Part shown: positions 1 through 64,000 of the stretch, one piece after another | Position numbering within the stretch: position 1 is the stretch's first letter | Layout of the letters: the number at the start of each line of letters is the position of its first letter | IMG/VR virus record: IMGVR_UViG_3300044213_000107 | Coordinates: 62,001-126,000 of that record | DNA: 64,000 nt | Direction: 5' to 3' (one strand) | The notes under the pieces: model-generated | Databases searched by the model: none | What the model saw: the letters and a program-made list of their open reading frames with translations, nothing else | What the model was told of the DNA's origin: nothing | Made by a program: the position numbers and the translations under genes

Positions 1-2377
1 TACTTTCCAATCTAGTCTGCATATTCGGAAAACTATTTGGATAAAATGCATTGTAAGAATTAAGGCCATACAGGTACGGGTTATTCTTCATAAAGATTTC
101 TAATCCCGGTCCCATGTCGTTTATGCTTTGATCGTCTATAACATTAACATAAACAACTTCGTATTTTACATTAAAGTTAGCATCAACAGCTCGTGCTACA
201 TTTATATCTCCAAAGTTGATTCGTTTGTTATAATGATTTTTTTGTATAGCATCGATAAATGTTGCAGCAGTACTAGGATGCAATCCTGCTAAAAATAAAA
301 ACTTAATTTCTTTTGCAATACCAAACCAAGGATCATCTGGACGATATATTAACTCTCTAGGGAAAATATCATTGTCTGTAACAATATTTTGAAATTGTTG
401 ACGTTGGTCAGCAGTAGTTAGTGCTTTTAAATAAACATTTTCGTAAGGACCCAGATTGTAATTTTGTACTGTTAAGGTAAAATTATTTGTAGTAGATATT
501 GCACCATCTGCGGTAACCGCCTGCACGCCAAATCGATATGTGTTATCAAATGTAGTCGCACCACCATCTATTGTGGTACTTTGAGAATTGGAAACAACTG
601 TTACTGTATACTGATTGCCGTTGGTGTTGCTTATTACTAATTCTGTACCTTGAGCCACAAAAATACTTGGACTAACAACAATAATGTCATTGACTTGATC
701 AATAGCAATAATAGTACATCCAGATGCAACACCAGGGCCAGTGACCGACATGCCATTAGATAAATTTAAAACAGAACTTACTGTAATTTTTGCCGAAGTA
801 CTGTCTAAACTGAAGTATTCAAAACTAGCACGACCAACAAGTCTTCCCGAAGGTAATAGTTTTATGCCATTAGGTAATCTTGCGTAAGGTTCATCAATTA
901 ATGAATAAACTAAATTAGTTTCGCCATTACTGCGTACTGCACTCACTGATAATTCACTAACTGCACCATTTTGTATAGTTCCAATGTTGGCAGGAGAAGT
1001 CCATGTAACTATATCGTTGGCATTCTTGAAAACCGTGATTGAAAAATTCTTTGGCAAACTGCTATAATTTTTATTATATGTAATAGGTTGGTTAGGAGTT
1101 ATATGTACAGGACTGTTTACTTCGATTACTTCGTATTGACTGGTATTTAAAATGTCATTTTTATAAAATGCAATAGCATTAACTGGGGGAGTAATACCAG
1201 TTAGTAAATCGCCCACTGACAAATTACTAGGAATTCTAGAAACTAAAATGTTTGCATTTGAAGTAGTAATATTTGCGGTAATAAAACTATATTCTACAGT
1301 TTTGCTAGCAACTACACTAAAGTCATAAGATTTTTGTGTTTCAGTTTGACTTGGTAGTATCCCAGTTAACCAACCTGTGTTAGGATTGATGCTTACATTG
1401 GCAGGTAAACTCTGGAGTCCTTGGTCAAATTTATAAACTACACCATTTGTATCTGTATAGTCAAATGGTATTTGGTCAAACCCGTAGACATCCTGCACCA
1501 ATAATTCCCATGTTAGTGGATAACCTTCGATGTCATATCCTTGGAACTTATATGCAAAATTGCTATTCTGTACTAGATTTGGTATTGCGGCAGGATTACT
1601 TGTAATAATCGGTACATAAACATTGTCGGTATCAACTGGTATGTAGGTGTTATTGACATTTGTTAGATTATTATCAGCACTAAATCTTGCCTTGCTAATA
1701 ATCCATATTTTTACATCTTTGGTTGTGTAGTTGTTGCCATCAAATAACTGTACAGTAAAATTAAAATATTTGTCTACGCTCAATTGAACTGGGTCGTACT
1801 GTGTTATATCGCTAAGATTTGTGTCAAACCCATCACTGTTAATTGTGCTTGCTATTGGATCTGCATACCCAGATAATACCCCATCTGAACTAAGACTTAG
1901 CCCCGGCGGTAGTTCTCCTGCGGCCACAGACCAAACTAATACAGCGTTTGAGTTTGTCTGACTGCTGTTAAATTTATATTCAATATAAGTGCCGTCAAAA
2001 TATGCACCAACAAAGTCATTTGGCACAATTATTTCAACCGCGTTAATATTTGATACACTTAGTGTAAATGATCTGTCAGCAACTGCACCGTTGGTATCTG
2101 TAGCACGTATTGTAAACACATACTTAACTGTTGTTTCTGTACTACGATTAATAACAGGGACACCTTGTAGTGTACCAGCCGGTATTATTACTGTTCCTGT
2201 GCCGTTAACAACATCACGTTGTATTATTTCAATACCTGGTGGCAAGCTACCACTTAAAAATGAATATACTACTGGCGAACCACTGTTGCTGACCGCATAC
2301 AGTTGAAACCTATAAAATTGTGTTTCTGGTATAGTTCCTAAACTTCCAGAATTGGTATACCAGGTAATATAACTCAT
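1..2377 (-). CDS. Large virion structural protein, probably baseplate-associated, with Ig-like/cadherin-like repeats; 3' end runs off the window
   Basis: Absent from the ORF track because it is truncated. Starts at ATG 2377 (TAATG overlap with the tail-fibre stop) with MSYITWYTNSGSLGTIPETQFYRFQL; contains LPPGIEI and LPPGLSLSSDGV repeats. The same frame is open at the window start (YPNSFPNMQTRLES); the middle was not translated codon by codon. Confidence 0.7.
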   Translation of the reverse strand, partial: MSYITWYTNSGSLGTIPETQFYRFQLYAVSNSGSPVVYSFLSGSLPPGIEIIQRDVVNGTGTVIIPAGTLQGVPVINRSTETTVKYVFTIRATDTNGAVADRSFTLSVSNINAVEIIVPNDFVGAYFDGTYIEYKFNSSQTNSNAVLVWSVAAGELPPGLSLSSDGVLSGYADPIASTINSDGFDTNLSDITQYDPVQLSVDKYFNFTVQLFDGNNYTTKDVKIWIISKARFSADNNLTNVNNTYIPVDTDNVYVPIITSNPAAIPNLVQNSNFAYKFQGYDIEGYPLTWELLVQDVYGFDQIPFDYTDTNGVVYKFDQGLQSLPANVSINPNTGWLTGILPSQTETQKSYDFSVVASKTVEYSFITANITTSNANILVSRIPSNLSVGDLLTGITPPVNAIAFYKNDILNTSQYEVIEVNSPVHITPNQPITYNKNYSSLPKNFSITVFKNANDIVTWTSPANIGTIQNGAVSELSVSAVRSNGETNLVYSLIDEPYARLPNGIKLLPSGRLVGRASFEYFSLDSTSAKITVSSVLNLSNGMSVTGPGVASGCTIIAIDQVNDIIVVSPSIFVAQGTELVISNTNGNQYTVTVVSNSQSTTIDGGATTFDNTYRFGVQAVTADGAISTTNNFTLTVQNYNLGPYENVYLKALTTADQRQQFQNIVTDNDIFPRELIYRPDDPWFGIAKEIKFLFLAGLHPSTAATFIDAIQKNHYNKRINFGDINVARAVDANFNVKYEVVYVNVIDDQSINDMGPGLEIFMKNNPYLYGLNSYNAFYPNSFPNMQTRLES

Positions 2378-4482
2378 TATATAATTACAGCTTCTATTAA
2401 TTTTTCACCAAAGTCGTCACTGGCCTGTATGGCCTTGGCAAATACAGCCGCACCAACTGCAGTTCTTCCACCACTTTGTGCACATCCAGGATGTCTACTT
2501 GTTATAAGTAAATCACCTTTGGCTACAGGTCCCATTACACGAACAGGAACACGGCCTCGTAATGCAACTGCAACACTGGTTCCTTCGATCATACTATTCA
2601 TTAGATATGCAGGTTCCGTTGATACTGCTCCTGCGACCCTAGTGTCGCCTACGATATCAGTTACAGTGACTTCGGCATCGCCACCAAATATAAGAACAGT
2701 ACCCGGAGGATATTCTGCATCGCTGGTATACATTTCTGCTAAGTCGGCGTACTGTGCGTGTACTGCAGTTCCGTAGATGTTATTCCACCATGCTGTAGTA
2801 GAACCAAGATTAACACTTGTGTTAGAACTTGGAATGATTGTTCCAGTACCATTAGCCAAATAAGCTGCAACATTAACATTAGAGTATGTGTTTACATTTG
2901 CCTGTAGATTACCTAACCAGGTTGTATGAGTTGTTACATTAGATTGTAAATTGCCCAGCCAGGTTGTATGAGTTGCAATAACTGCATTAGCAGCAGTAAC
3001 GTTTGCATTAATAGTATTAATCGTTGGCGTAATATTTGCCAACATCTGTGCGTTACCATAATTACTAGTACCAAAATTTATGTTGGCCCATGTATAAAAT
3101 GAGCCTATGTTGGCATTAATTGTGTTTACATTAGACTGCAAAACTGCAATCGTTGCATTTGCTGCAGTGATATTATTCTGTAGTGTTGTTATCTGTCCAG
3201 CCTGTATTGTGTTAGCAGACAACCAAGAACTGTTGATACTACTTACAACAGAAACACCGTTTGCAAAATAATAGCCATCTGTTACAATGCCGGCACCTGC
3301 GGCAATGTTTCCAGCAACAGACAATGCACTAAGAGTACCCACACTTGTAATATATGGTTGCGTGGCCGTTGCCACCGTACCATTTAGATTAGTTGCCCAT
3401 ATGTTAACGTATGGTTGACCACTTTGCCCAATACTCCATGATCCAGCATTAGGAATAAGGTTATGAGTAGTGGTATCACCATTTATTGCTAAACTTAGTA
3501 ATGTTCCCAGCGTAGTAATATTAGGTTGCGCCGCAGTAGCAAGAGTTCCAGTAATAGATCCGTCTACAGTTATACTACTAAGAAAATGTGTAGAACCTGT
3601 GATATTTCCACCGCCGCCACCAATACCAGTTAATACACCAACGCCATTGATATAAACACCGTCGTTGCCTGAAAAATTCAAATTACCTTTAATATTTACA
3701 TTATTTGTTGTACTAACAATATATCCATTGCCGTCCAACATTAAATTACCATAAAATCCTGCACCCGTGTATACATTACCTGCAGCACCAATGCCGCCAC
3801 TGGCAACTAAAGATCCGGTAGTATAACTTGTACTTGGGGTAGTGTTGACTGCATGCACATCACCAATTTTTAATGTACCGTAGGTAGCAGGTTGTGTGTA
3901 GGTGTTACCAACAAAAACATTTCCACCAGAAACAGGATTTGTTAAAACTTGTCCATTTGCATAAAATTCCCAGGCCTGACTATCGTTTGCCCATCCAAAG
4001 AAAGCGTTTTTACTTGTACCTTTATAGTAATTAACAACAACTCCAATATCACTGTAATCATCACTGACTAACGGGGATCCGTCGCTGGTAACATGCAAAT
4101 AAATTTTACTGGCTTGAATACTTTGTGTGCTTAATGCCGTTCCTGTACCGCCTTGAAAAATATTTCCAGTAACGTATAAATCGCCGCCGACTGTGGTACG
4201 TCCATACACAGACATATACCCGTCAACTATGGCATTTCCTGTTACTGTAGCATTAGCAACAGTTAAACTAGAGCCAGTGAATGTTTGTGCAGTTACGCTG
4301 GTATTACAAGTAATACTCTGCGATGTAATACCAAGTTGGTTTACAATTGTGGGGAAAATACCCTGGTAAATGTAATTATTAAGTGTGGAAAAGTTAGAGT
4401 TTACGATGTCAAATGCTGATCGTATTGGATCACCTGTACCATCGTTAGGGTTATTTCCTATGTAAACGTTTGCGACTGCCAT
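2377..4482 (-). CDS. Tail fibre/spike protein with T4 gp9/gp10-like N-terminus and C-terminal autocleaving chaperone-like domain
   Basis: N-terminal PNDGTGDPIRSAF motif; G/N/T-rich beta-repeat body; C-terminal QYADLAEMY...GRVPVRV...GDLL motif. Confidence 0.8.
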   Translation of the reverse strand: MAVANVYIGNNPNDGTGDPIRSAFDIVNSNFSTLNNYIYQGIFPTIVNQLGITSQSITCNTSVTAQTFTGSSLTVANATVTGNAIVDGYMSVYGRTTVGGDLYVTGNIFQGGTGTALSTQSIQASKIYLHVTSDGSPLVSDDYSDIGVVVNYYKGTSKNAFFGWANDSQAWEFYANGQVLTNPVSGGNVFVGNTYTQPATYGTLKIGDVHAVNTTPSTSYTTGSLVASGGIGAAGNVYTGAGFYGNLMLDGNGYIVSTTNNVNIKGNLNFSGNDGVYINGVGVLTGIGGGGGNITGSTHFLSSITVDGSITGTLATAAQPNITTLGTLLSLAINGDTTTHNLIPNAGSWSIGQSGQPYVNIWATNLNGTVATATQPYITSVGTLSALSVAGNIAAGAGIVTDGYYFANGVSVVSSINSSWLSANTIQAGQITTLQNNITAANATIAVLQSNVNTINANIGSFYTWANINFGTSNYGNAQMLANITPTINTINANVTAANAVIATHTTWLGNLQSNVTTHTTWLGNLQANVNTYSNVNVAAYLANGTGTIIPSSNTSVNLGSTTAWWNNIYGTAVHAQYADLAEMYTSDAEYPPGTVLIFGGDAEVTVTDIVGDTRVAGAVSTEPAYLMNSMIEGTSVAVALRGRVPVRVMGPVAKGDLLITSRHPGCAQSGGRTAVGAAVFAKAIQASDDFGEKLIEAVII

Positions 4483-4525
4483 GTTCTATCCCAATATGCT
4501 TTATGTTATTTAGCAGTATTGAGAT

Positions 4526-4849
4526 TTAGATATTAGCGGCAAAAAGTCGTGCTGCAAGTTGATTTAGTGCATCACTGACGGTATAAACATTGCTGGTCCA
4601 ATGTGTATAGTCGGCCATAACAAATTGTGTTGCAGCGGTGATACTGGCTGCACCGTAGATGTCATTGACTGTTAAGGTTACATTTCCTGAGCGACCTGCA
4701 ACAGTTGTGACTCCAATGTTGGCGTTAATAGAAACATTTCCGTTGTAGATTTCTGTAAAATTATCATTTATTTTACCAAATGCAGTTCGCAACGGATCAC
4801 CAGTGTGATCACTGGGAAAAGTTCCTATATTAATGATTTCTTGCGCCAT
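4526..4849 (-). CDS. Small structural protein with gp9/gp10-like N-terminal motif
   Basis: PSDHTGDPLRTAFGKINDNF; likely start MAQEII at 4849, after TAAATA and an AAGGA RBS. Confidence 0.7.
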   Translation of the reverse strand: MAQEIINIGTFPSDHTGDPLRTAFGKINDNFTEIYNGNVSINANIGVTTVAGRSGNVTLTVNDIYGAASITAATQFVMADYTHWTSNVYTVSDALNQLAARLFAANI

Positions 4850-4892
4850 TTCAAGTCCTTGTATTTCGTATTTATACAAGAACTGCTAGGGA

Positions 4893-5231
4893 TTAGCCTG
4901 GACTAAAACTGCTGCCACATCCGCAGGTGGTTTGTGCATTAGGGTTATCAATGCTGAAACTAGCACCCATAATGTCTTCTTTATAGTTGATTTTTGCTCC
5001 AGTAAGATACTGACTGCTCATAGCATCCACTAATACTTCAACACCATCAAACTCTAGTGCAAAATCGTCTTCGTTGGCTGCATCGTCAAATGTAAATCCA
5101 TACTGCATGCCCGAGCATCCGCCGCCTTGCACAAATATACGTAGTTTAAGTGTGGGATTATTTTCTTCTTTGATTATTTCTTTTAATCGTATGGTTGCTG
5201 ATTCTGTTAGTTCTAGCATTGTATTCTCCAT
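4893..5231 (-). CDS. erpA: Iron-sulfur cluster insertion protein, A-type carrier (ErpA/IscA family)
   Basis: [11 protein letters not shown] and C-terminal TCGCGSSF motifs. Confidence 0.95.
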
Positions 5232-5243
5232 TAAGTAAGTAGT

Positions 5244-5789
5244 TTATTGGCCTGAATATATGCGACGGTTAACCATTTCCCAGTTAACAATTCGCCATTG
5301 TGCAGACAAGTATTTTTTCTTGTTTGCAGCATAATCCAGTATCCAAGCGTGTTCCCACCAATCAACTAGTAGTGCTATATCAGTTTTGATAGTATGATTG
5401 CGGATAGTTTTAATAGCGCCATCGCGTGCCAAGTAAATCCATCCAGCACCCTGAAACGCCATTGCTGTACTTTCAAATTCTCGTTTAAATGTAAGGAAAT
5501 TAGTATAGTGTTTGTTTATTAACGCTAGACTAGCACCAAATGGTGTGTTGGCGTTTTTTGGCGGTCTTAGTTGTTTAAACCAAATATTGTGCAGGTAAGC
5601 ACCGGCTCGATTAAAAGCTGCATCGCCTTCACCTTGATTAAAACGATCTACATAACCTTTGTAGAGTTTATCATAGTGATTTTCGATATTAGGTTTACTA
5701 AGTACAGGTGCAAAAGAACCACAACCGTATGCAAGTTCGTATCTTTCAAGTTGTTCTTTTTCTTCTAATAAATCAATTATTTCACGCAT
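5244..5789 (-). CDS. Fe/Mn superoxide dismutase family protein
   Basis: Metal-ligand motifs ENHY, LHNIWF and DWWEHAW are present. Confidence 0.85.
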   Translation of the reverse strand: MREIIDLLEEKEQLERYELAYGCGSFAPVLSKPNIENHYDKLYKGYVDRFNQGEGDAAFNRAGAYLHNIWFKQLRPPKNANTPFGASLALINKHYTNFLTFKREFESTAMAFQGAGWIYLARDGAIKTIRNHTIKTDIALLVDWWEHAWILDYAANKKKYLSAQWRIVNWEMVNRRIYSGQ

Positions 5790-5792
5790 ATA

Positions 5793-6011
5793 TTATTTAT
5801 TGCGATATATGATGCGTCCACGGTTTATATCGTAAGGGCTCATTTCTATTTCTACGCTATCGCCCAATAATATACGTATATTATTTTGTCTAAGTTTACC
5901 ACCTAGTGTGGCTAGTACTACATGCCCAGTTTCTAATTGAACTCTAAACATCGCACTGGGCAGTACTTCGTCTATAGTGCCAGACATTTTAATTAAATCT
6001 TGTTTCGCCAT
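5793..6011 (-). CDS. infA: Translation initiation factor IF-1
   Basis: [24 protein letters not shown]...[16 protein letters not shown]...SPYD...GRIIYR. Confidence 0.97.
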
Positions 6012-6174
6012 CGTTTACTTTCGTAAGGAACCACGTGCCATCACCTTTGTCTGTCCACTTCAACGTATCTCCTTCTTTCCATCCTTTTAAATCAAGTAAT
6101 TCTTGCGGTAGTGGTAAAATCAAATCATCACTGCCGTCATCTGCTTCTTCAATTGCAACCGTCCATTGTGTCAT
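5989..6174 (-). CDS. AbrB/MazE/SpoVT-like small DNA-binding protein
   Basis: [25 protein letters not shown] swapped-hairpin pattern. Confidence 0.6.
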
Positions 6175-6187
6175 ATAGTATTTACAC

Positions 6188-6580
6188 TTATCCGCGACGC
6201 ATACGGCTAATTTCTACTGCTTCTTCTTCGGCAAAAACAGGTACAGCATTGCTCTTGTGCATGGTAGCAATACCCAATACCTTAGTGCCAGTATAAACTT
6301 TATGAACTGGAGCAGTAGAATGTCCGGGTGTTGACACGCTAGGTAAATGATTGAGATTGCCACGACCTGCGGGTGCGGATAATTTATATGATAACGGCTC
6401 TGCGGTCATTGCTCGGCGTTGGCGACGTGCATCTGCTTCAGCACCTTGGCGTTTAAGAAGTTCTTGCCATTCGCGATCTAACTGCTCGTGACGACGTTTG
6501 TCTTCGGCTGATTTGAATTTAACTTTACCTCGGCGCTTGCCTGTTAAACTTAGTGCAGGGTGTGCTAGATGCATGGTCAT
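6188..6580 (-). CDS. Phage hypothetical protein
   Basis: C-terminal YTGTKVLGIATMHKSNAVPVF motif recalled from T4-like phages; has its own sigma70 promoter. Confidence 0.6.
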   Translation of the reverse strand: MTMHLAHPALSLTGKRRGKVKFKSAEDKRRHEQLDREWQELLKRQGAEADARRQRRAMTAEPLSYKLSAPAGRGNLNHLPSVSTPGHSTAPVHKVYTGTKVLGIATMHKSNAVPVFAEEEAVEISRMRRG

Positions 6581-6607
6581 AGAAGTATCTCCGCTTAATA
6601 TAATTGT

Positions 6608-6636
6608 ATTATAACATTAGACGCAGAAACCGTCAA
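6608..6636 (-). promoter_or_regulatory. sigma70-type promoter TTGACG-17-TATAAT
   Basis: Read directly on the minus strand upstream of 6580. Confidence 0.8.
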
Positions 6637-7010
6637 GACTGTTGTTGTTTTTTAGCAACATCTTCATTTAGTGGTTGAGGAACAAAATCTGGGCTAACCA
6701 GTGCATAGTTAGCAGTAATAAACACATGATCAACAAATCTTGATTTCAATACTGAGACAATTTCATCTGTGTTTTTGCCTTGTGCAATAAATTGATTGGT
6801 GTCTTTATCAAACCAATAGTAGATATCACCAATTTTTTCTTGGTTTACCATATGTATTCGACGGTTTACTTCTTCGGCTACTTTATTATAAAATTTACCG
6901 CGACGATCAAAATAATTGTCCACTAGTGCCAATAAAAAAGAAAGCACAAAATACCAAAGTACACATTGTAAGACAAAGTCGATAAATTCCATAGTTGTAT
7001 TTATGTCCAT
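6633..7010 (-). CDS. Hypothetical protein with N-terminal transmembrane helix
   Basis: Hydrophobic N-terminus; coupled to neighbouring genes. Confidence 0.6.
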   Translation of the reverse strand: MDINTTMEFIDFVLQCVLWYFVLSFLLALVDNYFDRRGKFYNKVAEEVNRRIHMVNQEKIGDIYYWFDKDTNQFIAQGKNTDEIVSVLKSRFVDHVFITANYALVSPDFVPQPLNEDVAKKQQQS

Positions 7011-7831
7011 AATGATTTACGTATTTTAATGAGACGCATTAGCATATCATTGTCTTCTTGCTCGGCGTTGTTTTCTAACTCGGAGATACAATCATATAAC
7101 TTGCGTTTACGATCTTTTTCTTTTTGTGTTAGATTAACACGATTTTCAAATTCCCAATCCGAACCATACTTTTCAGTTATTTCTTTGCTAAATTCTCTAT
7201 AACCAGATTCTATCCAGGCAAAATCTTCATCACGATCTCGCCGCACCTGTGTCCACCATGTGTATAACAACAATACTTCCCTTGCGTAATCGGCTTGGCC
7301 CGGATTCCTTTCTTGCGGATCTTTGTCGGCACTGTCTAGGTCAATTTGCCATTTTAATTGTGCTATACCCGCACCCGGAGATCTCCATAGACTCCAACGT
7401 AATAGGCCATAATGTCTCCACCACGGGACTCGATATCGTCGGGCATTTTCATCATTCCATATACAAAACATCCACGCACATTCTACTTCAACAAAGTTTG
7501 TTAATTCAGTAAATGCACCCCGGAGTATTTTTTCATCAAATTCATGATGGCGTCCGGGCTCAAGATTTGTGTGAACATAATGGCTACGATACACAAATCG
7601 CATACGTAAATAGTAGGCTAGATCATTTATAGGATCAACTATCCAATCTCTGGGTTTTTCCAACAAGTCTGGCAAGGTTTCTGTTAGCCAAAAAGCAACA
7701 GGTCGTGCGGATTTAAGATCCTGCTCCCATACTTCCCACTGTCCAAAAGGTAGTGCAGCTGGTTTGTTGATTCCAAGTAGTGATCTAAACCAAATGAAAA
7801 ATTTTGAATTGCTGTAGCATCTACTCATCAC
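7001..7831 (-). CDS. Hypothetical Trp-rich protein
   Basis: 276-aa ORF in a coupled operon. Confidence 0.65.
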   Translation of the reverse strand: MMSRCYSNSKFFIWFRSLLGINKPAALPFGQWEVWEQDLKSARPVAFWLTETLPDLLEKPRDWIVDPINDLAYYLRMRFVYRSHYVHTNLEPGRHHEFDEKILRGAFTELTNFVEVECAWMFCIWNDENARRYRVPWWRHYGLLRWSLWRSPGAGIAQLKWQIDLDSADKDPQERNPGQADYAREVLLLYTWWTQVRRDRDEDFAWIESGYREFSKEITEKYGSDWEFENRVNLTQKEKDRKRKLYDCISELENNAEQEDNDMLMRLIKIRKSLWT

Positions 7832-8102
7832 TGCCGGCCTCTTTTAAGATATCAAATACACTACCAATTTCAAACTCAACGGTGTTATCGTCGATTACTT
7901 GAATTTTTTTGTGTGTAAAAAAACTTCTCATATACATTTCTAAAAATTCCGCAACAGTCATTTCTGCAGTTTGAAAAAATTCAGAATTGAGTTTTTTATT
8001 TGTTGCAACCAAATAGTAGTAATTATCTCTGTGGTCCAAAGAAAATTCTATGGCCAAAGGCCGAAACTTTTGGTTTAATTGATCAACAAACTCAAAATCC
8101 AT
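7821..8102 (-). CDS. Hypothetical protein
   Basis: Overlaps both neighbours within the operon. Confidence 0.55.
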   Translation of the reverse strand: MDFEFVDQLNQKFRPLAIEFSLDHRDNYYYLVATNKKLNSEFFQTAEMTVAEFLEMYMRSFFTHKKIQVIDDNTVEFEIGSVFDILKEAGSDE

Positions 8103-9120
8103 TTTTTATTCCGTATTCATATAATTCAAAACTGGCCAGGTTCTTGGCCTTGCTTTCGCACATGATATCAAACTGATCCCAAAAACTCAATGCCCACTGA
8201 TTCACTGGGCGATTCCAATAAAAGTTACTGTGTGCTCGTAGTTTTGCCTTTTTATAGCCTTCTGTGAGCAATTGTGCATGATCGGGCATTGTATCCGCAC
8301 AGTGATCAACTAAGACATCTTCTCGACTAACACTATAATGCATAGTAGGGCGTACGCCACGCCAACTATCAACCACTCGCTTAACGCTATCGCTATTTGG
8401 ATCAATGTAAACCCCTTCACGTATCCAATGATGATGTACATCAAGCACAATAGGAACAATATCGCTAATGGATAAGCAATCGTCGAGTCCATGTGTCATC
8501 TCCTCGTTTTCGATGGTGATTGTATTGCGGGCTTCAGGCGACAGTTTTGGATATGCCAACCTAATGCCGTTGGGGCCTTGACGGCCTGCGATGTGTACAT
8601 TGATTTTGAAGTCTTGGAACCGTTGTCCAAAACCCATCCAACGGGCCATGTCAACATGATATTCAAACTCCTCTATACTTCTGCGGACAATATCTGGGTT
8701 GTCACTAGCCAAGACAGTAAACTGCCCAGGGTGCATACTACAGCGAACACTCCGCAAGCGAGCCAGATCGCCGATGGTCGCAAAGTGTTTTGCACAGTAT
8801 TCACGAACGTCAGGCCGACGCCAAAAATACTGATATTCAGCATGAGTATACATAGGGAGTACGTCACTACTAAGCCGTACCATACGAAGGGATTCATCTA
8901 AGTTACCTACTCTTTCTACAAGTTTACGAACAGATTCGATATTGCCAGTCATCAAGTCCCAGAGTTTTTGCTCAGCGACTTCTCGAGTTTGGCGATTAAG
9001 CCAAGCCACAGTTGTAGTACCAGTGTTAAATTCTTTGGCGGTATCTGTTTGACGAATACCGTTGATTTGACTGGGACCGTCAATCCATTTACAGCAAAAC
9101 CCCATACGTTTAATGGTCAT
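8092..9120 (-). CDS. uvsE: UV damage endonuclease UvsE/UVDE
   Basis: RLSSD, SMHPGQFTVL, TIENEE and VLDVHHHW motifs. Confidence 0.92.
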   Translation of the reverse strand: MTIKRMGFCCKWIDGPSQINGIRQTDTAKEFNTGTTTVAWLNRQTREVAEQKLWDLMTGNIESVRKLVERVGNLDESLRMVRLSSDVLPMYTHAEYQYFWRRPDVREYCAKHFATIGDLARLRSVRCSMHPGQFTVLASDNPDIVRRSIEEFEYHVDMARWMGFGQRFQDFKINVHIAGRQGPNGIRLAYPKLSPEARNTITIENEEMTHGLDDCLSISDIVPIVLDVHHHWIREGVYIDPNSDSVKRVVDSWRGVRPTMHYSVSREDVLVDHCADTMPDHAQLLTEGYKKAKLRAHSNFYWNRPVNQWALSFWDQFDIMCESKAKNLASFELYEYGIKNGF

Positions 9121-9157
9121 AGTGTTATTATACTACAAAAACTTGAATTTTTTACAC

Positions 9158-10330
9158 TTATGTAAAAAGCATCCCACATAAATTTTCCATAATATTACCA
9201 GAATTTTTTTGCTTAGAAACCATTTTTGATAATCCTGGTTTGTTTCTTTCGATCAATTTCATTGAAATACTACTATCAAGAATTTGTTTAATTAAAATAT
9301 CTGGCGGTAATCTCAATAATGTTTTAAAAATTTCGATATCTCTCAACGGAGTCCATGTTAGTGTATTCCCAAGATGCCAATGCTGAAAATCATTTATATT
9401 AATATTACACAATTCCAACATCATTCTTCTATTAGACCAATTTGGATTTATTTTTCGTGTTTCGAATATTTTATAGTTTTCTGGTTTGTTAAAATATGTA
9501 TGTTGCATATAAGATATATTTTTAGGATCATTTAATAAATCAACCATAGAAATTTTATAATGTTTAAGAAACAAATCTACAGTCAAAGGACTACGCATCA
9601 TAAATTCGTCCCCGGGTGTGCCCGAAGTTATAATACATGGAGTAGTCCAATGATGAATTTGTTTATAGCCCCAATTATTTTTTAAAATTTCATATGAGTT
9701 TAACATCCAAAATTTATCATATTCAAAATGGCTATAGTTGCATAATTCATAATTATCTGTAAATCTTTGAAGATAACTATAAACTAACATACTATCAACA
9801 CCGCCACTTAAAAACACTCGAATTGGTAATTTATTATGTTGTATAAAAGAACGTGTTCGATCAATTAAAATTTTTTCTATAATTTTTATAGCATCTTCTT
9901 CGCTTAGACTAGTTTCGTTAAACACTCCGATAATATTAAATGTAGATATGTATGTTTTTATATCAGAATCTATACTTATTAAATTATTGGCCCAGCACAC
10001 TTTATCGTATTTTTGCAAATTAGTAACTTCAACAAATTCATTTACATAAACAGGAAAACTTCTATATCTATCAGTTTTTAAATGTATTAACTTATTATAT
10101 GGATCATATACAATGGCGCAAAAATTACCTGTAAAACTAGGTCGATCTTGATTTATTATCATATCTAATACTTGATCTATATCATAAGAATCAAGATATC
10201 CTTTATAGATAACTATTTTGTTATCAATATTTTTTTTGTTCCATCCAGAGTCGACATTAATATATAAATTGCCAACATTGTATGATTGGATGAAATTATT
10301 TTTTGGGTCGTGTGAAATTGAAAAAAACAT
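9158..10330 (-). CDS. Asparagine synthase-like protein (N-type ATP pyrophosphatase), AT-rich
   Basis: FLSGGVDS PP-loop; N-terminal FTGNFCAIV...DRYRSFPV resembles an Ntn-like domain. Confidence 0.65.
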   Translation of the reverse strand: MFFSISHDPKNNFIQSYNVGNLYINVDSGWNKKNIDNKIVIYKGYLDSYDIDQVLDMIINQDRPSFTGNFCAIVYDPYNKLIHLKTDRYRSFPVYVNEFVEVTNLQKYDKVCWANNLISIDSDIKTYISTFNIIGVFNETSLSEEDAIKIIEKILIDRTRSFIQHNKLPIRVFLSGGVDSMLVYSYLQRFTDNYELCNYSHFEYDKFWMLNSYEILKNNWGYKQIHHWTTPCIITSGTPGDEFMMRSPLTVDLFLKHYKISMVDLLNDPKNISYMQHTYFNKPENYKIFETRKINPNWSNRRMMLELCNININDFQHWHLGNTLTWTPLRDIEIFKTLLRLPPDILIKQILDSSISMKLIERNKPGLSKMVSKQKNSGNIMENLCGMLFT

Positions 10331-11434
10331 TTAGGTAATATTTAAAACTTGTGCCAAATAAGGATCGTAGTCAAGGAGAGATTTTCTAATAGGACTAAAT
10401 TGTACAATGTATTCTCTTAACTTTTCTATAGATGATGGATCTTGATTTTTGCCAATAAGTTGATAATAGTGGTCAAACTTTGAGTTAGAATTTGCTATAT
10501 CAATTAAAGAACTATTTTGAGGCCATTGAATTAAAGACATAAAACTTGGATTATTTAATGTATAAATTTTTAAATTTAAATTTAAAGAATTACAATATGT
10601 ATCAAGTTTGTGCAAATCATTTATATTTAACACACTTAAGGTACAATGTACCTGTAGATAATCTACTGTAGATTTGTAAAATTTTATATTACGATCTATA
10701 TCGTTCCATACACTTCCGTATCGTAACCACTCCGATTTCCGCCCAACTGCATCTAGACTTATAAACACGCAAACATAATTCCATATATTTTTTTCAAATA
10801 ATGTAGAATTAATTTTAGTTCCGTTAGTATGAAATTCAATCCTTGTTCTTTTAGATAAATTTAATTTTACTAACATTGATAAAAAATCTAATACAGATGG
10901 ATTATAAATAGGTTCTCCGCCGATTAGTGTCAGTGTAACAATATCGTGATAATCATAACTTTTAAGTATATTCTTTTTAAGATCAGGCCAATTCTTATTG
11001 AATTCTTTATTCGGATCAGTAAATGACACTGGTAGTATACCGATTAATCGTTTATGTTGAGCAATAACAGAACTCGAAGATTCGCCGCAAGTCCAGCAGG
11101 CTAGATTGCATATATTTCCAAATTTTAAATTCCACCTACTAGGCCATAATCCAAAATTTTTGTTTATAATAACCTGATCGTCAACTGCAGTTCTAAAACT
11201 ACTACCACTAAAAGATTCTTGTATCTTACAGCTGGCACATTCGTTTAACCAAGTCTGATTGTATAAACTATTTTTAAATGCTAATAGTCGATCATCCGCC
11301 CACCATTCTTCAAATGATTGATCTTCTAAACTATTGATTGTTGGAGATGCACTACAACAATTTCTAAATTGTGTATTTAATCCTGAAAATGCTTCAACGA
11401 ATGGAACCACACAAAATGGTTTATTAAAACTCAT
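10331..11434 (-). CDS. Radical SAM protein with N-terminal SPASM/twitch-like Cys cluster
   Basis: CNLACWTC (CxxxCxxC), GGEP and TNGT motifs; N-terminal FCVVPF...NCC...CASC. Confidence 0.9.
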   Translation of the reverse strand: MSFNKPFCVVPFVEAFSGLNTQFRNCCSASPTINSLEDQSFEEWWADDRLLAFKNSLYNQTWLNECASCKIQESFSGSSFRTAVDDQVIINKNFGLWPSRWNLKFGNICNLACWTCGESSSSVIAQHKRLIGILPVSFTDPNKEFNKNWPDLKKNILKSYDYHDIVTLTLIGGEPIYNPSVLDFLSMLVKLNLSKRTRIEFHTNGTKINSTLFEKNIWNYVCVFISLDAVGRKSEWLRYGSVWNDIDRNIKFYKSTVDYLQVHCTLSVLNINDLHKLDTYCNSLNLNLKIYTLNNPSFMSLIQWPQNSSLIDIANSNSKFDHYYQLIGKNQDPSSIEKLREYIVQFSPIRKSLLDYDPYLAQVLNIT

Positions 11435-11481
11435 ACTATATACTTATATACATTTTTAAGCAAGTTCTCAAGAGTGTTCGT

Positions 11482-11667
11482 TCATTCTTCCACCCCAAGA
11501 TCAAAATCCTGCTGTACCATATCAACCATGCTACTATAACAAAAAGGACAAAATGCCACAGGCAACATTCCAAAGTATCCTAACACTCCGCCTTCGTCGT
11601 CGGTAAAATCAGTGCCGCAAACATTACACTGGTGTTCTTCGCCTTCGTGTGCAAAACCTTTGATCAT
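11482..11667 (-). CDS. Small zinc-finger-like protein
   Basis: CNVC...FCPFC. Confidence 0.55.
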   Translation of the reverse strand: MIKGFAHEGEEHQCNVCGTDFTDDEGGVLGYFGMLPVAFCPFCYSSMVDMVQQDFDLGVEE

Positions 11668-11873
11668 TTTTCAACTCCAAAATGTTCTTCAATCAAACTA
11701 GCACCATAGTAGTAAGGTTCTTGACCAGTTTCGGCACCTTTAATCTCTAAAACTTTAGCACATTCCCGAACAATCAACTCGGCGAGCTTGTTAGCACGAC
11801 CTGCAAGTTCAGGTGCCGCATACCCAGCTTCAAGCATTAACTGTTTTAATCGTTCGTTCATCACATACTCCAA
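11664..11873 (-). CDS. Phage hypothetical protein
   Basis: NERLKQL...AELIVREC...HFGVE pattern common in phage early genes. Confidence 0.55.
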   Translation of the reverse strand: MEYVMNERLKQLMLEAGYAAPELAGRANKLAELIVRECAKVLEIKGAETGQEPYYYGASLIEEHFGVEK

Positions 11874-12124
11874 TATGATTCAGAACTGGCTGAGCAAAAA
11901 TTAGGAGTATCATAGCGTTCTTGATACTCTAGGCCCGACATTAGATTGGTACGGGTTACATATGTTTTGTGAATCTCAAAACGATAGCCTTTGGCTACAG
12001 GATAATGTGTAGCGTAGTATTCACGTATAGCCGACTCCATTGCACTTGAGTGATCGGTACTACGTACAAATCTTTCTCCAGATTTTGATCTACGGTCTGT
12101 TTTATATAATTCTACTGTATACAT
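11861..12124 (-). CDS. Hypothetical early protein
   Basis: Has its own promoter and an AAGGAG RBS; ends TPNFCSASSESYWSM. Confidence 0.65.
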   Translation of the reverse strand: MYTVELYKTDRRSKSGERFVRSTDHSSAMESAIREYYATHYPVAKGYRFEIHKTYVTRTNLMSGLEYQERYDTPNFCSASSESYWSM

Positions 12125-12155
12125 TGTCTGCTCCTTTTTTGTTTACTATGTGTAT

Positions 12156-12184
12156 ATTATACAACCAAAATCTTTTGTTGTCAA
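12156..12184 (-). promoter_or_regulatory. Consensus sigma70 promoter TTGACA-17-TATAAT
   Basis: Exact consensus, followed by ATACACATAGTAAAC and an AAGGAG RBS. Confidence 0.9.
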
Positions 12185-12190
12185 CAACGG

Positions 12191-12775
12191 TTAATCTTCT
12201 TCATTTTCCTCGTCTTCATAGTTGGCAATTGATTCCGAAATACCCATGAGTTCATCAAGGTCTTCGGGGATTGTCTCACGAACTTCTGAGCTGGACATAT
12301 CTTCGAGATTATAGTAATCATCGTCACCGTCTTCGTATTTGCCACAGTAGTTCATGCCACCTTCGTAATAGTAAGCAGAAACTGTGTAGCCTTGTTCCTC
12401 AAGTGCTCGATAAACACCCAAAGGTGGTGCCCAGGCACTGTCAAAGCCAAATGTAATTGAGCAACCATCACGCTGGTCGTCGTAGTCTATGGCATCGTAG
12501 GGCTCGATGTCCCACTTAGTGCCCCACTCATTGGTGCAGAAGTCATACCAGTTCTTGTAGCCGTGCTCTGCTAAGTTCCGGTTCTCTGACTCTACCAAAG
12601 CCTTCTGCTCCGGAGTATCATCACCGCCGACAACTCCTGCTACAATCTGTAGGCTCTCAGGCACTGGAATAGCAAAATTACAGAACTTGCCTGCGTTGAT
12701 AGCCTCTACCAATTTATACATTGCCCTAGGACTAGGGCCTTGAATTTTTACTGTGTTATCGCACCAGTTTGGAAT
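12191..12775 (-). CDS. DUF1281/YubB-like ferredoxin-fold protein, apparently starting at ATT
   Basis: WYDFCTNEWGTKWD and FDSAWAPP motifs. The frame extends 18 codons above the tracked ATG to ATT-CCA-AAC-TGG-TGC (xPNWC), behind GAGGA. Confidence 0.7.
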   Translation of the reverse strand: MPNWCDNTVKIQGPSPRAMYKLVEAINAGKFCNFAIPVPESLQIVAGVVGGDDTPEQKALVESENRNLAEHGYKNWYDFCTNEWGTKWDIEPYDAIDYDDQRDGCSITFGFDSAWAPPLGVYRALEEQGYTVSAYYYEGGMNYCGKYEDGDDDYYNLEDMSSSEVRETIPEDLDELMGISESIANYEDEENEED

Positions 12776-12812
12776 TTTGGGTTCCTCGCTTTCTTTAAGG
12801 TTAAAAAATCAA

Positions 12813-13082
12813 TTAAGAAAATTCGTAAAAGGTTACAGTGGAATCAATGCTCATCAACTCTTGAGCACAACGAGTCAAACGATTATAGCGTTGACGAACC
12901 ATATTAGCGGGCAGTTCGCCATCACAGGTCAAATTCTCTGGACTGAGTTCACCGTCAATACTGTTAGCAATAGTTTGACGATCTTTGGCACTCTGCAGAC
13001 TCAGTGCGGGCTTCTTCCAAACGGCACGCCATGTGTTCATTTGTGCTACATAAGCCTCTAGTGTTTGTATATTTGTAAACAT
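12813..13082 (-). CDS. Hypothetical early protein
   Basis: LSPENLTCDGEL motif; own promoter and RBS. Confidence 0.65.
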   Translation of the reverse strand: MFTNIQTLEAYVAQMNTWRAVWKKPALSLQSAKDRQTIANSIDGELSPENLTCDGELPANMVRQRYNRLTRCAQELMSIDSTVTFYEFS

Positions 13083-13110
13083 GTTGCTCCTTTTTGTTTA
13101 ATATGTGTAT

Positions 13111-13139
13111 ATTATAACCGAAATTGTCTTTATGGACAA
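13111..13139 (-). promoter_or_regulatory. sigma70-type promoter TTGTCC-17-TATAAT
   Basis: Followed by ATACACATATTAAAC and an RBS. Confidence 0.75.
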
Positions 13140-13158
13140 CCAAAATTTGTAGTACTTT

Positions 13159-13386
13159 TTAAGTAAGTTCTACACGAAACATCTTCAAAGAACCGTTGTC
13201 TGCTGGAATTTGGACTTTATTTTCAAACTTAACACCAGTTTGCACAGGGATAAGCAAAGTGATCCAAGTGTTTAGGAATCCTGGCTTTGCAGTAGGGCCA
13301 ACTTTGATTGCATCAATGATCGCAGTGCGAGTACCTGCGGCGCTAGTGTAACGAATTTTGGTTCCGACTGTAAGTTCCATTTCCAA
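13159..13386 (-). CDS. Hypothetical SH3/KOW-like early protein
   Basis: LTVGTKIRY...G.R...I pattern. Confidence 0.55.
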   Translation of the reverse strand: MEMELTVGTKIRYTSAAGTRTAIIDAIKVGPTAKPGFLNTWITLLIPVQTGVKFENKVQIPADNGSLKMFRVELT

Positions 13387-13410
13387 CTCCGTTTTGTTTA
13401 ATATGTGTAT

Positions 13411-13439
13411 ATTATAACCGAAAACCTATAACCCGTCAA
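13411..13439 (-). promoter_or_regulatory. sigma70-type promoter TTGACG-17-TATAAT
   Basis: Same downstream module as at 13111. Confidence 0.85.
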
Positions 13440-13465
13440 ACTCTAGGATCGACGGTGTTGTATTT

Positions 13466-13777
13466 TTACAACACTAACTCTCGTGGGCTGTATGTAATAC
13501 GACCTTCGTAGTCCAACTGATCCTGCTCAAACTCTGTAAGGTAGTCGTCTACAACAACACGCCAGTCAATGATAGTTTCTTTGAAGAACTCGTTGTTTTG
13601 CTCAATTTGACTGCTGAAGGCCATTACAGCCTCAGTGGCTGATTCTGCGATGCTAGAACGAGCGTTAGACTTGAAGTTCTTAACCACATAATCCTCAGAG
13701 CCTTTGGCTTTCCAGTAGGTATTGTCTGCCGTACCGTAATTTTCGTACACTTGGGTGGTGATTAGTAGTTTAGCCAT
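13466..13777 (-). CDS. Phage hypothetical early protein
   Basis: TQVYENYG...YWKAKGSEDY; own promoter and AAGGAG. Confidence 0.65.
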   Translation of the reverse strand: MAKLLITTQVYENYGTADNTYWKAKGSEDYVVKNFKSNARSSIAESATEAVMAFSSQIEQNNEFFKETIIDWRVVVDDYLTEFEQDQLDYEGRITYSPRELVL

Positions 13778-13809
13778 TTTGTGCTCCTTTTTTGCTTTAC
13801 TATGTGTAT

Positions 13810-13838
13810 ATTATAGCATTTTGAACAATTTGGATCAA
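13810..13838 (-). promoter_or_regulatory. sigma70-type promoter TTGATC-17-TATAAT
   Basis: Followed by ATACACATAGTAAAG and an RBS. Confidence 0.8.
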
Positions 13839-13896
13839 GAAAAATAGCCAAAAAACAACACTTTTTCTGTTGTTTTTATGCAACAAAACCACAATT

Positions 13897-14193
13897 TTAG
13901 GACCAACGTAGCAAAAATGCCGTAATATCTTCAGGTCTTTTGAACTTCCACATATCAAAACTAACCCTAACCCCACACTCGTTTTTTTCCGACCACTGTT
14001 GTATTTCCACCATATCTTCTTCGCTAATTGCTACTTCAAACCCACGTGGTCCGGGGTTCCATGTTGCTTTAAGTTTAAAGCCTGGAAGTTGGTTCCATAG
14101 TATTTTTGGTTTTCTATTTTTCATACTCTTGATCCATTTTATAAAGTCTTGGTTCCAGTGTCTTATCACAGGATTGTATGTGCCGTGGTTCAT
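13897..14193 (-). CDS. LRWS-family small protein
   Basis: Ends WKFKRPEDITAFLLRWS. Confidence 0.75.
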   Translation of the reverse strand: MNHGTYNPVIRHWNQDFIKWIKSMKNRKPKILWNQLPGFKLKATWNPGPRGFEVAISEEDMVEIQQWSEKNECGVRVSFDMWKFKRPEDITAFLLRWS

Positions 14194-14453
14194 TGTCGTT
14201 GCCAGTGTTGTATAAATTGATCTAATTCCGCTCGAGTCCTAAAATAAAACTCATTATATCGTGTTCTACAATGACGCCGAAACTGGTACTCGCACCATCC
14301 AGCAATATCCTGATACACCTGCGGATCGTAGTTTTGGTGGAACAACTCGTCAGTTGTGGGATGTCTACGCCACAAGCCGGTATCTACCCTACAAAACCAA
14401 TACACTGGGTAAGGTGGGTGATCGATCTTTTCCTGACGAACAGTGAATCTCAT
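14190..14453 (-). CDS. LRWS-family small protein (diverged end)
   Basis: DIAGWCEYQF...FYFRTRAELDQFIQHW; ATG lies inside the previous gene's TCATGA. Confidence 0.65.
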   Translation of the reverse strand: MRFTVRQEKIDHPPYPVYWFCRVDTGLWRRHPTTDELFHQNYDPQVYQDIAGWCEYQFRRHCRTRYNEFYFRTRAELDQFIQHWQRQ

Positions 14454-14689
14454 GACCACTTCAACGATACAAATGCCGCATCTCGTTCATTCTTAAGTTT
14501 TACTCCGACAAAGAAGTGTTGACTGATGCCGTCTTCTGCTATAGGATATGACTTCCAATCTAGATAAGGTTCGCCTATGTTGACCCACAACCAATGAAAG
14601 AATTCTTCCTTCTCGGGACGGTGCCATGCTACACTGGTAGCAACTGCATAAGGCCAATTTATTTTTTCTGGGTCTTTAAGGTATTTCAT
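14450..14689 (-). CDS. LRWS-family small protein
   Basis: Ends VKLKNERDAAFVSLKWS. Confidence 0.7.
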   Translation of the reverse strand: MKYLKDPEKINWPYAVATSVAWHRPEKEEFFHWLWVNIGEPYLDWKSYPIAEDGISQHFFVGVKLKNERDAAFVSLKWS

Positions 14690-14940
14690 TGTGATTTTAA
14701 TGCTAACCAAGTTACAAAGTCATGATCCAAACAATCTCGGCGAATCCAAACACCATCTGCGTCGGTGAACCATTTGCGCAGGTGCAGTAGTTCGTATAAC
14801 CCTGTGCGACCCAACCGCTGTTCGCATAGTTGGCCCAGAGCATTGCCCCACACTCCAGGATTGGTAGGATCGTCGATCTTAACCTTAAAATGTTGGTGGG
14901 TTTGTTTGTATAGTTGCATATAATACTCGGTTAACTCCAC
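14686..14940 (-). CDS. Small protein, weak LRWS-family member
   Basis: Ends DFVTWLALKSQ; start codon uncertain. Confidence 0.55.
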   Translation of the reverse strand: MELTEYYMQLYKQTHQHFKVKIDDPTNPGVWGNALGQLCEQRLGRTGLYELLHLRKWFTDADGVWIRRDCLDHDFVTWLALKSQ

Positions 14941-15176
14941 TTTAATGTAAACAATACAGCATCTTCTTCGTGAGTAAAATGGAATCTGTAATATTTAGTA
15001 CGGTCTCCATCTGCACGAAAACCGTTCCATAAGCATTGCCAGCGGCCTCCACGATGATCAACAATGCTCCACCGCGGGCCAAATGTTGCCCGGCACCATT
15101 GCTCGGCCCGTCTACTCTTTTCTTTTGACACGTAAACAGTATACTCGAATAAAGGTGTACGCTTATAATTGCCCAT
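14931..15176 (-). CDS. LRWS-family small protein
   Basis: RAEQWCRATFG...FHFTHEEDAVLFTLKWS. Confidence 0.75.
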   Translation of the reverse strand: MGNYKRTPLFEYTVYVSKEKSRRAEQWCRATFGPRWSIVDHRGGRWQCLWNGFRADGDRTKYYRFHFTHEEDAVLFTLKWS

Positions 15177-15557
15177 TTAACGGTGTCTTAATAAATTTAA
15201 CAATGTTTGGTAAGCATGATATGCGTCAGCAACGACAGGATTAGCACTCACTATTCGTTCATCTTCTCTGAGTCGTGCTACAATTTCTCTTTCTTGGGCA
15301 TACGTAGTTTCCAGGTTTTCGTAATGCTTATACATACGAATCATATGATTAAATGTATCTACGGGAACGGTAACATTTACACATTCAACTTCTTCGATTT
15401 TAGTTGATTGGTAGAACGCCGCATCCGAAATTTCTCCCTGCCAGGGGTTATAATTTAGTTGGTATGATCGGGGGATTCGCCTATATCGCTGGCTAGTAGG
15501 ACGAACCTGCATTTCAAATTCATTTAAGAATCTTTGATCTTCTATGGGATTATTCAT
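15177..15557 (-). CDS. Hypothetical protein inside the array (not LRWS family)
   Basis: Coupled ORF lacking the C-terminal motif. Confidence 0.65.
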   Translation of the reverse strand: MNNPIEDQRFLNEFEMQVRPTSQRYRRIPRSYQLNYNPWQGEISDAAFYQSTKIEEVECVNVTVPVDTFNHMIRMYKHYENLETTYAQEREIVARLREDERIVSANPVVADAYHAYQTLLNLLRHR

Positions 15558-15566
15558 TGTTTTAAT

Positions 15567-15824
15567 TTAACTCCAACGTAACACAAACCACATAAACTTT
15601 TGTTCATCTGTGATTGTGTACTCTTTGATATTAAGACGGGATGCACCAGGTGCAAATTTTAACTGAACTCCGCAATCAGTGGTCAAATAATACAAGTACG
15701 CATCTTTGTGTTGATCTCCGGTGACAATGGGCGTTCCTGGTGGGCAAACAAACGGTTGCTTTTCCCATTCAGTCTCCCACTGTCGCTGGCACATTTGATA
15801 CATTTCTTTTAGACCAATCGTCAT
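15567..15824 (-). CDS. LRWS-family small protein
   Basis: Ends YTITDEQKFMWFVLRWS. Confidence 0.75.
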   Translation of the reverse strand: MTIGLKEMYQMCQRQWETEWEKQPFVCPPGTPIVTGDQHKDAYLYYLTTDCGVQLKFAPGASRLNIKEYTITDEQKFMWFVLRWS

Positions 15825-16021
15825 GAATACCTCAATACAAATAGTGTGTACAGTTTTTCATCGTGCCACTTGACATTCAACTTATGATTCTTATTCTTGC
15901 TTTTACCGATTGTGGCTTTATAAGGCTCAAGACCTTCTTCAATAATGCCTTCGGGATCATTGCTGTCAATGAAATTCTTAAAATACCCAGGGGTTATTCT
16001 ATAGTATTGTTTCTTTATCAT
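15821..16021 (-). CDS. LRWS-family small protein
   Basis: Ends VKWHDEKLYTLFVLRYS. Confidence 0.7.
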   Translation of the reverse strand: MIKKQYYRITPGYFKNFIDSNDPEGIIEEGLEPYKATIGKSKNKNHKLNVKWHDEKLYTLFVLRYS

Positions 16022-16398
16022 GACCACCTCAACGACATTATTGTAGCATATCTGGCGTATTTTTGTCTAACTCGTATAGTTAAACAATTGTCCGCCGCAT
16101 CGTTGCCGACAAATCCCCAATTCCAATCCCAACCCTGACGACCCACATTTTCTTCAAGCCACGGGCGGTAAAAATCGTTGGGGTCGGCACTTTCTAACTC
16201 TACACATACAGCACCTCCGAGATCGACCCATCTAGGATCCGTATGGTCTACTACTATTTTTCCTTTGGGCCAACGAACCTTGACAACAACTCCGGGCACA
16301 AAACTCCACCAGAGTTTTTCCCAAAACCTAAATCCCGTTGGGTAGTAATGTGTAAACTTACCCTTTATTCTAAATAGTTTTTTAATTTCCCACTTCAT
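16018..16398 (-). CDS. LRWS-family protein
   Basis: YRPWLEENVG...ATIMSLRWS. Confidence 0.75.
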   Translation of the reverse strand: MKWEIKKLFRIKGKFTHYYPTGFRFWEKLWWSFVPGVVVKVRWPKGKIVVDHTDPRWVDLGGAVCVELESADPNDFYRPWLEENVGRQGWDWNWGFVGNDAADNCLTIRVRQKYARYATIMSLRWS

Positions 16399-16646
16399 GA
16401 CCACCTCAACAAAAATAAAGTTTTGTATTTCTCATCCTCAAATACCAGCGACACTGCGGGATCATCCCAGTAAGCACGGTAAGGCTCTAATACTTTATTA
16501 ATGTATTCAATGGTGATATCACCAACCCTATCTCGCGGTATATAATCCTCACTGGCGATTATATCCAATAAAAAATTCTGCCAGGCAATGGGGCATTGAC
16601 TGAGATTGTCACCTAGTTTAAGAGTTACTAACATTTTTATGTCCAT
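16395..16646 (-). CDS. LRWS-family small protein
   Basis: Ends LVFEDEKYKTLFLLRWS. Confidence 0.75.
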   Translation of the reverse strand: MDIKMLVTLKLGDNLSQCPIAWQNFLLDIIASEDYIPRDRVGDITIEYINKVLEPYRAYWDDPAVSLVFEDEKYKTLFLLRWS

Positions 16647-16888
16647 TTTAATACAAACATGGTGTAGTCAGCATCATTATTGAATGTAACTCGGAATTTG
16701 TAACCATTATCTGTGTAAGTGTAAGACGCATTGATCTTAGCAAGTTCTTGCGTCATAAAACGTTCCACTATACCAGGTGGAGCATTTGGGGCATTAATGA
16801 ATTTACGCCACATATCCGCATACCAACGCTCAAAATAATTTCTGGGTTGGTAAGTGTTAATGTTTTGGTAATATTCTCTTACTATCAT
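16637..16888 (-). CDS. LRWS-family small protein
   Basis: Ends VTFNNDADYTMFVLKWT; start MIVREYY overlaps the upstream stop. Confidence 0.75.
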   Translation of the reverse strand: MIVREYYQNINTYQPRNYFERWYADMWRKFINAPNAPPGIVERFMTQELAKINASYTYTDNGYKFRVTFNNDADYTMFVLKWT

Positions 16889-17136
16889 GTCCACCTCAAT
16901 ACAAACATAGTATGATTTGCCTCGCTGTCCCACCGCAAATACCAACCACCAGTTTTAGTCTGGATCAATCGGCCACCCTGCGGTTTTAATTCGTAGTTGG
17001 CCACTGTAACGGGATTCCAGTCATTGGCCTGGGCTTTGTCTCTACAATGAGTCCAGAATCGCTGAAAATATGCAGAGTACCAACCCAGTCCAGGATTTAT
17101 AATTTCTACTCTAAACTTGCCGTCTGTGTTCTTCAT
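16885..17136 (-). CDS. LRWS-family small protein
   Basis: Ends LRWDSEANHTMFVLRWT. Confidence 0.75.
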   Translation of the reverse strand: MKNTDGKFRVEIINPGLGWYSAYFQRFWTHCRDKAQANDWNPVTVANYELKPQGGRLIQTKTGGWYLRWDSEANHTMFVLRWT

Positions 17137-17378
17137 GACCATTTCAACTTACAAAGCATGGCATCTTTTTCATACAAGAACCAAACACTGCGGAGAAATA
17201 CAGCATAAGTGTGAGCGTCATAAGTTTGCTTGCACCATTTGCTGATTTTATCGTGTAGAGAATTATCATGAAGAGGACTACTATAGTCCACGCCCTTGTG
17301 CCAGCCAAACTCTTCGGCCTCGTAAGGCATCATAGGGAAACGATGCCGCTGACCTTCTACAAACATATATGCTTCCAT
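17133..17378 (-). CDS. LRWS-family small protein
   Basis: KISKWCKQTY...VWFLYEKDAMLCKLKWS. Confidence 0.75.
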   Translation of the reverse strand: MEAYMFVEGQRHRFPMMPYEAEEFGWHKGVDYSSPLHDNSLHDKISKWCKQTYDAHTYAVFLRSVWFLYEKDAMLCKLKWS

Positions 17379-17527
17379 TATGCCCACCTCAATAAAAACA
17401 ATGTGTAATCTTGCTCGTCGTCGAAAATGATTGTTTCATACGTCCATCTCCAAGGGCCCTTGAGATTATCACAGCACCATAAGTAAATATCTTCGGTAGG
17501 AGCAAAACCATTGTATTGCCAACTCAT
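17378..17527 (-). CDS. LRWS-family minimal member (49 aa, not in the ORF track)
   Basis: Translated by hand: MSWQYNGFAPTEDIYLWCCDNLKGPWRWTYETIIFDDEQDYTLFLLRWA; GAGGT RBS. Confidence 0.75.
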   Translation of the reverse strand: MSWQYNGFAPTEDIYLWCCDNLKGPWRWTYETIIFDDEQDYTLFLLRWA

Positions 17528-17534
17528 GACAACC

Positions 17535-17783
17535 TCAAAAATCACCGCTCAAAAGATACATTGTCAAATCGGGACCCTCTACTCGAACACATTGGCTACT
17601 ATGCCGAATAGTGTCCCGACTATGAACTTGTCCCTTCCATTTGTAAGTCCATTCCACGCGGATTTGTTGCGGAGTAAATTTAACAACCTTGCCAAGTTTC
17701 ATGCCGCTGGCATAAGGTCCCGGAAAAACAACATAGTCCCCGACTGCTAACTCGCGATTTAGAAAATCTCTGAAAACTGTCAT
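17535..17783 (-). CDS. Hypothetical KOW/SH3-like protein
   Basis: DFLNRELAVGDYVVF...GKVVKFT. Confidence 0.6.
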   Translation of the reverse strand: MTVFRDFLNRELAVGDYVVFPGPYASGMKLGKVVKFTPQQIRVEWTYKWKGQVHSRDTIRHSSQCVRVEGPDLTMYLLSGDF

Positions 17784-17794
17784 TATAACACCTT

Positions 17795-18085
17795 TTATTT
17801 TGCGTTTTTAAACATGCTGAGCAAATAGCCTGCACGATTTAAGTCAAAATTCTCTTGACGATAATGCCAATTCTTTTTACGCTCTGCAATTTCAAGTGCG
17901 GCTACTAATTTATACTTTTCGTTAGATGTAGCGGTGCGAAGCATATTTGTCATTGTAATTATGTCTGCGGCATACTCTACCCATTTTAACGTGCTGTTTA
18001 TTTTGTCTCGTTTTATTATTGCACGTTCTGAGTTGGGGCTAAAATTTGAACTAGAATACTTGCGTGTAATTTGTGCAAAATTCAT
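17795..18085 (-). CDS. Hypothetical early protein
   Basis: Own promoter (18111-18139) and AAGGAG RBS. Confidence 0.65.
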   Translation of the reverse strand: MNFAQITRKYSSSNFSPNSERAIIKRDKINSTLKWVEYAADIITMTNMLRTATSNEKYKLVAALEIAERKKNWHYRQENFDLNRAGYLLSMFKNAK

Positions 18086-18110
18086 GCTTTTACTCCTTTT
18101 CTATATGTAT

Positions 18111-18139
18111 ATTATAACAGAAAAGTCGTTATTCAGCAA
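18111..18139 (-). promoter_or_regulatory. sigma70-type promoter TTGCTG-17-TATAAT
   Basis: Followed by ATACATATAG and an RBS. Confidence 0.7.
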
Positions 18140-18169
18140 GTCAAAAAAGTAGTACTAAAGTATTACTTT

Positions 18170-18397
18170 TTAACTCCAACGCAAAGCAAATAATGTCAGG
18201 GTAGCATCATTGGGAATTTCTACGGTCATACCCTTGACCGTACACAAATGATCACTACACCATTGGTCTAATTCTTCAAGATGTTCGGCCCAAAATGATA
18301 TATCAGTCAGTAGAATCAAGATGCAGTCGGCGTGATCAACAAACTCCGATCCAATGACAAACCTGTTGCGTTTCCAATGCGCAAATATATCAGTCAT
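18170..18397 (-). CDS. LRWS-family small protein
   Basis: ELDQWCSDH...PNDATLTLFALRWS. Confidence 0.75.
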   Translation of the reverse strand: MTDIFAHWKRNRFVIGSEFVDHADCILILLTDISFWAEHLEELDQWCSDHLCTVKGMTVEIPNDATLTLFALRWS

Positions 18398-18621
18398 AGA
18401 TATTTTAGCACAAAAAACGATTCTGCTTCGGCATTGTAAAAATCAAGATGCACTGTTTCGGTGGTTCCGGATTCTTCGGTATATGTTGTGTGTAATCTAG
18501 GAGTAAATCCCAACTCACGACGCATGACTTCGCGGATCAAGAACACACTAGGTTTCCACTGATATTCTTCTTGTAATTGGTTACGAATACGAGTCCAATC
18601 TTTAACGCTTAAAACTAACAT
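18394..18621 (-). CDS. LRWS-family small protein
   Basis: Ends LDFYNAEAESFFVLKYL. Confidence 0.7.
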   Translation of the reverse strand: MLVLSVKDWTRIRNQLQEEYQWKPSVFLIREVMRRELGFTPRLHTTYTEESGTTETVHLDFYNAEAESFFVLKYL

Positions 18622-18865
18622 GACCTTGCCACTTTAGTTGATGAAATGTATAATCTTGTTCTTCTAAGTCGCCATAAACTGTACACCGATAACCATATGT
18701 TGTCATGTCTGGAGATATTTGATAACTAGGCTGTCCAGTAGTATGAGCCATACACCACTTACCGTAGTCAGTCTGTTGCCAATCCCAAATCGGTGAGGCG
18801 CAGTAAATTTCCGGGTCTTCAACATCACCCATGTTGAACTGATAGAAAATAGTTCTTATCGCCAT
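18602..18865 (-). CDS. LRWS-family small protein (extended end)
   Basis: YGKWCMAH...LEEQDYTFHQLKWQ. Confidence 0.7.
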   Translation of the reverse strand: MAIRTIFYQFNMGDVEDPEIYCASPIWDWQQTDYGKWCMAHTTGQPSYQISPDMTTYGYRCTVYGDLEEQDYTFHQLKWQGHVSFKR

Positions 18866-19026
18866 TTTAATGCAAAGTAAGTGGCCTGCAGTGGATCTTG
18901 AAACTCAAAAGTCCAGTACCAGCTAGGGAATTGATTTTTCACTGAAAAAGCATTGTGTCCAAACTCAGATTGGCACCATAATATGGCATCGTGTACATTA
19001 TTATTAGCAAAAGTCACAGAGTTCAT
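18856..19026 (-). CDS. LRWS-family small protein, first gene of the operon
   Basis: DAILWCQSEFG...FEFQDPLQATYFALKWR; ATG 6 nt after TATAAT. Confidence 0.75.
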   Translation of the reverse strand: MNSVTFANNNVHDAILWCQSEFGHNAFSVKNQFPSWYWTFEFQDPLQATYFALKWR

Positions 19027-19032
19027 ATCTAT

Positions 19033-19061
19033 ATTATAACACAAAAGTGTTTAGTTGTCAA
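19033..19061 (-). promoter_or_regulatory. Consensus sigma70 promoter TTGACA-17-TATAAT driving the array
   Basis: Exact consensus. Confidence 0.88.
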
Positions 19062-19470
19062 AATCTTTAGCCAGTGTGTCCCAGACCTGTTGTTTTTCTT
19101 TGTATTCTTTAAGCAACATTTCATAGTGTTTTCTTGCGGCCTGTAACTCCTCCCAATCATGTTCAAGTTCTGGATTGCTGGCCAGTTTACTTGGTATGCG
19201 TAGTAATTCTTTGATTTCTTTTAAAGTTTCCGTTAAGCTTTCGCCGTTTATAACAATATCTGCATCTTTGCCAGTTAAGTCAAGTTTTCCGCTTTGACTG
19301 ATTAGTGCCGGTGTAGCAGAACCCCAGTTGGTGGAAGTAGAGTAATAAGGTGAATTAGGTGTAATGGCTAACCCTGCACCACCGCCAGTACCACTGCCAG
19401 TAATAACATAAGGAATGTTTGACAATGATATATTGCCCGATGTGCCAAATGTTACATTTGCGTAAGTCAT
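19051..19470 (-). CDS. Phage hypothetical protein with coiled-coil C-terminus
   Basis: G/T-rich N-terminus, then DADIVINGESL...NPELE..W..L. Confidence 0.65.
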   Translation of the reverse strand: MTYANVTFGTSGNISLSNIPYVITGSGTGGGAGLAITPNSPYYSTSTNWGSATPALISQSGKLDLTGKDADIVINGESLTETLKEIKELLRIPSKLASNPELEHDWEELQAARKHYEMLLKEYKEKQQVWDTLAKDFDN

Positions 19471-20306
19471 AGAACTATTTCGTATAATTTGGAGTCAAAC
19501 TCCTCAGCACGTTTTTCATAGCCTTTGTATCCACGTGGGTTACAGACAACGCGAGTTTGGCCAATCATATAATCAAAGGTGTCATGAGTGTGCCCGTGAG
19601 TCCACACTTGGATTTCTGGGTGATCCAAAATAAACTCGCTCAAATCACTACTGTATGCTCCGTTCATGAGAGTATCACTGGCATAACGTGGATGTGTGCT
19701 TAGTTTGCTGGGACTATGGTGTGTGACAACCACAACTGGCCGTGCACCGGCGTTGTTTGCTAATGCTTGACTAAAATACGCTAGGGTCTTTTCATGCTGA
19801 GCCACGGTATATTCCGGAGTCATTCGGTGATACATGTTTGTACTTTCGTTGAACATGGTAATCTGACGATAGTCATTCATAGCACTGGCCACGTGATACA
19901 TAGTCAACGCATCACGCCGATTCATGTCTGTCCACAATGTTGCCCCAAGGAATAACACACCATCAATTTCTAGACTTTCGTTTTCCAACAGGTGTACATT
20001 TTCGGGCAGTTGTTCCCGAATGTGATCGTAGGTTTTTTGAACTTGGAAACGATAGTGTTCGTGATTTCCCATAACTAAAATAGTTTTACGATATTTTTGA
20101 CTGCATTCTTCGAGTAAAAATCTGTAAAACCGATCGGGTCTTTGGTCAGCACGCTCGTGCTCCAACAATACCATGTCGGGGTTATACCAGTTTTTCTTGA
20201 TGCTTTTGGCTTCGCATAAATCGCCGGAGATGATCAAAACGTCACCACCTGGTAACGTTAGGTCAGCAAAGTCGATGTGTAGGTCTGAGATTACATTTAT
20301 ACGCAT
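19467..20306 (-). CDS. Calcineurin-like metallophosphoesterase
   Basis: SDLH, GDL, GNHEHY, THH and HGHTH motifs. Confidence 0.92.
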   Translation of the reverse strand: MRINVISDLHIDFADLTLPGGDVLIISGDLCEAKSIKKNWYNPDMVLLEHERADQRPDRFYRFLLEECSQKYRKTILVMGNHEHYRFQVQKTYDHIREQLPENVHLLENESLEIDGVLFLGATLWTDMNRRDALTMYHVASAMNDYRQITMFNESTNMYHRMTPEYTVAQHEKTLAYFSQALANNAGARPVVVVTHHSPSKLSTHPRYASDTLMNGAYSSDLSEFILDHPEIQVWTHGHTHDTFDYMIGQTRVVCNPRGYKGYEKRAEEFDSKLYEIVL

Positions 20307-20316
20307 AAGTTTATAT

Positions 20317-20340
20317 AAAAAAAGGCTCCGAAGAGCCTTT
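20317..20340. terminator. Intrinsic terminator hairpin
   Basis: AAAGGCTC-CGAA-GAGCCTTT flanked by an A/T tract. Confidence 0.8.
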
Positions 20341-20357
20341 GTATTTAACTCTTTGGA

Positions 20358-20630
20358 TTAGAGAGAAATTCCCATTGATTTGGCTTTGTATCCAAGTGCA
20401 ACGATTTCACGGCTTGGACGTCCAATTTCGTACTCTGTGGTCATAACGCCATTGCCTGCACGGCGTGTGTTAGCATAAACTGCATAACCCAATTGACGCA
20501 AACGAGTTGCTTCGGCTGCAAGATTGCCAACGCCAAAACGCTTTCTGGCTTCTGCTTTAGTTAGTTTTTGACCAGCTTGTAATGCAGAAAATACTTTACC
20601 AGTTTTTGTTTTTGGATTAACACGTTTCAT
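20358..20630 (-). CDS. Winged-helix-like DNA-binding protein
   Basis: KVFSALQAG...LTKAEA...NLAAEATRLRQLGY; own promoter TTGCTT-17-TATAAT at 20679-20707. Confidence 0.55.
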   Translation of the reverse strand: MKRVNPKTKTGKVFSALQAGQKLTKAEARKRFGVGNLAAEATRLRQLGYAVYANTRRAGNGVMTTEYEIGRPSREIVALGYKAKSMGISL

Positions 20631-20724
20631 TTTTGATTTCCTTTATAAAAATTTGCAGTATTCTTAACTGCTGAGTGTATTATAATCTATTTGTAACAGA
20701 AAAGCAACAACTAATTTAGCCATT

Positions 20725-21261
20725 TTAATCTTTTTCTGGCCATTCGCTCCAGTGCCAGCCCAACAGCTCAAAATCTGCCGACACTTCTTTGGTCACAACA
20801 CCTTCAGGTACAAAGCCTGTGAGTTTAGCCCACTCCTCGGGGTCGGTATCGTAGTCGGCTACTCCGCCCGATCCAGAACAGTACCAATCCATGTAATCAC
20901 CCTGGCCAAGCATGTCTGCCACAATGCCACCTGCACTACGCCAACTACAGGTCCACCATTGATCTTTAAGAATCGGCATTACATCAATTCGTTGCCAACG
21001 AATGTTACAGAGAGCCGCATAGATATTCTGGGCATAGGCTTCACTGGTACGTGCTTTGTGCAGGATCCAGTCTGCGGATCTTAGATCGTATTCAAGATTA
21101 TCATTTTGCCATTCTGGATCGTTTTCATGCAGTCTCGCAGCCGCCATTTTTAAAAATTCAACATAAGCCTCAGAAGGATTTTGATTTTGATCTTGACAGC
21201 GTTGTAGATATCGGTTGAGACCGTTTACATCCTTGTCTGGACTATGGCTTATATCGGTCAT
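20725..21261 (-). CDS. Phage hypothetical protein
   Basis: YAQNIYAALCN...SWRSAGGIVADM...YMDWYCSG. Confidence 0.65.
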   Translation of the reverse strand: MTDISHSPDKDVNGLNRYLQRCQDQNQNPSEAYVEFLKMAAARLHENDPEWQNDNLEYDLRSADWILHKARTSEAYAQNIYAALCNIRWQRIDVMPILKDQWWTCSWRSAGGIVADMLGQGDYMDWYCSGSGGVADYDTDPEEWAKLTGFVPEGVVTKEVSADFELLGWHWSEWPEKD

Positions 21262-21509
21262 TACACCAATTCCTCTAAGATTCCTAGGCCTTCTGCTAGG
21301 ATTATTAACGATCCCGCTACATAAAAGTTTCCATCAATTAAGAAAACTCCTGCTATAATTCGTAGCCCACTTTTAACGAGGCTCACGTAAAAATGGCCAC
21401 GACTTGTATCTTTTGGTTGTATATTTAACATAGGTTTATGATGTGGACATCGTCCTTGGTTATAGTTGCATTCCGGAGTGTACTCTTGGCGACAAACTTC
21501 ACATTTCAT
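21261..21509 (-). CDS. Zn-ribbon plus membrane hairpin protein
   Basis: CEVC...C...CPHH, then HFYVSLVKSGLRI...AEGLGILEELV. Confidence 0.6.
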   Translation of the reverse strand: MKCEVCRQEYTPECNYNQGRCPHHKPMLNIQPKDTSRGHFYVSLVKSGLRIIAGVFLIDGNFYVAGSLIILAEGLGILEELV

Positions 21510-21742
21510 GATCGCAGTACCTTTATAATTTTTTCTTGCTCTTGTTCTTTAAGCCATTCATCTTCGCCGGCATAGGTGCTCGCCTGCGCAAGCGTTTCAT
21601 CAACCAGCCATTTAAGTCGATACAGATCTTGTTTAATAGCCCAGGTGGTGAAACCATCGTTATAGCCACTGTTCATTTCGGCTCGCATCATCCAGATTTG
21701 ATGCCGCATGGCATTTAAGTCCCAATCTTTTTGAAAGCCCAT
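21506..21742 (-). CDS. Hypothetical protein
   Basis: Coupled ORF, YNDGFTTWAIKQDLY. Confidence 0.6.
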   Translation of the reverse strand: MGFQKDWDLNAMRHQIWMMRAEMNSGYNDGFTTWAIKQDLYRLKWLVDETLAQASTYAGEDEWLKEQEQEKIIKVLRS

Positions 21743-21972
21743 TATGAAGTTAAACCTTTCATAACTAAATCTTTGGCCCGAGCATCTAATTCTCGTTGTT
21801 CGGTTTCTTGTATCATAGGAGCAAACATATGCAACAGTTCTTTTGCTGCCTGCTCACCGTCTTCGGTAAAATGACTATAGCCTTTGATAGCACTAGTGTA
21901 AAAATACTGTTTATTTTTAATTAATTCTAATAAACTACCATACATAACATCTTTGATTGCTCGACTATCCAT
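21742..21972 (-). CDS. Hypothetical protein
   Basis: Likely start MDSRAIKD just after the ligase stop. Confidence 0.6.
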   Translation of the reverse strand: MDSRAIKDVMYGSLLELIKNKQYFYTSAIKGYSHFTEDGEQAAKELLHMFAPMIQETEQRELDARAKDLVMKGLTS

Positions 21973-21988
21973 AATATACTTTCTTATG

Positions 21989-23308
21989 TTAGAGTTTTTC
22001 TCCAGGAACGAAGCCACGGAAATGTAAGAACCTCGGAAAGCGAAGACTATAAGTGCCATCTTGATTTTGTGTAACGGCATCGGCACGGACTTCAACAACA
22101 TTACCCACCATTGCCGCACGACTGGCCCAGTAATTGTCGCGGTCGGCATCACTAAACCCACTGCCGACATTAACCCGAATAGTTCTACCATCGTCTTCTC
22201 CTTCGCAGATTATAGCACCTAGTCGTCCCGCATTGCGACCTGTCCCTTCTTCTACTGCCACCACACTTAAACTAACTTCAATAAATGGTTTGAGTTTAAG
22301 CCATGCTACACTACGCTTGCATTCATAAACTGCCTCGGGATCCTTGATCATAATGCCTTCGTAGCCGCCAGCAACTGCCTGCGTATTAATCATTTTAAAT
22401 CTTTCTTGACCTTTGGCAGTATCAAGATCGACTAGTTCTTGGCCCACAACCGCAACATTTGGCATGTGTTCACGCAATGGGTTATACCATGCTATTAATC
22501 CACGACTGCGTTCTAATTGTGTTCGTGTGCTGCGACCTTGTTGAAATTCCTTGAGTGTCAGTGCATCAAATACATGTAACACCGCATCATTGGCCGCAAC
22601 ATCTGTTTTACGATGCACCTGTTTCATTAGGTCTTGGAAACTTGAACTCATAACTTCGCCATCAAGCACCACAGGTTCTGCAGCAAATAATACCGCATGT
22701 TTGGCTATTTGTTTTTTGATATGCTCAAAGTTTACCAACTCTTTACCATTGCGACTATACTGATCAACTTGTCCATTGGGATATACAACGGTGATAACAC
22801 GCACACCATCAAGTTTAACTTCAATTAATTTTTCGCCTGTGATCTTACTTTCGTGATTTGCACTATCGTACGCAAGTTGGCAAGCAAAAACCGGAATCAC
22901 ATATTCGGTGTTAATTTTTTCTACAGCTTTGTTAATTGTTTTTTCGCTTACACCGCATCGTAGATCTTTAATTAAAATACGACGATACCAACCATTCCAT
23001 TGTAGTTGGGTGGCTCGAGACATCATCATGTTAACTGCGGTAATAGCCGCATTGCCAGTCAATTTTCGTTCTGCTAGTTGTTGAGCAGTTTTCCAAAATG
23101 ATTCTGCAGGTAATCCTGCAGTTTTGGTTTCTTTTGTTTTTTCTGGTACTTGTTTAATGCCGTAGGTGATCAAAGAATCTAATGCGGCACGGGCACCACG
23201 GAAAAATTCTGCGTTACCTGCGGCTGCTTCACGAGCAACTACAGATTCTTTAAATAAACGACTATTGTCAGACTCTAATTCTGAAACAACTTCCCAAGGG
23301 TTAAGCAT
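21989..23308 (-). CDS. lig: ATP-dependent DNA ligase
   Basis: Motif I KLDGVR; LDGE, EGIMIKD and WLKLKP motifs; C-terminal OB fold with SLRFPRF. Confidence 0.95.
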   Translation of the reverse strand: MLNPWEVVSELESDNSRLFKESVVAREAAAGNAEFFRGARAALDSLITYGIKQVPEKTKETKTAGLPAESFWKTAQQLAERKLTGNAAITAVNMMMSRATQLQWNGWYRRILIKDLRCGVSEKTINKAVEKINTEYVIPVFACQLAYDSANHESKITGEKLIEVKLDGVRVITVVYPNGQVDQYSRNGKELVNFEHIKKQIAKHAVLFAAEPVVLDGEVMSSSFQDLMKQVHRKTDVAANDAVLHVFDALTLKEFQQGRSTRTQLERSRGLIAWYNPLREHMPNVAVVGQELVDLDTAKGQERFKMINTQAVAGGYEGIMIKDPEAVYECKRSVAWLKLKPFIEVSLSVVAVEEGTGRNAGRLGAIICEGEDDGRTIRVNVGSGFSDADRDNYWASRAAMVGNVVEVRADAVTQNQDGTYSLRFPRFLHFRGFVPGEKL

Positions 23309-23335
23309 ATTGGCGCTCCTTAATATATTATACTA

Positions 23336-23524
23336 TTAATCAATTTGTATGTCAACTAAACGACCTTTATCAAAAATCCAATAGGTTTCAAGTTGGTTAT
23401 AACTAACCCAAACACAACGGTTTCCGGGACGTATAGTGGCAAATTTTACATTCAGTTTTCTTAGTTCATCTAAGACAACAAGTGCTTCAAACTCATTTAC
23501 CGCAGGATCGATTACTATACTCAT
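23336..23524 (-). CDS. Hypothetical protein
   Basis: Short ORF in the operon. Confidence 0.5.
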   Translation of the reverse strand: MSIVIDPAVNEFEALVVLDELRKLNVKFATIRPGNRCVWVSYNQLETYWIFDKGRLVDIQID

Positions 23525-23526
23525 GT

Positions 23527-23883
23527 TTATCCTTGAGATTTTTTAACTGCATGCTTACATGCGCCACGAAAACGAAATCCTGCACAACTGCAGGTCAATT
23601 GACCATCTTCTTCGGTTACTGTATAAGTGTCACCTTTGGAACCGGTGACGGTCCATGATTGACTGACCATTTTTAGCTCTTCTCGGGGAAAAAATCCCCA
23701 GGTGTTTGTAACCTCTTTAAATTTTCGTCCACGCACATCTAATTTCAACGGTGCTTTAAATTCAAATATATTTTTTTTACCTACTGGTAGATAAGCATAG
23801 GCCTTGCTCTTGCCGTCGTCCATGAAGTAGATGTGATTGGGAGTGGTGTCTTCCCATGCAGTGATTTCTTGAAACACTTTCAT
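23527..23883 (-). CDS. SWIM zinc-finger protein
   Basis: CSCAGFRFRGACKH. Confidence 0.8.
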   Translation of the reverse strand: MKVFQEITAWEDTTPNHIYFMDDGKSKAYAYLPVGKKNIFEFKAPLKLDVRGRKFKEVTNTWGFFPREELKMVSQSWTVTGSKGDTYTVTEEDGQLTCSCAGFRFRGACKHAVKKSQG

Positions 23884-24092
23884 TTAACAAAGATTCCTAC
23901 AATGTAGATGGCCAACAAAATACCGTTTACAATTATCAAGTTGGTTTCACGAATTCTAACAGCCCAGATTAAGTATAACACAGCACCAAGGTTAAGTAAA
24001 TAGATGTTTACAGGATCTATACGAAAACTGGTGCAGACTGCACCAAAAACAACACAGGCACAGCCCAACCATTTTAACGCAAAATTCAACAT
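23880..24092 (-). CDS. Small membrane protein
   Basis: Three hydrophobic segments; promoter TTGCCC-18-TATAAT at 24122-24151. Confidence 0.6.
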   Translation of the reverse strand: MLNFALKWLGCACVVFGAVCTSFRIDPVNIYLLNLGAVLYLIWAVRIRETNLIIVNGILLAIYIVGIFVK

Positions 24093-24167
24093 TTCTAACC
24101 TTTTTTCCTTACTATGTGTATATTATAACACATTTTGGGTATTTTGGGCAAAGTTTGGGTGTTGCGT

Positions 24168-24749
24168 TTATGCAACAAACTTTTTTGAAAATTTTTGTTT
24201 TGATAACCAATCACTATATATTTTTACGCCATCATCTGACAAATTATAGTTTAAATTTATTAAATCTGTCAATATATCACCGTTGAGTATATTTTCTAAT
24301 TTAATTATGTGTTGAGTATGAGTTTCAATCATACTAGAATACTCAATTAGTTTTTGTGTGTACTCTTTAATATTGTTTGCTCCGCATTGTTTTTGCATTT
24401 CTTCCCAAACATGAGCACGATGGCATTTTTTAAAGCGTTCAGCTGCCCAGATTGCATAGTCAAAATCTTTAACTATTATTGATAAAAAGTCATGCTTTTG
24501 TGCTATATGATAGGTCGCGTCATGACTTGATATACTTTTATATTTTCCAGTAACTGAGTCAATATATAGTTGTTTTTTGCTGTCCGAATCAAATAAATGT
24601 GGTTTTTTCAATCTCGTACGTTCAGGGTTATGTATTATTGTACCAAAATTTGCAGATATTGCACAGTCCGTTGGGTCTATGATTGCAGATATTAAATCCC
24701 CACAAGTTCCGCCGGTATAACAAACAATAGTTAAATTATCAATGTCCAA
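24168..24749 (-). CDS. AT-rich hypothetical protein (sulfotransferase/P-loop-like N-terminus)
   Basis: IVCYTGGTCGDLI motif; low GC. Confidence 0.55.
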   Translation of the reverse strand: MDIDNLTIVCYTGGTCGDLISAIIDPTDCAISANFGTIIHNPERTRLKKPHLFDSDSKKQLYIDSVTGKYKSISSHDATYHIAQKHDFLSIIVKDFDYAIWAAERFKKCHRAHVWEEMQKQCGANNIKEYTQKLIEYSSMIETHTQHIIKLENILNGDILTDLINLNYNLSDDGVKIYSDWLSKQKFSKKFVA

Positions 24750-24777
24750 GGATCTCCTTTATATACAAACCAAAATT

Positions 24778-24912
24778 TTAAATTACTACATAATCTTCTT
24801 TACCGCAACCGCACTCTGGACAAGTAAAATCTTCGGACAATTCATCCCATGCTCCTTCAGCAGCTTCATCGTGTTCGTGTCCGCAGACTACGCATACATG
24901 TGTTTCACTCAT
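24778..24912 (-). CDS. Rubredoxin (44 aa, not in the ORF track)
   Basis: MSETHVCVVCGHEHDEAAEGAWDELSEDFTCPECGCGKEDYVVI; two CxxCG knuckles; ATGA overlap with rubrerythrin. Confidence 0.9.
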   Translation of the reverse strand: MSETHVCVVCGHEHDEAAEGAWDELSEDFTCPECGCGKEDYVVI

Positions 24913-25361
24913 TTCAATTCTCCTAGTTTAGTTTGATATGCTGCCGCATGACGCTTCTCTACTTTTGCTAGAGCCGCAAAACGCTTTTCTGCTTTGGCCA
25001 AAACTTCGGCAAACTGTTCGGCGTGTTCTTTAGATTCGTCAATTTGTTCCTGTGCTACTTGTGCCGCTTCTAAAGCACCTTCTGCAACTGCTTTTGCATG
25101 AAACTCTGGGTACATAGTAGTAAACTCGTATGTTTCACCTTCGATTGCTTTTTCAAGACATTCTTTGGTTGTTGGTTTGCCAATCAGCAATTCCAAATGA
25201 CCCCAAGCATGTAGCAGTTCTTGGTCTGCTGTATGCCAAAAGTGTTTAGCAATATCTTCATATCCTTCTTCACGAGCAATCTTAGCAAAGTAACGATACT
25301 TTATATGTGCTTGTGATTCTCCGGCCAATGCGGCTTCTAAATTTTTAATAGTAATTGACAT
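24909..25361 (-). CDS. rbr: Rubrerythrin family ferritin-like protein
   Basis: NLEAALAGESQAHIKYRYFAKIAREEG...ELLHA...GETYEFTTMYPEF...EHA; promoter TTGACA-18-TATAAT at 25393-25422. Confidence 0.92.
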   Translation of the reverse strand: MSITIKNLEAALAGESQAHIKYRYFAKIAREEGYEDIAKHFWHTADQELLHAWGHLELLIGKPTTKECLEKAIEGETYEFTTMYPEFHAKAVAEGALEAAQVAQEQIDESKEHAEQFAEVLAKAEKRFAALAKVEKRHAAAYQTKLGELK

Positions 25362-25476
25362 AAGTCCTCCTTTGATTAGTATTAATACTAATATTATATA
25401 TGACAAAAATACCTATTGTCAACTTGGTTTCAATAGTTTTTTACTGAATATTTTTTTATGGGCCTAATAGAAGAAA

Positions 25477-26595
25477 TCAATTATCGCCCATTAATTCGTA
25501 TAGTTCTGGCAAGTACTCTCGCCAATCCATACCGTGATAATTTCGTGTATGTTCCATGTATCTGTAAAATTTTTTTCTACATTGTAGATCAAATGCACTA
25601 TTATCTATATATGCTTTTAAAAAATGTAAATCATTGTCATTTAAATAGCTAGATATTTTATCTTTTTCTTGTTCTGTTAAAATTGAATATGTTAAATATG
25701 GTGGATAACTCACAAAACCTATTTCATTAGTTAAAGAGATGCCAAGATTTTTCATATATTCGATATATTCTACTACACCAAATAAATTTAATATACTGTG
25801 TGTTGGATGAGATGCTAGATTAAATCCTTGAGATTTAAAATCAATTAAATTTAGATTGAATTTATTCCAGTCAGCACCTGTTCGTATAAATTCAAATTTT
25901 TTCTCAATTGCTTCAAAACTAACAACTAAATTAATTTTATTAAATTTTTTTAATATCGGAATATCTTTATAACTTACTGTTCCGTTTGTGTTAATATTTA
26001 AACAAGTATCGGGCCCTGCTGAATCTAATACCTTTTCTAAAAAAATACTTAACTTATTCATATTATACAACGGCTCTCCACCTATTATATTAACAAATTT
26101 TAAATTTTTAAAATCATCATCAGTGTAATCATAAACTGCAGATGGCCAAACATCTAAATTTTCAATTGACACACTAATGTCGTAATTATAAATTGTATTC
26201 GGTAATTTTAAAGCTTCGGGTATCCAACTACTGCTAGATGACGGGCGGCAATATCTACATTGGATATTACAATATCTTCCTGTATCAACAGTTAATTGCA
26301 TAAAATCTTGTACATTTGATTCTGTAGAATATAAATCTATGTAATTGGCTAAACTTAATCGTTTGCTGAAATTTTTCCCAGGGTGTAGAATTTCAGCATT
26401 ACGACATGTAGTACAATATTTTTCTGGCCATTCACCTTGGTCAAACGACTGTTTTATTTCATTGTAAACAGGACTTTGCAGCATTTTAGTGCGACTTGTT
26501 ATATTGGGTATGGGTTGAAAGCAGCACGGACCTTGGAATTGAGCATCGTATGCGTGTTCGAAATACCAGCAACGTATAGGTTCTTTTTGATTCAT
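25477..26595 (-). CDS. Radical SAM protein with N-terminal twitch/SPASM-like cluster, AT-rich
   Basis: CNIQCRYC, GGEPL and TNGT motifs; N-terminal C...PCC...CTTC. Confidence 0.9.
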   Translation of the reverse strand: MNQKEPIRCWYFEHAYDAQFQGPCCFQPIPNITSRTKMLQSPVYNEIKQSFDQGEWPEKYCTTCRNAEILHPGKNFSKRLSLANYIDLYSTESNVQDFMQLTVDTGRYCNIQCRYCRPSSSSSWIPEALKLPNTIYNYDISVSIENLDVWPSAVYDYTDDDFKNLKFVNIIGGEPLYNMNKLSIFLEKVLDSAGPDTCLNINTNGTVSYKDIPILKKFNKINLVVSFEAIEKKFEFIRTGADWNKFNLNLIDFKSQGFNLASHPTHSILNLFGVVEYIEYMKNLGISLTNEIGFVSYPPYLTYSILTEQEKDKISSYLNDNDLHFLKAYIDNSAFDLQCRKKFYRYMEHTRNYHGMDWREYLPELYELMGDN

Positions 26596-26613
26596 ACAAA
26601 TATTTAGTATATA

Positions 26614-26636
26614 AGAAACCCGCCGAAGCGGGTTCT
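26614..26636 (-). terminator. Intrinsic terminator after the tmRNA
   Basis: AACCCGC-TTCG-GCGGGTT followed by TCTT on the minus strand. Confidence 0.85.
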
Positions 26637-26958
26637 GGTTGTTTCTGTTACGAGGTATTTCCTACCCTAAGCAGTGTTTAGGCTGCTAAGGCAAATAGTG
26701 AGTCATTTGCATTTACTTGTTTTGCTTCTTTTACGGAGATCGCCTACCGAGCGCCATTATTCCTACTCCTGACCCTGTCGAACCTATTTCCGGCCCATCA
26801 AAAACATACTATCCTACACTCACTTACGATCGGCGTAACCAGCGGTAGTTAAAAACCTGCTCATGCGTTCCTATAGTATGCTTTTGGTGGACCGGGCGGG
26901 GAACCGCCCCCCGCGTCCAGAATCCATTTCCTAATAACAGTTTACGCTGTTCTTTGTA
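26637..26958 (-). ncRNA. ssrA: Circularly permuted (two-piece) tmRNA; tag (A)ANDSLFALAA
   Basis: The acceptor piece ends CCGGTCC-A-CCA (26885) and is followed by an 88-nt intervening hairpin. The coding piece starts GGGCCGG (26796), giving a 7-bp stem with G3:U70. Tag ORF GCA AAT GAC TCA CTA TTT GCC TTA GCA GCC TAA at 26710-26678. Outer boundaries are approximate. Confidence 0.92.
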
Positions 26959-27004
26959 GTATATATTTATTTCTAATAGGAGTCAAGTCTATAGGCAATA
27001 AATG

Positions 27005-27592
27005 TTAAATAGCTCGATTAATTCTTTCAATAATAATATCTACTGTTTTGTTTGACAATACAACTTCATAGTGATTTAATGGCATTTCAATCGTTTCAAA
27101 ATCGGTTCTACTACGTTGACTTTTTAATGTGACTACTCCATCATTTTCTTCGTGTATCCATGGACTTTGTCCTTTTGTAGTCACAACCTGTGTCCAATTT
27201 TTAGGTGCTGAAATATATCGCGCTTCACGCATCGGAGTACTCATTGTGCCTATATCTCGCATCAATCTATTAAACGGTAAAAAATATTGAGCAAAATCTG
27301 CTTGTGCACTACCACCATAAGGAGTACTAAGACTTATGCCACCGCAGGTTATGTCTTTATAGTAATCTGCTAGATACAGTGAATATATGCCACCCAAACT
27401 ATGACTTATGAAATACAATCGTTCAGTGTCTTCTAAACTTTTTTTCATTGTCGCAAGATTATTATGAAATCCATCGCCACTGCTGTATTCTAGCATAATA
27501 TCAGGAAACTCAAAATGATCTCTAATATACTGCCTGATGTGTGTGAAGCTTTCTGCAGTCGCACTGGCTCCATGAATATACACAATATGCAT
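27005..27592 (-). CDS. Alpha/beta hydrolase
   Basis: YIHG, nucleophile elbow SHSLGG, NDGVV and C-terminal His (NHYEV). Confidence 0.88.
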   Translation of the reverse strand: MHIVYIHGASATAESFTHIRQYIRDHFEFPDIMLEYSSGDGFHNNLATMKKSLEDTERLYFISHSLGGIYSLYLADYYKDITCGGISLSTPYGGSAQADFAQYFLPFNRLMRDIGTMSTPMREARYISAPKNWTQVVTTKGQSPWIHEENDGVVTLKSQRSRTDFETIEMPLNHYEVVLSNKTVDIIIERINRAI

Positions 27593-27593
27593 T

Positions 27594-28034
27594 TTAATTA
27601 TAACCGAGAACTACATTATCAGGCCAAGGTGCAGGGTCTGGTATTGCACATGGACCTTCTGCTGGCTCAGTTCCATAATCTGCCGGCAGAACAATTTCAA
27701 GATACTCCATATCTGGACTATAATCAAAAAGATAGTGTACTATCCCGGGTCGTTGATGTACACAGTCTCCGGCTTCTACCAAATGTATTTTATCTTCATA
27801 CATGAATTTAGCCCAACCTTTGAGCATGTATACAATCTGGAATTCTGCTATGTGTATGTGCCAGCCGGTGCCTCCTGAACTTTCTGGAGGTAAATTAGCT
27901 CGTGTAACATGAGCTAATACAGCTCCGTTGGTAGCATCTTTTACACCTAGGTCTTTGTAGACAAAAAAATCTCTCAAACCACCACCAACAAATGGTAGTT
28001 GATTTCCTTTTACATGACTAAATTTTGTTTGCAT
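27594..28034 (-). CDS. Cupin domain protein
   Basis: GWHIH...FQIVYMLKGW...GDCVHQRPGIVH. Confidence 0.9.
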   Translation of the reverse strand: MQTKFSHVKGNQLPFVGGGLRDFFVYKDLGVKDATNGAVLAHVTRANLPPESSGGTGWHIHIAEFQIVYMLKGWAKFMYEDKIHLVEAGDCVHQRPGIVHYLFDYSPDMEYLEIVLPADYGTEPAEGPCAIPDPAPWPDNVVLGYN

Positions 28035-28037
28035 GGT

Positions 28038-28928
28038 TTATCCTTTGTTTATGGCCTGCCATTTTTCAGCGATATGATCAACAAAGTCTTTTATGGTATT
28101 AAGGCCATGTTGTCGCATGTAGGTAATAATCTTAACTGCAGTTTCGCGTTCTTGACCAGCATCGGGTTTACGAGCATTTGACATGTCGTTGTTTAATGAT
28201 TCTATAGCCGATTGTCGATCATAGGTATAATTTAAATTATAACGCATTTGATCGGCTTCTCGGCTTAAACGCTCAGGATCGTTCAGCACCATTAACTCAA
28301 CCCAGGACTGCATGTATCCGCGTTTTCTTTTTGGTCTGTGCCATGCTTTGTCCCGAGCGCCAGTTAGCGTACCAACATCGCCAGGATGTCTAGTATCCAT
28401 GTTTTGCCAAGCGGCTTTGTTAGTGTAAAAATAAGTTTTAATTCCTTGGGTCTTTGCTGAAATCAACAATTCTCGGGTCATAGCATTAACGTGATTATCT
28501 ATTAGAGACTTTTTTGTGTCCGGCACTAATAATACATGCACAGACTTTACACCACCAATTGGTATAGCGGGTTCACTGCTAAAAACACGGTCTTCGGCTT
28601 CGTGACTTCTGTGATGTGATTGTGCAGGATCTCTGTTGCCCCAATAGTCCAAAGGTTGACTACGATATCTTTGATTAAACCAGGTGCCATCGAGTTCAAA
28701 TAACACTCCTTGAGTCCTGCCGGCATTTTCATGATAGCCACCTCTGCGTGTTCGTGTAGTACTTAAAAAGTAAGGTTTACCTTGTGGCATGTATTGTTGC
28801 TCAACACTGCCTAACGCACTACTTAATTCAAACTGTCCTGATTGTAGAATCTTTAATGCCGTGGGAATATTGGTATAATGAAATACAATAGGACTTAGAC
28901 TTTCTAATAGAAATTCCGTGGCTCGCAT
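28038..28928 (-). CDS. Putative virion-internal protein with ADP-ribosyltransferase-like motifs
   Basis: MRATEFLLES leader; FHYT, LSTTR and EAEDR motifs (inference). Confidence 0.45.
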   Translation of the reverse strand: MRATEFLLESLSPIVFHYTNIPTALKILQSGQFELSSALGSVEQQYMPQGKPYFLSTTRTRRGGYHENAGRTQGVLFELDGTWFNQRYRSQPLDYWGNRDPAQSHHRSHEAEDRVFSSEPAIPIGGVKSVHVLLVPDTKKSLIDNHVNAMTRELLISAKTQGIKTYFYTNKAAWQNMDTRHPGDVGTLTGARDKAWHRPKRKRGYMQSWVELMVLNDPERLSREADQMRYNLNYTYDRQSAIESLNNDMSNARKPDAGQERETAVKIITYMRQHGLNTIKDFVDHIAEKWQAINKG

Positions 28929-30562
28929 TATTTTTTACGACCTGCTTTCATGTTAGCACACCAATGATACATTCGGCCACGTTCGCCACCTGCACGTTTG
29001 GCTCGGGCTCGCAAATCTGTAACAGAACCTTGACAACTGGCGCCAGCACGAGCTACACGACCTGGACGACTTTTTCCTTTGCGTTTACCATCAGCAAAGT
29101 TTTCCGCCACAGCTTGCTTTAGAAACTGTTCACCAGAGCCAGTCACATACCAGCGGTCATCGTCATTTACAATATAACCAGCATCTGCTAAACTATCCAA
29201 GGTACGGTCAAACATTTCAGTTCTAGACTCATCTTCTACATAGTCCATGCCCAACATTGCTGCAGTATAGATACCTTTTAGTATAAGTCTTTGTCCTAAT
29301 CCTTGACCTCTAAACTCAGGATCAAGCTCAGTAATAGTCCTTCCGGTATCGGCATCATATTGAAATACGCCTGCTGATTTACCATTCACTAACATTTCAA
29401 CAGAAAATTTATTTTTACCTTTTTGTTGTTGATATGTAATGTTGTTAGAGCCTTCCGCCACACCTCGACCTAAATCACCCAATCCAAAATCTGTTGGTGG
29501 CACATACTTACCATCGTGTTGTTTAATATGGTCTGCTAAGTCTGCTAAATCTCTAAACCCACGATCTTGTAATTCTTGATCCACATCAACTAATTCTTTA
29601 CCACCCCACTTGTATAGATCGAGTTCCATACGACCTATATCCTGATGCTTTTTTAAACCACTGATAACATATCCTACAATACTATCAAAGTTTACATCTT
29701 GACGGTCTTGATCCAAGTCGCTCACGACGCCTTCCGCCACACCTTGCTTAACAAACTGAACATTTAATTTAGCATTTTTCCACAATGGATTTTTAGGATC
29801 CATTCGTTGTTGTAGCAACCATATAGCGGATACTCTATGTGCTCCATCTTCAAACTTACTATTCAGTACCAATATAGGAGGTAACTTTGATAAACTTTCT
29901 GGATGATCCTTTAAGTAAGCGGCATACTCTATAACCTTTTTAGTGACGCCCCAGCTGTAATCTTTAGCGTCCCAATCATCTACCACATTGTTATAATAAG
30001 GTAATCCTGGTACTGAATCTATAAGTTGTTTTGCAGTCATCTGCCTGGTTTGTATTTTAGCGTCAGAGCCAAACTGTTTTGGTGCACCTGAACTTGGACC
30101 AGGTTGTGGAATATCTTCCGCCACATCTTGATTACGATACAAATCAAACTCTACTTGATCGCCTTGATCATGTGCTCTTACACCATATCCCAAATTGGTT
30201 GCGTAACGGTCAACTAATTTCTTATAAAGTTTAGCACGACTCTCGGGATTTTGCCCGGGTTCAACTTCTTTTGTGGCTGAAAAATTTATGTTATACGGTT
30301 GTTCTTTTTTTACAAACTGTTGAATAGCAAACAACACCGTGGCAAACACTCGTTGTGCATCACCAGCACCAGTGACATCTATACTGTGATCTCTGGTAAA
30401 ACTTACAAGTACTTCGTAAGGGGTTGAATATTCAAATGATATACTCAATGGTGAACCATCTGGCAAGCGAGCAAACGCATCATTGTCCCCGTGATCACCT
30501 CGGCTCCACGTTAATGGGTAAGGTTGGTCAAAAGATTCTAAAATAATTTCTTTAATACGCAT
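28928..30562 (-). CDS. Modular putative virion polyprotein (ParB/Srx-like and GNAT-like modules) with VAE linkers
   Basis: MRIKEIILES leader; four VAE linkers; LPPILV...EDGAHR; PEFRGQGLG; basic C-terminal module NFADGKRKGKSRPG...HWCANMK. Confidence 0.65.
   Translation of the reverse strand: MRIKEIILESFDQPYPLTWSRGDHGDNDAFARLPDGSPLSISFEYSTPYEVLVSFTRDHSIDVTGAGDAQRVFATVLFAIQQFVKKEQPYNINFSATKEVEPGQNPESRAKLYKKLVDRYATNLGYGVRAHDQGDQVEFDLYRNQDVAEDIPQPGPSSGAPKQFGSDAKIQTRQMTAKQLIDSVPGLPYYNNVVDDWDAKDYSWGVTKKVIEYAAYLKDHPESLSKLPPILVLNSKFEDGAHRVSAIWLLQQRMDPKNPLWKNAKLNVQFVKQGVAEGVVSDLDQDRQDVNFDSIVGYVISGLKKHQDIGRMELDLYKWGGKELVDVDQELQDRGFRDLADLADHIKQHDGKYVPPTDFGLGDLGRGVAEGSNNITYQQQKGKNKFSVEMLVNGKSAGVFQYDADTGRTITELDPEFRGQGLGQRLILKGIYTAAMLGMDYVEDESRTEMFDRTLDSLADAGYIVNDDDRWYVTGSGEQFLKQAVAENFADGKRKGKSRPGRVARAGASCQGSVTDLRARAKRAGGERGRMYHWCANMKAGRKK
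29102..30127 (-). repeat. Four copies of GTGGCGGAA (V-A-E) at module junctions
   Basis: TTCCGCCAC on the plus strand begins at 29102, 29453, 29732 and 30116. Confidence 0.9.
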
Positions 30563-30605
30563 CTAAATATTTATCGGACTTTTGGCTAAAAAGAAGTAAA
30601 GTAAA

Positions 30606-31319
30606 TTAGCGATTGCGACGGGGTTTAGCCAGACCTAATATTTCGAGTATTCTTATGTACATCCAGCCAATATCAAACTCCCACCATTTACGACTAAATT
30701 TTGGATTTGATCCATCGCCATGATGCGAATTATGGAGCTCTTCGCCGCCAATCCATATACCGATAGGAATCAAATTTCTCGATGTGTCGTTTGTATCATA
30801 ATTTCTATAACCCCACCAGTGTGCCAGTCCGTTAATAACACCCGCTGCCCAAAAGGGTATCCAAATCATTTGTATTCCCCATACTACGAATCCCGCGGAA
30901 CCAAAAAACAACAAGTCCATGACCAGCATCAAAAGAATTCCATAAAGATTATATGGAGTATATAAATGTCGTTCGATCCAGTCGTTAGGAGTACCAATGC
31001 CTAACTTTAATACTTCTGGATCTCGTTTAGCCTTTACATAATAAAATGCACCGCCAAATAATATATGCCAAATTCCATAGATTTTAGGACTATGTGGATC
31101 TGCCGGTGTATCGCTGGCCTGATGATGTCGGCGATGTACTGCTACCCATTCCCGTGTGGTCATACCAGTTGTAAGCCACAGCCAAAATCTCATCACATGT
31201 GATATTACTGGATGAAATGTAACTGCACGATGTGCTTGGCTACGATGTAGGTATAGAGTTACACACATGATTGTGATGTGTGTCATTATTAGTGTGGCTA
31301 TGATTTCTTGTACCGGCAT
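30606..31319 (-). CDS. desA: Membrane fatty acid (acyl-CoA/lipid) desaturase
   Basis: His boxes HRSQAH, HRRHH and HNSHH. Confidence 0.93.
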   Translation of the reverse strand: MPVQEIIATLIMTHITIMCVTLYLHRSQAHRAVTFHPVISHVMRFWLWLTTGMTTREWVAVHRRHHQASDTPADPHSPKIYGIWHILFGGAFYYVKAKRDPEVLKLGIGTPNDWIERHLYTPYNLYGILLMLVMDLLFFGSAGFVVWGIQMIWIPFWAAGVINGLAHWWGYRNYDTNDTSRNLIPIGIWIGGEELHNSHHGDGSNPKFSRKWWEFDIGWMYIRILEILGLAKPRRNR

Positions 31320-31343
31320 CTAATATTTAGCGGTAACTGCGGT

Positions 31344-31439
31344 TTATTTTCTGTGGTTTTGGTACCAGTCCCATGCCCAACACACTGCTAAAATTACAAC
31401 AAAGCCTAATACAATTGGGGTTACGTCATCGTTTAACAT
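31344..31439 (-). CDS. 31-aa single-pass membrane peptide
   Basis: MLNDDVTPIVLGFVVILAVCWAWDWYQNHRK with an AAGGAG RBS. Confidence 0.55.
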   Translation of the reverse strand: MLNDDVTPIVLGFVVILAVCWAWDWYQNHRK

Positions 31440-31450
31440 ATCAACTCCTT

Positions 31451-31762
31451 TTAATCATCTATAAATTTTATTACACAAGTTTGTTCAGTTTCTTGCAAAA
31501 ATTGTTGAAAATATGATTCCCATACTGGATCATTTGGCGGTCTAAACCCTTCGGGAATAGTATTGCTCCATACATAATCACGACGCGAACTTGTTTGATC
31601 TATAACCATATATCCTTGATCAATCATTGATTGCCGTATACCTTTTTTGCGGCGATTGGCTGCATGCCAATCTTCTTGAGTCGCAGAGTCTTTGGTTGCT
31701 ATCCAATCTTCGATGTTGATTCGAGCGCCATCTGCACGTTCTATTACATGTTGTTCTCTCAT
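31451..31762 (-). CDS. Hypothetical protein
   Basis: Follows a TAAATA late-type motif. Confidence 0.6.
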   Translation of the reverse strand: MREQHVIERADGARINIEDWIATKDSATQEDWHAANRRKKGIRQSMIDQGYMVIDQTSSRRDYVWSNTIPEGFRPPNDPVWESYFQQFLQETEQTCVIKFIDD

Positions 31763-31781
31763 AGAAATATTTAGCCGTAGA

Positions 31782-31802
31782 AAAAGGGCCGAAGCCCTTT
31801 TC
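31782..31802. terminator. Intrinsic terminator
   Basis: AAAAGGGC-CGAA-GCCCTTTT. Confidence 0.85.
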
Positions 31803-31822
31803 GCACACTTGCAAAAAACCGT

Positions 31823-32155
31823 TTATGCTGCGTCTTTGCTTTCTGCACGCTCCTTGAGAGCGGTAAGGCTAGGTTTAGCTTTGGCAGTTGCCTTAACTGT
31901 GGCTACTGCGTTATATTTTGCATCTGCAGCATCAATAGCCTCGCGATACTCTGTGTTGTTATACAACTCAGTTGTTTTAAGATGTGCAACCAATGCAGCC
32001 TTGGTCATTGCAGACGGCAACTCAATTAAGTTGATATCTGTATCAGTTTTAGCAAGAATTTTGACACGGGTCATGTCGTTGGCAAAACGAACTTTGTACT
32101 GGCCTTTAGTTTTACTAACGCCACCAACGGAAAAAAGTTTATTGTCTGTAGACAT
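31823..32155 (-). CDS. Hypothetical protein with K/A-rich tail, possibly nucleic-acid binding
   Basis: GVSKTKGQYKVRFANDMTRVKIL...KATAKAKPS; AGGAG RBS. Confidence 0.65.
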   Translation of the reverse strand: MSTDNKLFSVGGVSKTKGQYKVRFANDMTRVKILAKTDTDINLIELPSAMTKAALVAHLKTTELYNNTEYREAIDAADAKYNAVATVKATAKAKPSLTALKERAESKDAA

Positions 32156-32278
32156 TGAAATACTCCTAGAAGTTAAATTGAAAAAACATATGTATACTAT
32201 TCATTTAGTATACCATAATTATATTGCCTTTTGATAGTGGCGTCAACCACATTTTGGCGGCAATAATACCAAAATTCT

Positions 32279-32404
32279 TCATTCTGCGGCTGCTTGAGCA
32301 GCGTGTTGTACTTGCGCAACACCTTTTTCGGCGATGTTAACAACGCCATGAACACCAATGGTGGCAATAGCAATACCCACAATGATACCTATGACGAAAT
32401 TCAT
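32279..32404 (-). CDS. 41-aa membrane peptide
   Basis: MNFVIGIIVGIAIATIGVHGVVNIAEKGVAQVQHAAQAAAE; ATGA overlap. Confidence 0.55.
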   Translation of the reverse strand: MNFVIGIIVGIAIATIGVHGVVNIAEKGVAQVQHAAQAAAE

Positions 32405-32568
32405 TTGTGCTTCTCCTGTGATTGTTCTGGATACAAAGGAACTTCGGATTTTGGTTCAATCCATTTACCTGCGGCACTAATATCTTTTCCTGCGCCTTGT
32501 AAGGTGCCCGAAACGGTATTACATGCCACGAGATTTAATAACAATAAAATACCAAATAATGCTTTCAT
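32401..32568 (-). CDS. Entericidin A/B-like small lipoprotein (55 aa, not in the ORF track)
   Basis: MKALFGILLLLNLVA-CNTVSGTLQGAGKDI: lipobox plus CNT..G.GKDI. Confidence 0.65.
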   Translation of the reverse strand: MKALFGILLLLNLVACNTVSGTLQGAGKDISAAGKWIEPKSEVPLYPEQSQEKHK

Positions 32569-32801
32569 ACATCTGCTCCTGGGTTGAAAAATCTAAACAT
32601 GTCTTCCATTTCCGCATCTGTGATTTCATCATCTAAAGGACGATCATGTTGTGCCTCAATGGCTTCGGCTTCGTCATAGGCCATCTCAAAGTTTCGAGCC
32701 TTGAGCGGAATACGTTCTAAATTAATATAGTGATTGCCTTCCAAGGTAACACGAACCTGCATGGAAAAGTTATCACCATCTTTTATGATAGAATACTCCA
32801 T
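32565..32801 (-). CDS. Hypothetical acidic protein
   Basis: AAGGAG RBS; coupled to the next gene. Confidence 0.55.
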   Translation of the reverse strand: MEYSIIKDGDNFSMQVRVTLEGNHYINLERIPLKARNFEMAYDEAEAIEAQHDRPLDDEITDAEMEDMFRFFNPGADV

Positions 32802-32965
32802 GATATTACTCCTTCTCTGTTGTCTAACTCAACTGCACAAAATTCTTGCATAATCTCATCTCTAACACTTTTGCTCGGTGATTCTACAAGAGACTGATAC
32901 AACTGCTCAAGTTCTGAGGTTGTTAAACTTGAGATTTCAGCGTGTATTTCTTTAAGTTTACCCAT
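32783..32965 (-). CDS. Hypothetical early protein
   Basis: Promoter TTGACG-17-TATAAT at 32997-33025. Confidence 0.55.
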   Translation of the reverse strand: MGKLKEIHAEISSLTTSELEQLYQSLVESPSKSVRDEIMQEFCAVELDNREGVISWSILS

Positions 32966-33021
32966 TTTTAACTCTGTTTTGCGTTAACATGTGTTTATTA
33001 TACTAGATTTTGAATAACCCG

Positions 33022-33183
33022 TCAATCCAAAGGGTTGTTTTTTGTGTGTTTTTTGTGGCGTCGATACAACTTTTTGCTATTTTCCACACGGTTTTTGAAC
33101 GGCAGATTTGCGTCAAAAAGTGCACGATGTGCACGAATTTTCTGTGGTATTTTTACAACAACGGTGATTTTGGTGCGTTTCAT
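33022..33183 (-). CDS. Small basic protein, distantly ArfA-like
   Basis: Start MKRTKI after TTGACA-17-TATAAT (33193-33221); LFDANLPFKNRVENSKKLYRRHKKH. Confidence 0.45.
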   Translation of the reverse strand: MKRTKITVVVKIPQKIRAHRALFDANLPFKNRVENSKKLYRRHKKHTKNNPLD

Positions 33184-33232
33184 AATAGTTGTATTATAAC
33201 ACCAAACGAATTCCCTGTCAAGAGCCAGGGTT

Positions 33233-35449
33233 TTATGCCATAACTGGTACAACTTCTGCTAGACCCGAATACTGAGTTCTCCGCATCCATTCTGCGGCAA
33301 CTCTGTTAGCATCGTGCTGACTATTGCCTATTCCACCAAATCTATATAACTCTTGGCCATTACCATTAAGTATCTTCCACGAACCAGTAAATGCACCTGA
33401 TGCTTGTTGTTGTCGAACATCTTGTGTTGATCCAGGTACACTCAACTCTCGACCAGTTTCAGAATCGCGAATACCAAACTGTGCACCGCTCAAATTGTTT
33501 GCTTGATAGCGTCTTAGTTGATCTAATGCCGCAGCATCATTTGATGAAAGGATCGATGCTACTCCTGGATTATTCTCCGACCTACGGAATATCTCATACC
33601 TTCTGGGAGCGGTTGCAGGAAGCTCTGGGAATAGATCAATGGTACCAGGGTCTGCATGTTGTCCTACGGCCTGCGGCTCACCTGCCGTGGCACGCCAAGG
33701 TGCTGGTGCAGTATCTCCGTTTTTGATATCGCCTGGTTGTCCACGGTGCTTTGTGGGATCGTGGCTGACCAATACTTGGAAATCAGGCCGGTATTCTCTG
33801 ACATATTGATCTTGTACTATTCCTGCATCTTTGCCATTGGCGGCATTAAAACGATATAGAACTTCAACATCGTATGGCTGATTAACATCACCAATTCGGC
33901 GATGTTGTCTAAACAAAATCCATTCACCTTCGGGATTACTACGACGACCGCCCACTACAATGCCTTCGCCGGGCTTGCGTAACTGGCGTTCCAGTTGTGC
34001 TTGTTTGATAAAACTACGCAATGCAGCCTTGGGCATTTCGCCGGCTACATATCGTGCAAAATACAGTATAGTATCTTTATTTTCTCCTTTGGGTGCTAGG
34101 AGTTTATACAGTTTCTTTAGATATTCTTCACGATGTAGTTCAGGTTTGACTGCAGCATCCAGGGCCACAACAAATCGCAACATGGTGTTTTCAATTTGAT
34201 CAAAGTTAACGTCCAACCAATCGCCACCAGCACTACGAAACTCAATGTAATTGCTTTTAACATTGATACTGGTGTATTTGTCCGTGGATGGAGCATGTAT
34301 GGCCCGGCTGGCAAATTCATCTAAGTGATTACGCATTTTGTCTAACAAACCTTGAGCTTCGTCGGGGTTTCCTTGCACACGGTTCTTTACTTTTTCTATG
34401 GCAGATTTACAATAATGATTGCTAGTACGACCGAACTTTTCTAGCACATATTGGTCGCCTAGCAATACTGCAAGTTTAACATAATCCAATTTGTAGCGTT
34501 CAAAGTCTGGAACACTGACATTGATGTGTAGACCGGTACTGTCGTTGGTGTAGCATCCATAACTTTTTGCCCAGGCTTTGACCTTTTTAAGTTGGTCAAT
34601 CATTTCATCAACTGGCATTGGGGGACTAACAAACTCCAGGCCCGATTCTGAAGATTCATCATCGGGACTTAGACTGCCATCAGGTTCAACCACATAGTGC
34701 CCGGGTTCGCGACGTCCACCGTGATAATTACGGCTGGCATTCACCGGCATGCCTATTGCTTTGCTAAAACTATTGGCTACTGCATCAATGTCTGCTTCGG
34801 CGTCATCATCGTTGTAACTGTTGGCCCAATAAGGCCACATCAAACCAAAATGGTTTTCAATGTCGGTCATGTAAGGATAGTTTTGCTGAAGCCAATTGCC
34901 CGAATCGTCAAAGAGATCTTGTTGTTGTTCTTCACGAAATTCATCATAAGCGTCATGTTTGGTACTGTCATTGTCTTCCCAGAGATGATTGGCATAGTCT
35001 AAGATATCGTTTTTACCTGGTGTGTAATCTTCGTCGTCGGCCTTGCCTAACCAGTCTTTGATTTGAGTTTCATCAATATTGTTGGCTACCCATTCCACAA
35101 AATAGTCAAACCCATCACGGTCCCACCGATTGTCGATTTGTTCATCGCAGTCTTCATAAAATTTTTGTTCCAATTCTTCTATCGCCCGCTGAACAGTTCG
35201 GGTACTATTGTAATCACCGTCATTGAAAAATTCGTATATGTCACTAAAACTGCGAGTTCTTGTGTCTTGGTCGTAGTCGGGTTCCTGTTCATTATCACCG
35301 TTGCTGCTTTTGTCAACTGGAACAATCATTTCAAACTCCATGCCAGCCCGGGCATCGATTTTCTTTGCCTGACTACGAAGGCTGGTGGGGCTCATGGCAA
35401 TTTCTGATAACTGCTGTTCTGATAATGGTTTAATGTCTGTGTAACGCAT
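33233..35449 (-). CDS. Putative amidoligase (COOH-NH2 ligase type 2) domain protein, probably virion-packaged
   Basis: GMEFEM, GLEFVSPP, STGLHINVS and IEFR motifs; acidic insert; MRYTDIKPLSE leader. Confidence 0.75.
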   Translation of the reverse strand: MRYTDIKPLSEQQLSEIAMSPTSLRSQAKKIDARAGMEFEMIVPVDKSSNGDNEQEPDYDQDTRTRSFSDIYEFFNDGDYNSTRTVQRAIEELEQKFYEDCDEQIDNRWDRDGFDYFVEWVANNIDETQIKDWLGKADDEDYTPGKNDILDYANHLWEDNDSTKHDAYDEFREEQQQDLFDDSGNWLQQNYPYMTDIENHFGLMWPYWANSYNDDDAEADIDAVANSFSKAIGMPVNASRNYHGGRREPGHYVVEPDGSLSPDDESSESGLEFVSPPMPVDEMIDQLKKVKAWAKSYGCYTNDSTGLHINVSVPDFERYKLDYVKLAVLLGDQYVLEKFGRTSNHYCKSAIEKVKNRVQGNPDEAQGLLDKMRNHLDEFASRAIHAPSTDKYTSINVKSNYIEFRSAGGDWLDVNFDQIENTMLRFVVALDAAVKPELHREEYLKKLYKLLAPKGENKDTILYFARYVAGEMPKAALRSFIKQAQLERQLRKPGEGIVVGGRRSNPEGEWILFRQHRRIGDVNQPYDVEVLYRFNAANGKDAGIVQDQYVREYRPDFQVLVSHDPTKHRGQPGDIKNGDTAPAPWRATAGEPQAVGQHADPGTIDLFPELPATAPRRYEIFRRSENNPGVASILSSNDAAALDQLRRYQANNLSGAQFGIRDSETGRELSVPGSTQDVRQQQASGAFTGSWKILNGNGQELYRFGGIGNSQHDANRVAAEWMRRTQYSGLAEVVPVMA

Positions 35450-35484
35450 TTACAATATTCTGATAATATTGTATTTAGCGTCAG

Positions 35485-36048
35485 TTATTGATAAAGGCTA
35501 GCGAAGATTTCTTCTTGGCTTTGCAGGATTAAACGATACAAATTACGGTTTTTATGAGCAATTTCTTGTCCTAAACTTACCAATGTGGGTGGTGGCAGTT
35601 TGATGCGACTTTCAACTTCCTGCCCGTCAGTGAAGTTTTTGACCGCAAGTCCGTGCTTTTCAGCCAAGTGACGTATGGGACGATTCCAGGTCAAACAGTG
35701 CATGTAGAGATTTGAGTAGCCGCGATTGCGTGCCCAAACAATGGCTTCTTGCATAAGTTGATCAGCAATGCCTTGGTTACGGTGCTCATGTGCAACAATA
35801 ACCCCAAATTCAATATCAGTTTCGTTAACTACTGCAATGTGTACGGTGCCTACCCATAAACCCCTACTTTCAGCAACTAAAAAATAGTTATTGTCGGGGT
35901 GGTTGACAAAACTTTCAGTTAGATGTTCTAGATAAAAATCAGTAACAGGCACACCAAAAAACAATCTTAGTGTTTCTTCGTCTTGCCCTTTGAGCCAATC
36001 GGCATACCAACCGTACTCTTTTTCGCTTAAAAATCTTGTGGTTATCAT
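35485..36048 (-). CDS. GNAT family N-acetyltransferase
   Basis: EFGVIVAHEHRNQGIADQLM...N..IRHLAEKHG. Confidence 0.88.
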   Translation of the reverse strand: MITTRFLSEKEYGWYADWLKGQDEETLRLFFGVPVTDFYLEHLTESFVNHPDNNYFLVAESRGLWVGTVHIAVVNETDIEFGVIVAHEHRNQGIADQLMQEAIVWARNRGYSNLYMHCLTWNRPIRHLAEKHGLAVKNFTDGQEVESRIKLPPPTLVSLGQEIAHKNRNLYRLILQSQEEIFASLYQ

Positions 36049-36056
36049 ACGAATAT

Positions 36057-36344
36057 TTATTGTGGTTTTACTACTAATTGATTGTCGCTGGCAAAATTTA
36101 ACACAAAGTTTAGTGCCAGTGGTTCTACTTCACCTAACTCATCGTCTAAGACTACACTACGAACACCATCTATGACCATAGGCATAAGATATTTAGAATA
36201 AGTTAATGCATGTTGTCTAACATCATGTTGCGACGTAAATGTAGCAGATTTGTAGTGTGCAAAAACTGAACATAAACGATCTGCCCAGTCGCTGGGACGA
36301 AACACCATACCAGACTGTGTTCGTCCGTAAATTATGTACTTCAT
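36057..36344 (-). CDS. DUF3579-like protein
   Basis: G.T..G.VFRPSDWADRL...FVLNFASDNQL. Confidence 0.75.
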   Translation of the reverse strand: MKYIIYGRTQSGMVFRPSDWADRLCSVFAHYKSATFTSQHDVRQHALTYSKYLMPMVIDGVRSVVLDDELGEVEPLALNFVLNFASDNQLVVKPQ

Positions 36345-36454
36345 TATCTTGTGATAAACAAATAGATTATGGTTAATATTATGCCAGCAAAAGCCAGTAG
36401 TTGACCTTTTGCATTTGCGGTATTGACAGCAGATCGCATAAAATCAGTGTCCAT
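36344..36454 (-). CDS. 36-aa membrane peptide
   Basis: MDTDFMRSAVNTANAKGQLLAFAGIILTIIYLFITR; TAATG coupling to the next gene. Confidence 0.5.
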   Translation of the reverse strand: MDTDFMRSAVNTANAKGQLLAFAGIILTIIYLFITR

Positions 36455-36533
36455 GATTTCTTAATCTTGCTTCTGCGGCTGCACCACGTATTTCTTTAAT
36501 GGCGTTCCATAGGTTAATAAAAAATTGTTTCAT
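36444..36533 (-). CDS. 29-aa amphipathic peptide
   Basis: MKQFFINLWNAIKEIRGAAAEARLRNHGH. Confidence 0.45.
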   Translation of the reverse strand: MKQFFINLWNAIKEIRGAAAEARLRNHGH

Positions 36534-36534
36534 A

Positions 36535-36690
36535 TTATAGTTCTCTCGCGGCTTGGCGTCTATTGTATTGGTTTAACCAAAAATCTACTTCTGCGGCATT
36601 TGTTGGACGTTTGCTGATAATAAATTGCTCTAATGCACTGGCTTGGTTTATTTTAAAAAACTCGGTAAGTTTTTTTACAAGTTTTGTCAT
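36535..36690 (-). CDS. 51-aa helical protein (possibly DUF3563-like)
   Basis: MTKLVKKLTEFFKINQASALEQFIISKRPTNAAEVDFWLNQYNRRQAAREL; AGGAG RBS. Confidence 0.55.
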   Translation of the reverse strand: MTKLVKKLTEFFKINQASALEQFIISKRPTNAAEVDFWLNQYNRRQAAREL

Positions 36691-36759
36691 TGTGTGACTC
36701 CTATTATATAAGTGTTTGTACTAAGATATTTATCTCAGTGTTTCTACTAATATATAATA

Positions 36760-36778
36760 TTATATTGCGTTGCCGCAA
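36760..36778 (-). promoter_or_regulatory. Operator-like motif TTGCGGCAACGCAATATAA inside a TTGACT-16-TATAAT promoter
   Basis: Matches 42759-42777 at 16 of 19 positions. Confidence 0.55.
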
Positions 36779-36787
36779 AAAGTCAAA

Positions 36788-37396
36788 CTATTTGGCAATT
36801 ACTGATTCAGTATAATCGTAGTTGGCCATAAACCCCCAGGACTGTTGCAGTCTTCGTGGGCTTGCATCTGCATTCGGGATGATACGATGTACACGAGCTC
36901 CGTTGTTTGTATGGAATCGTGCCACTGGATCTTGACGATTTTCCAAGTATCCGCGGATTTGCTCGGGATCTGTTGGTGCAACTGTAAAATCTGTGCTTAA
37001 CGCAGGAATTGGACTCATAGTCACAAAATTACGTATAGCCGGCATGTTTTCTCGTATCCATGCGCTGGACATACGAATAATTTTTGCTCCGGGATTTGCG
37101 ATTATAGTAGTTGCATCAGTTTTAAACACACTATAAAAGATAGCGTATCTTGGCTCGGTATTGATGTTGCTGCCAGCATTTAGAATTTCATCAATAACAT
37201 CGGGTAGTGTGTTGGTATAAGCTACACACAAAACTGCTGCCGGGATCGAATTCTCAACAAGCATGAATATTTCGCGATCTTCGCTCATTCTGCGACTTAA
37301 CGGACGTTCATCAGTAATACTATGCACAGGATCTTGGTGCATGTATTCTAGCCAGTTGTTATTAAAATCATCAGAATGTAGTCGTTGAAGTGTCAT
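36788..37396 (-). CDS. Malonyl-CoA decarboxylase catalytic-domain-like protein
   Basis: IFYSV, FVTMSPIP and DPVARFHTNNGARVHRI...ADAS...QSWGFMANYDY motifs. Confidence 0.8.
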   Translation of the reverse strand: MTLQRLHSDDFNNNWLEYMHQDPVHSITDERPLSRRMSEDREIFMLVENSIPAAVLCVAYTNTLPDVIDEILNAGSNINTEPRYAIFYSVFKTDATTIIANPGAKIIRMSSAWIRENMPAIRNFVTMSPIPALSTDFTVAPTDPEQIRGYLENRQDPVARFHTNNGARVHRIIPNADASPRRLQQSWGFMANYDYTESVIAK

Positions 37397-37442
37397 AATC
37401 GTGCCTTATTTTTAGATATTTATAAAAATTTACAAATACCAT

Positions 37443-37468
37443 AAAAAAACGCCCTTGCGGGCGTTTTA
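37443..37468. terminator. Intrinsic terminator
   Basis: AAAACGCCC-TTGC-GGGCGTTTT. Confidence 0.85.
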
Positions 37469-37486
37469 GTGAGAACGATTAACTTA

Positions 37487-38308
37487 TTAATCGTCCGATG
37501 CATTAGCGCCGCACTTGGCACGTTTAGCATTGGTCAATGCACCAAAGTCAACTTTCCATTCTTGTCCTGGAGCAAGTTCTTTAACACCGGCCGGTAGTTG
37601 ATAACCAACACCTGCTTGTTGTTCAATTTGTGCAATTGGCATACGGAACTTGGTCAAATCATTGCCTAAGTTAGGATATGGAGCTGTGTGTGGGAACATC
37701 CATCCTGCGGCTTCTTTGGTTTGATTGTTAACTACAATTTTGTAGAAAGCGTGCGGAACAACTACACCTTTGCCGATTTGTTTATCTTGTGCATTATAAA
37801 CACCACCCGCTACGATCCAGTAACTCTGATTGCGTTGAACTGCCCATCCGCGCACTGAAGTCTCTAGTAGTTTCCAAATGCCACGATTCAACGAGCCTGC
37901 TTGTGGACTCATGTTGGTCATCAAGAATGATTCATATTCAACTTGTGGATCCCATGACAAATCTCCGTCTGGAGCCATGTGTCCTTTGTCGTAACCAGTT
38001 GCGGCATAATCTTGTGGCGTAGCGCCGTTAGGAACAAACTGATTTGCAGCAAAAGCATTTGTACGAGCAACACAGCCTAATGCGTTTTGTGGTAATAGTT
38101 CGTACATAACAAAACGTGGAAGCTTTGCTGGTGCATCATATCCTACCAAGTATGCTTGTTGGCATAATGGCTGAATCTGACCTTGAACTTGTGGGAATCC
38201 ATAAGGTGCATGTGCTTGACATTGTGCTACAGGGAATGGAGCACGTTGTGTCCATGCAAAAGAAAAAACTGGGATTAGCGCGAACGCTAGAAATAATAAA
38301 CGTTTCAT
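37487..38308 (-). CDS. Secreted DNA/RNA non-specific endonuclease (NucA/Serratia type)
   Basis: Signal peptide; YDKGHMAP; NMSPQ...LNRGIW..LE. Confidence 0.92.
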   Translation of the reverse strand: MKRLLFLAFALIPVFSFAWTQRAPFPVAQCQAHAPYGFPQVQGQIQPLCQQAYLVGYDAPAKLPRFVMYELLPQNALGCVARTNAFAANQFVPNGATPQDYAATGYDKGHMAPDGDLSWDPQVEYESFLMTNMSPQAGSLNRGIWKLLETSVRGWAVQRNQSYWIVAGGVYNAQDKQIGKGVVVPHAFYKIVVNNQTKEAAGWMFPHTAPYPNLGNDLTKFRMPIAQIEQQAGVGYQLPAGVKELAPGQEWKVDFGALTNAKRAKCGANASDD

Positions 38309-38371
38309 TGAAACTCCTTGTTAACGTAAGAGTATTTATGAACTGTTTATGTGGATTACAAAATCTTTACA

Positions 38372-39283
38372 TTACTGGTAAGGAACATATGCAGGAATGG
38401 TTTCTAGGCCAAGTTGGCGTGCACGAGTAATCCTATGATTGCCATCTAATGCCCAACCATTGCCATCTACTACCACTGGCTTTTTGGCAATATCTTCGGG
38501 AGTAATTCGATTTATGTGTTCCCAGTCTAGACTAATATATCTACGATGTGGGTCATCTTGATGGTAGTATTCTGGAGTATTAATATCCGACAATGGTAGT
38601 TCTACAAATTGCCAAAATGGATGTTCTAGCACCGGATCATCTAAATGAAACTCATTGTGAATACCTTTAACAAACTTTAATAGTCGGCGTCCACTAACCA
38701 CATGTGGAAATTTACGATGTTCTATTTCCACGGTATGATCAATCATGTGTGGATGGATACGCCCTACCAGTGCAAGATCTAATTCTTTTAATACACGATC
38801 ACATTCGGCGTCTTTGTATAATATACCAATTCCGCCCCAGCTACGCCATAGTGCAATATTAGTAGGGTAATCGTCTATTAGTATGTTAGGTGTGCTGTCT
38901 GGACGTTTAGCATATTGATATTTTTCGTGTGTAAACAATATTTCTTCAGGCGGCATGTTTTTAAAATAATGATTTAACCATTGAGTTTTTTCATCACTGC
39001 TGCCTTCTACATCACTCATCAGCGGACTGCTTAAAATATTGTATTCGCCGGCACGTTGTAGTATGCCTTTGATTAAATGTGTGGCGTTTGGTAATAATGG
39101 TAAATTACGAAAGAAGCCCGACTTTTTTGCATGTTGACTTATTCCACCACCTTTGTGTACATCACGAAACTTTTTAACATGATGCTGGCGTGCAACTTCC
39201 CCAAAAAAGTCCGCTAACACGCCATCCATGTCTACATAGATAAGTGAATCTGTTTTGGTACTAGATACTTCAAAAGCTTTCAT
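38372..39283 (-). CDS. HAD-family 5'(3')-nucleotidase-like domain fused to a ParB/Srx-like domain
   Basis: YVDMDGVLADF and LIDD motifs; C-terminal PVVV...LDGNHR. Confidence 0.8.
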   Translation of the reverse strand: MKAFEVSSTKTDSLIYVDMDGVLADFFGEVARQHHVKKFRDVHKGGGISQHAKKSGFFRNLPLLPNATHLIKGILQRAGEYNILSSPLMSDVEGSSDEKTQWLNHYFKNMPPEEILFTHEKYQYAKRPDSTPNILIDDYPTNIALWRSWGGIGILYKDAECDRVLKELDLALVGRIHPHMIDHTVEIEHRKFPHVVSGRRLLKFVKGIHNEFHLDDPVLEHPFWQFVELPLSDINTPEYYHQDDPHRRYISLDWEHINRITPEDIAKKPVVVDGNGWALDGNHRITRARQLGLETIPAYVPYQ

Positions 39284-39301
39284 ATAGTAGATATTTATCT
39301 A

Positions 39302-39892
39302 CTATCTTCGCTCCACAATACGATCCGCAAGTCCATACGCAACTGCTTGCTCTGCACTCATAAAGAAATCACGTTCCATATCTGCAGAAATTTCATCAAA
39401 TGTTTTTCCTGCACTATTGTGGCTAACATAAATCTGTGTAAGATTCTTCTTTAAAGCTAAGATTTCCTCAACTTGGATCAGCATATCTGTGGCTTGTCCA
39501 CGTGCGCCGCCCGATGGCTGATGAATCATGTGACGAGCATTTGGCAAGATCAATCGTTTCCCGGCAGCACCGGCGTTTGCAAGTAAGCTTCCCATACTGC
39601 AGGCCTGGCCCATAACAATGGTAGATACATCAGGCTTAATGAACTGCATAGTATCATAGATTGCCATGCCAGCAGTGACAACTCCACCGGGTGAGTTGAT
39701 GTAAAAGAGGATGTCTGCATCTGGATCTTCGCTTTCTAAAAAAAGTAATTGACTAACAACAAGACTAGCAGAATGTTCGTTAACATCTGTGTCTAGCATT
39801 ACAATGCGGTCTTTGAGTAAACGACTATAGATGTCGTAAGCTCGTTCACCGTTTGAAGTTTTTTCTAGTACGGTTGGTACAAAATTTGGCAT
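39302..39892 (-). CDS. clpP: ATP-dependent Clp protease proteolytic subunit
   Basis: [33 protein letters not shown] and ERDFFM. Confidence 0.97.
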
Positions 39893-39931
39893 AGGTTACC
39901 TGTTAAGTTGTAACACTATTTTAACAGACAA

Positions 39932-40417
39932 TCAGCACTTTGTAAAGTCTTGATGGCGAAACCAACGTCGTTGTCCGTGGCTTGTTTTAAGATGTAGCCC
40001 ATAATATTCAAATTCTTCTCGCCAGGCAAAAAAACTAGGTCCGTGCCCTCCCGAATACTCATGTATGTGCCCGCCCTGTGCCCAACGATGAATGTCCCAT
40101 TGCCACTGATGCACCATTTCATGAGCGAGTGTGTTTAAACACCATTGAGCGCAAAACCATTTATCGCTCATCCGTATTATGGTATGCGACCCAGACTCTT
40201 GTTCTTGATCTTCCCAACTGCAGTTTGCCCAGCATTTATGAATTATGCCTAATTTAATTTCGGGCTTTTGTAATTGATTTTTAAATAAATGACGATTAAT
40301 TATATTATATGCGTAGTTAATATCAGCGTCAGAAGGGCGGAATAATTTGCGTCTTTGATAGGTTTTTGGTGGCAGTGGTGCCAGCATAATTGAACGTATT
40401 GGATTGGGTCTAGCCAT
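39932..40417 (-). CDS. SprT-like zinc metalloprotease
   Basis: TLAHEMVHQ...HGPSF. Confidence 0.85.
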   Translation of the reverse strand: MARPNPIRSIMLAPLPPKTYQRRKLFRPSDADINYAYNIINRHLFKNQLQKPEIKLGIIHKCWANCSWEDQEQESGSHTIIRMSDKWFCAQWCLNTLAHEMVHQWQWDIHRWAQGGHIHEYSGGHGPSFFAWREEFEYYGLHLKTSHGQRRWFRHQDFTKC

Positions 40418-40478
40418 ATTAAAGCCTCCAAGGTATTTAGTACCAAGGAGGCTTTAATTTTATTACAAGTTTTTTACA

Positions 40479-41222
40479 TTAGCGAACGGTAACCTGTCCA
40501 ATAACTGCCCCGGGTTTTTGGAGTGCTTCGTCCCGTTTTTGTTTGTAATCCGCATTGTCTACATCAAGTAGATTAATTGTGGTTACTGTTGATTGAGCAG
40601 GAGCAGAACTAACTGGCACCGGATCTTTATTTTTATCAATAAACAAGTCCAACTCTTTTAACTGTTCAGTATGGTTGCCTACCGCTTTTTCCTGCATTTT
40701 GTCAGCCTGTTTAGTACGACTTAGTACATTGGCTTCACCTAGTGGTAAAGATACTAAAACAAACGCCTGGAACCTACTACCATCACGCACAAAATGTGTT
40801 CGTTCTACTGTGGCACCTGTAATATCTACATCTGGGCAGAAGTTACGAATAGCAGTTGTGGTTACATTAGTACTAGAATTTTCAGTGTCTGTTCTAGTAA
40901 TATCGGTTTTACCTCTAACTCGGCCACCTGCAGATTGACAAATACTAAAAAACGCTTCGGCTCTGGCATTGGCTAATGCGGCACTGGGACTACCACTTTT
41001 ACCATCACCTACAGCAAAAATCTTGTTAGGTTGGCTAGGTAAGTTGCCAAACCATTCTGGTACTGCAGATTCTGTGCGCACCGCGCTGATCTCTTGACGT
41101 TGTTGGATTGTGGGCATAGCCTGCGGTGCAGTCATCTGCGTTGCCACAGGAGCAGGCGGGGTAGCAGTACTACAAGCAGACACAATACCAGCCAATGCGG
41201 CTACAAATAAAAGTTTTCTCAT
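40479..41222 (-). CDS. Lipoprotein (LPP20-like)
   Basis: Lipobox VSA-C; VPEWF...AVGDG...A...ARAE; promoter TTGACA-17-TATACT at 41258-41286. Confidence 0.7.
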   Translation of the reverse strand: MRKLLFVAALAGIVSACSTATPPAPVATQMTAPQAMPTIQQRQEISAVRTESAVPEWFGNLPSQPNKIFAVGDGKSGSPSAALANARAEAFFSICQSAGGRVRGKTDITRTDTENSSTNVTTTAIRNFCPDVDITGATVERTHFVRDGSRFQAFVLVSLPLGEANVLSRTKQADKMQEKAVGNHTEQLKELDLFIDKNKDPVPVSSAPAQSTVTTINLLDVDNADYKQKRDEALQKPGAVIGQVTVR

Positions 41223-41272
41223 ATCAACACCTTTCGGTAGTAGTTAAACATAAAACAAGTATAACAAACTTT

Positions 41273-41728
41273 TTACCGTTTGTCAACCAAAGCTTCCCAT
41301 CTATTCACAATAGGACGGAGATCCTGGCGAGTATAACAAAGCGCACCTTGACTTTCACCTGCCGGAAACTGTTCCCTGACGTATGTACAATTTTGTGGTT
41401 TTGGTACATCGGCGGGGCAATTTTGCTCAATCATTCGTATCCAATATAACGCATAAGCACTTTGTTTGTCATCAAATACTACACGTTGGTCCTGGAAAGT
41501 ATGGTCAAAATAAGAATTTGCAACTCCAGCAACCGTTGTCATCTGTATAGAATTTGTAATACGGTCACGCTGGCTGGGAATTTGACTGCGTAAAAATGCC
41601 AATTGATTGTATCTGTTTGAACAATCCACATGAAAGTTATTTAAGTCGGCGACTGGCATTGTTACTGGCGTAGTACAACCAACCATGGTACCTAACACAC
41701 AAATGGCTAGAACAGTTTTCATTGGCAA
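41273..41728 (-). CDS. Lipoprotein
   Basis: Lipobox MVG-C; Cys-rich. Confidence 0.6.
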   Translation of the reverse strand: MPMKTVLAICVLGTMVGCTTPVTMPVADLNNFHVDCSNRYNQLAFLRSQIPSQRDRITNSIQMTTVAGVANSYFDHTFQDQRVVFDDKQSAYALYWIRMIEQNCPADVPKPQNCTYVREQFPAGESQGALCYTRQDLRPIVNRWEALVDKR

Positions 41729-41955
41729 TAATACCCTAATCTTTGAATTTGCAATGCAATTGTTTGATCGTAAACTGACCGGTTGCTATTACCGTCGGTA
41801 TCAAATCTCAACATCTTTTGCAGATAACGAATTTGACCATCACGGTTGGCACAATCAGGAACTAAAACAGTTACCTGTTCATAGTCGGGCCTATGCTGAG
41901 ATGCACAGCCAACCATGAACATGAAACTTACTAACAAACAATTACGAGCTAACAC
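41719..41955 (-). CDS. Small lipoprotein, paralogous to the neighbour's N-terminal part
   Basis: MVG-C; PDCANRDGQIRYL resembles VDCSNRYNQLAFL. Confidence 0.6.
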   Translation of the reverse strand: MLARNCLLVSFMFMVGCASQHRPDYEQVTVLVPDCANRDGQIRYLQKMLRFDTDGNSNRSVYDQTIALQIQRLGYYCQ

Positions 41956-42109
41956 GATTTTGTTTATGGAATGTGATAGTGTTTTTAAAAACTGTTTCTG
42001 CAGTTTTTTGATCTACCCCGGCGTTGCGTTGGATGTATCTAATAGCATCACGACTATTAAATTGCAATTGAAAAACTGCTTCATTTGCGGCACGTGCAAC
42101 ATCAATCAT
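41942..42109 (-). CDS. 55-aa hypothetical protein (not in the ORF track)
   Basis: MIDVARAANEAVFQLQFNSRDAIRYIQRNAG...; AGGAG RBS. Confidence 0.55.
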   Translation of the reverse strand: MIDVARAANEAVFQLQFNSRDAIRYIQRNAGVDQKTAETVFKNTITFHKQNRVSS

Positions 42110-42374
42110 TTTTAACTCCTAAAGTTGATTTTTTGGATTTTGTGCTAGGCACTCGTTTTTTACCAGTAGCGGTAAATTCTTGACTAACATAGTATGTTAG
42201 CATTTTTTGATTTATATGGGTTACTAAGTCTGTGTTTAGACTTTCGGCCATAAATCTAACTGGACAATTACCCCAAGTACCTTTTGTTAGGAACTCAAAA
42301 TAATATTTTCTGTGCACGGGATTCTTTTCATCAAATGCAAGAGCAGGTCTTGCACGAAGATATAATATTGACAT
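42102..42374 (-). CDS. Phage hypothetical protein
   Basis: FDEKNPVHRKYY..FL....WGNCPVRF; promoter TTGACA-17-TATAAT at 42408-42436. Confidence 0.65.
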   Translation of the reverse strand: MSILYLRARPALAFDEKNPVHRKYYFEFLTKGTWGNCPVRFMAESLNTDLVTHINQKMLTYYVSQEFTATGKKRVPSTKSKKSTLGVKND

Positions 42375-42472
42375 AATTTAAGCCATTATTAGTTAAACAC
42401 AAAGTCTATTATACGCAAAAGAAAAAACCCTGTCAAATGCAGGGTTTTTTGGTGTTGTTTTTTAGCAACAGC

Positions 42473-42724
42473 TTATTTTTTAGCAAAAGTATCAAAAATC
42501 TTTGTGTAATCAAATTTTGAAACTTTTTGTACGGTTTTTGTAGTTTCGTCGGCCAAAACTGTAGCGGTATCAGCAGTGGCTTTAAATGCTTTTTTTGTAT
42601 ATTCAGTTTGTGCATCTACAAACGAATTCATTGCCTTGGCAATAGCTTCATTGGTTACAAATGTGCTAACCCACATTTTCTTACCACTTTGAACGCTGTC
42701 AATAACTGTATCAAATCCAAACAT
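42473..42724 (-). CDS. All-helical amphipathic protein, possibly phasin-like
   Basis: Start MFGFD with an AAGGAG RBS; upstream TGC-N3-GCA box. Confidence 0.45.
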   Translation of the reverse strand: MFGFDTVIDSVQSGKKMWVSTFVTNEAIAKAMNSFVDAQTEYTKKAFKATADTATVLADETTKTVQKVSKFDYTKIFDTFAKK

Positions 42725-42758
42725 AATGTTCTCCTTAAAAATTATATTATACAATTAT

Positions 42759-42777
42759 TTATATTGCGATGCAACAA
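42759..42777 (-). promoter_or_regulatory. Operator-like motif TTGTTGCATCGCAATATAA overlapping TTGCAT-17-TATAAT and TATAAATA
   Basis: Read directly; matches the 36760 motif. Confidence 0.55.
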
Positions 42778-42849
42778 AAATCTAGGATTTTTTTAGTGAA
42801 TGGTCACTAAAAGTGTAAATACAATTATCCATAAAACAAGGAGTTCAAA

Positions 42850-43122
42850 ATGGAATTAATTATTGGTCTAATCGTTGTGGTTGTTATTTTGGCATTATTG
42901 CTTACCCAAAGAAAATTGTCAACAACAGAAACAAACACTAACGAACACAAAGAAGAAATATCTTCAGACAACGGTATCAAATTTGTTGCCCCAGAGCCTG
43001 CACCTGAGCCGGTTGCAGTAAAAGAAGAAGCACCAGCTAAAGCACCGCGTACCAAAAAACCAGCTGCGCCAAAAGCCGCAAAAGCACCACGTAAACCAGC
43101 TAAACCTAAAAAATCAGCCTAA
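42850..43122 (+). CDS. Membrane-anchored protein with K/A/P-rich histone-like tail
   Basis: N-terminal TM; KAPRTKKPAAPKAAKAPRKPAKPKK; AGGAG RBS. Confidence 0.7.
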   Translation: MELIIGLIVVVVILALLLTQRKLSTTETNTNEHKEEISSDNGIKFVAPEPAPEPVAVKEEAPAKAPRTKKPAAPKAAKAPRKPAKPKKSA

Positions 43123-44237
43123 TGTTTGATTTAGAAAATGTCAGGGTCTATCACGACTCTGACACTTCTCGTTATCATTTTGATCAACTTCCTAATCTAC
43201 GTTTTAATGATTTAAATTATTATACATTTAGATTAGATGATTTTATAAATTCCACCGGCACTAAAGTTGCCGGTTTTCATGTTCCCTTTCCTGCAGAAAC
43301 AACATGGTTAAATCGTTTACAACAAGTATATGATCAATGCATTGCCATTTATATTTTTTGTAGTGAGCTACACGACTCTACCGTTTCGCAATTAAAGACA
43401 TTAAATTTACCAAAAATAAATTTATTTGTCTGCGGTACATTTAATTTTTCATTTCAATCAGCAAAAGTTTATCATTGGTTAGATTGGTTTTATACCAGCA
43501 GTTATTTTTATACCAAAACTAATCCTGGGTTTTTAGATGATAAAATTTTTCCTTACGCCAAAAAACCTAAATCATTTGATGTACTATTAGGTAATCAACG
43601 AGAACACAGAGATCTAGTGTTTAACTATATAAATGAAAATGCGTTAACAGACAGAGTCATAATGACTTATGTTTACTATGCAAATAAATCACTATTGAAT
43701 AATTCTAACTTTATTTTAGAAACAACAGGTGTTGAGTTTGATACCAATCGCAATTATAATCACAGCATCGAATCTATAAAATACTATGGGCGATACATGA
43801 CTCTAAGTCAATTGATTCCGTTACAAGTTTATAATCAAACTGCATATTCTATTGTTGCAGAAACAAACTTCAATAACACATACAATTTCTACACTGAAAA
43901 AATTGTCAAGCCAATCCTAGCTCGTAGACTGTTTATTGCAATAGCCGGGAAAAATTATTTAAAAAATCTACGTACAATTGGGTTTAAAACTTTTGATTGT
44001 GTAATAGATGAATCTTACGACGAAATAGAAGACAACAACATACGATGGCAAGCTGCAATGTCCCAAGTAAAATTTTTAACCCGGCAACCGCAAGAAATGG
44101 TATTAGAAAAAATAAAAGACATAGTCGAATATAACTATGCCTTATTACGTGACGGTGATTTTTATCGAGAATTCAGCGATCAGTTAGAACAATCGTTAAT
44201 CAATAATACCAAAATTTGCCCAACTTGGCCCACCTAA
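43122..44237 (+). CDS. AT-rich hypothetical protein, possibly glycosyltransferase-related; paralog of 48614
   Basis: SIVAET...FYTEKIVKPI...F...G..NYLKNL...GFKTF...DESYD. Confidence 0.6.
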   Translation: MFDLENVRVYHDSDTSRYHFDQLPNLRFNDLNYYTFRLDDFINSTGTKVAGFHVPFPAETTWLNRLQQVYDQCIAIYIFCSELHDSTVSQLKTLNLPKINLFVCGTFNFSFQSAKVYHWLDWFYTSSYFYTKTNPGFLDDKIFPYAKKPKSFDVLLGNQREHRDLVFNYINENALTDRVIMTYVYYANKSLLNNSNFILETTGVEFDTNRNYNHSIESIKYYGRYMTLSQLIPLQVYNQTAYSIVAETNFNNTYNFYTEKIVKPILARRLFIAIAGKNYLKNLRTIGFKTFDCVIDESYDEIEDNNIRWQAAMSQVKFLTRQPQEMVLEKIKDIVEYNYALLRDGDFYREFSDQLEQSLINNTKICPTWPT

Positions 44238-45266
44238 ACAAATCCAACCCAATGGTCCTCCTAGACTAGGATTCGCATTAAATACCACTGTTCCTTTGGT
44301 ACTGGAATAATTAGGTACTGTGTCGCTGCTGGAAAAAGACATTGTGCCAAGATTTAATTGTTTAACGTCAGTGGAACCATCTGTGTTCAATATAATATTG
44401 TCTTTGCTATTACTGCCTAATATTAATGTCTGAGCACGCGGAGTTTGTATAACTGCAATATTCTTTTTATTTTTACCTAGAGTTAATTCAACTTCTTCAT
44501 CCCAGATAGATAACGCTGCACTAGGCTCTAAGGTATTAATTCCAACACGTTTATTTCCAACGTAGAAACTATCGTAAATTAGTGCTTCACCTTGAACTTG
44601 TAGTTCTCTGAGGTACCCAACTTTTTGAAGATTGCTTTCTGTGATTTTAATTCCTAAACTATTCCCACTAACAAATACTTCATTATCAAGCGTGATACGA
44701 TTAAGATCGATACCTGTTTCTTGTATTTGTTTAAAAATAATATCACTATAACTAGAAAACAAGTCTTGATCTAAATTATTTCTAACATTTGTTTCTACAC
44801 CTGCAACTATGCTTTGCAAAAATTCGCCTTCGGCAATTTCGCCGTTGACTACGAAATTGCCATCGATAATCATCGATCCTTTAACTGTAAGGTCTTGTGT
44901 GGTTAGATTGTTTTCTACCACCGTGTCATCATCTAGAATAGTAACAATACATTTAGTAGCACGATCATCTATACCGGTACTACCAAAGTTTGTAATTATG
45001 CCACCAGTTACTTGATCGCCCGATATTTGTAATTCTTGATTGCGAATAGCTGTACCGGCAATACTATTTTCCGGAAACTCAAATTCTTGTAGTTTTTCAG
45101 CAAGTATTGATCTTACAGCTTCTTTGTATGTGGCATTAAAATCAATCCTACCTAGATGAGCTGCAATGTCAGCAGCAAGTTGGCGGTCAGCTTGTTGTTT
45201 AACTTCTAGGGCAACTTCTTCAACTAACTTTTTAACTAATATATCTAAGGTCTGTTTGTCTTTCAT
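44196..45266 (-). CDS. Hypothetical protein, probably structural
   Basis: ESNLQKVGYL and RVGINT..P repeats typical of fibre proteins. Confidence 0.55.
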   Translation of the reverse strand: MKDKQTLDILVKKLVEEVALEVKQQADRQLAADIAAHLGRIDFNATYKEAVRSILAEKLQEFEFPENSIAGTAIRNQELQISGDQVTGGIITNFGSTGIDDRATKCIVTILDDDTVVENNLTTQDLTVKGSMIIDGNFVVNGEIAEGEFLQSIVAGVETNVRNNLDQDLFSSYSDIIFKQIQETGIDLNRITLDNEVFVSGNSLGIKITESNLQKVGYLRELQVQGEALIYDSFYVGNKRVGINTLEPSAALSIWDEEVELTLGKNKKNIAVIQTPRAQTLILGSNSKDNIILNTDGSTDVKQLNLGTMSFSSSDTVPNYSSTKGTVVFNANPSLGGPLGWICLGGPSWANFGIID

Positions 45267-45267
45267 C

Positions 45268-46002
45268 TTAATCGAATCGTATGCTAATTACATGTTCGTA
45301 ATTCTTCTTGATTAAACTCTTGTACATTAAATTTTTATGTACAGTAAATCCAAATGCCCCGGCTGCAGATGTAAAATTTGCTAACTGTTTAAAAAACATA
45401 CTGCGGCGATCAAATGGACCAACTGTGGTTAAATCTGTACCTGATATACCATATACCATAGTTGTCCAACTGTTGCGATCTATAGTGCTGTATTCATGGG
45501 CTTCTAGATAAATGGTTTTTTCTGCGTCGGATCTAATAACACTTGGATAACTAAACTCGCGCTCTTTGTAATCTTGGTTTTTATAATCCTTACAAGTAGT
45601 TATCACTAAATCTGTGGCCAGGCTGCAAATTTCAGTAACGCTATCACGTTGGTTTTGATCTGTTTTTGCAAAAGTAAAATATTCATCAAATGCTACCACA
45701 GTGTTAAAAGATTTTCTATGATCGGCTAAATCGCCAAACTCGATTCTAGTAAACTTTATATCACGACTGGTAATATAATCGGCTACTTCATCACTGATAA
45801 GAGTAACTGATATATTTTTTGCATAGCCAGAAAGTATGGCCGGATTAAAGCCTACATATAATGTATTACCTAACGAAGTATTATGGTAAGCACTAACTTC
45901 CTCTAATATCTGAACTTTTTTATCTATTAATTCTGATTTTTTTGTTTGTTTTGCATATGCGGAAAACAAACAATCATTATAATCTAAAAACGACGCCATC
46001 AC
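45268..46002 (-). CDS. Hypothetical protein (possible methyltransferase-like fold)
   Basis: 244-aa ORF in the cluster; the fold is a weak inference. Confidence 0.5.
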   Translation of the reverse strand: MMASFLDYNDCLFSAYAKQTKKSELIDKKVQILEEVSAYHNTSLGNTLYVGFNPAILSGYAKNISVTLISDEVADYITSRDIKFTRIEFGDLADHRKSFNTVVAFDEYFTFAKTDQNQRDSVTEICSLATDLVITTCKDYKNQDYKEREFSYPSVIRSDAEKTIYLEAHEYSTIDRNSWTTMVYGISGTDLTTVGPFDRRSMFFKQLANFTSAAGAFGFTVHKNLMYKSLIKKNYEHVISIRFD

Positions 46003-46032
46003 TACCCTTTTATTATTATTTAGATATTTAGT

Positions 46033-46962
46033 TTATTTGCGTACCAAATCTAATGTCACACAATGGAATCCGCCACCTAAGGTGCGACTATGACGTAATT
46101 CGTGTGGGACTGCAGTGATTTTGTGTTGTTCTAAAGTTTTTATTAGTTTTGTTTGACAGCGATCAACTATAACGGTATCGGGATCGATACTTAGCATATT
46201 CATAGCAATCCATTTGCTAGCATAGGGATACTGGTAAAATTCTTGCGCCACAATACCATCATCGTGCACCCAAATTTTTTCCCAGTCTGCAAAGACATCA
46301 GGGCAATTTTCTTCGGTAACACGACTAGCATTTAGCATTACTAGGCCTTCACGGAGTGCAACTATAGTACTGTCGATATGTACCCCACTATAAAAGTTAC
46401 AGACTTCGATGCTGGTGTCGGCAGGCAAGTTTTTAGATAACCAACGCCATGCTGCTAGGTTACCACTGGGGCTTTCTAAGTATAACAGTTTGTTGGGACC
46501 TAATCTTAGTATATTTGCGGCATCTAATACTAGTCCTTGATCCCGGGGCATTGTATATACTTTTCGTGCACTGTCAACCACAAAGTCCAGTGATTCTAAT
46601 TCCATATCCCGGCAAGGATACATCATAGCAGGATCAATAATATCTTCACCAAATACAATTAGTCTATCTCTGGGGCAGTAGTTATACATACCGTCTAAGT
46701 CTTGATAGTTTAATTGATGTGGTCTATAAACTGTTGCGCCTGCGTCTCTAAGTATGTTAACCAGTCCTTCGAGGTCTTCGTTTGTTTCGTCAATGACCCA
46801 TTGTGGCACAGGCCCACTAGGTACCGGAGTTTCTCGCCAGGTTGTTTTTTCACTTTCTAGTGCAAACACAGGATCAGTAGTTGGCCAGTTTGCATATGTA
46901 GCAGATCCTACTACTATTTCTCTTATCTTGTCCCATTCATTAAAGCTACTTATCATACCCAT
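46033..46962 (-). CDS. Amidinotransferase (glycine/inosamine-phosphate amidinotransferase family)
   Basis: SFNEWD, YNYCPRD, DAAN, HIDST and GGGFHCVTLD catalytic motifs. Confidence 0.92.
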   Translation of the reverse strand: MGMISSFNEWDKIREIVVGSATYANWPTTDPVFALESEKTTWRETPVPSGPVPQWVIDETNEDLEGLVNILRDAGATVYRPHQLNYQDLDGMYNYCPRDRLIVFGEDIIDPAMMYPCRDMELESLDFVVDSARKVYTMPRDQGLVLDAANILRLGPNKLLYLESPSGNLAAWRWLSKNLPADTSIEVCNFYSGVHIDSTIVALREGLVMLNASRVTEENCPDVFADWEKIWVHDDGIVAQEFYQYPYASKWIAMNMLSIDPDTVIVDRCQTKLIKTLEQHKITAVPHELRHSRTLGGGFHCVTLDLVRK

Positions 46963-47471
46963 CCTGTAATCTGTAATGTATATCTATCTTCTATGCCAAT
47001 ATTAGCTGCTGCATGTGGTAAGTCATATGCCCATTCAACAATATCACCTGCCGACCAATTAACTATGCCTTCGCCATTGACTTCACTGTAATGTCCCGGT
47101 TGCCAGTCTTCTAAAAAAACTACAGCACGACGAATGCGATGTTCCTGTCCCTGCAAGTTAAATATTTTAACATACTTAACATATAAATCAGAATGAGTTG
47201 GTAATATTGTACCAGTCTTCATTCGATAGTAACTGGTACCAATATCTTTCCAACTATATTTTGTAAACAAGTCAACAAATCTATAGTTCCACACAGGTTG
47301 TGTGCTACGCATATCGCACATTTCTCCTGTAAACTGTCCAGTATAGCCTTGCTCCCTCCATCGATTAACACTCGCTTGGTCATTAAAAGATTCTCGATTG
47401 TAGTCTAATGTTTTAAAATCATCGGTCCAGAATGGTGTTATTTTAAATTTACTGTAAGCGGGTGTTGCCAT
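46953..47471 (-). CDS. Cupin/2OG-Fe(II) oxygenase-like protein
   Basis: LPTHSD (HxD) ... HAAAN ... RYTLQITG; likely start MATPAY. Confidence 0.65.
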   Translation of the reverse strand: MATPAYSKFKITPFWTDDFKTLDYNRESFNDQASVNRWREQGYTGQFTGEMCDMRSTQPVWNYRFVDLFTKYSWKDIGTSYYRMKTGTILPTHSDLYVKYVKIFNLQGQEHRIRRAVVFLEDWQPGHYSEVNGEGIVNWSAGDIVEWAYDLPHAAANIGIEDRYTLQITGWV

Positions 47472-48690
47472 AATGAATAACCTTAACTCCTTGAATGTTA
47501 GATGAATATGTGCGCCACGGATCAACAATAACGCTGCCTTCTGAGATTTCGCAGTACATACCTTGTTGTTCGACAACTCCAGCATAGCCATAAGTGATTT
47601 GTTTATTATGAGCTAACAAAACAACACCCTTTACTGGCTTGTCTGGCGCCGGATCGCCTGTTAATGGATCAATGTATGTAGGTTTGTAACCAAATTCTTG
47701 ACAATAATATCCAACTAATAAACTATAACTACCTTCTGTGTATGCTACATCGGGTTTGTATGCTTTACCGTGAATATAAATCGGTAGGTCGTATAACTTT
47801 GCTTGTTCTACCAATGACTGTGCCATTAATCGTGCTTGTTTTTCTCTGGCATGCATGATAGCATCAAACAAATCATAACCTAAATCAAGTTCTTGGGCGA
47901 GATATCTTAATGCAATATTATCGCGCGGATGACACGGACCTGCATCTCCAAGTCCTGCAGTCATATACTTAGGCCCCATGATCCGCATATTAGATTTAGC
48001 AAGTGCTGCAGTCACAACATCAACATTAATGTTTCCTTGTCGAATAGCAACGTCTTGAATCATGTTAGCTAGACCAATTTTGGCACTAATGAATGTATTA
48101 TAAAATACCTTGATACATTCAGCTTCGTCCCAGGTTCCAACTTCGTAGCGCGGATCATTTTCCATTATAGTTTGATAAAATTCAATTAGTTCCTGTGCAT
48201 CACCGGTTACGGATCCATCTTCGGTTCCAATAATAACCATTTCGGGATTGACCATATCCCACTCTACTGTGCCCATGGCAATCAAATATGGGTTATATAC
48301 AAATCGTGCGTTGGTGATATGATTTCGCAATTGTTTTCTTGTAGTACCAGGCAACACAGTTGAAATCAAAACAATCAATTGATCTGCAACAGCATATTGA
48401 TTAATATCTTGCAAAACTTGATTAACTAATGTATAATCGAAGTCTTTATTAGGTAAATGTGTAATTGGCTGTTCGCCACCATAAACAGGGTCGTGTGGTG
48501 TTTGGACTGCAATAAAGACTATGTCTTTGCCAACTACTGCTTCTTTTAAGGTATTAGCTATTTTGATTTTGTTGCTGGTGCGTGGATAAATATCATACCC
48601 AGTAACATCGTGTTTGCTAGCCATAACTTCGGCGCAGGCCAAACCTAATTTTCCAATTCCTATAAACCCTACGTTTTTTCTATTACTCAT
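47449..48690 (-). CDS. UDP-glucose/GDP-mannose dehydrogenase family protein
   Basis: GIGKLG, AVQTP, ISTV.PGT, KVFYNTF, GPCHPRD and YKP motifs. Confidence 0.92.
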   Translation of the reverse strand: MSNRKNVGFIGIGKLGLACAEVMASKHDVTGYDIYPRTSNKIKIANTLKEAVVGKDIVFIAVQTPHDPVYGGEQPITHLPNKDFDYTLVNQVLQDINQYAVADQLIVLISTVLPGTTRKQLRNHITNARFVYNPYLIAMGTVEWDMVNPEMVIIGTEDGSVTGDAQELIEFYQTIMENDPRYEVGTWDEAECIKVFYNTFISAKIGLANMIQDVAIRQGNINVDVVTAALAKSNMRIMGPKYMTAGLGDAGPCHPRDNIALRYLAQELDLGYDLFDAIMHAREKQARLMAQSLVEQAKLYDLPIYIHGKAYKPDVAYTEGSYSLLVGYYCQEFGYKPTYIDPLTGDPAPDKPVKGVVLLAHNKQITYGYAGVVEQQGMYCEISEGSVIVDPWRTYSSNIQGVKVIHYGNTRLQ

Positions 48691-49816
48691 GAATGTCCTT
48701 GTTAATTGGTATCGTATAATATATCAAAATTTTTTACAAAATTTAGATTGTCTGTCTATATATCCTGCTGAGTTTGATAAAGAGTTTCCTTACTATAAAT
48801 TTAATGGTCTTCCGGAATATTCTAAAACCATGACCAAATATAGAGCTTTGTTTTTTGATCAAGAGCCGATATATATAAACCTGATGACAAAAATGCTAGA
48901 TAATTTTAAATTTCATATAAAGCATAAATCATTATTATTTTTTAGCACAGAAATTAGTAAAGATAAAGACATTGTCGTTGAAAAATATAAAATGAACGAC
49001 GTGTATTATTTTTATCATGCAATTGCTGCGCAAGAAATGTATCTAGATGGATTTTACTTGAATCAAGATTTCAATTTAAATTTTGATAAAGTATTTATAT
49101 CATACAATAATTTAATTAATAATAATAGAGTCTATAGATCAGATTTTGTTGCTAGATTGTATGAAAAGAATCTAATTAACGAAGGATATTTAAGTTATAA
49201 CACCAATGGCAACAATTCTATTTTAGAAGATATTGGTTTTCCGTTATTGCCTACTTCAAGTAAAGAAATTATACTTAAAAATATAGACGACCTAAATAAA
49301 AAACTCATAATTGACCACGAAGTTGTTACAGGTGCTATGAGCAGTTCATCGGGATTAGAAAACAATCTACGTGCATTTGTTCATGTAGTAACAGAAACTA
49401 TTTTTTATGAACAAAAATTACATCTAACAGAAAAGATCTTTAAACCAATAGTTAGTAAGCAACCTTTTCTGCTATTAGCTGCACCGGGTAATCTAGAATA
49501 TCTAAAAGGGTACGGATTTAAAACATTCAGTGATTTTTGGGACGAAGGGTACGATAAAATCATCAATCCTGCAAAAAGGATCGAAGCGGTTGTTGCAATA
49601 CTTGAATCTCTTGCAGGTAAATCGCACTGCGAGTTAGTGGCAATGAAATCAGCGATGAGAGATATACTAGAACACAATCATTATCATTTTTATCATACAC
49701 TGAGGCCTATGGTAGTAACAGAACTTACTGACAATATGGCCAAAGGGTTAGCGTCTGCAGAAATACCATATAACACTAACGATTTACAACACCTTAATCA
49801 AATTCTTTGCTACTAA
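48614..49816 (+). CDS. AT-rich hypothetical protein; paralog of 43122
   Basis: HVVTET...HLTEKIFKPI...PF...NLEYLK.YGFKTF...WDEGYD; start uncertain. Confidence 0.6.
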   Translation: MLAITSAQAKPNFPIPINPTFFLLLMNVLVNWYRIIYQNFLQNLDCLSIYPAEFDKEFPYYKFNGLPEYSKTMTKYRALFFDQEPIYINLMTKMLDNFKFHIKHKSLLFFSTEISKDKDIVVEKYKMNDVYYFYHAIAAQEMYLDGFYLNQDFNLNFDKVFISYNNLINNNRVYRSDFVARLYEKNLINEGYLSYNTNGNNSILEDIGFPLLPTSSKEIILKNIDDLNKKLIIDHEVVTGAMSSSSGLENNLRAFVHVVTETIFYEQKLHLTEKIFKPIVSKQPFLLLAAPGNLEYLKGYGFKTFSDFWDEGYDKIINPAKRIEAVVAILESLAGKSHCELVAMKSAMRDILEHNHYHFYHTLRPMVVTELTDNMAKGLASAEIPYNTNDLQHLNQILCY

Positions 49817-49823
49817 ATACTAG

Positions 49824-50744
49824 ATGAAAATTAGTGATGTATTGAATGATGATATTTCTCGCCGTGGTTTTTTGCGTGGACTAGCAGGAGCTGCCGCAGT
49901 AGGTGCAACCGGGGCTCATGCTACTGCAAAATCTATTGTGTATCAAGTAGTAGAACCCGGTGACACTGTTTATTCAATTGCACAGCAAAATGGCATGCGG
50001 CCCGAAGATTTATTTCGGTTAAACAATCTAAACAAGAACTCTAAATTGATTCCCGGACAAAAAATACGTGTGCCGGATACATCAAAAATGATTCCTGATC
50101 CTGCGGTACAAATTCCCACTGATGAATTAGGAAACTTTATTTCTAGCATTGATCAACACAAAGTTGATCAAATAATGCATAGATATGTTACAGCCAAAGA
50201 AAAAGAATCGATCATCCCACCTCCCGCAGACTCACACAAAAAATCAACTGCTAAATCTCACGAATACAAGCCAGTGACAAACAGTCCGTTTGAGTTGGTG
50301 TTGCGCAATGTTGCCATGCGTGCAGGAATTATTAAATCAGAATTGGCTGCATTTATGGGGCAATGTGCACACGAATCAGCAAAATTTACCACAGTAAAAG
50401 AACTAGACAGTGGCAGTAAATATGAAGGTCGTCGTGACATAGGAAACATTTATCCCGGGGATGGACAAAAATACAAAGGTCGTGGATTTATACAAATTAC
50501 CGGCAGATATAATTATACAGAAGCGTCCAAGGATCTGGGAATAGATCTAGTCAATCATCCCGAGCTAGCCGAAAGACCTGATGTAGCAGCTCGTGTGAGT
50601 ATTTGGTTCTGGCAAAAATTTGTTCAACCAAAGATTAAAAATTGGGCCGATAATCGTGCAGTTACTCGTGTAATCAATCCAGGATTACGTGGTGAAAAAA
50701 ATCGAGAAAAATATACTCAAAGTTTTAAAACAGCCGGGCTATAA
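49824..50744 (+). CDS. LysM plus glycoside hydrolase family 19 peptidoglycan hydrolase with a twin-arginine motif
   Basis: SRRGFL; VEPGDTVYSIA LysM; AAFMGQCAHES...YKGRGFIQITGRYNY. Confidence 0.9.
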   Translation: MKISDVLNDDISRRGFLRGLAGAAAVGATGAHATAKSIVYQVVEPGDTVYSIAQQNGMRPEDLFRLNNLNKNSKLIPGQKIRVPDTSKMIPDPAVQIPTDELGNFISSIDQHKVDQIMHRYVTAKEKESIIPPPADSHKKSTAKSHEYKPVTNSPFELVLRNVAMRAGIIKSELAAFMGQCAHESAKFTTVKELDSGSKYEGRRDIGNIYPGDGQKYKGRGFIQITGRYNYTEASKDLGIDLVNHPELAERPDVAARVSIWFWQKFVQPKIKNWADNRAVTRVINPGLRGEKNREKYTQSFKTAGL

Positions 50745-51121
50745 TTAAACAAAGTTTTTAAAACTTTACCTGCCGGTTCAAAATTTTCTTCCATGATATG
50801 TTCAGCAAGTCCATATGCTGTTGTGCCCATATCTTTATAATAAGTTTCGCTAGGCCATTTATTTCGACGCAATGGATAACTATGAATTAGTAAACATTCG
50901 TCGCCGACTGATAATAAATTTTCTTTTCTATTAGAATTAACCGCTAGCAATAGTTGCATAGCAACGGCTTCATTGCCAATATTGATCCGTTCAAAGTTTC
51001 GTGCCATTAGATGCACAACATAAGCCTCAACGTCGTGATCTAAAATAATATTGCTACGACTTTCACTTTCAATAACTAAATCGTAACAACTCTTTACATA
51101 TTCAAACCAGTGTTTGCTCAT
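50717..51121 (-). CDS. Hypothetical protein
   Basis: VEAYVVHL...LLSVGDECL; TAAATA motif upstream. Confidence 0.6.
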   Translation of the reverse strand: MSKHWFEYVKSCYDLVIESESRSNIILDHDVEAYVVHLMARNFERINIGNEAVAMQLLLAVNSNRKENLLSVGDECLLIHSYPLRRNKWPSETYYKDMGTTAYGLAEHIMEENFEPAGKVLKTLFNYSPAVLKL

Positions 51122-51132
51122 GTAAATATTTA

Positions 51133-51342
51133 TTATGCGTACGAATCTAAAGAGTTATGATAACTCATTGGCAAATGATTTGCAACGTGTGCAAGCATAC
51201 CGTTGTCTGCGTACACTTTTACTGTATGTGAACGATTTTTAGCAGCATATTTCAATGCTAAATCTAAGCTGGCAAAAAAATATTCTTCTGTTGTTAATAC
51301 TCCGCCTAACCAACTATGTGTAACTACCTTATGTTTACTCAT
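51133..51342 (-). CDS. Hypothetical protein
   Basis: Coupled to the upstream glycosyltransferase-like gene. Confidence 0.55.
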   Translation of the reverse strand: MSKHKVVTHSWLGGVLTTEEYFFASLDLALKYAAKNRSHTVKVYADNGMLAHVANHLPMSYHNSLDSYA

Positions 51343-51343
51343 T

Positions 51344-52402
51344 TTATTCCCCTGAAAAATATTTATGCCATACTTTTTTTGTTTTATTTGTATAAGAGTT
51401 TAATGAGTTTCGATTCGTCCAAACATTAAGTCTAGGCCAATTATATGTTGTATGTAATTTTTTAGTGATATCATTACTATCAACTGGGTCAGCAGAAAAT
51501 GTTTCAACACTCCATGGTATTTCGTTACTACCAACAATGGGAACTCCTTGGCTCAACAGATCTGCGGTTACAATATTAAATGTTTCACTAAAACTTACCT
51601 GTAGTCCAATATCCATTTCAGCACACAATTCTAAAAACTGTTCTCTTGGTCGCCATTGATGATTTATTAATTCGTGACCTGTTGTGTATAACTGTTCAAA
51701 CATTCCGCGAAGATTATGTAATACCGGGCCTCCTTGCATTTCTATACGCCCAGTGTTAATGTGAAAACGTAATTTCTTGCCAATTTGTTCAGCAAAATTT
51801 ATGGCCGCATGTGCCTGTAACAGATGATTTTTCAATGGACGTACTGCGCCAAAACATCCAATATCAATAGTGTCTTTATTTTTATCTATTCTTTTTGCAG
51901 ATTGATATTCTTGTGGATAAAAGTTCGGCAAGTAAATTACTCGTTGTTCTGTAGTCAATAAGTCCCACCGATTTTTTATTTGCAAATAACTGCGAGTTTC
52001 TTCTAACATACGAGGTGCATTAACACCAATAATGATATTTTCAAAATTACTGTATTCACCAATCCAATTCATGGCCATGCCTTCGCCGGCCATAAACGGC
52101 ATTTCGCTGTGTAATCGAATGATCCATTTTACCGTTGGGTGTAATTTTTGTAGAATTAAAAACTTTTCTGGTACTACCCATAATGCTTCAATAATAACAT
52201 GAGTTGGTTGATGTTTTGTTACCAATCTATCTATGCAGTTATTATCAATGGCAACTTCAAGAACTGAGTCTATACCTATGTCTCGTAACATTTGATCAAC
52301 GAAACTTGCACTATTATAAAGTCCTGTGCTTAATCCAACATGACTGTGTAATACTGCATGATAATCTTCTCGACGTTTTAATATAAACAATACCTTTGAC
52401 AT
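51344..52402 (-). CDS. Glycosyltransferase-like protein (GT-B)
   Basis: IGCFGAVRPLKN...SFSETFNIVTAD...GVPIV. Confidence 0.75.
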   Translation of the reverse strand: MSKVLFILKRREDYHAVLHSHVGLSTGLYNSASFVDQMLRDIGIDSVLEVAIDNNCIDRLVTKHQPTHVIIEALWVVPEKFLILQKLHPTVKWIIRLHSEMPFMAGEGMAMNWIGEYSNFENIIIGVNAPRMLEETRSYLQIKNRWDLLTTEQRVIYLPNFYPQEYQSAKRIDKNKDTIDIGCFGAVRPLKNHLLQAHAAINFAEQIGKKLRFHINTGRIEMQGGPVLHNLRGMFEQLYTTGHELINHQWRPREQFLELCAEMDIGLQVSFSETFNIVTADLLSQGVPIVGSNEIPWSVETFSADPVDSNDITKKLHTTYNWPRLNVWTNRNSLNSYTNKTKKVWHKYFSGE

Positions 52403-52468
52403 AACTATCCTAATTCAATATGTATTTAAGAGAATATCTGTTACAAATTTATTAATTTATGTAAAGAT

Positions 52469-53194
52469 TTATTGCATATTAGCAATGATAAATTCTGCTT
52501 CGGGAATTCTAGTATGACCGTTTTGACTACCGAGTACCACAACCCGGCGAATACCACGGTCAGTTTTTACAGTTAGTATAATACAACCACCAGCGGCATG
52601 TGTGGTTCCGGTTTTGCTTACAATAAATTCGTAGGTTTTTCCAATTAATGGATTTGTATTTTTGAATATTAAATATTTTTTTCGAAGCTGTATTTCTACT
52701 TTTGTTTGTTTTGCCGCACTAACTATTAACGGATATTGTTCTGCTTGATTTAATAACTTCAGTAAGTCGTTTGCTGTACTTGTATTTTCTGCGTTTAACC
52801 CAGATGCGTCGGCATAGGTAGTATTGTTCATGCCAAATTCACGAGCATACATATTCATGTCTGCAACACACCCTGCATAACTTCGTGTATAGTTTTTACA
52901 TAACATATCAGCGGCATGATTGTCACTGTGCACAAGAGTTAGGTAAATTAACTCCTGCCGTGTTAAACGTAGTTGTCGATTGTATTGAAATGTTTGATCT
53001 AGTGGTTGATTTGCTCGTAATACTGCAATAACTGTCATTACCTTTGTAACACTAGCAATTGACAATACTTCATCTCTGTTTTTACCATCCAATATTACGT
53101 TGTCTTGATCAGCAATCAGCCAAGACTTGGCAGTTAGATCTTTGGCCGACACTGCGCAACTTAGAAAAAATAACAAATATATTAGGTACCGCAT
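52469..53194 (-). CDS. D-alanyl-D-alanine carboxypeptidase/endopeptidase (peptidase S11)
   Basis: SVTK (SxxK), SDN (SxN) and KTG motifs; signal peptide; promoter TTGATA-17-TATAAT at 53201-53229. Confidence 0.92.
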   Translation of the reverse strand: MRYLIYLLFFLSCAVSAKDLTAKSWLIADQDNVILDGKNRDEVLSIASVTKVMTVIAVLRANQPLDQTFQYNRQLRLTRQELIYLTLVHSDNHAADMLCKNYTRSYAGCVADMNMYAREFGMNNTTYADASGLNAENTSTANDLLKLLNQAEQYPLIVSAAKQTKVEIQLRKKYLIFKNTNPLIGKTYEFIVSKTGTTHAAGGCIILTVKTDRGIRRVVVLGSQNGHTRIPEAEFIIANMQ

Positions 53195-53211
53195 GTGCGT
53201 ATTATAACAGA

Positions 53212-54222
53212 TTACTTTGTACTTATCAAGTTATTTTCAAAGATTTCCCAGGCTCTTTGCCAAGTCCAACGTTGACTGCCTGCATGTACCTGTGTTCGGT
53301 CCATTTCTAGACATTTCTCAACTGCCACAGACAAACTCTCACAATCTGGATCTACCATGAATCCGGTTACGCCTTGGTCAACCACATCTGCTGGACCTTG
53401 GCATCGGTAGGCTGCCACCGGAGTACCGCAGGCCATGGCTTCAATCATCACAATACCAAATGTCTCCCATCGACTGGGAAATACAAATACTTCGGCATTG
53501 GCATAGTACTCAGCCAACTCTATGCCGGTTTTGAATCCAGTGAAATGCACTTCAGGATATCGTTTTTTGTAGGTTTCCAACATGGGCCCGTCGCCTACCA
53601 TGATTTTGAGATATCCTGGATAGTCCAACTGAAAAAAATCTTCCAGATTCTTTTCCTTGCTTACTCTGCTAACACACAACAGATATTTTCCTGGAAGATT
53701 TTTTCTAAGCTCAGGATCAAATATAGTTCGATCAACACCGCGAGTCCAGGGTATGATTTCACCATCAAAGCCGTGTGCACGCAGTTCTTTGACCATGCTG
53801 TCTGTGGTGGTCAAGACCTTGCCCGAGTGCTTGTGGAACCAGCGCACAAAACGCCAGGTGATCCATTCAGGAACGCCCAAGATCTTTTTCAACCCTTCAG
53901 GAAACTTAGTATGATAAGCGGTATTGTGCCTAACACCAACCAGTGATAGATATGCTCGAGCCCACAGACCCAAAGGACCTTCTGTTTGGATGTGTATATA
54001 ATCCGGAGCAATCTCCTCGATCTTCTCCCCAATATTGCTAGGCCAGGCCAATTTGACTTCGTTGTAGCCAGGGCAATCAATATAGCTGAAGCACCCGGGG
54101 TGCAGATTATGAACAATATAACCATCCCGTAACGCAAGCGCCTCAATATTTTTGTAAGTAGTAACGACACCATTTATTTGGTCAGGAAGATTATCCCCGA
54201 TCATTAGTATTTTCTTTGACAA
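53212..54222 (-). CDS. Glycosyltransferase family 4
   Basis: DNLPDQINGV, TEGP.G, VSRVSKEKN and ETFGIVMIEAMACGTPV; TTG start inside the endonuclease gene. Confidence 0.92.
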   Translation of the reverse strand: MSKKILMIGDNLPDQINGVVTTYKNIEALALRDGYIVHNLHPGCFSYIDCPGYNEVKLAWPSNIGEKIEEIAPDYIHIQTEGPLGLWARAYLSLVGVRHNTAYHTKFPEGLKKILGVPEWITWRFVRWFHKHSGKVLTTTDSMVKELRAHGFDGEIIPWTRGVDRTIFDPELRKNLPGKYLLCVSRVSKEKNLEDFFQLDYPGYLKIMVGDGPMLETYKKRYPEVHFTGFKTGIELAEYYANAEVFVFPSRWETFGIVMIEAMACGTPVAAYRCQGPADVVDQGVTGFMVDPDCESLSVAVEKCLEMDRTQVHAGSQRWTWQRAWEIFENNLISTK

Positions 54223-54832
54223 CTTTCCATCCTTTATGAATCATGACATCTCCTTTAACTAAATGCCGAACTGCTTTTGGTCTCAAATTATATTTTGTAG
54301 CAAATTCTAATTTAGATCCAGAGAATCTATTACCGTCTTTATGTTCAAACACATGAGAGGTTGGGTCATAATTGGGATTATTCATTCCGCTTTGATTTGG
54401 TCGATTATTTCTAAACTCTGAGTCTTGCCATAATTTCAATGAATTTTCTCTTTGTTTCTGTTTGTATTTCAATGAACTATATGTTGTTTTTCTTGCTTCT
54501 CGAATCTTATCCTTATATCCCGGTTGTAACCATAATTCCTTCATCCATTCCGTTGTATTACCATTACCTTCTTCGGGTTTAAGATTAGCCCACTCTCTTG
54601 AATTTACAATATTCCATAAATCACTATAATGTTTACCCCAATAAATCATTTCATCTCTACTTACACATTCTTTAATAACTTCAGTTGTTACATCATATCC
54701 GTGAACTTTGAGATGTTTTTTCCAATATTTGCCAGACCCAGGGTACTTGTTATAATCTTGTCTTGTAGTCTGACAGAGATATTTTAATCCTGTTTTATTG
54801 TGTGTTTTAACCAGCAGATAAATTGTTTTCAT
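54191..54832 (-). mobile_element. Free-standing GIY-YIG-like (Seg-type) homing endonuclease
   Basis: IYLLVKTHNKTGLKYLCQT...YPGSG..W; C-terminal NUMOD-like NNPNY...F..KY.L; own TAAATA promoter. Confidence 0.8.
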
Positions 54833-54858
54833 ATCTTTATTTATGCTAGACCGGACTC

Positions 54859-54915
54859 TCAGTGGCTAATACATGGCTCCGGCAGATTATCTGTGATGAT
54901 TAGAATTGTTTTCAT
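54859..54915 (-). pseudogene. Orphaned original 5' end of the GT4 gene (MKTILIITDNLPE)
   Basis: Matches the GT4 N-terminus MSKKILMIGDNLPD on the other side of the endonuclease. Confidence 0.7.
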
Positions 54916-54987
54916 TGATTGTTTCTTTCAGTGTCAATAGTAGAGTTAGTCCCACCCATAGTACGTACATGATAACTATAAAGTATT

Positions 54988-55875
54988 TCATTCGTTCATC
55001 CTAAATCTTATGTATTCTGTTAATTTGTCAGCTACATCAATTTCGCAATATTTTTCAAATCCACCAAAACCTGGATTACTATTTGCTTCACAAACAACAA
55101 AACCATTTTCTCCAAATAGTAAATCAACTCCAGCAATGTTTAATCCTAGTACTCGTGCAGTTTCAATGGCCAGGTACTCAATTTCTGGTGTGACTTCAAA
55201 ATTAGCACCTGTACCACCTCCGGTAATATTTGCACGAAAATCACCTTCAGGAGCTGTACGCTTCATGGCACCCAATACCCGCCCGCCAATTACAAACACA
55301 CGCAGATCTTCTCCTGGCCTAGCACTCATATACTCCTGTACAATCATTGTTTTTTTAGCGCCAAGCGTATCAATAAATTCCATTAATTTTTTATAATCTC
55401 TTTTACGTTCGCATAGATATACGCCTTCGCCGTAGCTGCCGGTGACCAATTTTACCACACAAGGAAATCCTATGTGTTGTTCAACTAGGCCGTCATCAAT
55501 AGGATAGCGTACCATCATGGTCTTGGGAATCGGTATGTTACTTGCGGCCAACCGTTGTCCTGTTCTTAATTTGTCACGAACTATATTAATGCTTACACTC
55601 GGATTAACGCACGGAACGCCCATTTGCTCAAATTGTCTAATAATTGCTAACTGAAATGGTAAAATACCAGCACCCAATCTTACTAAAACTAGATTTGGTG
55701 TTGGTAAGTCTTGCCCTTTGTATTTTACAGATTCTTGAAGATTTTTGCTGACTACAATGTCAAAGTCGTCAGGATGTGCAACTGTTGTGGTTATTCCTTT
55801 GCTGGAAAAACTATCTACTAGCCTGCTGGTTTCGTATTCATTACGTTCTTGTTTTGATATTATCAATACTGTCAT
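54988..55875 (-). CDS. rimK: RimK family ATP-grasp alpha-L-glutamate ligase
   Basis: RDKL, IPKT, PCVVK..GSYGEGV, VQEY, DLRVFVIG, FRAN, AGVD and EANSNPG motifs. Confidence 0.9.
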   Translation of the reverse strand: MTVLIISKQERNEYETSRLVDSFSSKGITTTVAHPDDFDIVVSKNLQESVKYKGQDLPTPNLVLVRLGAGILPFQLAIIRQFEQMGVPCVNPSVSINIVRDKLRTGQRLAASNIPIPKTMMVRYPIDDGLVEQHIGFPCVVKLVTGSYGEGVYLCERKRDYKKLMEFIDTLGAKKTMIVQEYMSARPGEDLRVFVIGGRVLGAMKRTAPEGDFRANITGGGTGANFEVTPEIEYLAIETARVLGLNIAGVDLLFGENGFVVCEANSNPGFGGFEKYCEIDVADKLTEYIRFRMNE

Positions 55876-56620
55876 TTGATTGTGTCCATGTTACTATTTC
55901 CCAGGTGCCGTTATGATGTTCAACCAAAGCAGTACACGACTCGACCCAGTCACCATCGTTCATATAAGTTATATCATCTATGTATTTAATCTCAGCATGA
56001 TGTATGTGTCCGCAGATAACACCGTCATATCCACGCTTTTTACAATAATTTGCAATTGTAACTTCAAATTTAAACATAAAGTCTATGGCTTTTTTGACTC
56101 TGTGTTTAAGGTATTTGCTAAGGCTCCAGTAACCGAACCCCAAACGATGGCGGATCCAATTAAATCTGCTATTGACACCAAGAATGAAATCATATGCTTT
56201 ATCTCCAAGAAAACTCAACCACGGTGCCAATCTTGTAATACCATCAAACATATCTCCGTGCACCACAAGATAATGTCGGCGATCCACCCCAATGTGTTCT
56301 GTTTGATTGCATATCTCTACACTGCCAAACGTGGCGGCATAAGGCATCATTGGTCGTAAAAATTCATCGTGATTACCAGCTATGTAAACAACTCGTGTAC
56401 CACGTTTGGCATGACCCAATATACGGCGAATCACATTAGTATGGCTTTGCTTCCATCGAAGTTTGTTTTGTTGTATCTTCCAAGCATCAATTATATCTCC
56501 TACTAGATATAAAGTTTCGCAAGTATTGTGTTTAAGAAAATTGTTTAATTGCTCGGCCTTACAATCTTTTGTGCCAAGATGTACATCACTGACAAAGATA
56601 CTACGATAGGTTTTTTGCAT
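55841..56620 (-). CDS. UDP-2,3-diacylglucosamine diphosphatase-like (LpxH-like) metallophosphoesterase
   Basis: SDVHLG, GDIID, GNHD, HGD, GHIHH and NDGDWVES motifs. Confidence 0.88.
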   Translation of the reverse strand: MQKTYRSIFVSDVHLGTKDCKAEQLNNFLKHNTCETLYLVGDIIDAWKIQQNKLRWKQSHTNVIRRILGHAKRGTRVVYIAGNHDEFLRPMMPYAATFGSVEICNQTEHIGVDRRHYLVVHGDMFDGITRLAPWLSFLGDKAYDFILGVNSRFNWIRHRLGFGYWSLSKYLKHRVKKAIDFMFKFEVTIANYCKKRGYDGVICGHIHHAEIKYIDDITYMNDGDWVESCTALVEHHNGTWEIVTWTQSNDSIDNIKTRT

Positions 56621-56668
56621 ACTAGTATTTACGCAAAAACTTTTGGAGAAATATTACAAGTATATTAC

Positions 56669-56896
56669 CTATCGTTTGGTAGGATGAAAACTGTTGACTT
56701 CTCGCTGACCGTCTCGAACTTTTTTGGTGCAACTTATTCGTAAATCTAAATTGGTAATACGATCGCAATCACCGACATTTAAGGTCGCTATTGCCATACA
56801 TTGTATTTTTTCATTGCCGCGTAATCTTGCACAATCATTAATATCAATTGCGTGAGAAAATACAGGAATTAGTAAAATTACGAGCATGTAATACAT
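56669..56896 (-). CDS. Small secreted Cys-rich protein
   Basis: Signal peptide; four Cys residues. Confidence 0.6.
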   Translation of the reverse strand: MYYMLVILLIPVFSHAIDINDCARLRGNEKIQCMAIATLNVGDCDRITNLDLRISCTKKVRDGQREVNSFHPTKR

Positions 56897-56916
56897 AATG
56901 TATTTACTTGAGACGT

Positions 56917-56941
56917 AAAAAAAGGCTCCGCAGAGCCTTTT
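56917..56941. terminator. Intrinsic terminator
   Basis: AAAAGGCTC-CGCA-GAGCCTTTT. Confidence 0.85.
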
Positions 56942-56955
56942 AAAATAGTAATTGA

Positions 56956-57879
56956 TTATGCTGGGATAAAATCAATACCAGTTCCGGCCAATACACCAGT
57001 TGTTGCTGGAGCGACGCCAACTAAACCAACAGTTTGTTGGAATGCGGTAATGTGTGCGGCTGCGGCTAACATAGCACCTTCAGTTGTAGCACCTGTTGCT
57101 AGTTGTGTAACATAAGGTAATGCTTGTGCTGGAGTTGGTGCAGTACCAACTACATTAGTATAAACATAGTTTACAAAACTTGCGTAATCACTTCCACCTG
57201 CGGCAGCGGCAAATACACTAGAACTTGCAATTGCTTGTGCTACTTGTGCGCTTGTTGAACCACTGTCTTCCATCTTGATGCCAAGACCTTCGTATGTAGT
57301 GTTAACCGTACCACCAAGACCTGCTTTAAGCAATGCATACACATCACCTGCGTGACCAGTAATGTCAAATGCAGTTGACTTGTCTGTGTAGTTAACACGT
57401 TGGTAGTTGTTTAAATTAAAACTTACCAATGTATCTAATGCACTTGTAACCTTAAGAATGTTATCTGCAGTATCATTTACTAAAGTATAGTCAGCACTTT
57501 TATCATTGAAAGTATATGTGTTTACTGCTGCAGTAGCGTCTGGAGTTACATTAACGATTGTTTGAACGATGCCGTTACCAACTGCACCTGTTCCAGCGGT
57601 GCCAAATCCTTTAATAGATCCACCTGTTCCAACGGCAGTTACAATTACTACATCGTTGTTTGCTGGTGCGGCTCCACCTAGGCTGGTTCCTGCAAGCGTG
57701 ATAGTGTCACCCAAGGCATAACCTGTGCCAAGATTTGCAGCTTCGATTGTGGTTGTATAAGCACCGTTTGTTTTTGTTACATCAAACTTAGCACCTGTGC
57801 CTGAACCTGATGTTGTGCCAGTTACGGCCGTGAAAGTTGAATTAATTGGGACTACCCCGATTGTTACTGTTGTTGTCAT
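56956..57879 (-). CDS. T/A/G-rich protein with C-terminal DUF4214/S-layer-like domain
   Basis: GTGYALGDTITL repeat; FVNYVYTNVVG..P......Y...L..G. Confidence 0.6.
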   Translation of the reverse strand: MTTTVTIGVVPINSTFTAVTGTTSGSGTGAKFDVTKTNGAYTTTIEAANLGTGYALGDTITLAGTSLGGAAPANNDVVIVTAVGTGGSIKGFGTAGTGAVGNGIVQTIVNVTPDATAAVNTYTFNDKSADYTLVNDTADNILKVTSALDTLVSFNLNNYQRVNYTDKSTAFDITGHAGDVYALLKAGLGGTVNTTYEGLGIKMEDSGSTSAQVAQAIASSSVFAAAAGGSDYASFVNYVYTNVVGTAPTPAQALPYVTQLATGATTEGAMLAAAAHITAFQQTVGLVGVAPATTGVLAGTGIDFIPA

Positions 57880-57957
57880 TTTTTTCCTTTGTTGAATACA
57901 ATAATCTAATAGTATATAGTATTTATACTGATATGAGCAAGTGATTTTTATACCGTT

Positions 57958-58212
57958 TTATTTGTCTAATCTGCGAAAGGTATCTTCGCAGACATAATCT
58001 GTACCTTTGGTTATAATGACATTATGATTACAACGGTATTCGCAGAGTCTATTACCGTGGTCGTCGATCCTTACGGATGTGATGTGGCAAGACTCTACTT
58101 CGGCTATAATTCCCGGAGGATTGATTGTGATATTAACCGATTTGGGTATTAGCGGGGCAACTGTGGTTGCGGTTACCGTTGCTACTAATATTAGTTTACT
58201 CGGCGTTTTCAT
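57958..58212 (-). CDS. Small secreted Cys-containing protein
   Basis: Likely start MKTPSKL after TAAATA; hydrophobic N-terminus. Confidence 0.55.
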   Translation of the reverse strand: MKTPSKLILVATVTATTVAPLIPKSVNITINPPGIIAEVESCHITSVRIDDHGNRLCEYRCNHNVIITKGTDYVCEDTFRRLDK

Positions 58213-58263
58213 AAATGTATTTACAGCACGAATCACACAATGTTATCTGCTAATAAATCGCCA

Positions 58264-58288
58264 TAAAAAAGAGCCTTTCGGCTCTTTA
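58264..58288. terminator. Intrinsic terminator
   Basis: AAAGAGCC-TTTC-GGCTCTTT. Confidence 0.8.
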
Positions 58289-58342
58289 GTTCTGGTTACG
58301 AGTTCCAGTATCCACTCTATCGGTGTGGTCGGTTTTTATCTA

Positions 58343-58888
58343 TTAGAAACTAACAGCAATACCTAGTCCATATGCATTTTCAGTAATTGTTTGATAACTC
58401 TTACTTGCATTTAGATTAATGGCAAGACCTTTAGTAACCGGAATTGAATATGTACCCCAAGCAACTGATTGCTTTGGATTAGCATCATTCCAATTTACAC
58501 GAGTCTTAACACCAACGATAGCAAAACCAGGACCTGCTGGCATACCTGCGTTAACACCAACTACACCATAATCATACTTAGATGCTGGCTTACCTGATGG
58601 GCCGTTGTCATATCCATATCCAACATATGGCGTGAACATGCCAATTTTTTTACCAACTGTGGTTTCTAGGCTAGAAAATGTACCAGCACCATTATGATAA
58701 ATGCCTGTACGTCCTTGCAAACCTAGTTGAAGACCTGCTAGTTCTTTACCAGCACGAATATATTCGGCGGTAGAGATTGCTTTAGTTGTTGTGTCCTTGA
58801 CGTGGTCAACATCATACTCAACAAAGTTAGCAGCCATTGAAACCATTGCGGTCAAAGACATTAGTGTTGCAATTGCAATTTTTTTCAT
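58343..58888 (-). CDS. Outer-membrane beta-barrel protein
   Basis: Sec signal; alternating beta strands; C-terminal YGLGIAVSF resembling a BAM signal. Confidence 0.75.
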   Translation of the reverse strand: MKKIAIATLMSLTAMVSMAANFVEYDVDHVKDTTTKAISTAEYIRAGKELAGLQLGLQGRTGIYHNGAGTFSSLETTVGKKIGMFTPYVGYGYDNGPSGKPASKYDYGVVGVNAGMPAGPGFAIVGVKTRVNWNDANPKQSVAWGTYSIPVTKGLAINLNASKSYQTITENAYGLGIAVSF

Positions 58889-58962
58889 TTTTGTATTTCC
58901 TTTATTAAATGATTGCTTAGATCATATTATATATTTATGTAAAAGCAAGGTCAAGAATTATA

Positions 58963-59265
58963 TTATATGTTTTTGCCCAATTTGATTAAATGTGCCTCAT
59001 CACCAACTCCAACTACGCAAGCAACACTATCATTATACTCTATCATAGTCCAACTGTGAGTCGTTGGATTTGTAGTTAAAATGTATTTTGAATTATCACC
59101 TGCGCCACGCCAAAATGGTTGTTCTTGAAATTCGCTGGATACGTATTCGATAACCGTTTTCAAACTACTACAAACAACTGGTTTTTCTGCTTTATAAACT
59201 TGGGCGTTGGCTACAAGACTGGTTAAGGCTAATAGGAACGCTACCGAGATTTTCCACATAGCCAC
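58963..59265 (-). CDS. Secreted hypothetical protein
   Basis: Signal peptide; KPVVCS...WTMIE...ACVVGVG. Confidence 0.6.
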   Translation of the reverse strand: MAMWKISVAFLLALTSLVANAQVYKAEKPVVCSSLKTVIEYVSSEFQEQPFWRGAGDNSKYILTTNPTTHSWTMIEYNDSVACVVGVGDEAHLIKLGKNI

Positions 59266-59280
59266 TCCTTAAAATAGTAT

Positions 59281-59454
59281 TTAGTGCCCAGGCCAGGAGA
59301 ACCAACTATATTTTTGTAATTGACGTATTACTTCGTCTTCGTTTTCTCTAAATTCTTTTGCAGCCAGCTCAACAAATACTACCCAACTATTAGCATAATC
59401 ATCACAGCCTTGTTGCCATTGTTGGTACATATCACGGACTACGTATTCATTCAT
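59281..59454 (-). CDS. 57-aa hypothetical protein (not in the ORF track)
   Basis: MNEYVVRDMYQQWQQG...KYSWFSWPGH; ATGA coupling. Confidence 0.5.
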   Translation of the reverse strand: MNEYVVRDMYQQWQQGCDDYANSWVVFVELAAKEFRENEDEVIRQLQKYSWFSWPGH

Positions 59455-59603
59455 TGAGTGGGTGTTTGTTTAGATTGTGCGGGTTCAGTGGGTTTGGTAG
59501 CAGCTTTGGTTTCTTTGAGTAGGCGTGTGGCAGCAGGACTAGAACGATGTACAACAGGTGCAGGTGTGTGTTTCGGGGCGGGATTGCGTTTGAACCAACT
59601 CAT
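59451..59603 (-). CDS. 50-aa Pro/Lys-rich protein (not in the ORF track)
   Basis: MSWFKRNPAPKHTPAPVVH...; TAAATA motif upstream. Confidence 0.5.
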   Translation of the reverse strand: MSWFKRNPAPKHTPAPVVHRSSPAATRLLKETKAATKPTEPAQSKQTPTQ

Positions 59604-59658
59604 GTTTTCTCTCTATATAAAATATTTACAGAGAAAACAATAAATTTATATGCCCAGT

Positions 59659-59964
59659 TTAACCTCGTTCACATACCACGGTATAAAAACTATCTAGTTC
59701 TCCACCAAATTTTCCCATTAGATGTTCAGCAATATCCCTGCACAATTTGTAATTTTCTTGTGCTGCCGAAGCCAAAAACTCGTCATGAAACCGGCGCCAG
59801 TAATCGAGCATTTCTATTTCTTTTGTGGGTATCCTTGCAGTCTCAACTACACAATAGGGTTCTAAGGATTGTCCATTTTCTGCAACTATTGTTTCTAGTT
59901 TAAAAATAGTAAATTGCCCATCTAACTCAGATGGCAACATAGACTTATCAAATATAATATTCAT
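59659..59964 (-). CDS. Hypothetical protein
   Basis: Likely start MNIIFDK; ends GKFGGELDSFY. Confidence 0.6.
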   Translation of the reverse strand: MNIIFDKSMLPSELDGQFTIFKLETIVAENGQSLEPYCVVETARIPTKEIEMLDYWRRFHDEFLASAAQENYKLCRDIAEHLMGKFGGELDSFYTVVCERG

Positions 59965-60497
59965 TGTTTTTGTATTCCTAATTTGCGATAAACCTGTTGA
60001 ACTGCAATGGCTTGGCTTACACAATCTTCTAAAGCGTTATGCAGTCCTGCTTTGCCTTTGACCCTAGGATCACCGTGCACACCAAACAAGGTGCGACTAT
60101 CACGTATTTGCCAAAACTGCCAGGGTGTGGGCCAGCCATATTGACGATATAGGTTTTCTAAGATGGCAATATCAAACACCGGACCTTGTGCCCAAATATT
60201 ATTTACACCAACTAAAAATCTGTTCAATTGACGATACATTTCCTCTACAGGAACGCGACCTTCGGTGCCCAGTGCTTCTTCGCGAACGTCATCGGCTTGG
60301 TCCATCCACCAACGAACAGTATCATCTTGTACTTCACGACCACGAGCAATCTGCTCATCCACATCCGGTCTAATGTATAAACCAGGTCCAGGGTCAGTTA
60401 AAGTAAAAGGATTAAATTTAACTGCGCCCAGTGTAAGTATAACACACTCTGGGCGAGTTCCTAAGGTTTCTAAATCAAGCATACAATCTTGTGTCAT
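59961..60497 (-). CDS. DEDDh 3'-5' exoribonuclease (RNase T/Rv2179c-like)
   Basis: MLDLETLG, WAQGPVFD, RDSRTL and HNALEDC motifs; promoter TTGACA-17-TATAAT at 60504-60532. Confidence 0.9.
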   Translation of the reverse strand: MTQDCMLDLETLGTRPECVILTLGAVKFNPFTLTDPGPGLYIRPDVDEQIARGREVQDDTVRWWMDQADDVREEALGTEGRVPVEEMYRQLNRFLVGVNNIWAQGPVFDIAILENLYRQYGWPTPWQFWQIRDSRTLFGVHGDPRVKGKAGLHNALEDCVSQAIAVQQVYRKLGIQKQ

Positions 60498-60517
60498 GCT
60501 TGTATTATACTGGGTTT

Positions 60518-60994
60518 TTATTTAGTTGTCAAGACTTTCATAGTCTCAGCTGCAGCCACTCGCTTACGCAAACTGGTTGAACTAAAACTATGATCTCGAC
60601 CATTGAATACAATATCAATATTTCGTTTCCAACAGGCTTCATCGCCTGAGAATTGTTTACCTTCGTACTCAACACCCAAAATTCTAACATCAACAGGAAG
60701 GATCAGCAACAAGTCTATCAAATCCTGTTCGGTTGAATATACCACAACTTCGTCCACATAACGGCAAGCCGACAATTGGATTTGTCGCTCAACAATACTT
60801 TGGATTGGTTTGTTTTTGGTATCGGGACGATCGATTGTTGGATCTGTTTGCAATCCGGCAATCAAGTAATCGCAGTGATTTTTAGCGTCCGACAACATAG
60901 CTACATGCCCAGCATGCAGCATATCAAAAGTGCTAAAAGTTATGCCAATTTTTTTACCATCAGCTTTAAGTTTTTTTACATGATTAAATATCAT
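60518..60994 (-). CDS. Cytidylyltransferase (TagD-like, HIGH family)
   Basis: STFDMLHAGHV...ER...YVDEVV...SSTSLR. Confidence 0.9.
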   Translation of the reverse strand: MIFNHVKKLKADGKKIGITFSTFDMLHAGHVAMLSDAKNHCDYLIAGLQTDPTIDRPDTKNKPIQSIVERQIQLSACRYVDEVVVYSTEQDLIDLLLILPVDVRILGVEYEGKQFSGDEACWKRNIDIVFNGRDHSFSSTSLRKRVAAAETMKVLTTK

Positions 60995-61830
60995 AATACT
61001 TCCTATTATCTTTTAATGTATTTTTTGCATAGTATGCAATGTATGCTTGTTCAAATGAATTGGTTGGTATAGTTGTATAGTCTTCATCTGATTCAATTTT
61101 TTTTATAATTTCTTTTACTTTAGACCAAGAATGGTATGCTTTATTTTTACTCATAAATTGATTCCAAAATTCCATCAAACCAACCGTGTCTATGTCTGTA
61201 TCAACATCTAAAAACTTTTTAATTTTTATTAACTCATCTATTAATGATTGAAAATTAAAAAAATTATTCATTTTTACATGTATACATTCCATGCTTGAAT
61301 CCATCCACTCATTAATAAATTTACAATGCGGCGATGCATTTATGAACCAATAGAGCTGAGTTGCCACTTCAAATGTAGTATAATTTTTTTTTATCTCCAC
61401 AATTTTGAATAAAACTATCTACAAATGATTTGCTAATTTTTATAAATTTTTCTTGAGTGTTTATCTCTAAAGTGTCTAAATCTATATTATTATCATTGAC
61501 AGTATACCATGTATTGTATTCTAACAAGTATTCCGTGTCTACGTCTATTCGTATTAAACCATAGATTGGGAAATCGACAATATTATCCGACTTATAAATT
61601 TTTTTATACTCGTCACTAACAAAATGCGAAGCAGATTTATGATATGCAACAGTGTTCTTTGAACGTTGATAATCTAAATTATTGAAAGCATTATGACTAG
61701 AACCAACTTCTGTTAGTGGATTGAATGCTTTAGCACTTGGTAACTCCAACAAAAATCGATTTATCAGGTAATCTAAAAAAATGCCATGAGATCCAGGATA
61801 GTAATCAATTTGAAGTTGAGAAAACCTCAT
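60984..61830 (-). pseudogene. AT-rich gene apparently split by a +1 frameshift in an A9 tract (ORFs 61369-61830 and 60984-61400)
   Basis: GAT AAA AAA AAA TTA: removing one A fuses the two ORFs. The second ORF has no obvious RBS. Confidence 0.55.
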
Positions 61831-62144
61831 TAACTATCCTGTTCCAATTTAATTTGTAAAGGGAACCCGTTATTTCGAGCAAGTAGCGTTGCTTCGACAC
61901 CTTTTTGCTCAGCTAACTCAAAAGGCAAAGTAATAACCACTGCAGAACCTTCTTCGTGTATTTTCATAGTTAACTCAACTGCAGTTTCTTCGGTGTGATC
62001 AAAAATAGTTTTAAGAGATTCAACTACAAATTCCATGGTTGTTTGGTTATCATTTAGATAAATGACATTAAACAATTTTGGAGGTGCAAGATCTAATTTT
62101 GGTTCAATACAAGTACGAGTCAAAGTTTCTGTGTTAGTTGTCAT
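61830..62144 (-). CDS. clpS: Clp protease adaptor ClpS
   Basis: FNVIYLNDNQTTMEFVV...IHEEG.A...AEQK...PL. Confidence 0.95.
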   Translation of the reverse strand: MTTNTETLTRTCIEPKLDLAPPKLFNVIYLNDNQTTMEFVVESLKTIFDHTEETAVELTMKIHEEGSAVVITLPFELAEQKGVEATLLARNNGFPLQIKLEQDS

Positions 62145-62162
62145 AATTTGTCTTTAAGTTAG

Positions 62163-62184
62163 AAAGGGGAGTTGCCTCCCCTTA
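62163..62184. terminator. Intrinsic terminator after hsp20
   Basis: AAGGGGAG-TTGC-CTCCCCTT. Confidence 0.8.
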
Positions 62185-62201
62185 TTATACTGCAACCTAG
62201 A

Positions 62202-62642
62202 TTATTTTGCAAATGTTATTGCAATTTTTTTAGGTTTGTCTTCTTCTGGAACTACTTGTTCAAGAGCAATAGCCAAAATACCATTTTTAACTGTTGCACC
62301 ACGAACTTCAATGTGTTCGGCTAAAGGGAATGTGCGCACAAAATTGCGAGCCGAAATACCTTTGTGTAGATATTCTACATCATCGCGTTTTGCTTGCTCA
62401 CCTTTAACTGTAAGCACATTTTCTTTGAGTTCTACGTCAATTTCACTTTCGTTAAAACCAGCGACTGCAACTTCGATTACATAATGTGTGTCATCAATTT
62501 TGACTACATTATGTGGTGGATAATTGCCGTCTGTTTTGCTGTTTGCAAAAGTGCGATTTAACTGCTCAAACAAGTTGTCAAAGCCAATGGCATGACGGTG
62601 TAAAGAGGGTAAATCAATCGTGTGAAGTGTAAAATTTGTCAT
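62202..62642 (-). CDS. Small heat-shock protein Hsp20 (IbpA/B-like)
   Basis: IGFD, YPPHNV, AVAGF, YLHKGISARNF and NGIL motifs; start MTNFT. Confidence 0.93.
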   Translation of the reverse strand: MTNFTLHTIDLPSLHRHAIGFDNLFEQLNRTFANSKTDGNYPPHNVVKIDDTHYVIEVAVAGFNESEIDVELKENVLTVKGEQAKRDDVEYLHKGISARNFVRTFPLAEHIEVRGATVKNGILAIALEQVVPEEDKPKKIAITFAK

Positions 62643-62733
62643 TTTTGTTTCTCCTTTATAAGCAAGTTTTATGACTAAGTTGTGTAGCCCACTATTGGCA
62701 CTACACATTTATTTATTATACACAGAAAAAATC

Positions 62734-62973
62734 TTAATACAATCTTTTTGGTAAACTATCTGCTTCGATTTTCTTTTGCCAGCGACGCTTGGCTTGACTA
62801 CGTGCTTTTTTACGAGCAGTAGTGGGTTTTTCGTAAAATTCTTTTTCACGAAGTTCTTGTATTAATCCAGTTTCTTGGATTTTCTTTTTAAATTTGCGCA
62901 GGGCTTTTTCTACGTTATCGTAGCTAACGTAAACTGTTAGACCTCGTTTGCGACTTCTATTATCGTATGTCAT
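62734..62973 (-). CDS. rpsU: 30S ribosomal protein bS21
   Basis: NVEKALRKFKK...ELREKEFYEKPT..RK. Confidence 0.93.
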   Translation of the reverse strand: MTYDNRSRKRGLTVYVSYDNVEKALRKFKKKIQETGLIQELREKEFYEKPTTARKKARSQAKRRWQKKIEADSLPKRLY

Positions 62974-62974
62974 A

Positions 62975-64000
62975 TTATGTGTAAATTGGTTCAGTTTTAT
63001 ATTTAACTGTTTCAGCAGTTATTTGTATTTTTTTATAGCCGGCTTGTTTAATTTCGGATATTTTATACAAAAATGGTTGTAAAGTTCTCTCTATGATGCT
63101 TTTTAATGCTCTAGCACCTATTTTCATGCTTGCAGCTTCTTCCGCAATGGTTTTTACAGCTTCTGGTGTAAATTCTAATGCAACCGAGTCTGCTTCAAAA
63201 TAAAACTGCATTTGTTTAATTAAATTGTTTTTTGGTTTAATCAGTATACTAACAAAATCATCTAGAGTTAATTTATTTACAGAAACCAAAACAGGAAATC
63301 TACCTACAAATTCAGGAATCATTCCATACTGTATAAAATCTTCCCAGTCAGCGGTGTCAGAAGTTTTTATGTTATTAGTAGTTGATCTAAACCCTATGCC
63401 GGTTCCGCGGCATCGTTGTTCTATAATTCGATCTAGATCACTAAATGCTCCACTGGCTATAAACAGTATGTTTGTTGTATCTATATCAATTTGGTCCAAG
63501 CTAGGATGTTTTTTGTTATTGCCAATTGGTACTCTGCATACTGTACCTTCAACTAGTTTTAATAGTGCCTGTTGTACACCCTCACCACTAACATCTCGAG
63601 TAATACTAGGCCCTTCGCTTTTACGGCCAATTTTATCTATTTCATCTAAAAATACAATTCCGCGTTGGCATGCTTCTACATCGTAATCTGCTTCAGCAAA
63701 TAAACGAGCAATCATGGTATCTACATCATCGCCAACATACCCCGACTCGGTTAATGTTGTTGCATCGGCAATAACAAACGGTACATTCAAGTATCGTGCA
63801 ATAGTTCGTGCTAATAATGTTTTCCCTGATCCAGTTGAACCAAATAACAATATATTACTTTTTTCTAATTCTACACGACTGTTAAAAAATACACGTTTAT
63901 AATGATTTGTGACCCCGACACTCAATGCTATTTTTGCAGCATCTTGGCCAATTACGTATAAATCTAAAAACTGTTTTATCTTAACAGGATCTAATGCTCG
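62975..64000 (-). CDS. clpX: ATP-dependent Clp protease ATPase ClpX (5' end outside the window)
   Basis: YVIGQD, KSNILLFGSTGSGKT, DATTLTESGYVG, DEIDKI, RDVSGEGVQQALLK and GARAL; frame open to 64000. Confidence 0.95.
   Translation of the reverse strand, partial: RALDPVKIKQFLDLYVIGQDAAKIALSVGVTNHYKRVFFNSRVELEKSNILLFGSTGSGKTLLARTIARYLNVPFVIADATTLTESGYVGDDVDTMIARLFAEADYDVEACQRGIVFLDEIDKIGRKSEGPSITRDVSGEGVQQALLKLVEGTVCRVPIGNNKKHPSLDQIDIDTTNILFIASGAFSDLDRIIEQRCRGTGIGFRSTTNNIKTSDTADWEDFIQYGMIPEFVGRFPVLVSVNKLTLDDFVSILIKPKNNLIKQMQFYFEADSVALEFTPEAVKTIAEEAASMKIGARALKSIIERTLQPFLYKISEIKQAGYKKIQITAETVKYKTEPIYT

What the first reader, a model, noticed from the sequence alone, without database searches (positions are those of the whole stretch)
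5789..60510. Systematic leaderless architecture: TAAATA-N4/5-ATG and TATAAT-N6-ATG
Seen: at least 13 genes have ATG only 4-5 nt after a T4-like late promoter core TAAATA, leaving no room for an SD (starts 5789, 6174, 26595, 30562, 31319, 31762, 36048, 49824, 51121, 54832, 56620, 56896, 58212). Four more have ATG 6 nt after a sigma70 -10 (9120, 19026, 53194, 60497). Other genes have strong AAGGAG sites. Inference: a substantial class of leaderless phage mRNAs coexists with phage bS21 and IF-1, which suggests control through the mode of initiation.
Basis: partly seen in the sequence, partly recalled or inferred. Interest (0 to 1): 0.6.

Follow-up and report, generated by a model that had tools for sequence, protein, structure and literature searches.

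The report
Leaderless genes behind phage promoters
In this uncultured freshwater giant phage, about one gene in eight starts so close to its promoter that its mRNA should begin at the AUG with no ribosome-binding leader; relatives and the cultured ocean phage HTVC008M show the same layout, though no RNA data exist yet.

Summary
All 17 listed sites exist as described. In the window, TAAATA-N4/5-ATG occurs 16 times against 4.6 expected, and TATAAT-N6-ATG 7 times against 1.9.

The window belongs to a 261-kb fragment of a roughly 350-kb freshwater jumbo phage with T4-type replication genes. Four near-complete relatives encode a gp55-type late sigma factor.

- **Spacing.** The distance from TAAATA to a gene start is bimodal in all four genomes analysed: 4-7 nt (no leader) or 16-32 nt (short leader, often AAGGAG). 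The 9-15 nt range is almost empty.
- **Start codon.** Only ATG is enriched at the short spacing.
- **Conservation.** Orthologues at 23-85% amino-acid identity keep the arrangement.
- **Other phages.** T4, KVP40 and S-PM2 lack it. Pelagibacter phage HTVC008M has it at the annotated starts of gp2, gp4 and gp48.

The best reading is true leaderless mRNAs from two promoter classes: about 27 late and 6-10 sigma70-type among 282 called genes. No RNA data exist, so transcription starts are inferred.

The proposed link to phage bS21 and IF-1 is untested. Both genes are conserved in the clade, along with an initiator-like tRNA. However, the bS21-carrying phages PA5oct, SCTP-2 and Melnitz do not show this motif-to-ATG pattern.

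The parts
5787..5799 (-). Late-type promoter core TAAATA, N4, then the ATG of a 181-aa Fe/Mn superoxide-dismutase-like gene (5244-5789). The TAA of the hexamer is the stop codon of IF-1.
   Evidence: Pfam Sod_Fe_C; orthologues in G001, G003 and G004 all keep TAAATA-N4/5-ATG
5793..6011 (-). Phage IF-1 gene (72 aa). It has no SD, and its start overlaps the end of the upstream 61-aa ORF.
   Evidence: Pfam PF01176, E 3e-22; sequence; conserved in G001/3/4
6172..6184 (-). TAAATA-N4-ATG of a 61-aa AbrB/SpoVT-like ORF (5989-6174), the first gene of the unit that contains IF-1. The AbrB/SpoVT label rests on reading the sequence, with no family scan.
   Evidence: the arrangement is not conserved at the orthologues
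6990..7003 (-). Possible extra case: TAAATA-N5-ATG for a 119-aa ORF (6633-6992). An in-frame ATG lies 18 nt upstream, so the start is uncertain.
9118..9132 (-). TATAAT-N6-ATG of a UvdE UV-endonuclease gene (8092-9120). The -35 is weak here.
   Evidence: orthologues in G003 and G004 have TTGACT/TTGACC-N17-TATAAT-N6-ATG
19024..19061 (-). TTGACA-N17-TATAAT-N6-ATG of a 56-aa ORF (18856-19026).
26593..26606 (-). TAAATA-N5-ATG of a 372-aa radical-SAM gene (25477-26595). A terminator-like hairpin ends 19 nt upstream of the ATG.
30560..30573 (-). TAAATA-N5-ATG of a 544-aa modular gene (28928-30562). An in-frame stop lies 3 nt upstream.
31317..31329 (-). TAAATA-N4-ATG of a 237-aa gene (30606-31319).
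   Evidence: the G003 orthologue keeps the arrangement, while the G004 orthologue is SD-led
31760..31773 (-). TAAATA-N5-ATG of a 103-aa gene (31451-31762). A terminator-like hairpin ends 21 nt upstream.
36046..36059 (-). TAAATA-N5-ATG of a 187-aa GNAT acetyltransferase gene (35485-36048).
49814..49826 (+). TAAATA-N4-ATG of a 306-aa transglycosylase/endolysin-like gene (49824-50744). This is the only plus-strand case.
51119..51132 (-). TAAATA-N5-ATG of a 134-aa gene (50717-51121).
53192..53229 (-). TTGATA-N17-(TG)TATAAT-N6-ATG of a 241-aa D-Ala-D-Ala carboxypeptidase-like gene (52469-53194).
54830..54843 (-). TAAATA-N5-ATG of a 213-aa gene (54191-54832).
56618..56631 (-). TAAATA-N5-ATG of a 259-aa metallophosphoesterase gene (55841-56620).
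   Evidence: orthologues at 78-85% identity: G003 and G004 have TAAATA-N4, G001 has the variant TAAGTA-N4
56894..56906 (-). TAAATA-N4-ATG of a 75-aa ORF (56669-56896). A hairpin plus T-run lies just upstream.
58210..58223 (-). TAAATA-N5-ATG of an 84-aa ORF (57958-58212).
60495..60532 (-). TTGACA-N17-TATAAT-N6-ATG (12 of 12 consensus) of a 178-aa 3'-5' exonuclease gene (59961-60497).
   Evidence: orthologues keep the -35/-10 with N5-6 to the ATG and degenerate hexamers
62734..62973 (-). Phage ribosomal protein bS21 gene (79 aa). TAAATA lies 26 nt upstream, and the leader has no SD.
   Evidence: Pfam PF01165, E 6e-18

Best explanation
The window is part of an uncultured freshwater jumbo phage of about 350 kb when complete. 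It has T4-type replication genes. Its near-complete relatives encode a gp55-family late sigma factor.

The phage uses two promoter classes. One is the host sigma70 type, TTGACA-N17-TATAAT. The other is a gp55-type late promoter, (A/C)TAAATA, with no -35 element.

In about one third of late promoters, and in a handful of sigma70-type promoters, the -10 element lies 4-6 nt (late) or 6-7 nt (sigma70) upstream of an ATG. The predicted +1 is then the A of the start codon. These mRNAs would begin with 5'-AUG, carry no Shine-Dalgarno sequence, and be read by the leaderless pathway, in which a 70S ribosome or a 30S-IF2-fMet-tRNA complex binds a 5'-terminal AUG.

The remaining promoters lie 16-32 nt upstream and give short leaders, often with AAGGAG. 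Intermediate distances are avoided: they are too long for a 5'-terminal AUG and too short to hold an SD.

What is shown: the motifs, the spacing, the enrichment, the restriction to ATG, the conservation in orthologues, the presence of the sigma factor in relatives, and the same layout in HTVC008M.

What is inferred: the transcription start positions, the use of gp55 for TAAATA, and the translation pathway.
For: - **Enrichment.** Excess in the window and in the whole genome. At called gene starts the odds ratio is 47-166, with p < 1e-29 in each of four genomes.
- **Bimodal distance.** The TAAATA-to-start distance peaks at 4-7 and at 16-32 nt. Only 2 counts fall at 9-15 nt across the four genomes. 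The sigma70-type pattern shows the same two modes, at 6 nt and around 27-31 nt.
- **Same element in both classes.** T is disfavoured just before TAAATA and G just after it in both leaderless and leadered genes. In leadered genes an A-rich position sits 5-6 nt downstream, exactly where the A of ATG sits in leaderless genes.
- **ATG only.** GTG and TTG show no peak at the short spacing.
- **Unambiguous starts.** Many cases have an in-frame stop 3-15 nt upstream and no alternative start. N-termini align from residue 1 in orthologues.
- **Conservation.** Among N-terminally aligned orthologue pairs there are 13 both-leaderless, 8 + 10 discordant and 236 neither, giving OR 38 and p 4e-11. Sigma70-type cases are also conserved, with drifting hexamers but fixed geometry.
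- **Terminators.** Four or five late cases have a terminator hairpin ending 19-22 nt before the ATG. TAAATA is then the only possible promoter and there is no room for an SD.
- **Late sigma in relatives.** phrog_12791 at E 1e-74 and phrog_234 at 2e-22. Its absence from this record fits the missing segment.
- **Contrast phages.** T4's TATAAATA-to-ATG distances peak at 23-29 nt with no short peak. KVP40 and S-PM2 show no excess.
- **Independent lineage.** HTVC008M has N5 = 14 against a background of about 3. Seven annotated CDS starts in a 15-kb stretch, including gp2, gp4, gp48 and the tape measure, coincide with the pattern.
Against: - There is no RNA evidence. Only freshwater DNA metagenomes hold this sequence, so no transcription start has been mapped.
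- The late sigma gene is not in this 261-kb fragment.
- No gp45-family clamp was detected in any clade member.
- In 6-9 of the 27 late cases the TAA of TAAATA is the stop codon of the upstream gene. Read-through transcripts with termination-reinitiation could also express those genes.
- The first 40 nt of leaderless candidates fold only slightly more weakly than those of other genes. The difference is not significant in any single genome.
- My gene calls and start choices are home-made, and the start scoring gave a bonus to these motifs. The raw spacing histograms and the first-start counts do not depend on that scoring.
Confidence: 0.78

Rival explanations
1. Stop-start coupling, not leaderless transcripts. 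TAAATA is mostly the stop codon TAA of the upstream gene plus AT-rich filler. The ATG 7-8 nt later is reached by ribosomes that terminate and reinitiate on a polycistronic mRNA, without needing an SD.
For: In 6-9 of 27 late cases in this genome the upstream same-strand gene ends within 12 nt, and the TAA of the hexamer is its stop codon. Examples are IF-1 followed by the SOD-like gene at 5789, and the sites at 36048 and 49824. IF1 strongly stimulates 70S scanning and reinitiation (PMC9031893).
Against: - Eighteen of the 27 cases have gaps of 14 nt or more, many above 40 nt, or follow a terminator hairpin.
- The full hexamer TAAATA is fixed, with shared flanking preferences.
- The same hexamer sits 16-32 nt upstream of SD-led genes, where it cannot be a stop-start signal.
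- The sigma70-type cases have complete -35/-10 promoters.
- In HTVC008M, gp2 and gp4 are divergent with a 26-bp spacer, so no upstream gene exists on either strand.
Confidence: 0.1
2. TAAATA is an AU-rich, SD-independent ribosome-loading element on longer mRNAs, for example bound by ribosomal protein bS1. It is not a promoter.
For: The element is AT-rich and lies just upstream of the start codon. About 40% of called genes here have no recognisable SD.
Against: - The hexamer and its spacing are strict.
- The distance distribution is bimodal with an empty 9-15 nt zone.
- The motif also lies upstream of SD sites in leadered genes.
- It resembles the late promoter box of gp55-type phages, NATAAATA or TATAAATA (PMC2984593).
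- A gp55-family sigma is present in relatives.
- Terminators lie directly upstream of some sites.
Confidence: 0.06
3. The pattern is chance in AT-rich DNA, or comes from mis-called starts.
For: The genome is 38% GC. Dinucleotide shuffles already give about 27 TAAATA-N4-6-ATG per genome. A few listed or detected sites are not genes or have doubtful starts: 55977, 36185, 62708 and 45969.
Against: - No shuffle reached the observed counts.
- The association with gene starts has p < 1e-29 in four genomes of 38-47% GC.
- Orthologues conserve the arrangement.
- Independently annotated CDS starts in HTVC008M coincide with the pattern.
Confidence: 0.03

Closest known systems
Thermus phage phiYS40 middle/late leaderless transcripts (Sevostyanova et al. 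2007, as summarised in PMC3594737)
   Same: It is a large lytic phage in which many genes have the promoter -10 element directly abutting the start codon, so the mRNAs lack a leader. A change in initiation-factor balance has been proposed to favour those mRNAs.
   Different: - In phiYS40 most middle and late transcripts are leaderless, and the host (Thermus) itself uses leaderless mRNAs widely (PMC12340547).
- Here only about a third of late promoters and a few early-type promoters are leaderless, alongside strong SD use.
- The late promoter here is of the gp55 type.
- phiYS40 alters host IF2 and IF3 levels, whereas this phage encodes IF-1, bS21 and an initiator-like tRNA itself.
T4 late promoters (gp55, gp33 and the gp45 clamp; TATAAATA box; PMC2988020)
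   Same: Both have an AT-rich -10-type box without a -35 element, and both depend on a gp55-family sigma, which here is encoded by the relatives. The predicted distance from box to +1 is the same.
   Different: - T4's late boxes lie 23-29 nt from the ATG, with SD-bearing leaders and no short-spacing peak.
- The core here is (A/C)TAAATA rather than TATAAATA.
- No gp45-family clamp was detected.
- gp33 was not tested.
Lambda cI mRNA from PRM and other single leaderless phage genes (PMC10491246)
   Same: A sigma70 promoter whose +1 is the A of AUG, giving translation from a 5'-terminal AUG in an SD-using proteobacterial host.
   Different: Those are isolated regulatory genes. Here the layout covers dozens of genes in two promoter classes and is conserved across a clade.
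Host genomes with a -10 region adjacent to ORFs (Deinococcus-Thermus, PMC12340547; mycobacteria, PMC4633059)
   Same: The genomic signature is the same: a -10 hexamer at a fixed short distance from ATG.
   Different: Those are cellular genomes in which leaderless initiation is a lineage-wide habit. Here it is a phage feature, and it involves a phage-specific sigma.
Pelagibacter phage HTVC008M (cultured; Kyanoviridae)
   Same: It shows the same TAAATA-N5-ATG layout at annotated starts of late genes, and it also encodes bS21.
   Different: It is a 147-kb phage of a different lineage with an extended motif, ATAAATAGT. No IF-1 was found by tblastn with the window's protein. I found no paper describing this layout in it.

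Membership tests
Leaderless mRNA | The transcription start lies at, or within a few nt of, the start codon. | not testable with these tools
   No RNA runs hold this sequence. The feature is inferred from -10-to-ATG distances of 4-6 nt (late) and 6-7 nt (sigma70).
Leaderless mRNA | The start codon is AUG; near-cognate starts are poorly tolerated at a 5' end. | tested here: met
   Only ATG is enriched at the short spacing. GTG and TTG are at background.
Leaderless mRNA | There is no Shine-Dalgarno sequence between the transcript start and the AUG. | tested here: met
   Only 4-7 nt separate the -10 element from the ATG. Terminator hairpins end 19-22 nt upstream in several cases.
Leaderless mRNA | The 5' coding end is unstructured. 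| tested here: inconclusive
   Mean folding energy of the first 40 nt is weaker than for other genes in all four genomes, but p is 0.06-0.39 per genome.
T4-type (gp55) late promoter | An AT-rich TATAAATA-like box at -10 with no conserved -35. | tested here: met
   The core is TAAATA, with A or C preferred before it, G avoided after it, and no upstream conservation. It is a variant of the NATAAATA/TATAAATA box (PMC2984593).
T4-type (gp55) late promoter | The phage encodes a gp55-family sigma. | tested here: inconclusive
   It is absent from this 261-kb fragment. It is present in all four near-complete relatives (phrog_12791, E 1e-74). The relatives' region holding it has no counterpart in this fragment.
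T4-type (gp55) late promoter | Activation by a gp45 sliding clamp together with the gp33 co-activator. | tested here: not met
   phrog_223 (gp45) gave no hit in this record or in the four relatives. The control genomes also gave no hit, so the negative is weak. gp33 was not searched.
Sigma70 promoter | A TTGACA-like -35, a 16-18 bp spacer and a TATAAT-like -10. | tested here: met
   60497 matches 12 of 12. 53194 matches 11 of 12 and has TG. 19026 has TTGACA-N17-TATAAT. 9120 has a weak -35 here but a good one in its orthologues.
phiYS40-type temporal switch to leaderless translation | Early genes are leadered, and most middle and late genes are leaderless. | tested here: not met
   About 30 of roughly 77 promoter-proximal late genes are leaderless, and sigma70-type (presumably early) leaderless genes also exist.

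The most novel reading that the evidence does not exclude
The phage-encoded IF-1, bS21 and initiator-like tRNA form a module that retunes host ribosomes late in infection towards 5'-terminal-AUG and SD-less initiation. IF-1 and bS21 both sit behind late-type promoters. On this reading, promoter-to-ATG fusion would be a phage-controlled translational channel, evolved at least twice in gp55-type phages: in this freshwater jumbo clade and in pelagiphage HTVC008M.
Probability: 0.2. Interest if true: 0.85.

Novelty: new variant of a known kind. Interest (0 to 1): 0.6.

Why it matters
Leaderless phage mRNAs are known, for example lambda cI and Thermus phage phiYS40. I found no description of them behind gp55-type late promoters, or as a conserved genome-wide class in a jumbo phage of an SD-using host. 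The jumbo phages with mapped 5' ends have none: phiKZ has no leaderless transcripts (PMC8244752) and AR9 has UTRs of 26-491 nt (PMC5312081).

The bimodal promoter-to-ATG distance with an empty middle zone is a clean sequence signature. It could be used to improve start-codon and promoter calling in uncultured phages.

The same layout in the cultured phage HTVC008M makes the prediction directly testable. It also offers a concrete, falsifiable role for phage-borne IF-1, bS21 and initiator tRNA, whose function in huge phages is still open (PMC7162821, PMC6375957).

Tried and rejected
- **Close relatives in the phage collection.** Megablast of 8 kb of the window against the phage collection found nothing.
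- **The 544-aa protein as a marker.** tblastn gave only weak N-terminal hits to KVP40-like Vibrio phages. Its IMG/VR relatives are modular and unsuitable for upstream comparison.
- **Sequencing runs.** Only freshwater DNA metagenomes hold the sequence. There is no RNA, so read laying was not used because contigs cannot show 5' ends.
- **gp55 and gp45 in this record.** Neither was found. No Sigma70_r2 was found in any clade genome. No IF3 or peptide deformylase was found.
- **5' folding energy.** The trend goes the expected way but is not significant.
- **Host inference.** UDP-glucose dehydrogenase homologues gave a taxonomically mixed list and no answer.
- **A bS21-to-leaderless correlation.** PA5oct, SCTP-2 and Melnitz carry bS21 but show no excess of TAAATA-N4/5-ATG. 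This test is blind to other late-promoter motifs, so it neither supports nor excludes the link.
- **TATAAT-N6/7-TTG excess.** On inspection these sites open only short ORFs.
- **Rejected starts.** 62708 and 45969 were rejected as true sigma70-type leaderless starts.
- **phiYS40 primary paper.** It was not available in the library, so it is cited through reviews.

Full report
**1. What the window is**

The window is bases 62001-126000 of a 260,723-bp IMG/VR virus record. The record is linear and estimated 74% complete. It has 38% GC, and almost all genes lie on the minus strand.

It has no close relative among deposited phages. tblastn finds homologues of T4 gp43, gp44, gp41 and UvsX.

Four near-complete IMG/VR jumbo phages (G001-G004; 320-349 kb; G001, G003 and G004 were fetched and have 44-47% GC) are syntenic relatives. 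G001 shares 135 reciprocal best hits with this record at a mean 49% amino-acid identity. Only freshwater DNA metagenomes contain the sequence.

**2. The observation**

Every one of the 17 sites exists as described.

Within the window, TAAATAN{4,5}ATG occurs 16 times against 4.6 +/- 2.2 in dinucleotide shuffles, with 0 of 100 shuffles reaching 16. Fifteen matches are on the gene-rich minus strand, and the one plus-strand match precedes a plus-strand gene. TATAAT-N6-ATG occurs 7 times against 1.9 +/- 1.5.

In the whole record, TAAATA-to-ATG spacings 4/5/6 count 12/27/10 against about 5 for other spacings. TATAAT-to-ATG spacings 6/7 count 16/13 against about 5.5. Shuffles in 2-kb blocks give 26.8 +/- 5.0 against 49 observed, and 16.2 +/- 3.9 against 29 observed.

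Most of these ATGs open long ORFs with an in-frame stop a few codons upstream and no alternative start.

**3. Gene-level analysis**

I called genes with a simple coding-potential model, giving 282 in this record and 330-343 in each of three relatives. I then classified the starts.

| Class in this record | Genes |
|---|---|
| TAAATA at N4-6 | about 27 |
| TATAAT at N6-7 (upper bound; 2-3 are doubtful) | about 10 |
| SD core of 5 nt or more | 80 |
| SD core of 4 nt | 52 |

ATGs that are called starts carry TAAATA at N4-6 far more often than other ATGs. The odds ratio is 47-166, with p < 1e-29 in each genome.

The start scoring gave a bonus to these motifs. The raw histograms and the count for the first start in each ORF (23 of 284) do not depend on that bonus.

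**4. The strongest internal evidence**

The distance from TAAATA to the called start is bimodal in all four genomes. One peak lies at 4-7 nt and a broad peak lies at 16-32 nt. Only 2 counts fall at 9-15 nt across all four genomes.

The far class has short leaders, often with AAGGAG 5-8 nt before the ATG.

Both classes share the same flanking preferences. T is avoided just before the hexamer and G just after it. In leadered genes the position 5-6 nt downstream of the hexamer is A-rich, exactly where the A of ATG lies in the near class.

This is what a -10-type promoter box with a fixed start site predicts: either no leader, or a leader long enough for an SD.

Sigma70-like patterns (TTGAnn-N16-18-TAnnnT) show the same two modes, at 6 nt and around 27-31 nt.

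Only ATG, not GTG or TTG, is enriched at the short spacing. That fits the known need for a 5'-terminal AUG.

Four or five late cases follow a terminator-like hairpin that ends 19-22 nt before the ATG. TAAATA is then the only possible promoter.

In a consensus scan of 52-61 kb, the best and the joint second-best sigma70 matches on the coding strand are the ones abutting the ATGs at 60497 and 53194.

**5. Conservation**

The relatives show the same spacing peak: counts at spacings 4 and 5 are 7 and 18 in G001, 13 and 14 in G003, and 9 and 14 in G004, against a background of 1-3.

Orthologues keep the arrangement although the surrounding sequence has diverged:
- the SOD-like gene downstream of IF-1, in 3 of 3 relatives;
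- a 378-aa radical-SAM gene, in 3 of 3 at 35-38% identity;
- a 519-aa gene, in 3 of 3;
- a 167-aa gene, in 3 of 3;
- the metallophosphoesterase, in 2 of 3 plus a TAAGTA variant.

The sigma70-type cases at 9120 and 60497, and two outside the window, keep the -35, the 17-bp spacer and N5-6 to the ATG while the hexamers drift.

Over N-terminally aligned orthologue pairs the association has OR 38 and p 4e-11. There is also clear turnover, with 18 discordant pairs. Many leaderless genes in the window are lineage-specific.

**6. Who reads TAAATA**

All four relatives encode a gp55-family late sigma. The G001 protein scores E 1e-74 against phrog_12791 and 2e-22 against phrog_234. It sits behind a sigma70-type promoter with an AGGAG leader.

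This record lacks the gene. It also lacks any counterpart of the first 50 kb or so of G001, where that gene lies.

No gp45-family clamp was found in the clade, but the control genomes were also silent, so the negative is weak.

The box resembles the NATAAATA/TATAAATA late boxes of cyanophages, KVP40 and T4 (PMC2984593, PMC2988020).

**7. What the leaderless genes are**

The late-type leaderless genes are mostly accessory genes:
- Fe/Mn SOD-like;
- three radical-SAM enzymes;
- a GNAT acetyltransferase;
- a metallophosphoesterase;
- a Clp-like ATPase (at N7);
- a transglycosylase/endolysin-like protein;
- several unknowns.

The sigma70-type leaderless genes are a UvdE endonuclease, a D-Ala-D-Ala carboxypeptidase-like protein and a 3'-5' exonuclease.

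Very large, presumably structural genes use leadered late promoters.

**8. Comparison with other phages**

| Phage | bS21 | TAAATA-N4/5-ATG vs control pattern |
|---|---|---|
| T4 | no (tblastn) | 10 vs 12; TATAAATA-to-ATG distances peak at 23-29 nt |
| KVP40 | not tested | no excess |
| S-PM2 | not tested | no excess |
| HTVC008M | yes | 16 vs 7; N5 = 14 vs about 3 at other spacings |
| PA5oct | yes | 20 vs 30 |
| SCTP-2 | yes | 33 vs 38 |
| Melnitz | yes | 5 vs 3 |

In HTVC008M the extended motif is ATAAATAGT. In one 15-kb stretch, 7 of 19 complete annotated CDS start exactly 5 nt after TAAATA. They include gp2, gp4, gp48 and the tape-measure gene. gp2 and gp4 are divergent, with a 26-bp spacer that holds both boxes.

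The test on the bS21 phages sees only this one motif.

**9. The translation-factor link**

IF-1 and bS21 are real and conserved in the clade.
- IF-1 has no SD. It overlaps a late-leaderless 61-aa ORF, and its stop codon forms part of the next late box.
- bS21 has a late box 26 nt upstream and no SD.
- The clade also carries an initiator-like tRNA with a C1xA72 mismatch.

According to a review, IF1, IF2 and especially extra fMet-tRNA stimulate leaderless translation, whereas IF3 inhibits it (PMC9031893). The idea is therefore plausible.

It remains unproven, for three reasons. Leaderless genes occur in both promoter classes and are a minority. The cross-phage association is mixed. bS21 is usually tied to SD-dependent initiation (PMC6375957, PMC7162821).

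**10. Literature**

Leaderless phage mRNAs are known for:
- lambda cI (PMC10491246);
- phiYS40, where most middle and late transcripts are leaderless and IF2 rises while IF3 falls (PMC3594737).

-10 boxes adjacent to ORFs are typical of Deinococcus-Thermus (PMC12340547).

Among jumbo phages with mapped 5' ends, phiKZ has no leaderless transcripts (PMC8244752) and AR9 has UTRs of 26-491 nt (PMC5312081).

My searches found no report of leaderless genes behind gp55-type late promoters, or in HTVC008M.

**11. Verdict**

The most likely mechanism is genuine leaderless mRNAs from two promoter classes. I put this at about 0.78, limited by the lack of 5'-end data.

The bS21/IF-1 control hypothesis remains a speculative but testable extension, at about 0.2.

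This is a new variant of a known kind.

Noticed in passing
window 5793-6174 (- strand): IF-1 has no SD. Its ATG lies inside the last 23 nt of a 61-aa AbrB/SpoVT-like ORF that is itself late-leaderless, which suggests translational coupling. The TAA stop of IF-1 doubles as the first three bases of the TAAATA box of the next gene, and this overlap is kept in G001, G003 and G004.
   Followed up: partly
window 62734-62999 (- strand): bS21 has a TAAATA box 26 nt upstream of its ATG and an AT-rich leader without an SD. It is probably a late gene with a non-SD leader.
   Followed up: partly
G000 genome 195743-204218 (outside the window; L160): There is a cluster of 25 tRNA genes. It includes an initiator-like tRNA-CAT (CGCGGG acceptor stem, C1xA72 mismatch) at 202383-202457, with counterparts in G001, G003 and G004.
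   Followed up: partly
G001 105048-105526 and G004 341148-341593: Both relatives carry a permuted (two-piece) tmRNA gene with tag ANDSQFALAA. HTVC008M also has a permuted tmRNA. This hints at a proteobacterial host, but the host remains unknown.
   Followed up: no
L152:1441-2420 (G001): The gp55-like late sigma gene of the relative is preceded by TTGACA-N17-TACAAT and an AGGAG leader. The late sigma would therefore be made from a host-type, SD-led early transcript.
   Followed up: partly
HTVC008M (NC_020484) 18916-18943: The divergent late genes gp2 and gp4 are separated by only 26 bp. That spacer holds two back-to-back TAAATA-N5-ATG units, leaving no room for any leader on either side.
   Followed up: yes
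window 25477-26595 and 10331-11434; G000 genome 22499-23635 and 52814-53869: There are several radical-SAM paralogues. Three of them sit behind late leaderless promoters, and a pair of amidoligase-domain proteins (630 and 738 aa) is also present. This looks like a sizeable accessory enzyme set of unknown pathway.
   Followed up: no
L185 (PBPT01000016.1, a 335-kb contig of a 'Neomarinimicrobiota' MAG): It carries a UDP-glucose dehydrogenase 64% identical to the phage's. The contig size suggests it could be a mis-binned jumbo phage rather than host DNA.
   Followed up: no
window 28928-30562 (- strand): The 544-aa protein is modular. Its C-terminal ~65 residues hit hundreds of IMG/VR contigs, and an MRxxEFI-type N-terminal module recurs at different positions in relatives.
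   Followed up: partly
window 62706-62720 and 45969: Two TATAAT-N6 start candidates are probably false. At 62708 the orthologues begin about 25 codons later behind AAGGAG. At 45969 the codon is TTG.
   Followed up: yes

What the first reader, a model, noticed from the sequence alone, without database searches (positions are those of the whole stretch)
5793..64000. Near-complete phage-owned translation-rescue and proteostasis circuit
Seen: ssrA, ClpX, ClpP, ClpS, Hsp20, IF-1, bS21 and a RimK-like ligase all lie in one 64 kb window, with clpX-rpsU-hsp20-clpS adjacent. Established: tmRNA-tagged proteins are degraded by ClpXP, ClpS delivers N-degron substrates, RimK glutamylates bS6, and bS21 and IF-1 act in initiation. 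Inference: the phage installs its own tagging, degradation and ribosome-tuning system, possibly to keep translating when host defences cleave tRNA or mRNA.
Basis: partly seen in the sequence, partly recalled or inferred. Interest (0 to 1): 0.62.

Follow-up and report, generated by a model that had tools for sequence, protein, structure and literature searches.

The report
Jumbo-phage proteostasis and translation genes
A large uncultured phage carries intact, conserved copies of bacterial protein-degradation (ClpXP, ClpAP-ClpS), chaperone, tmRNA, IF-1 and ribosomal bS21 genes, but this cargo is already known from jumbo phages, the rescue partner SmpB is missing, and nothing shows the genes act as one circuit.

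Summary

- **Parts found:** IF-1, a two-piece (permuted) tmRNA with tag ANDSLFALAA, ClpP, a RimK-family ligase, and the tight block clpX-rpsU-hsp20-clpS. All motifs checked are intact.
- **Missing:** SmpB, SspB, DnaK, Aat, ArfB, IF-3 and PDF. SmpB is absent from every near-complete relative.
- **Conservation:** the Clp, Hsp20, bS21 and IF-1 genes are conserved and syntenic across about 20 related viral contigs.
- **Deep core:** across more distant relatives it is tmRNA + ClpA + ClpP, usually with bS21-Hsp20-ClpS. ClpX is specific to this subclade.
- **RimK:** a horizontally mobile accessory gene. It fails the bS6-ligase equivalog threshold.

Each protein already has a PHROG family. Published jumbo phages list the same cargo, and bS21-Hsp20-Clp linkage has been reported.

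This is a new member of a known kind, of moderate interest.

The parts
5793..6011 (-). infA: translation initiation factor IF-1, 72 aa
   Evidence: PF01176 77 bits and TIGR00008 101 bits against a cut-off of 61. 68% identical in the complete relative G001, where it is also next to the SOD-like gene. Falls in phrog_30201.
26609..26986 (-). Two-piece (circularly permuted) tmRNA gene with its own promoter-like site and terminator hairpin. Layout: -35 at 26986-26981 and -10 at 26963-26958; acceptor piece about 26948-26885, ending in CCA; 88-nt intervening segment 26884-26797; coding piece from 26796; tag ORF 26710-26678 (ANDSLFALAA plus stop); hairpin 26635-26609.
   Evidence: RF01850 115 bits and RF04321 125 bits. 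Coordinates; promoter-like site and hairpin. A G3-U pair can be read in the acceptor stem (GGGCCGG against CCGGUCC). The inter-piece helix covaries across 72 family members.
39302..39892 (-). clpP: ClpP peptidase, 196 aa, with no propeptide
   Evidence: PF00574 259 bits. NF001368 298 bits against a cut-off of 249. The head-maturation ClpP-like model scores only 99 against 120. Ser-His-Asp triad motifs GQACSMG, IHQP and ERD. 69% identical in G001.
54988..55875 (-). RimK-family ATP-grasp alpha-L-glutamate ligase, 295 aa; an accessory gene of unknown substrate
   Evidence: TIGR00768 227 bits against a cut-off of 143. The bS6-Glu ligase equivalog NF007764 scores 179 against 331. Absent from G001. 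84% identical in the otherwise unrelated phage G006. 47% identical to cyanophage 'S6 glutaminyl transferase'.
59961..60497 (-). Rv2179c-like 3'-5' exonuclease, syntenic with the block
   Evidence: PF16473 119 bits. Lies next to clpS or rpsU in most relatives.
61830..62144 (-). clpS: ClpA adaptor, 104 aa
   Evidence: PF02617 84 bits. Best solved match is A. tumefaciens ClpS2, 4yjm. The pocket reads NDNQTTMEF...KIH, against E. coli NDDYTPMEF...AVH. Predicted to bind the phage ClpA N-domain.
62202..62642 (-). hsp20: IbpA-like small heat-shock protein. The ORF is open to 62708; the likely start is at 62642, after an AAAGGAG Shine-Dalgarno sequence.
   Evidence: PF00011 73 bits. IbpA model 143 bits, below its cut-off of 212. 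Start site. Falls in phrog_432.
62734..62973 (-). rpsU: ribosomal protein bS21, 79 aa, with a basic N-terminal extension of about 9 aa and a C-terminal RLY
   Evidence: PF01165 63 bits and TIGR00030 64 bits against a cut-off of 29. 75% identical in G001, the 90th percentile. Its start lies 1 nt after the clpX stop.
62975..64000 (-). clpX: C-terminal 341 codons. The full gene is 400 aa and continues 177 nt past the window end (L005:1975-3177).
   Evidence: NF003745 514 bits against a cut-off of 359. Zinc finger CxxC...CxxC, GSTGSGKT, FLDEID, GYVG, KKH loop, IGF loop and Arg finger.

Best explanation
The window is part of an uncultured myovirus of about 350 kb.

**Shown**
- The lineage stably carries host-like protein quality-control genes: ClpP, two unfoldases (ClpX and ClpA), the ClpS adaptor, an IbpA-like sHsp and a DnaJ-type co-chaperone.
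- It also carries translation add-ons: a two-piece tmRNA, IF-1, bS21 and 25 tRNAs.
- The genes are intact and conserved.
- Real clusters are few: clpX-rpsU-hsp20-clpS, and clpA-dnaJ outside the window.
- The phage ClpS-ClpA interface is computationally plausible.

**Inferred**
- The products work as their bacterial counterparts do and plug into host partners.
- The tmRNA, which has its own sigma-70-like promoter, would be alanylated by host AlaRS and delivered by host SmpB. It would add a tag ending in ALAA.
- Tagged peptides would be degraded by ClpXP or ClpAP of phage or host origin.
- ClpS would steer ClpAP towards N-degron substrates.
- Hsp20 and DnaJ would hold unfolded proteins.
- bS21 and IF-1 would top up or bias initiation on host ribosomes.
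- The net effect would be to sustain and redirect translation and proteostasis through a long infection in which host supplies decline.

The genes are not one operon or one closed circuit. RimK is a mobile accessory gene.
For: **Identity and intact motifs**
-.

**Phage nature**
- Major head protein, tail sheath, tail tube and terminase.
- DNA polymerase is 52% identical to that of phage Phosso.

**No host contamination**
- GC and GC3 of all key genes equal the phage average.
- Synteny holds in about 18 independent contigs.

**Conservation**
- In G001 (354 kb, 100% complete) ClpA is 70% identical, ClpP 69%, IF-1 68%, Hsp20 68%, ClpS 66%, ClpX 65% and bS21 75%, against a genome median of 55%.

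**tmRNA under selection**
- At least 119 viral contigs share its tRNA-like domain.
- 58 of 68 tags end in LAA.
- Two inter-piece base pairs covary: 71/72 and 68/72 canonical, with 4 or more pair types each.

**Dependence on the host**
- SmpB is absent from G000, G001-G005 and G011-G026, five of which are at least 90% complete.

**ClpS-ClpA N-domain model**
- ipSAE 0.81 against a best control of 0.27. That mark was reached by 51 of 78 solved complexes and 2 of 108 mismatched pairs.
- The runs agree in at least 93% of contacts and the partner's pLDDT is at least 87.
- A like complex is solved for E. coli, so this shows likeness, not binding.

**Literature**
- The same cargo is reported in AP-J-162 (PMC11242549).
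- Huge phages carry it too (PMC7162821).
- A phage bS21 enters E. coli 70S ribosomes, as cited in PMC9723584.
Against: - There are no expression or biochemical data.
- The host is unknown, so the phage tag cannot be compared with the host tag.
- The tmRNA T-loop reads GGCGGUU instead of the near-universal UUCGANU. That could impair SmpB, EF-Tu or tertiary contacts, although two divergent family members share the variant.
- ClpS has Asn where E. coli has Asp36.
- ClpA, ClpS, Hsp20 and ClpP score below the strictest NCBIfam equivalog cut-offs.
- Most key genes lack an obvious Shine-Dalgarno sequence.
- 'Sustaining capacity' is a generic explanation that is hard to separate from targeted takeover.
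Confidence: 0.6

Rival explanations
1. Counter-defence reading. The set exists mainly to keep translation going when host abortive-infection systems cleave tRNA or mRNA. The tRNA array replaces cut tRNAs, tmRNA frees ribosomes stalled on cut mRNAs, and ClpXP/ClpAP clears the tagged fragments.
For: - 25 tRNAs sit together with the tmRNA.
- The tmRNA has an early-type sigma-70-like promoter.
- The tag degron is conserved.
- An exonuclease is syntenic with the block.
- From my own knowledge, the literature proposes that phage tRNAs counter tRNA-targeting defences.
Against: - No tRNA-repair genes were found: T4 Rnl1 is absent.
- There is no SmpB or ArfB, so rescue capacity stays limited by the host.
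- No defence or anti-defence genes were identified next to these loci.
- The hypothesis predicts nothing specific about ClpS, Hsp20, DnaJ or bS21.
Confidence: 0.2
2. Targeted takeover. The phage Clp proteases, with ClpS and possibly unknown phage adaptors, selectively destroy host regulators, defence proteins or antitoxins, or time the turnover of the phage's own proteins. bS21 and IF-1 bias ribosomes towards phage mRNAs. The tmRNA is incidental.
For: - Two unfoldases plus an adaptor give wide substrate control.
- The ClpS pocket differs from E. coli's and is closest to the narrower-specificity A. tumefaciens ClpS2.
- bS21 is embedded in the protease/chaperone block across two clades.
- Published proposals exist for bS21-mediated preference for phage mRNAs (PMC7162821, PMC9723584).
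Against: - All recognition loops are canonical rather than diverged.
- No candidate phage adaptors or substrates were identified.
- No Aat transferase is present to create N-degrons.
Confidence: 0.13
3. Loose cargo. The genes are independently acquired host-like morons with little or no functional coupling, and some, such as the tmRNA with its odd T-loop, are decaying.
For: - The genes are scattered over 37-126 kb of the contig among unrelated auxiliary genes.
- RimK and IscA come and go between relatives.
- The T-loop is non-canonical.
Against: - Conservation is above the genome median and the order is collinear over about 55% median protein identity.
- ClpP, ClpA and ClpS are mutually dependent parts that are retained together.
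- The tmRNA shows covariation and conserved tag ends.
- Active-site motifs are intact.
Confidence: 0.05

Closest known systems
Sinorhizobium jumbo phages AP-J-162 / Phosso and Agrobacterium phage Atu_ph07
   Same: - Closest cultured relatives by DNA polymerase, at 48-52% identity.
- AP-J-162 is reported with a tmRNA, six Clp ORFs including ClpX, Hsp20, DnaJ and bS21 (PMC11242549).
- Phosso is annotated with ClpX, ClpA-like, ClpS and S21.
   Different: - Those phages are 470-490 kb and infect Rhizobiaceae.
- They carry IF-3, L7/L12 and PDF. None of these was found here for IF-3 and PDF; this phage carries IF-1 instead.
- Their clpX sits next to IF-3 and topoisomerase genes, not in a clpX-rpsU-hsp20-clpS block.
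- Protein identities are only 43-48%.
bS21-encoding phages surveyed by Chen et al. 2022 (PMC9723584)
   Same: - Phage bS21 genes are common in aquatic phages.
- Within ten genes of bS21, Hsp20 (n=127) and two Clp protease pVOGs (n=50 and 47) are frequent neighbours. This is the same linkage as seen here.
   Different: - The focal clades of that paper infect Bacteroidetes and place bS21 among head and packaging genes.
- Here bS21 is 1 nt downstream of clpX, inside a chaperone/protease block far from the head genes.
Pseudomonas jumbo phage PA5oct group, Salicola phage SCTP-2, Xanthomonas phage XaC1
   Same: They are annotated with ClpA and ClpS homologues, 42-43% identical to those here.
   Different: - They are different phage lineages.
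- ClpX and tmRNA were not examined in them here.
Bacterial trans-translation plus ClpXP/ClpAPS (the E. coli paradigm)
   Same: - The parts and motifs match: tRNA-like domain with a G-U pair, and a resume codon GCA.
- The tag is AND...ALAA.
- ClpX has its zinc-binding domain and IGF loop, and ClpP has its catalytic triad.
- ClpS docks on the ClpA N-domain.
   Different: - No SmpB or SspB is present.
- The tmRNA is two-piece and has a variant T-loop.
- ClpS has Asn at the position of Asp36.
Two-piece tmRNAs of aquatic phages, e.g. Methylophilales phage Melnitz (PMC9004378)
   Same: - The ssrA gene is permuted and lies after an early-type promoter in a T4-like aquatic phage.
- That paper counts 53 two-piece tmRNAs among 18,146 phage genomes.
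   Different: - Melnitz ssrA is of the alpha-proteobacterial type and carries a glutamine riboswitch.
- This one scores best with the beta-type model, and no riboswitch was detected at gathering thresholds.
Cyanophage and pelagiphage RimK-like 'S6 glutaminyl transferase' (S-RIM8/12/32)
   Same: 47% identical. It belongs to the same RimK family and to phrog_2599.
   Different: No phage RimK has a demonstrated substrate. This copy fails the bS6-ligase equivalog cut-off.

Membership tests
tmRNA, permuted two-piece form (Rfam RF04321 / RF01850) | Covariance-model score above the curated gathering score | tested here: met
   125 bits against 47, and 115 bits against 84.
tmRNA, permuted two-piece form (Rfam RF04321 / RF01850) | tRNA-like domain: acceptor stem with a G3-U pair, encoded CCA end, and a T-arm with a 7-nt loop | tested here: met
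   GGGCCGG pairs with CCGGUCC-ACCA, with G3 opposite U. The T-stem GCGGGG/CCCCGC closes a 7-nt loop. The loop sequence GGCGGUU departs from the UUCGANU consensus; it is shared with L076 and L078.
tmRNA, permuted two-piece form (Rfam RF04321 / RF01850) | Permuted gene order, acceptor 3' piece upstream of the coding piece, with the two pieces held by base pairing | tested here: met
   CCA lies at 26885 and the coding piece starts at 26796, with 88 nt between them. The inter-piece pairs covary across 72 sequences.
tmRNA, permuted two-piece form (Rfam RF04321 / RF01850) | Resume codon and a short tag ORF ending in a hydrophobic-Ala-Ala degron | tested here: met
   GCA...TAA encodes ANDSLFALAA.
Complete trans-translation system | SmpB encoded alongside the tmRNA | tested here: not met
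   PF01668 found nothing in G000, nor in 21 related records, five of them at least 90% complete.
ClpX (NF003745 / TIGR00382) | Equivalog score; C4 zinc-binding domain; one AAA+ module; GYVG pore loop; RKH-type loop; IGF loop | tested here: met
   514 bits against 359. Motifs were read; the RKH loop is KKH here.
ClpP (PF00574 / NF001368) | Ser-His-Asp triad and a family score above cut-off; not a prohead protease | tested here: met
   298 bits against 249. TIGR00493 scores 288 against 309, just under. The head-maturation model scores 99 against 120. Triad confirmed.
ClpA (TIGR02639) | N-domain plus two AAA+ rings, no middle domain, ClpP-docking loop; equivalog score | tested here: inconclusive
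   It is the best family by far, at 806 bits, but below the 993 cut-off. Full-length alignment covers 5-728. Both Walker A/B pairs, the KYR and GYVG loops and an IGF loop are present.
ClpS (PF02617) | ClpS fold; N-degron pocket residues (E. coli N34, D35, D36, H66); binding to the ClpA N-domain | tested here: inconclusive
   Pfam 84 bits against 23, but all NCBIfam equivalogs are below cut-off. N, D and H are kept; D36 is Asn. The complex model passes at 0.81 against a control of 0.27.
Ribosomal protein bS21 (TIGR00030) | Equivalog score | tested here: met
   64 bits against 29.
IF-1 (TIGR00008) | Equivalog score; S1-like OB fold, about 72 aa long | tested here: met
   101 bits against 61, over the full length.
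RimK, 30S protein bS6--L-glutamate ligase (NF007764) | Equivalog score for the bS6-modifying enzyme | tested here: not met
   179 bits against 331. Only the broad RimK-family subfamily TIGR00768 passes, at 227 against 143.
Small heat-shock protein (PF00011; IbpA NF008013) | Alpha-crystallin domain; IbpA equivalog | tested here: inconclusive
   The Hsp20 domain scores 73 bits against 21 and is met. The IbpA equivalog scores 143 against 212 and is not reached.

The most novel reading that the evidence does not exclude
The deeply conserved block bS21-Hsp20-ClpS, with ClpX or DnaK slotted in, together with ClpA/ClpP and a phage-specific tmRNA lineage, could form a virus-run tagging and degradation pathway. 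The tmRNA lineage has its own tRNA-like domain, sometimes a variant T-loop, and sometimes 21-32-aa extended tags. Such a pathway would be coupled to phage-modified ribosomes and partly orthogonal to the host's, rather than simply topping up host functions.
Probability: 0.12. Interest if true: 0.75.

Novelty: new member of a known kind. Interest (0 to 1): 0.38.

Why it matters
If these genes are active, the phage brings both major Clp proteases, an adaptor, chaperones and a tagging RNA. That is a compact natural system for asking how a virus reshapes host proteostasis and ribosome rescue.

The comparative results give three testable points:
- The tmRNA always travels without SmpB.
- The tags keep the ALAA degron even in phages that lack ClpX.
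- bS21 is physically linked to chaperone and protease-adaptor genes across clades.

The gene content itself is not new. Similar inventories are published for cultured jumbo phages.

Tried and rejected
- **Megablast against GenBank phages:** a 6-kb stretch found no match. Relatives appear only at the protein level.
- **ARAGORN:** it finds no tmRNA in the window because of the variant T-loop. The Rfam models do find it.
- **Promoter scan of the clpX-clpS block:** 18 promoter-like sites against 17.3 expected. This gives no usable promoter call and no terminators between the four genes.
- **T4 late-promoter motif TATAAATA:** 6 sites against 7.9 expected, none near the key genes. Timing cannot be inferred.
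- **Host identification through the tmRNA:** the 35-nt tRNA-like-domain pattern occurs in only one short MAG contig among 185,579 species genomes. The host stays unknown, and 'beta-type, proteobacterial' is only a lead.
- **G006 (178 kb):** fetched as a presumed close relative because its RimK is 84% identical. It shares only 59 of 363 ORFs and none of the Clp genes.
- **ClpP as a prohead protease:** rejected on model scores and on its distance from the head genes.
- **Host-DNA contamination or a chimeric contig:** rejected on GC3 and on synteny in independent contigs.

Full report
**What the window is.** The 64-kb window is bases 62001-126000 of a single 260,723-bp IMG/VR viral contig. The contig is linear, and CheckV estimates it at 74% complete. 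Its GC content is 38% and it has about 360 ORFs, 86% of them on the minus strand.
- PHROG matches to major head protein, tail sheath, tail tube, head-tail adaptor and a split large terminase show it is a tailed myovirus.
- By DNA polymerase, the nearest cultured phages are Sinorhizobium phage Phosso (52%), Agrobacterium phage Atu_ph07 (48%) and the Rak2/PBECO4-like phages (43%).
- There is no nucleotide-level match in GenBank phages.

**Checking the observation.** All eight features exist.
- IF-1, bS21 and ClpX pass NCBIfam equivalog cut-offs.
- ClpP passes the ClpP subfamily cut-off and scores three times higher there than on the ClpP-like head-maturation model.
- ClpS and Hsp20 pass Pfam cut-offs.
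- The ATP-grasp protein passes only the broad RimK-family model, not the bS6-ligase equivalog (179 bits against 331).
- ClpX is cut by the window end. The complete 400-aa protein has the following motifs:
  - the C4 zinc finger;
  - Walker A and B;
  - the GYVG pore loop;
  - a KKH version of the RKH loop;
  - the IGF ClpP-docking loop;
  - the arginine finger.
- ClpP has the Ser-His-Asp triad and no propeptide.
- Hsp20 probably starts at an internal Met preceded by AAAGGAG.
- clpX, rpsU, hsp20 and clpS are adjacent on one strand. The gaps are 1, about 91 and 57 nt, and no terminator-like site lies between them.

**The tmRNA.** The gene at 26609-26986 (minus strand) is circularly permuted.
- It has a TTGACT-17-TATACT promoter-like site.
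- The acceptor piece ends in CCA at 26885.
- An 88-nt intervening segment follows.
- The coding piece starts at 26796.
- The tag ORF encodes ANDSLFALAA.
- A GC-rich hairpin follows the ORF.
- The acceptor stem has the G3-U pair that AlaRS needs (read from the sequence).
- The T-loop reads GGCGGUU instead of UUCGANU, which is why ARAGORN fails. Two divergent relatives, L076 and L078, carry GGCGGUA and GGCAGUA, so this is a retained variant and not an assembly error.

**The tmRNA lineage.** A 35-nt pattern from the tRNA-like domain occurs in at least 119 IMG/VR contigs, many of 200-380 kb. It occurs in only one short MAG contig among 185,579 prokaryotic species genomes. This is therefore a phage-borne tmRNA lineage.
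- Among 68 tags called, 58 end in LAA and 66 end in AA.
- Two base pairs joining the two pieces covary strongly (71/72 and 68/72 canonical, several pair types) and are followed by a conserved G-A.
- The RNA is thus under structural and coding selection.

**The rest of the genome.**
- ClpA is present at contig 36800-39088 (762 aa). It has an N-domain, two intact AAA+ modules and an IGF loop, and TIGR02639 scores 806 bits. A DnaJ-type co-chaperone with the HPD motif lies directly next to it.
- SmpB, SspB, DnaK, the Aat transferase, RF-1/ArfB, IF-3, PDF and T4 Rnl1 were not found.
- Twenty-five tRNAs lie at 195.7-204.2 kb.
- A structure-based test supports docking of phage ClpS on the phage ClpA N-domain.
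  - ipSAE was 0.81 against a best control of 0.27. That mark was reached by 51 of 78 solved complexes and 2 of 108 mismatched pairs.
  - Runs agree in at least 93% of contacts, and the partner's pLDDT is at least 87.
  - The E. coli complex is solved, so this shows likeness rather than binding.
- The closest solved ClpS is A. tumefaciens ClpS2. The pocket keeps Asn, Asp and His but has Asn at E. coli position 36.

**Relatives of this clade.** Twenty IMG/VR contigs encode ClpX at 58-84% identity. In about 18 of them the order is the same: membrane protein, 127-aa ORF, clpX, rpsU, hsp20, clpS, Rv2179c-like exonuclease.
- G001 is 354 kb, 100% complete and collinear, with a median protein identity of 55%.
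- It carries ClpA, ClpP, ClpX, ClpS, Hsp20, bS21, IF-1, DnaJ and the tmRNA.
- All except DnaJ are in the 71st-90th percentile of conservation.
- G001 lacks RimK and IscA.
- GC3 of the key genes equals the phage mean, so they are long-resident phage genes.

**The wider tmRNA-bearing group.** I surveyed 16 other large contigs with the same tmRNA lineage.

| Gene | Contigs with it (of 16) | Note |
|---|---|---|
| SmpB | 0 | three of the 16 are at least 90% complete |
| ClpP | 11 | all three complete ones |
| ClpA | 7 | every contig of at least 126 kb |
| ClpS | 10 | the same ten contigs as bS21, 3-4 kb from it |
| bS21 | 10 | |
| ClpX | 1 | |

In the ClpX-less group the block reads membrane protein, 127-aa ORF, bS21, exonuclease and/or DnaK, Hsp20, ClpS. 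The DnaK gene was scanned in one contig only (L215, Hsp70 855 bits), and there the exonuclease is not in the block; in the three other contigs examined the exonuclease follows bS21 and the gene before Hsp20 was not scanned.
- The deep core is therefore tmRNA + ClpA + ClpP, usually with bS21-Hsp20-ClpS.
- ClpX is a subclade feature.
- The tmRNA does not depend on a phage ClpX.

**RimK.** RimK is 84% identical in G006, a 178-kb phage that shares only 59 of 363 ORFs at a median of 41% and none of the Clp genes.
- It is 47% identical to 'S6 glutaminyl transferase' genes of T4-like cyanophages.
- It is a mobile accessory gene, and its substrate is unknown.

**How it most likely works.** The identities, intact motifs, conservation and clustering are shown. 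The rest is inferred.
- The parts act as their bacterial counterparts do and rely on host partners.
- Host AlaRS, SmpB and EF-Tu would serve the tmRNA.
- The ALAA tag can be read by ClpX or ClpA of either origin.
- From established E. coli work, ClpS shifts ClpAP away from ssrA substrates towards N-degrons.
- Hsp20 and DnaJ would feed host DnaK and ClpB.
- bS21 and IF-1 would join host 30S subunits. A pelagiphage bS21 has been shown to enter E. coli ribosomes (cited in PMC9723584).
- I rate general support and redirection of translation and proteostasis during a long infection at about 0.6.

**Comparison with what is known.** Each protein already belongs to a PHROG family.
- AP-J-162 is published with a tmRNA, six Clp ORFs, Hsp20, DnaJ and S21.
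- Huge phages are known to carry IF-1, S21 and tmRNA.
- Two-piece tmRNAs are known in aquatic phages.
- ClpA and ClpS are annotated in the PA5oct-like phages, SCTP-2 and XaC1.
- Hsp20 and Clp genes were reported as frequent neighbours of phage bS21.
- This is therefore a new member of a known kind.
- The points that may be new are modest:
  - SmpB is consistently absent.
  - The tmRNA lineage is specific to phages.
  - Some members have variant T-loops and extended tags.
  - ClpX and DnaK are interchangeable in the bS21 block.

**Limits.** There are no expression data and no host assignment.

Noticed in passing
window 26896-26914 (minus strand); also L076 and L078: The tmRNA T-loop reads GGCGGUU where nearly all tmRNAs and tRNAs have UUCGANU. 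Two divergent phage tmRNAs have GGCGGUA and GGCAGUA, and seven others have UGCGARU. The window and L076 also share an altered D-loop-like stretch, AAnUAGG.
   Followed up: partly
L070, L065, L079, L132, L105, L113 and others (related viral contigs): Many phage tmRNAs of this lineage encode extended tags of 21-32 aa. An N-terminal module such as ANxxTF(D/E)(F/Y) precedes a canonical ...NDExFALAA end. G004's 32-aa tag ends in AAFA.
   Followed up: partly
window 10331-11434 and 25477-26595; nine more across the contig: There are eleven diverged paralogues of a radical-SAM protein of about 370-420 aa in the 260-kb contig. One lies directly downstream of the tmRNA gene.
   Followed up: partly
L215:3987-5852 (G013) and neighbours: In one contig of the sister group that lacks ClpX (G013), a full DnaK (Hsp70, 855 bits) sits between bS21 and Hsp20-ClpS. 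The bS21 block therefore holds either ClpX or DnaK.
   Followed up: partly
window 54988-55875 and 37487-38308, against G006 (L206-L214): RimK and the secreted Endonuclease_NS gene are each 84% identical in a 178-kb phage that otherwise shares few genes at 41% median identity. This points to recent gene exchange between co-occurring phages.
   Followed up: partly
window 4893-5789 and 24909-25406: Oxidative-stress and Fe-S cargo is present: an Fe/Mn SOD-like gene next to IF-1 (adjacency conserved in G001), an IscA/HesB-type Fe-S carrier (absent from G001) and a rubrerythrin.
   Followed up: partly
window 39932-40417: An SprT-like metalloprotease gene lies about 40 nt upstream of clpP on the same strand.
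   Followed up: no
G001 174391-174465 and G006 45498-45574 (relatives, not the window): ARAGORN calls a tRNA with anticodon CUA (labelled Pyl, i.e. an amber suppressor type) a few kb from the tmRNA in two other phages. None was called in this contig.
   Followed up: no
contig 216530-219566 (L009/L010), outside the window: The large terminase is split into two ORFs by a 344-aa ORF, probably a homing-endonuclease-type insertion.
   Followed up: no
window 33233-37396 and 49824-50744: Further unusual cargo: an amidoligase-domain protein (738 aa), a GNAT acetyltransferase and a malonyl-CoA-decarboxylase-like protein. On the opposite strand there is a TAT-signal LysM plus chitinase-class-I-like protein, possibly the lysin.
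   Followed up: no
L005:3143-5075 (contig 126143-128075), just past the window end: A 519-aa multi-pass membrane protein and a 127-aa ORF, with no Pfam match above cut-off and no PHROG match, always precede the bS21 block in both clades. The 127-aa ORF overlaps the clpX start by 35 nt.
   Followed up: partly

What the first reader, a model, noticed from the sequence alone, without database searches (positions are those of the whole stretch)
13897..19044. Tandem array of about 17 highly diverged small paralogs sharing a W(C/L)...F-x-x-(E/D)-x-D...F-x-L-(K/R)-W-S architecture
Seen in the sequence: 17 ORFs of 49-127 aa end in LLRWS, SLKWS, TLKWS, VLRWS, VLRYS, VLKWT, KLKWS, ALRWS, ALKWR and similar. 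One of them (17378-17527) is missing from the ORF track. About half also have a mid-protein helix with WC/WL (EQWC, SKWC, LWCC, DQWC, PWLE), followed by a beta hairpin. Outside these motifs the members are almost unalignable. They sit behind sigma70-type promoters, including a perfect consensus at 19033-19061, so they are probably early-expressed. Inference: this is an expanded, fast-diversifying single-domain family. A constant C-terminal helix may dock on one partner while the variable face recognises different targets, as in an anti-defence or host-takeover repertoire. I do not recognise a characterised family with this organisation.
Basis: partly seen in the sequence, partly recalled or inferred. 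Interest (0 to 1): 0.87.

Follow-up and report, generated by a model that had tools for sequence, protein, structure and literature searches.

The report
Undescribed small-protein gene family array in phage
An uncultivated 261-kb phage carries, behind host-type early promoters, a packed array of about 16 very old copies of a small protein domain found in no family database or solved structure. The domain is common in related uncultivated phages (up to 24 copies per locus), and its function is still unknown.

Summary
On the minus strand, 13897-19044 carries 20 abutting small genes. Sixteen belong to one family: 12 were found by a profile built only from unrelated metagenomic sequences, and 4 more by leave-one-out profiles, profile-profile comparison or motif. 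One gene is doubtful and three are unrelated inserts.

The C-terminal motif occurs 14 times in frame inside the array and nowhere else in 64 kb. AlphaFold models of two members (pLDDT 89 and 73) share a beta-alpha-beta-beta-alpha module. The conserved residues are mostly hydrophobic core positions.

The last codons (often TTG AGG TGG TCA TGA) also encode the ribosome-binding site and start of the next gene. This biases codon choice but does not explain the motif.

No Pfam, PHROG, NCBIfam, PADLOC or PDB match was found. None was found in 50,697 GenBank phages or 185,579 prokaryote genomes. The family has 538 clusters in metagenomes and 587 copies in the 82 fetched loci (80 from IMG/VR).

The copies are ancient and under purifying selection (dN/dS about 0.14). 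Arrays differ by whole-gene gain and loss. "Fast-diversifying" and "docking helix" are not supported.

The most likely role is a set of early, non-enzymatic binding proteins for host takeover or counter-defence. That role is inferred, not shown.

The parts
19033..19061 (-). Perfect sigma-70 consensus promoter (TTGACA-17-TATAAT with an upstream TG) at the head of the array
   Evidence: 12 of 12 matches. One of 8 perfect matches in the window, all on the minus strand, against 0.17 expected. The ATG of the first gene lies 6 nt after the -10 hexamer.
18856..19026 (-). Member m20, 56 aa, ends FALKWR
   Evidence: Independent profile A4 E 5.4e-9. Leave-one-out E 8.6e-5.
18602..18865 (-). Member v19, 87 aa. 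Motif HQLKWQ is followed by a 7-residue extension that overlaps the next start.
   Evidence: A4 E 3.1e-5. Orthologue in L001.
18394..18621 (-). Probable member m18, 75 aa, ends FVLKYL (Trp replaced by Tyr)
   Evidence: Motif present. Leave-one-out E 0.21, but ranked above all non-array ORFs. Orthologues ending FLLKYG in L001. Not found by A4.
18170..18397 (-). Member m17, 75 aa, ends FALRWS. Last gene of the first transcription unit.
   Evidence: A4 E 1.4e-5. Ends TTG CGT TGG AGT TAA, and the next gene starts 85 nt away.
17795..18085 (-). Non-member x16, 96 aa, preceded by the extended -10 element TGTTATAAT and a strong AAAGGAG ribosome-binding site
   Evidence: No profile hit. No Pfam or PHROG match. 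Sequence read.
17782..17811 (-). Promoter-like site (TTAAAA-18-TATAAT with TG) in front of the long coupled gene chain
   Evidence: 10 of 12 matches.
17535..17783 (-). Non-member x15, 82 aa
   Evidence: Matches phrog_2251 (unknown function), E 4.7e-13. No family profile hit.
17378..17527 (-). Member m14, 49 aa, the minimal form of the domain. Ends FLLRWA.
   Evidence: Best A4 hit, E 2.1e-14. Identical to P0047 in the public collection.
17133..17378 (-). Member m13, 81 aa, ends CKLKWS
   Evidence: A4 E 5.8e-10.
16885..17136 (-). Member m12, 83 aa, ends FVLRWT
   Evidence: Motif present. Leave-one-out E 0.003. Not found by A4.
16637..16888 (-). Member m11, 83 aa, ends FVLKWT
   Evidence: A4 E 1.6e-6. 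Leave-one-out E 1.6e-5.
16395..16646 (-). Member m10, 83 aa, ends FLLRWS
   Evidence: A4 E 7e-6. A near-identical protein, P0002, exists in a JGI sample.
16018..16398 (-). Member m09, 126 aa. It has an N-terminal extension plus the domain. It is the one conserved, single-copy anchor of the array in relatives.
   Evidence: 147 related stretches in IMG/VR. Single copy in 77 loci. hhalign to the family profile: probability 89%, E 2.3e-6. AlphaFold pLDDT 72.8, with a C-terminal beta-alpha-beta-beta-alpha module.
15821..16021 (-). Member m08, 66 aa, ends FVLRYS
   Evidence: Leave-one-out E 5e-5. Orthologues P0022 and P0025. Identical to P0008.
15567..15824 (-). Member m07, 85 aa, ends FVLRWS
   Evidence: A4 E 5.3e-4.
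15177..15557 (-). Non-member x06, 126 aa
   Evidence: No profile hit. No Pfam or PHROG match.
14931..15176 (-). Member m05, 81 aa, canonical form. Ends FTLKWS.
   Evidence: A4 E 1.2e-13. AlphaFold pLDDT 89.1, pTM 0.76: strand 12-17, helix 18-32, strands 46-51 and 62-67, helix 70-80.
14686..14940 (-). Doubtful member v04, 84 aa, ends WLALKSQ. Start codon uncertain.
   Evidence: Only a visual resemblance. Leave-one-out E 2.9-26. No A4 hit.
14450..14689 (-). Member m03, 79 aa, ends VSLKWS
   Evidence: A4 E 2.1e-6. Identical to P0003 with this start.
14190..14453 (-). Diverged member v02, 87 aa, ends FIQHWQRQ
   Evidence: A4 E 2.9e-3. Leave-one-out not significant.
13897..14193 (-). Member m01, 98 aa, last gene of the array. 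Ends FLLRWS.
   Evidence: A4 E 2.4e-6. Its last codons are CTA CGT TGG TCC TAA, with no ribosome-binding site and the next gene 120 nt away.
13846..13877 (-). AT-rich hairpin followed by a U run: a possible terminator that closes the array
   Evidence: 10-bp stem, -12.6 kcal/mol, z-score -1.9. Followed by the promoter-like site at 13838-13810.

Best explanation
What it is (shown). The region holds 16 ancient paralogues of an undescribed phage-specific domain of about 55 residues. The fold is beta-alpha-beta-beta-alpha.
- Its signature is an invariant Trp in helix 1, an aromatic residue opening strand 2, F-x-F in strand 3, and a terminal helix D-A-x-x-F-x-L-(R/K)-W-S that ends the protein.
- The conserved residues are mostly hydrophobic and most likely build the core.
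- N-terminal extensions, loops, net charge and the open face of the sheet differ between copies.

How it is expressed. The promoter, hairpin and overlap sequences are read directly from the window. That they act as promoters, as a terminator and in translational coupling is inferred.
- Host sigma-70 RNA polymerase would start at a perfect consensus promoter (19061-19033) and at weaker sites near 18110 and 17811-17782.
- This gives two or three polycistronic units, closed by a hairpin at about 13877-13846.
- Within the units the genes abut or overlap.
- The last codons of one gene (typically TTG AGG TGG TCA TGA) contain the ribosome-binding site (GAGG) and the ATG of the next gene. Translation is therefore probably coupled down the chain.

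How it evolves (shown by comparison). Each copy has orthologues in other uncultivated phages and is under purifying selection. Arrays differ by gain, loss and replacement of whole cassettes at gene boundaries. The fixed point is one conserved single-copy member, the m09 type.

What it does (inferred). It is most likely a repertoire of early, non-enzymatic binding proteins built on one stable scaffold. Each would bind a different host or phage macromolecule, for host takeover or counter-defence. This is comparable to the small early accessory genes in the hyperplastic regions of T4-type phages.
For: Family and array:
- The motif is confined to the array.
- An independent profile finds 12 members and nothing else in the window.
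- Leave-one-out profiles rank every left-out member above all non-array ORFs.
- The m09 type is linked to the family by hhalign.

Fold:
- m05 has pLDDT 89.1 and pTM 0.76. The C-terminal module of m09 has block pLDDT of 84-90.
- Both show the same order of secondary-structure elements.

Core pattern:
- W27 99%, W46 65% (92% aromatic), F67 76%, F76 83%, L78 93%, W80 93%.
- Few polar positions are conserved.

Not an artefact of the ribosome-binding site:
- Leu is encoded by TTG, TTA, CTA and CTG. Ser is encoded by both TCA and AGT. Arg is encoded by AGG, AGA and CGA, and Lys also occurs at that position.
- Trp at position -2 is 71-78% and Leu at -4 is 79-89%, whether or not a downstream start is coupled.
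- The AGG codon rises to 55% at ATGA-coupled junctions, against about 30% at junctions where the next start lies downstream or none is found within 60 nt.

They are real genes:
- dN/dS has a median of 0.136 over 388 pairs, and none exceeds 1.
- 579 of 587 hits are on the coding strand. Reversed-sequence controls give 0 hits.

Early expression:
- 8 perfect sigma-70 consensus promoters, all on the minus strand.
- In relatives the neighbours include family-B DNA polymerase, a UvsW-like helicase and an exoribonuclease, which marks the replication/early module.

Binding scaffold:
- No conserved catalytic constellation.
- pI runs from 4.5 to 9.6, with 40% acidic and 31% basic members. Trp content is 5.8% against 1.6% in background ORFs.
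- No fusions to larger domains.

Cassette turnover:
- Members other than m09 have orthologues in only 0-9 of 79 loci.
- For members at least 70% identical between two loci, the adjacent family member is non-homologous in 232 of 581 comparisons.
- Blocks of nucleotide similarity end within -30 to +15 nt of member stop codons.

Phage-only distribution:
- 538 clusters in metagenomes.
- None in 185,579 prokaryote genomes for the m09 type.
Against: - There is no functional evidence of any kind.
- No member matches a characterised anti-defence or host-takeover protein.
- The host is unknown.
- Early timing is inferred from promoter consensus only.
- Strong purifying selection and ancient paralogy are not the classic signature of an arms-race repertoire.
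- The one universally conserved member (m09) has many invariant polar residues. It may have a distinct, possibly essential, function.
- The two models could not be superposed on each other, so 'same fold' rests on the order of secondary-structure elements plus sequence homology.
- Burial of the conserved residues was inferred from periodicity, not measured on coordinates.
Confidence: 0.5

Rival explanations
1. Adaptor model. The invariant C-terminal helix, or the free R/K-W-S end, docks on one common partner, for example a protease or RNA polymerase. The variable part would bring different targets to that partner.
For: - L-(R/K)-W-S is the most conserved stretch, and in 547 of 587 hits the profile match (envelope) reaches the last residue.
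- R/K79 and S81 are conserved polar residues next to the terminus.
- The phage and a relative each encode a ClpP-like protease.
Against: - The conserved helix positions are hydrophobic and follow the periodicity of a helix packed on a sheet.
- A whole orthologue group carries a conserved extension of about 8-10 residues after the motif, and v19 has 7 extra residues. A free W-S terminus is therefore not required.
- Part of the terminal conservation is due to the embedded ribosome-binding site and start codon.
Confidence: 0.12
2. Nucleic-acid-binding regulators. The two-layer alpha/beta sandwich with an aromatic-rich open sheet would bind RNA or DNA, as RRM, KH or PII-like folds bind their ligands. 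The copies would tune translation or transcription of different messages.
For: - The weak top Foldseek hits are PII-like, KH and ribosomal-protein folds, with TM 0.4-0.49.
- Strands 2 and 3 are rich in Trp, Tyr and Phe.
- 31% of members are basic.
Against: - No structural hit is significant (best E 0.48).
- 40% of members are acidic.
- No conserved basic patch or GXXG-type loop is seen.
Confidence: 0.13
3. The shared C-terminus is only a by-product of the translational-coupling signal (ribosome-binding site plus overlapping ATGA). The ORFs would then be unrelated small genes, or not genes at all.
For: - TTGAGGTGGTCATGA is the commonest junction. It holds GAGG five bases before an ATG that overlaps the TGA stop.
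- The rare Arg codon AGG is enriched at coupled junctions.
Against: - Conservation extends 55 residues upstream to a 99%-conserved Trp.
- The residues of the motif are encoded by several synonymous codons, and the motif persists where no gene follows.
- AlphaFold gives a confident common fold.
- dN/dS is 0.14.
Confidence: 0.02
4. The copies work together. They would form hetero-oligomers through the open sheet face and build one early structure or complex, rather than acting on separate targets.
For: - The genes appear co-transcribed and translationally coupled, which favours stoichiometric co-production.
- An exposed sheet edge or face is a common oligomerisation surface (general knowledge).
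Against: - Copy number ranges from 1 to 24 per locus and composition differs between related phages. That fits poorly with a fixed complex.
- No co-folding tool was available to test the idea.
Confidence: 0.08

Closest known systems
Hyperplastic regions of T4-type phages, with small early ORFan genes shuffled through PeSL cassettes (Arbiol et al. 2010, PMC2839356; Comeau et al. 2014, PMC4122927)
   Same: - Clusters of small, mostly non-essential genes of unknown function lie between conserved replication genes.
- Strong sigma-70-like early promoters are present.
- Phage-to-phage differences arise by insertion, deletion and replacement of whole genes at conserved boundary sequences.
- A hairpin-plus-promoter composite follows the array at 13877-13810.
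   Different: - Here most genes in the cluster belong to one domain family.
- Inside the array there are no promoter/stem-loop cassettes. The genes are stop-start overlapped, and the recurring boundary sequence is coding (the LRWS codons, ribosome-binding site and ATG).
- Recombination at that boundary is inferred, not shown.
Host-takeover module of Bacillus phage SPO1 (24 small early genes; from my own knowledge)
   Same: A dense block of small early genes with near-consensus host promoters and strong ribosome-binding sites. The products act on host functions without being enzymes.
   Different: - The SPO1 genes are not paralogues of one another.
- No sequence similarity was found to any GenBank phage.
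Multigene families in tandem arrays of large DNA viruses, such as the African swine fever virus MGF families, and arrays of polymorphic-toxin immunity proteins such as SUKH (from my own knowledge)
   Same: Tandem arrays of old, highly diverged paralogues sharing one small fold. Copy number varies between strains. The proposed or shown role is dealing with host or competitor factors.
   Different: - There is no sequence or fold relationship. The Pfam scans returned no family of this kind.
- The host type and the genome context are different.
Ferredoxin-like / PII-like (GlnB, SbtB, PstA) and KH folds
   Same: A two-layer alpha/beta sandwich beginning beta-alpha-beta-beta-alpha. These are the best, though non-significant, Foldseek matches.
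   Different: - The final strand of the beta-alpha-beta-beta-alpha-beta unit is missing.
- TM is only 0.4-0.49 and E is at least 0.48.
- There is no T-loop, no nucleotide-binding residues and no GXXG motif.

Membership tests
Any curated protein family (Pfam-A, PHROGs v4, NCBIfam 20, PADLOC 2.0) | A match to the family profile at or near its threshold | tested here: not met
   - All 20 array genes were scanned against Pfam and PHROGs.
- 17 were scanned against NCBIfam and PADLOC.
- 90 metagenomic relatives were scanned against Pfam and PHROGs.
- Only scattered sub-threshold chance hits appeared. The exception is the non-member x15, which matches phrog_2251.
Any protein of solved structure (PDB) | Sequence-profile or fold similarity | tested here: not met
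   - The profile gives 0 matches against 177,635 PDB sequences at E<=1.
- The best Foldseek E-values are 0.48 for m05 and 0.86 for m09.
PII-like / ferredoxin-like fold | A beta-alpha-beta-beta-alpha-beta unit with four strands, a T-loop and a trimer | tested here: not met
   The model ends after helix 2 and has no fourth strand. TM is 0.44-0.49 and Foldseek probability is at most 0.6. Oligomeric state was not testable.
KH domain | Beta-alpha-alpha-beta-beta-alpha topology with a GXXG loop | tested here: not met
   The topology is beta-alpha-beta-beta-alpha. No conserved GXXG is present. The KH hits have E of at least 0.86.
T4-type PeSL-flanked ORFan cassettes | Each cassette is bounded by an early sigma-70 promoter plus a stem-loop terminator | tested here: inconclusive
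   - Promoters are present at the head of the array and near 18110 and 17811.
- A hairpin plus promoter follows the array.
- The 15 genes from 17783 down to 13897 abut or overlap, with no such element between them.
T4-type PeSL-flanked ORFan cassettes | Differences between related phages map to exchanges at the repeated boundary element | tested here: inconclusive
   - Neighbour replacement occurs in 232 of 581 comparisons.
- Similarity blocks end at gene junctions.
- The conserved C-terminal coding sequence itself could produce that pattern, so recombination at the junction is not proven.
T4 internal proteins (shared capsid-targeting signal) | A short conserved N-terminal signal cleaved by the prohead protease, late expression and packaging into the virion | tested here: not met
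   The shared element is C-terminal and forms part of a folded domain. The genes lie behind early-type promoters. Packaging into the virion was not testable.
Known anti-defence proteins (anti-CRISPR, anti-restriction, anti-CBASS and similar) | Homology to a characterised inhibitor, or demonstrated inhibition | not testable with these tools
   - No dedicated anti-defence library was available.
- Pfam, PHROGs, PDB and BFVD gave only uncharacterised matches. The top BFVD hits are 'Uncharacterized protein [uncultured Caudovirales phage]'.
- A functional assay is needed.

The most novel reading that the evidence does not exclude
The 'LRWS domain' would be a phage-specific, general-purpose binding scaffold. 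Each cassette would neutralise a different host defence or host factor. The dual-coding junction (the last codons also serve as ribosome-binding site and start of the next gene) would work as a built-in splice point. Whole cassettes could then be swapped in frame and in register between co-infecting phages, giving these jumbo phages a shuffled counter-defence repertoire of up to 24 units.
Probability: 0.2. Interest if true: 0.85.

Novelty: new variant of a known kind. Interest (0 to 1): 0.62.

Why it matters
- Small early phage proteins are the main source of newly discovered inhibitors of bacterial defence and of host machinery, yet most are singletons that are hard to prioritise.
- Here a single undescribed domain accounts for 16 genes in this phage. 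It has 587 copies in the 82 fetched loci and 538 sequence clusters in metagenomes.
- One structure and a handful of binding partners would therefore annotate hundreds of dark-matter genes.
- The family gives a natural series of variants on one scaffold for studying how specificity is encoded.
- It also shows an unusually long chain of probably translationally coupled genes, in which a protein motif and a translation signal share the same bases.
- If cassette exchange at that junction is real, it is a coding-sequence counterpart of the PeSL shuffling known from T4-type phages.

Tried and rejected
- **Megablast of the whole region against 50,697 GenBank phages:** no match.
- **tblastn of m09 and two canonical relatives against the same set:** no match. 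tblastn is weak for short, diverged proteins, so absence from cultured phages is not proven.
- **The search for related loci with the full family alignment:** The conserved m09 subfamily was used instead.
- **Scan of prokaryote genomes for the m09 type:** no relatives.
- **Foldseek of the full m09 model against PDB:** nothing significant, partly because residues 1-18 are disordered.
- **Domain fusions as a clue to function:** none found. The longest hit is 178 aa, and the only multi-domain cases are tandem duplications of the domain itself.
- **Names from source databases:** only 'hypothetical protein'.
- **Literature searches** for the motif and for phage multigene arrays: nothing relevant apart from the PeSL papers.
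- **Recent tandem duplication:** rejected.
- **Positive selection between orthologues:** rejected at this divergence, although dS is near saturation at about 1.3.
- **Uniformly basic (nucleic-acid binding) or uniformly acidic (DNA mimic) character:** rejected.
- **Membership of x06, x15 and x16:** rejected.

Full report
**1. Where the window comes from**

The window is part of IMGVR_UViG_3300044213_000107, a 260,723-bp uncultivated viral contig.
- Its large genes include an ATP-dependent DNA ligase, nucleases, radical-SAM proteins, a ClpP-like protease, UDP-glucose dehydrogenase, glycosyltransferases and a tail-fibre-like protein.
- Nothing in 50,697 GenBank phages matches the region in a megablast ('near' mode) search. 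The ligase is only 36% identical to its best phage hit. A 738-aa protein has its only phage relatives in the jumbo phages RsoM2USA and Atu_ph07.
- Almost all genes lie on the minus strand.
- Eight perfect TTGACA-N16-18-TATAAT promoters also lie on that strand, against 0.17 expected. The phage therefore probably uses host sigma-70 polymerase across this region.

**2. The array**

Between 19044 and 13897 the minus strand carries 20 abutting or overlapping small genes.

*Motif.* A pattern for the C-terminal motif hits 14 in-frame genes, all inside the array. It hits no other ORF of at least 40 aa on either strand of the 64 kb, apart from one overlapping out-of-frame ORF in the same region.

*Leave-one-out profiles.* Every left-out member ranks above all non-array ORFs.

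*Independent profile.* A profile built solely from 90 metagenomic relatives contains no window sequence. It finds 12 array genes at E from 2e-14 to 3e-3 and nothing else in the window.

*Four further members:*
- m08 and m12 are supported by the motif and by leave-one-out E-values of 5e-5 and 0.003.
- m09 is supported by profile-profile alignment (probability 89%, E 2.3e-6).
- m18 is supported more weakly, by the motif, its rank and its orthologues.

*Others.* One gene (14686-14940) is only a visual candidate. Three genes (15177-15557, 17535-17783 and 17795-18085) are unrelated inserts. The middle one matches phrog_2251, which has unknown function.

An identical protein is in the public collection.

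**3. Is the motif only a ribosome-binding site?**

Many members end TTG AGG TGG TCA TGA. This places GAGG five bases before an ATG that overlaps the TGA stop.

I examined 545 members from related loci.
- This 15-mer is the commonest ending.
- The rare AGG codon is used in 55% of ATGA-coupled junctions. It is used in about 30% of junctions where the next start lies downstream or none is found within 60 nt.
- The junction is therefore truly dual-coding.

The protein motif nevertheless stands on its own.
- Leu is encoded by four different codons.
- Ser is encoded by both TCA and AGT.
- Arg alternates with Lys.
- Trp at -2 (71-78%) and Leu at -4 (79-89%) are equally conserved where no downstream start is coupled.
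- In the window, m01 and m17 end CTA CGT TGG TCC TAA and TTG CGT TGG AGT TAA, with the next gene 120 and 85 nt away.
- Conservation also reaches about 55 residues upstream, to a Trp that is 99% conserved.

**4. Fold**

*m05.* AlphaFold2 with a 127-sequence alignment gives pLDDT 89.1 and pTM 0.76. The elements are strand 12-17, helix 18-32, strands 46-51 and 62-67, and helix 70-80.

*m09.* With 29 orthologues it gives pLDDT 72.8. It has a disordered N-terminus, and its C-terminal half shows the same order of elements with block pLDDT of 84-90.

*Conserved positions.* Across about 547 relatives the conserved positions are W27, C/L/M28, N/H31, G33, W46, F/I/V65, F67, D72, A73, F76, L78, R/K79, W80 and S81.
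- Most are hydrophobic.
- In helix 2 they follow the spacing of a face packed on the sheet.
- I read them as the core of the fold. This is an inference from periodicity, because model coordinates could not be analysed.

*Database comparisons:*
- Foldseek finds nothing significant in the PDB. The best hits are PII-like and KH-type sandwiches at E of at least 0.48 and TM of at most 0.49.
- A sequence profile finds nothing in the PDB.
- In BFVD the top 25 hits are all 'Uncharacterized protein [uncultured Caudovirales phage]'. Their probability is mostly 0.9-1.0, and only the first has E below 0.001.
- Weaker BFVD hits fall on small unknown proteins of Tenacibaculum phage pT24, BcepSauron, Aeromonas phage 65.2 and Atu_ph07.

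**5. Distribution**

- The family profile finds 538 clusters (at 50% identity) among 1.84 billion representatives. The 150 best hits listed are 49-161 aa, nearly all with the domain at or near the C-terminus.
- None carries a Pfam domain or any name other than 'hypothetical protein'.
- The m09 type has 147 related stretches in IMG/VR, on contigs up to 355 kb.
- It has none in one genome each of 185,579 bacterial and archaeal species. The family therefore appears phage-only and is not seen in prophages.
- In the 82 fetched loci, the profiles hit 587 ORFs. Of these, 579 are on the same strand as m09, and reversed-sequence controls give none. There are 1 to 24 hits per locus.
- A syntenic locus, L001, shows the same metallophosphoesterase gene followed by about 10 members.
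- Recurrent neighbours elsewhere are a family-B DNA polymerase, a UvsW-like helicase and an Rv2179c-like exoribonuclease. That places the arrays in the replication/early part of T4-superfamily-like genomes.

**6. Mode of evolution**

- For 549 of 563 members the closest relative is in a different locus. Only two have it in their own array.
- Best identity within a locus has a median of 33%, and a same-locus relative is detectable for only 115 members. Best identity to another locus has a median of 77%.
- dN/dS over 388 orthologue pairs has a median of 0.136 and never exceeds 1. dS is near saturation.
- The paralogues are therefore ancient and constrained, not fast-diversifying.

What changes is array content.
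- m09 is single-copy in every locus, whereas other window members have recognisable orthologues in only 0-9 of 79 loci.
- The best relatives of different window members lie in different phages.
- For members at least 70% identical between two loci, the adjacent family member is non-homologous in 232 of 581 comparisons.
- Blocks of nucleotide similarity end within -30 to +15 nt of member stop codons.

This fits cassette-wise gain, loss and exchange at gene boundaries. It resembles the PeSL-mediated shuffling of T4-type hyperplastic regions (PMC2839356, PMC4122927). The role of the 15-nt junction as the crossover site is my inference. The conserved C-terminal coding sequence could produce the same endpoint pattern.

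**7. Expression layout**

The sequence elements below were read directly from the window; their function is inferred.
- **Unit 1:** the perfect promoter at 19061-19033, then m20, v19, m18 and m17. The ATG of m20 is 6 nt after the -10 hexamer, so its message may be leaderless.
- **Unit 2:** an 84-nt gap containing TGTTATAAT and AAAGGAG precedes x16.
- **Unit 3:** a promoter-like site with 10 of 12 matches at 17811-17782 precedes x15. Then 15 genes run to 13897 with stop-start overlaps or gaps of at most about 11 nt.
- **End of the array:** an AT-rich hairpin with a U run at about 13877-13846 follows (-12.6 kcal/mol, z -1.9), and then another promoter-like site.

**8. Function**

- There is no catalytic constellation, no fusion partner, no signal peptide-like feature and no uniform charge. 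pI runs from 4.5 to 9.6.
- Members are Trp-rich: 5.8% against 1.6% in background ORFs.
- The most economical reading is a stable small scaffold whose variable extensions, loops and open sheet face bind different macromolecules early in infection. That means host takeover or counter-defence.
- This is an inference from context, and I give it about even odds as a whole.
- The rivals are a common-partner adaptor, nucleic-acid binding and a hetero-oligomeric assembly. They are listed with their tests.
- The pure ribosome-binding-site artefact is effectively excluded.

**9. Verdict**

- The family is real, large and absent from the libraries searched here, and it sits in a known kind of genomic setting.
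- I rate it a new variant of a known kind, with interest 0.62.

Noticed in passing
window 12156-12184, 19033-19061, 23327-23355, 24243-24272, 25393-25422, 33193-33221, 42408-42436, 60504-60532 (all minus strand): Eight perfect TTGACA-N16-18-TATAAT promoters, all on the coding strand, against 0.17 expected by chance. The whole 64 kb looks like host-polymerase-transcribed (early) territory.
   Followed up: partly
window 19026-19033: The ATG of the first array gene lies only 6 nt after the -10 hexamer of the perfect promoter. Its mRNA would be leaderless or nearly so. The alternative TTG start at 19044 lies inside the promoter.
   Followed up: no
window 13810-13877 (minus strand): An AT-rich hairpin with a U run is followed directly by TTGATC-17-TATAAT with TG. 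This terminator/promoter composite resembles the PeSL cassettes of T4-type phages.
   Followed up: partly
window 16018-16398 and its orthologues (alignment A3): The m09 subfamily is single-copy in every related locus. It has many invariant polar residues (S-A-D-P-N-D, R, E, G-x-Q-x-W-D-W-x-W-G), unlike the other members. It may have a distinct, conserved function or binding site.
   Followed up: partly
relatives P0045, P0046, P0051, P0052; L001 9550-9819: One orthologue group has W-C-x-x-N-C in helix 1 plus nearby His residues, which could form a metal site. It also has a conserved extension of about 8-10 residues after the motif (…AEGN.LK).
   Followed up: no
window 17535-17783 (minus strand): An unrelated 82-aa gene inserted in the array matches phrog_2251 (unknown function) at E 4.7e-13.
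   Followed up: no
window 39302-39892; L001 14724-15314: Both this phage and a relative encode a ClpP-like serine protease (PHROG 'head maturation protease / ATP-dependent protease'; Pfam CLP_protease in L001).
   Followed up: no
window 10331-11434, 25477-26595, 33233-35449, 47449-48690, 51344-54222: Auxiliary genes are present: two radical-SAM proteins, UDP-glucose dehydrogenase and two glycosyltransferases. There is also a 738-aa amidoligase-like protein whose only phage relatives are in the jumbo phages RsoM2USA and Atu_ph07.
   Followed up: no
alignment A4 (one metagenomic relative): One small family member gave a Pfam hit to the major capsid protein Gp23 at E 5.9e-5. This is unexplained and probably spurious.
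   Followed up: no
relatives P0054, P0066, P0156, P0164: Some metagenomic relatives contain two copies of the domain fused in one protein. Neighbouring cassettes can therefore merge, as expected if a stop codon at the junction is lost.
   Followed up: no
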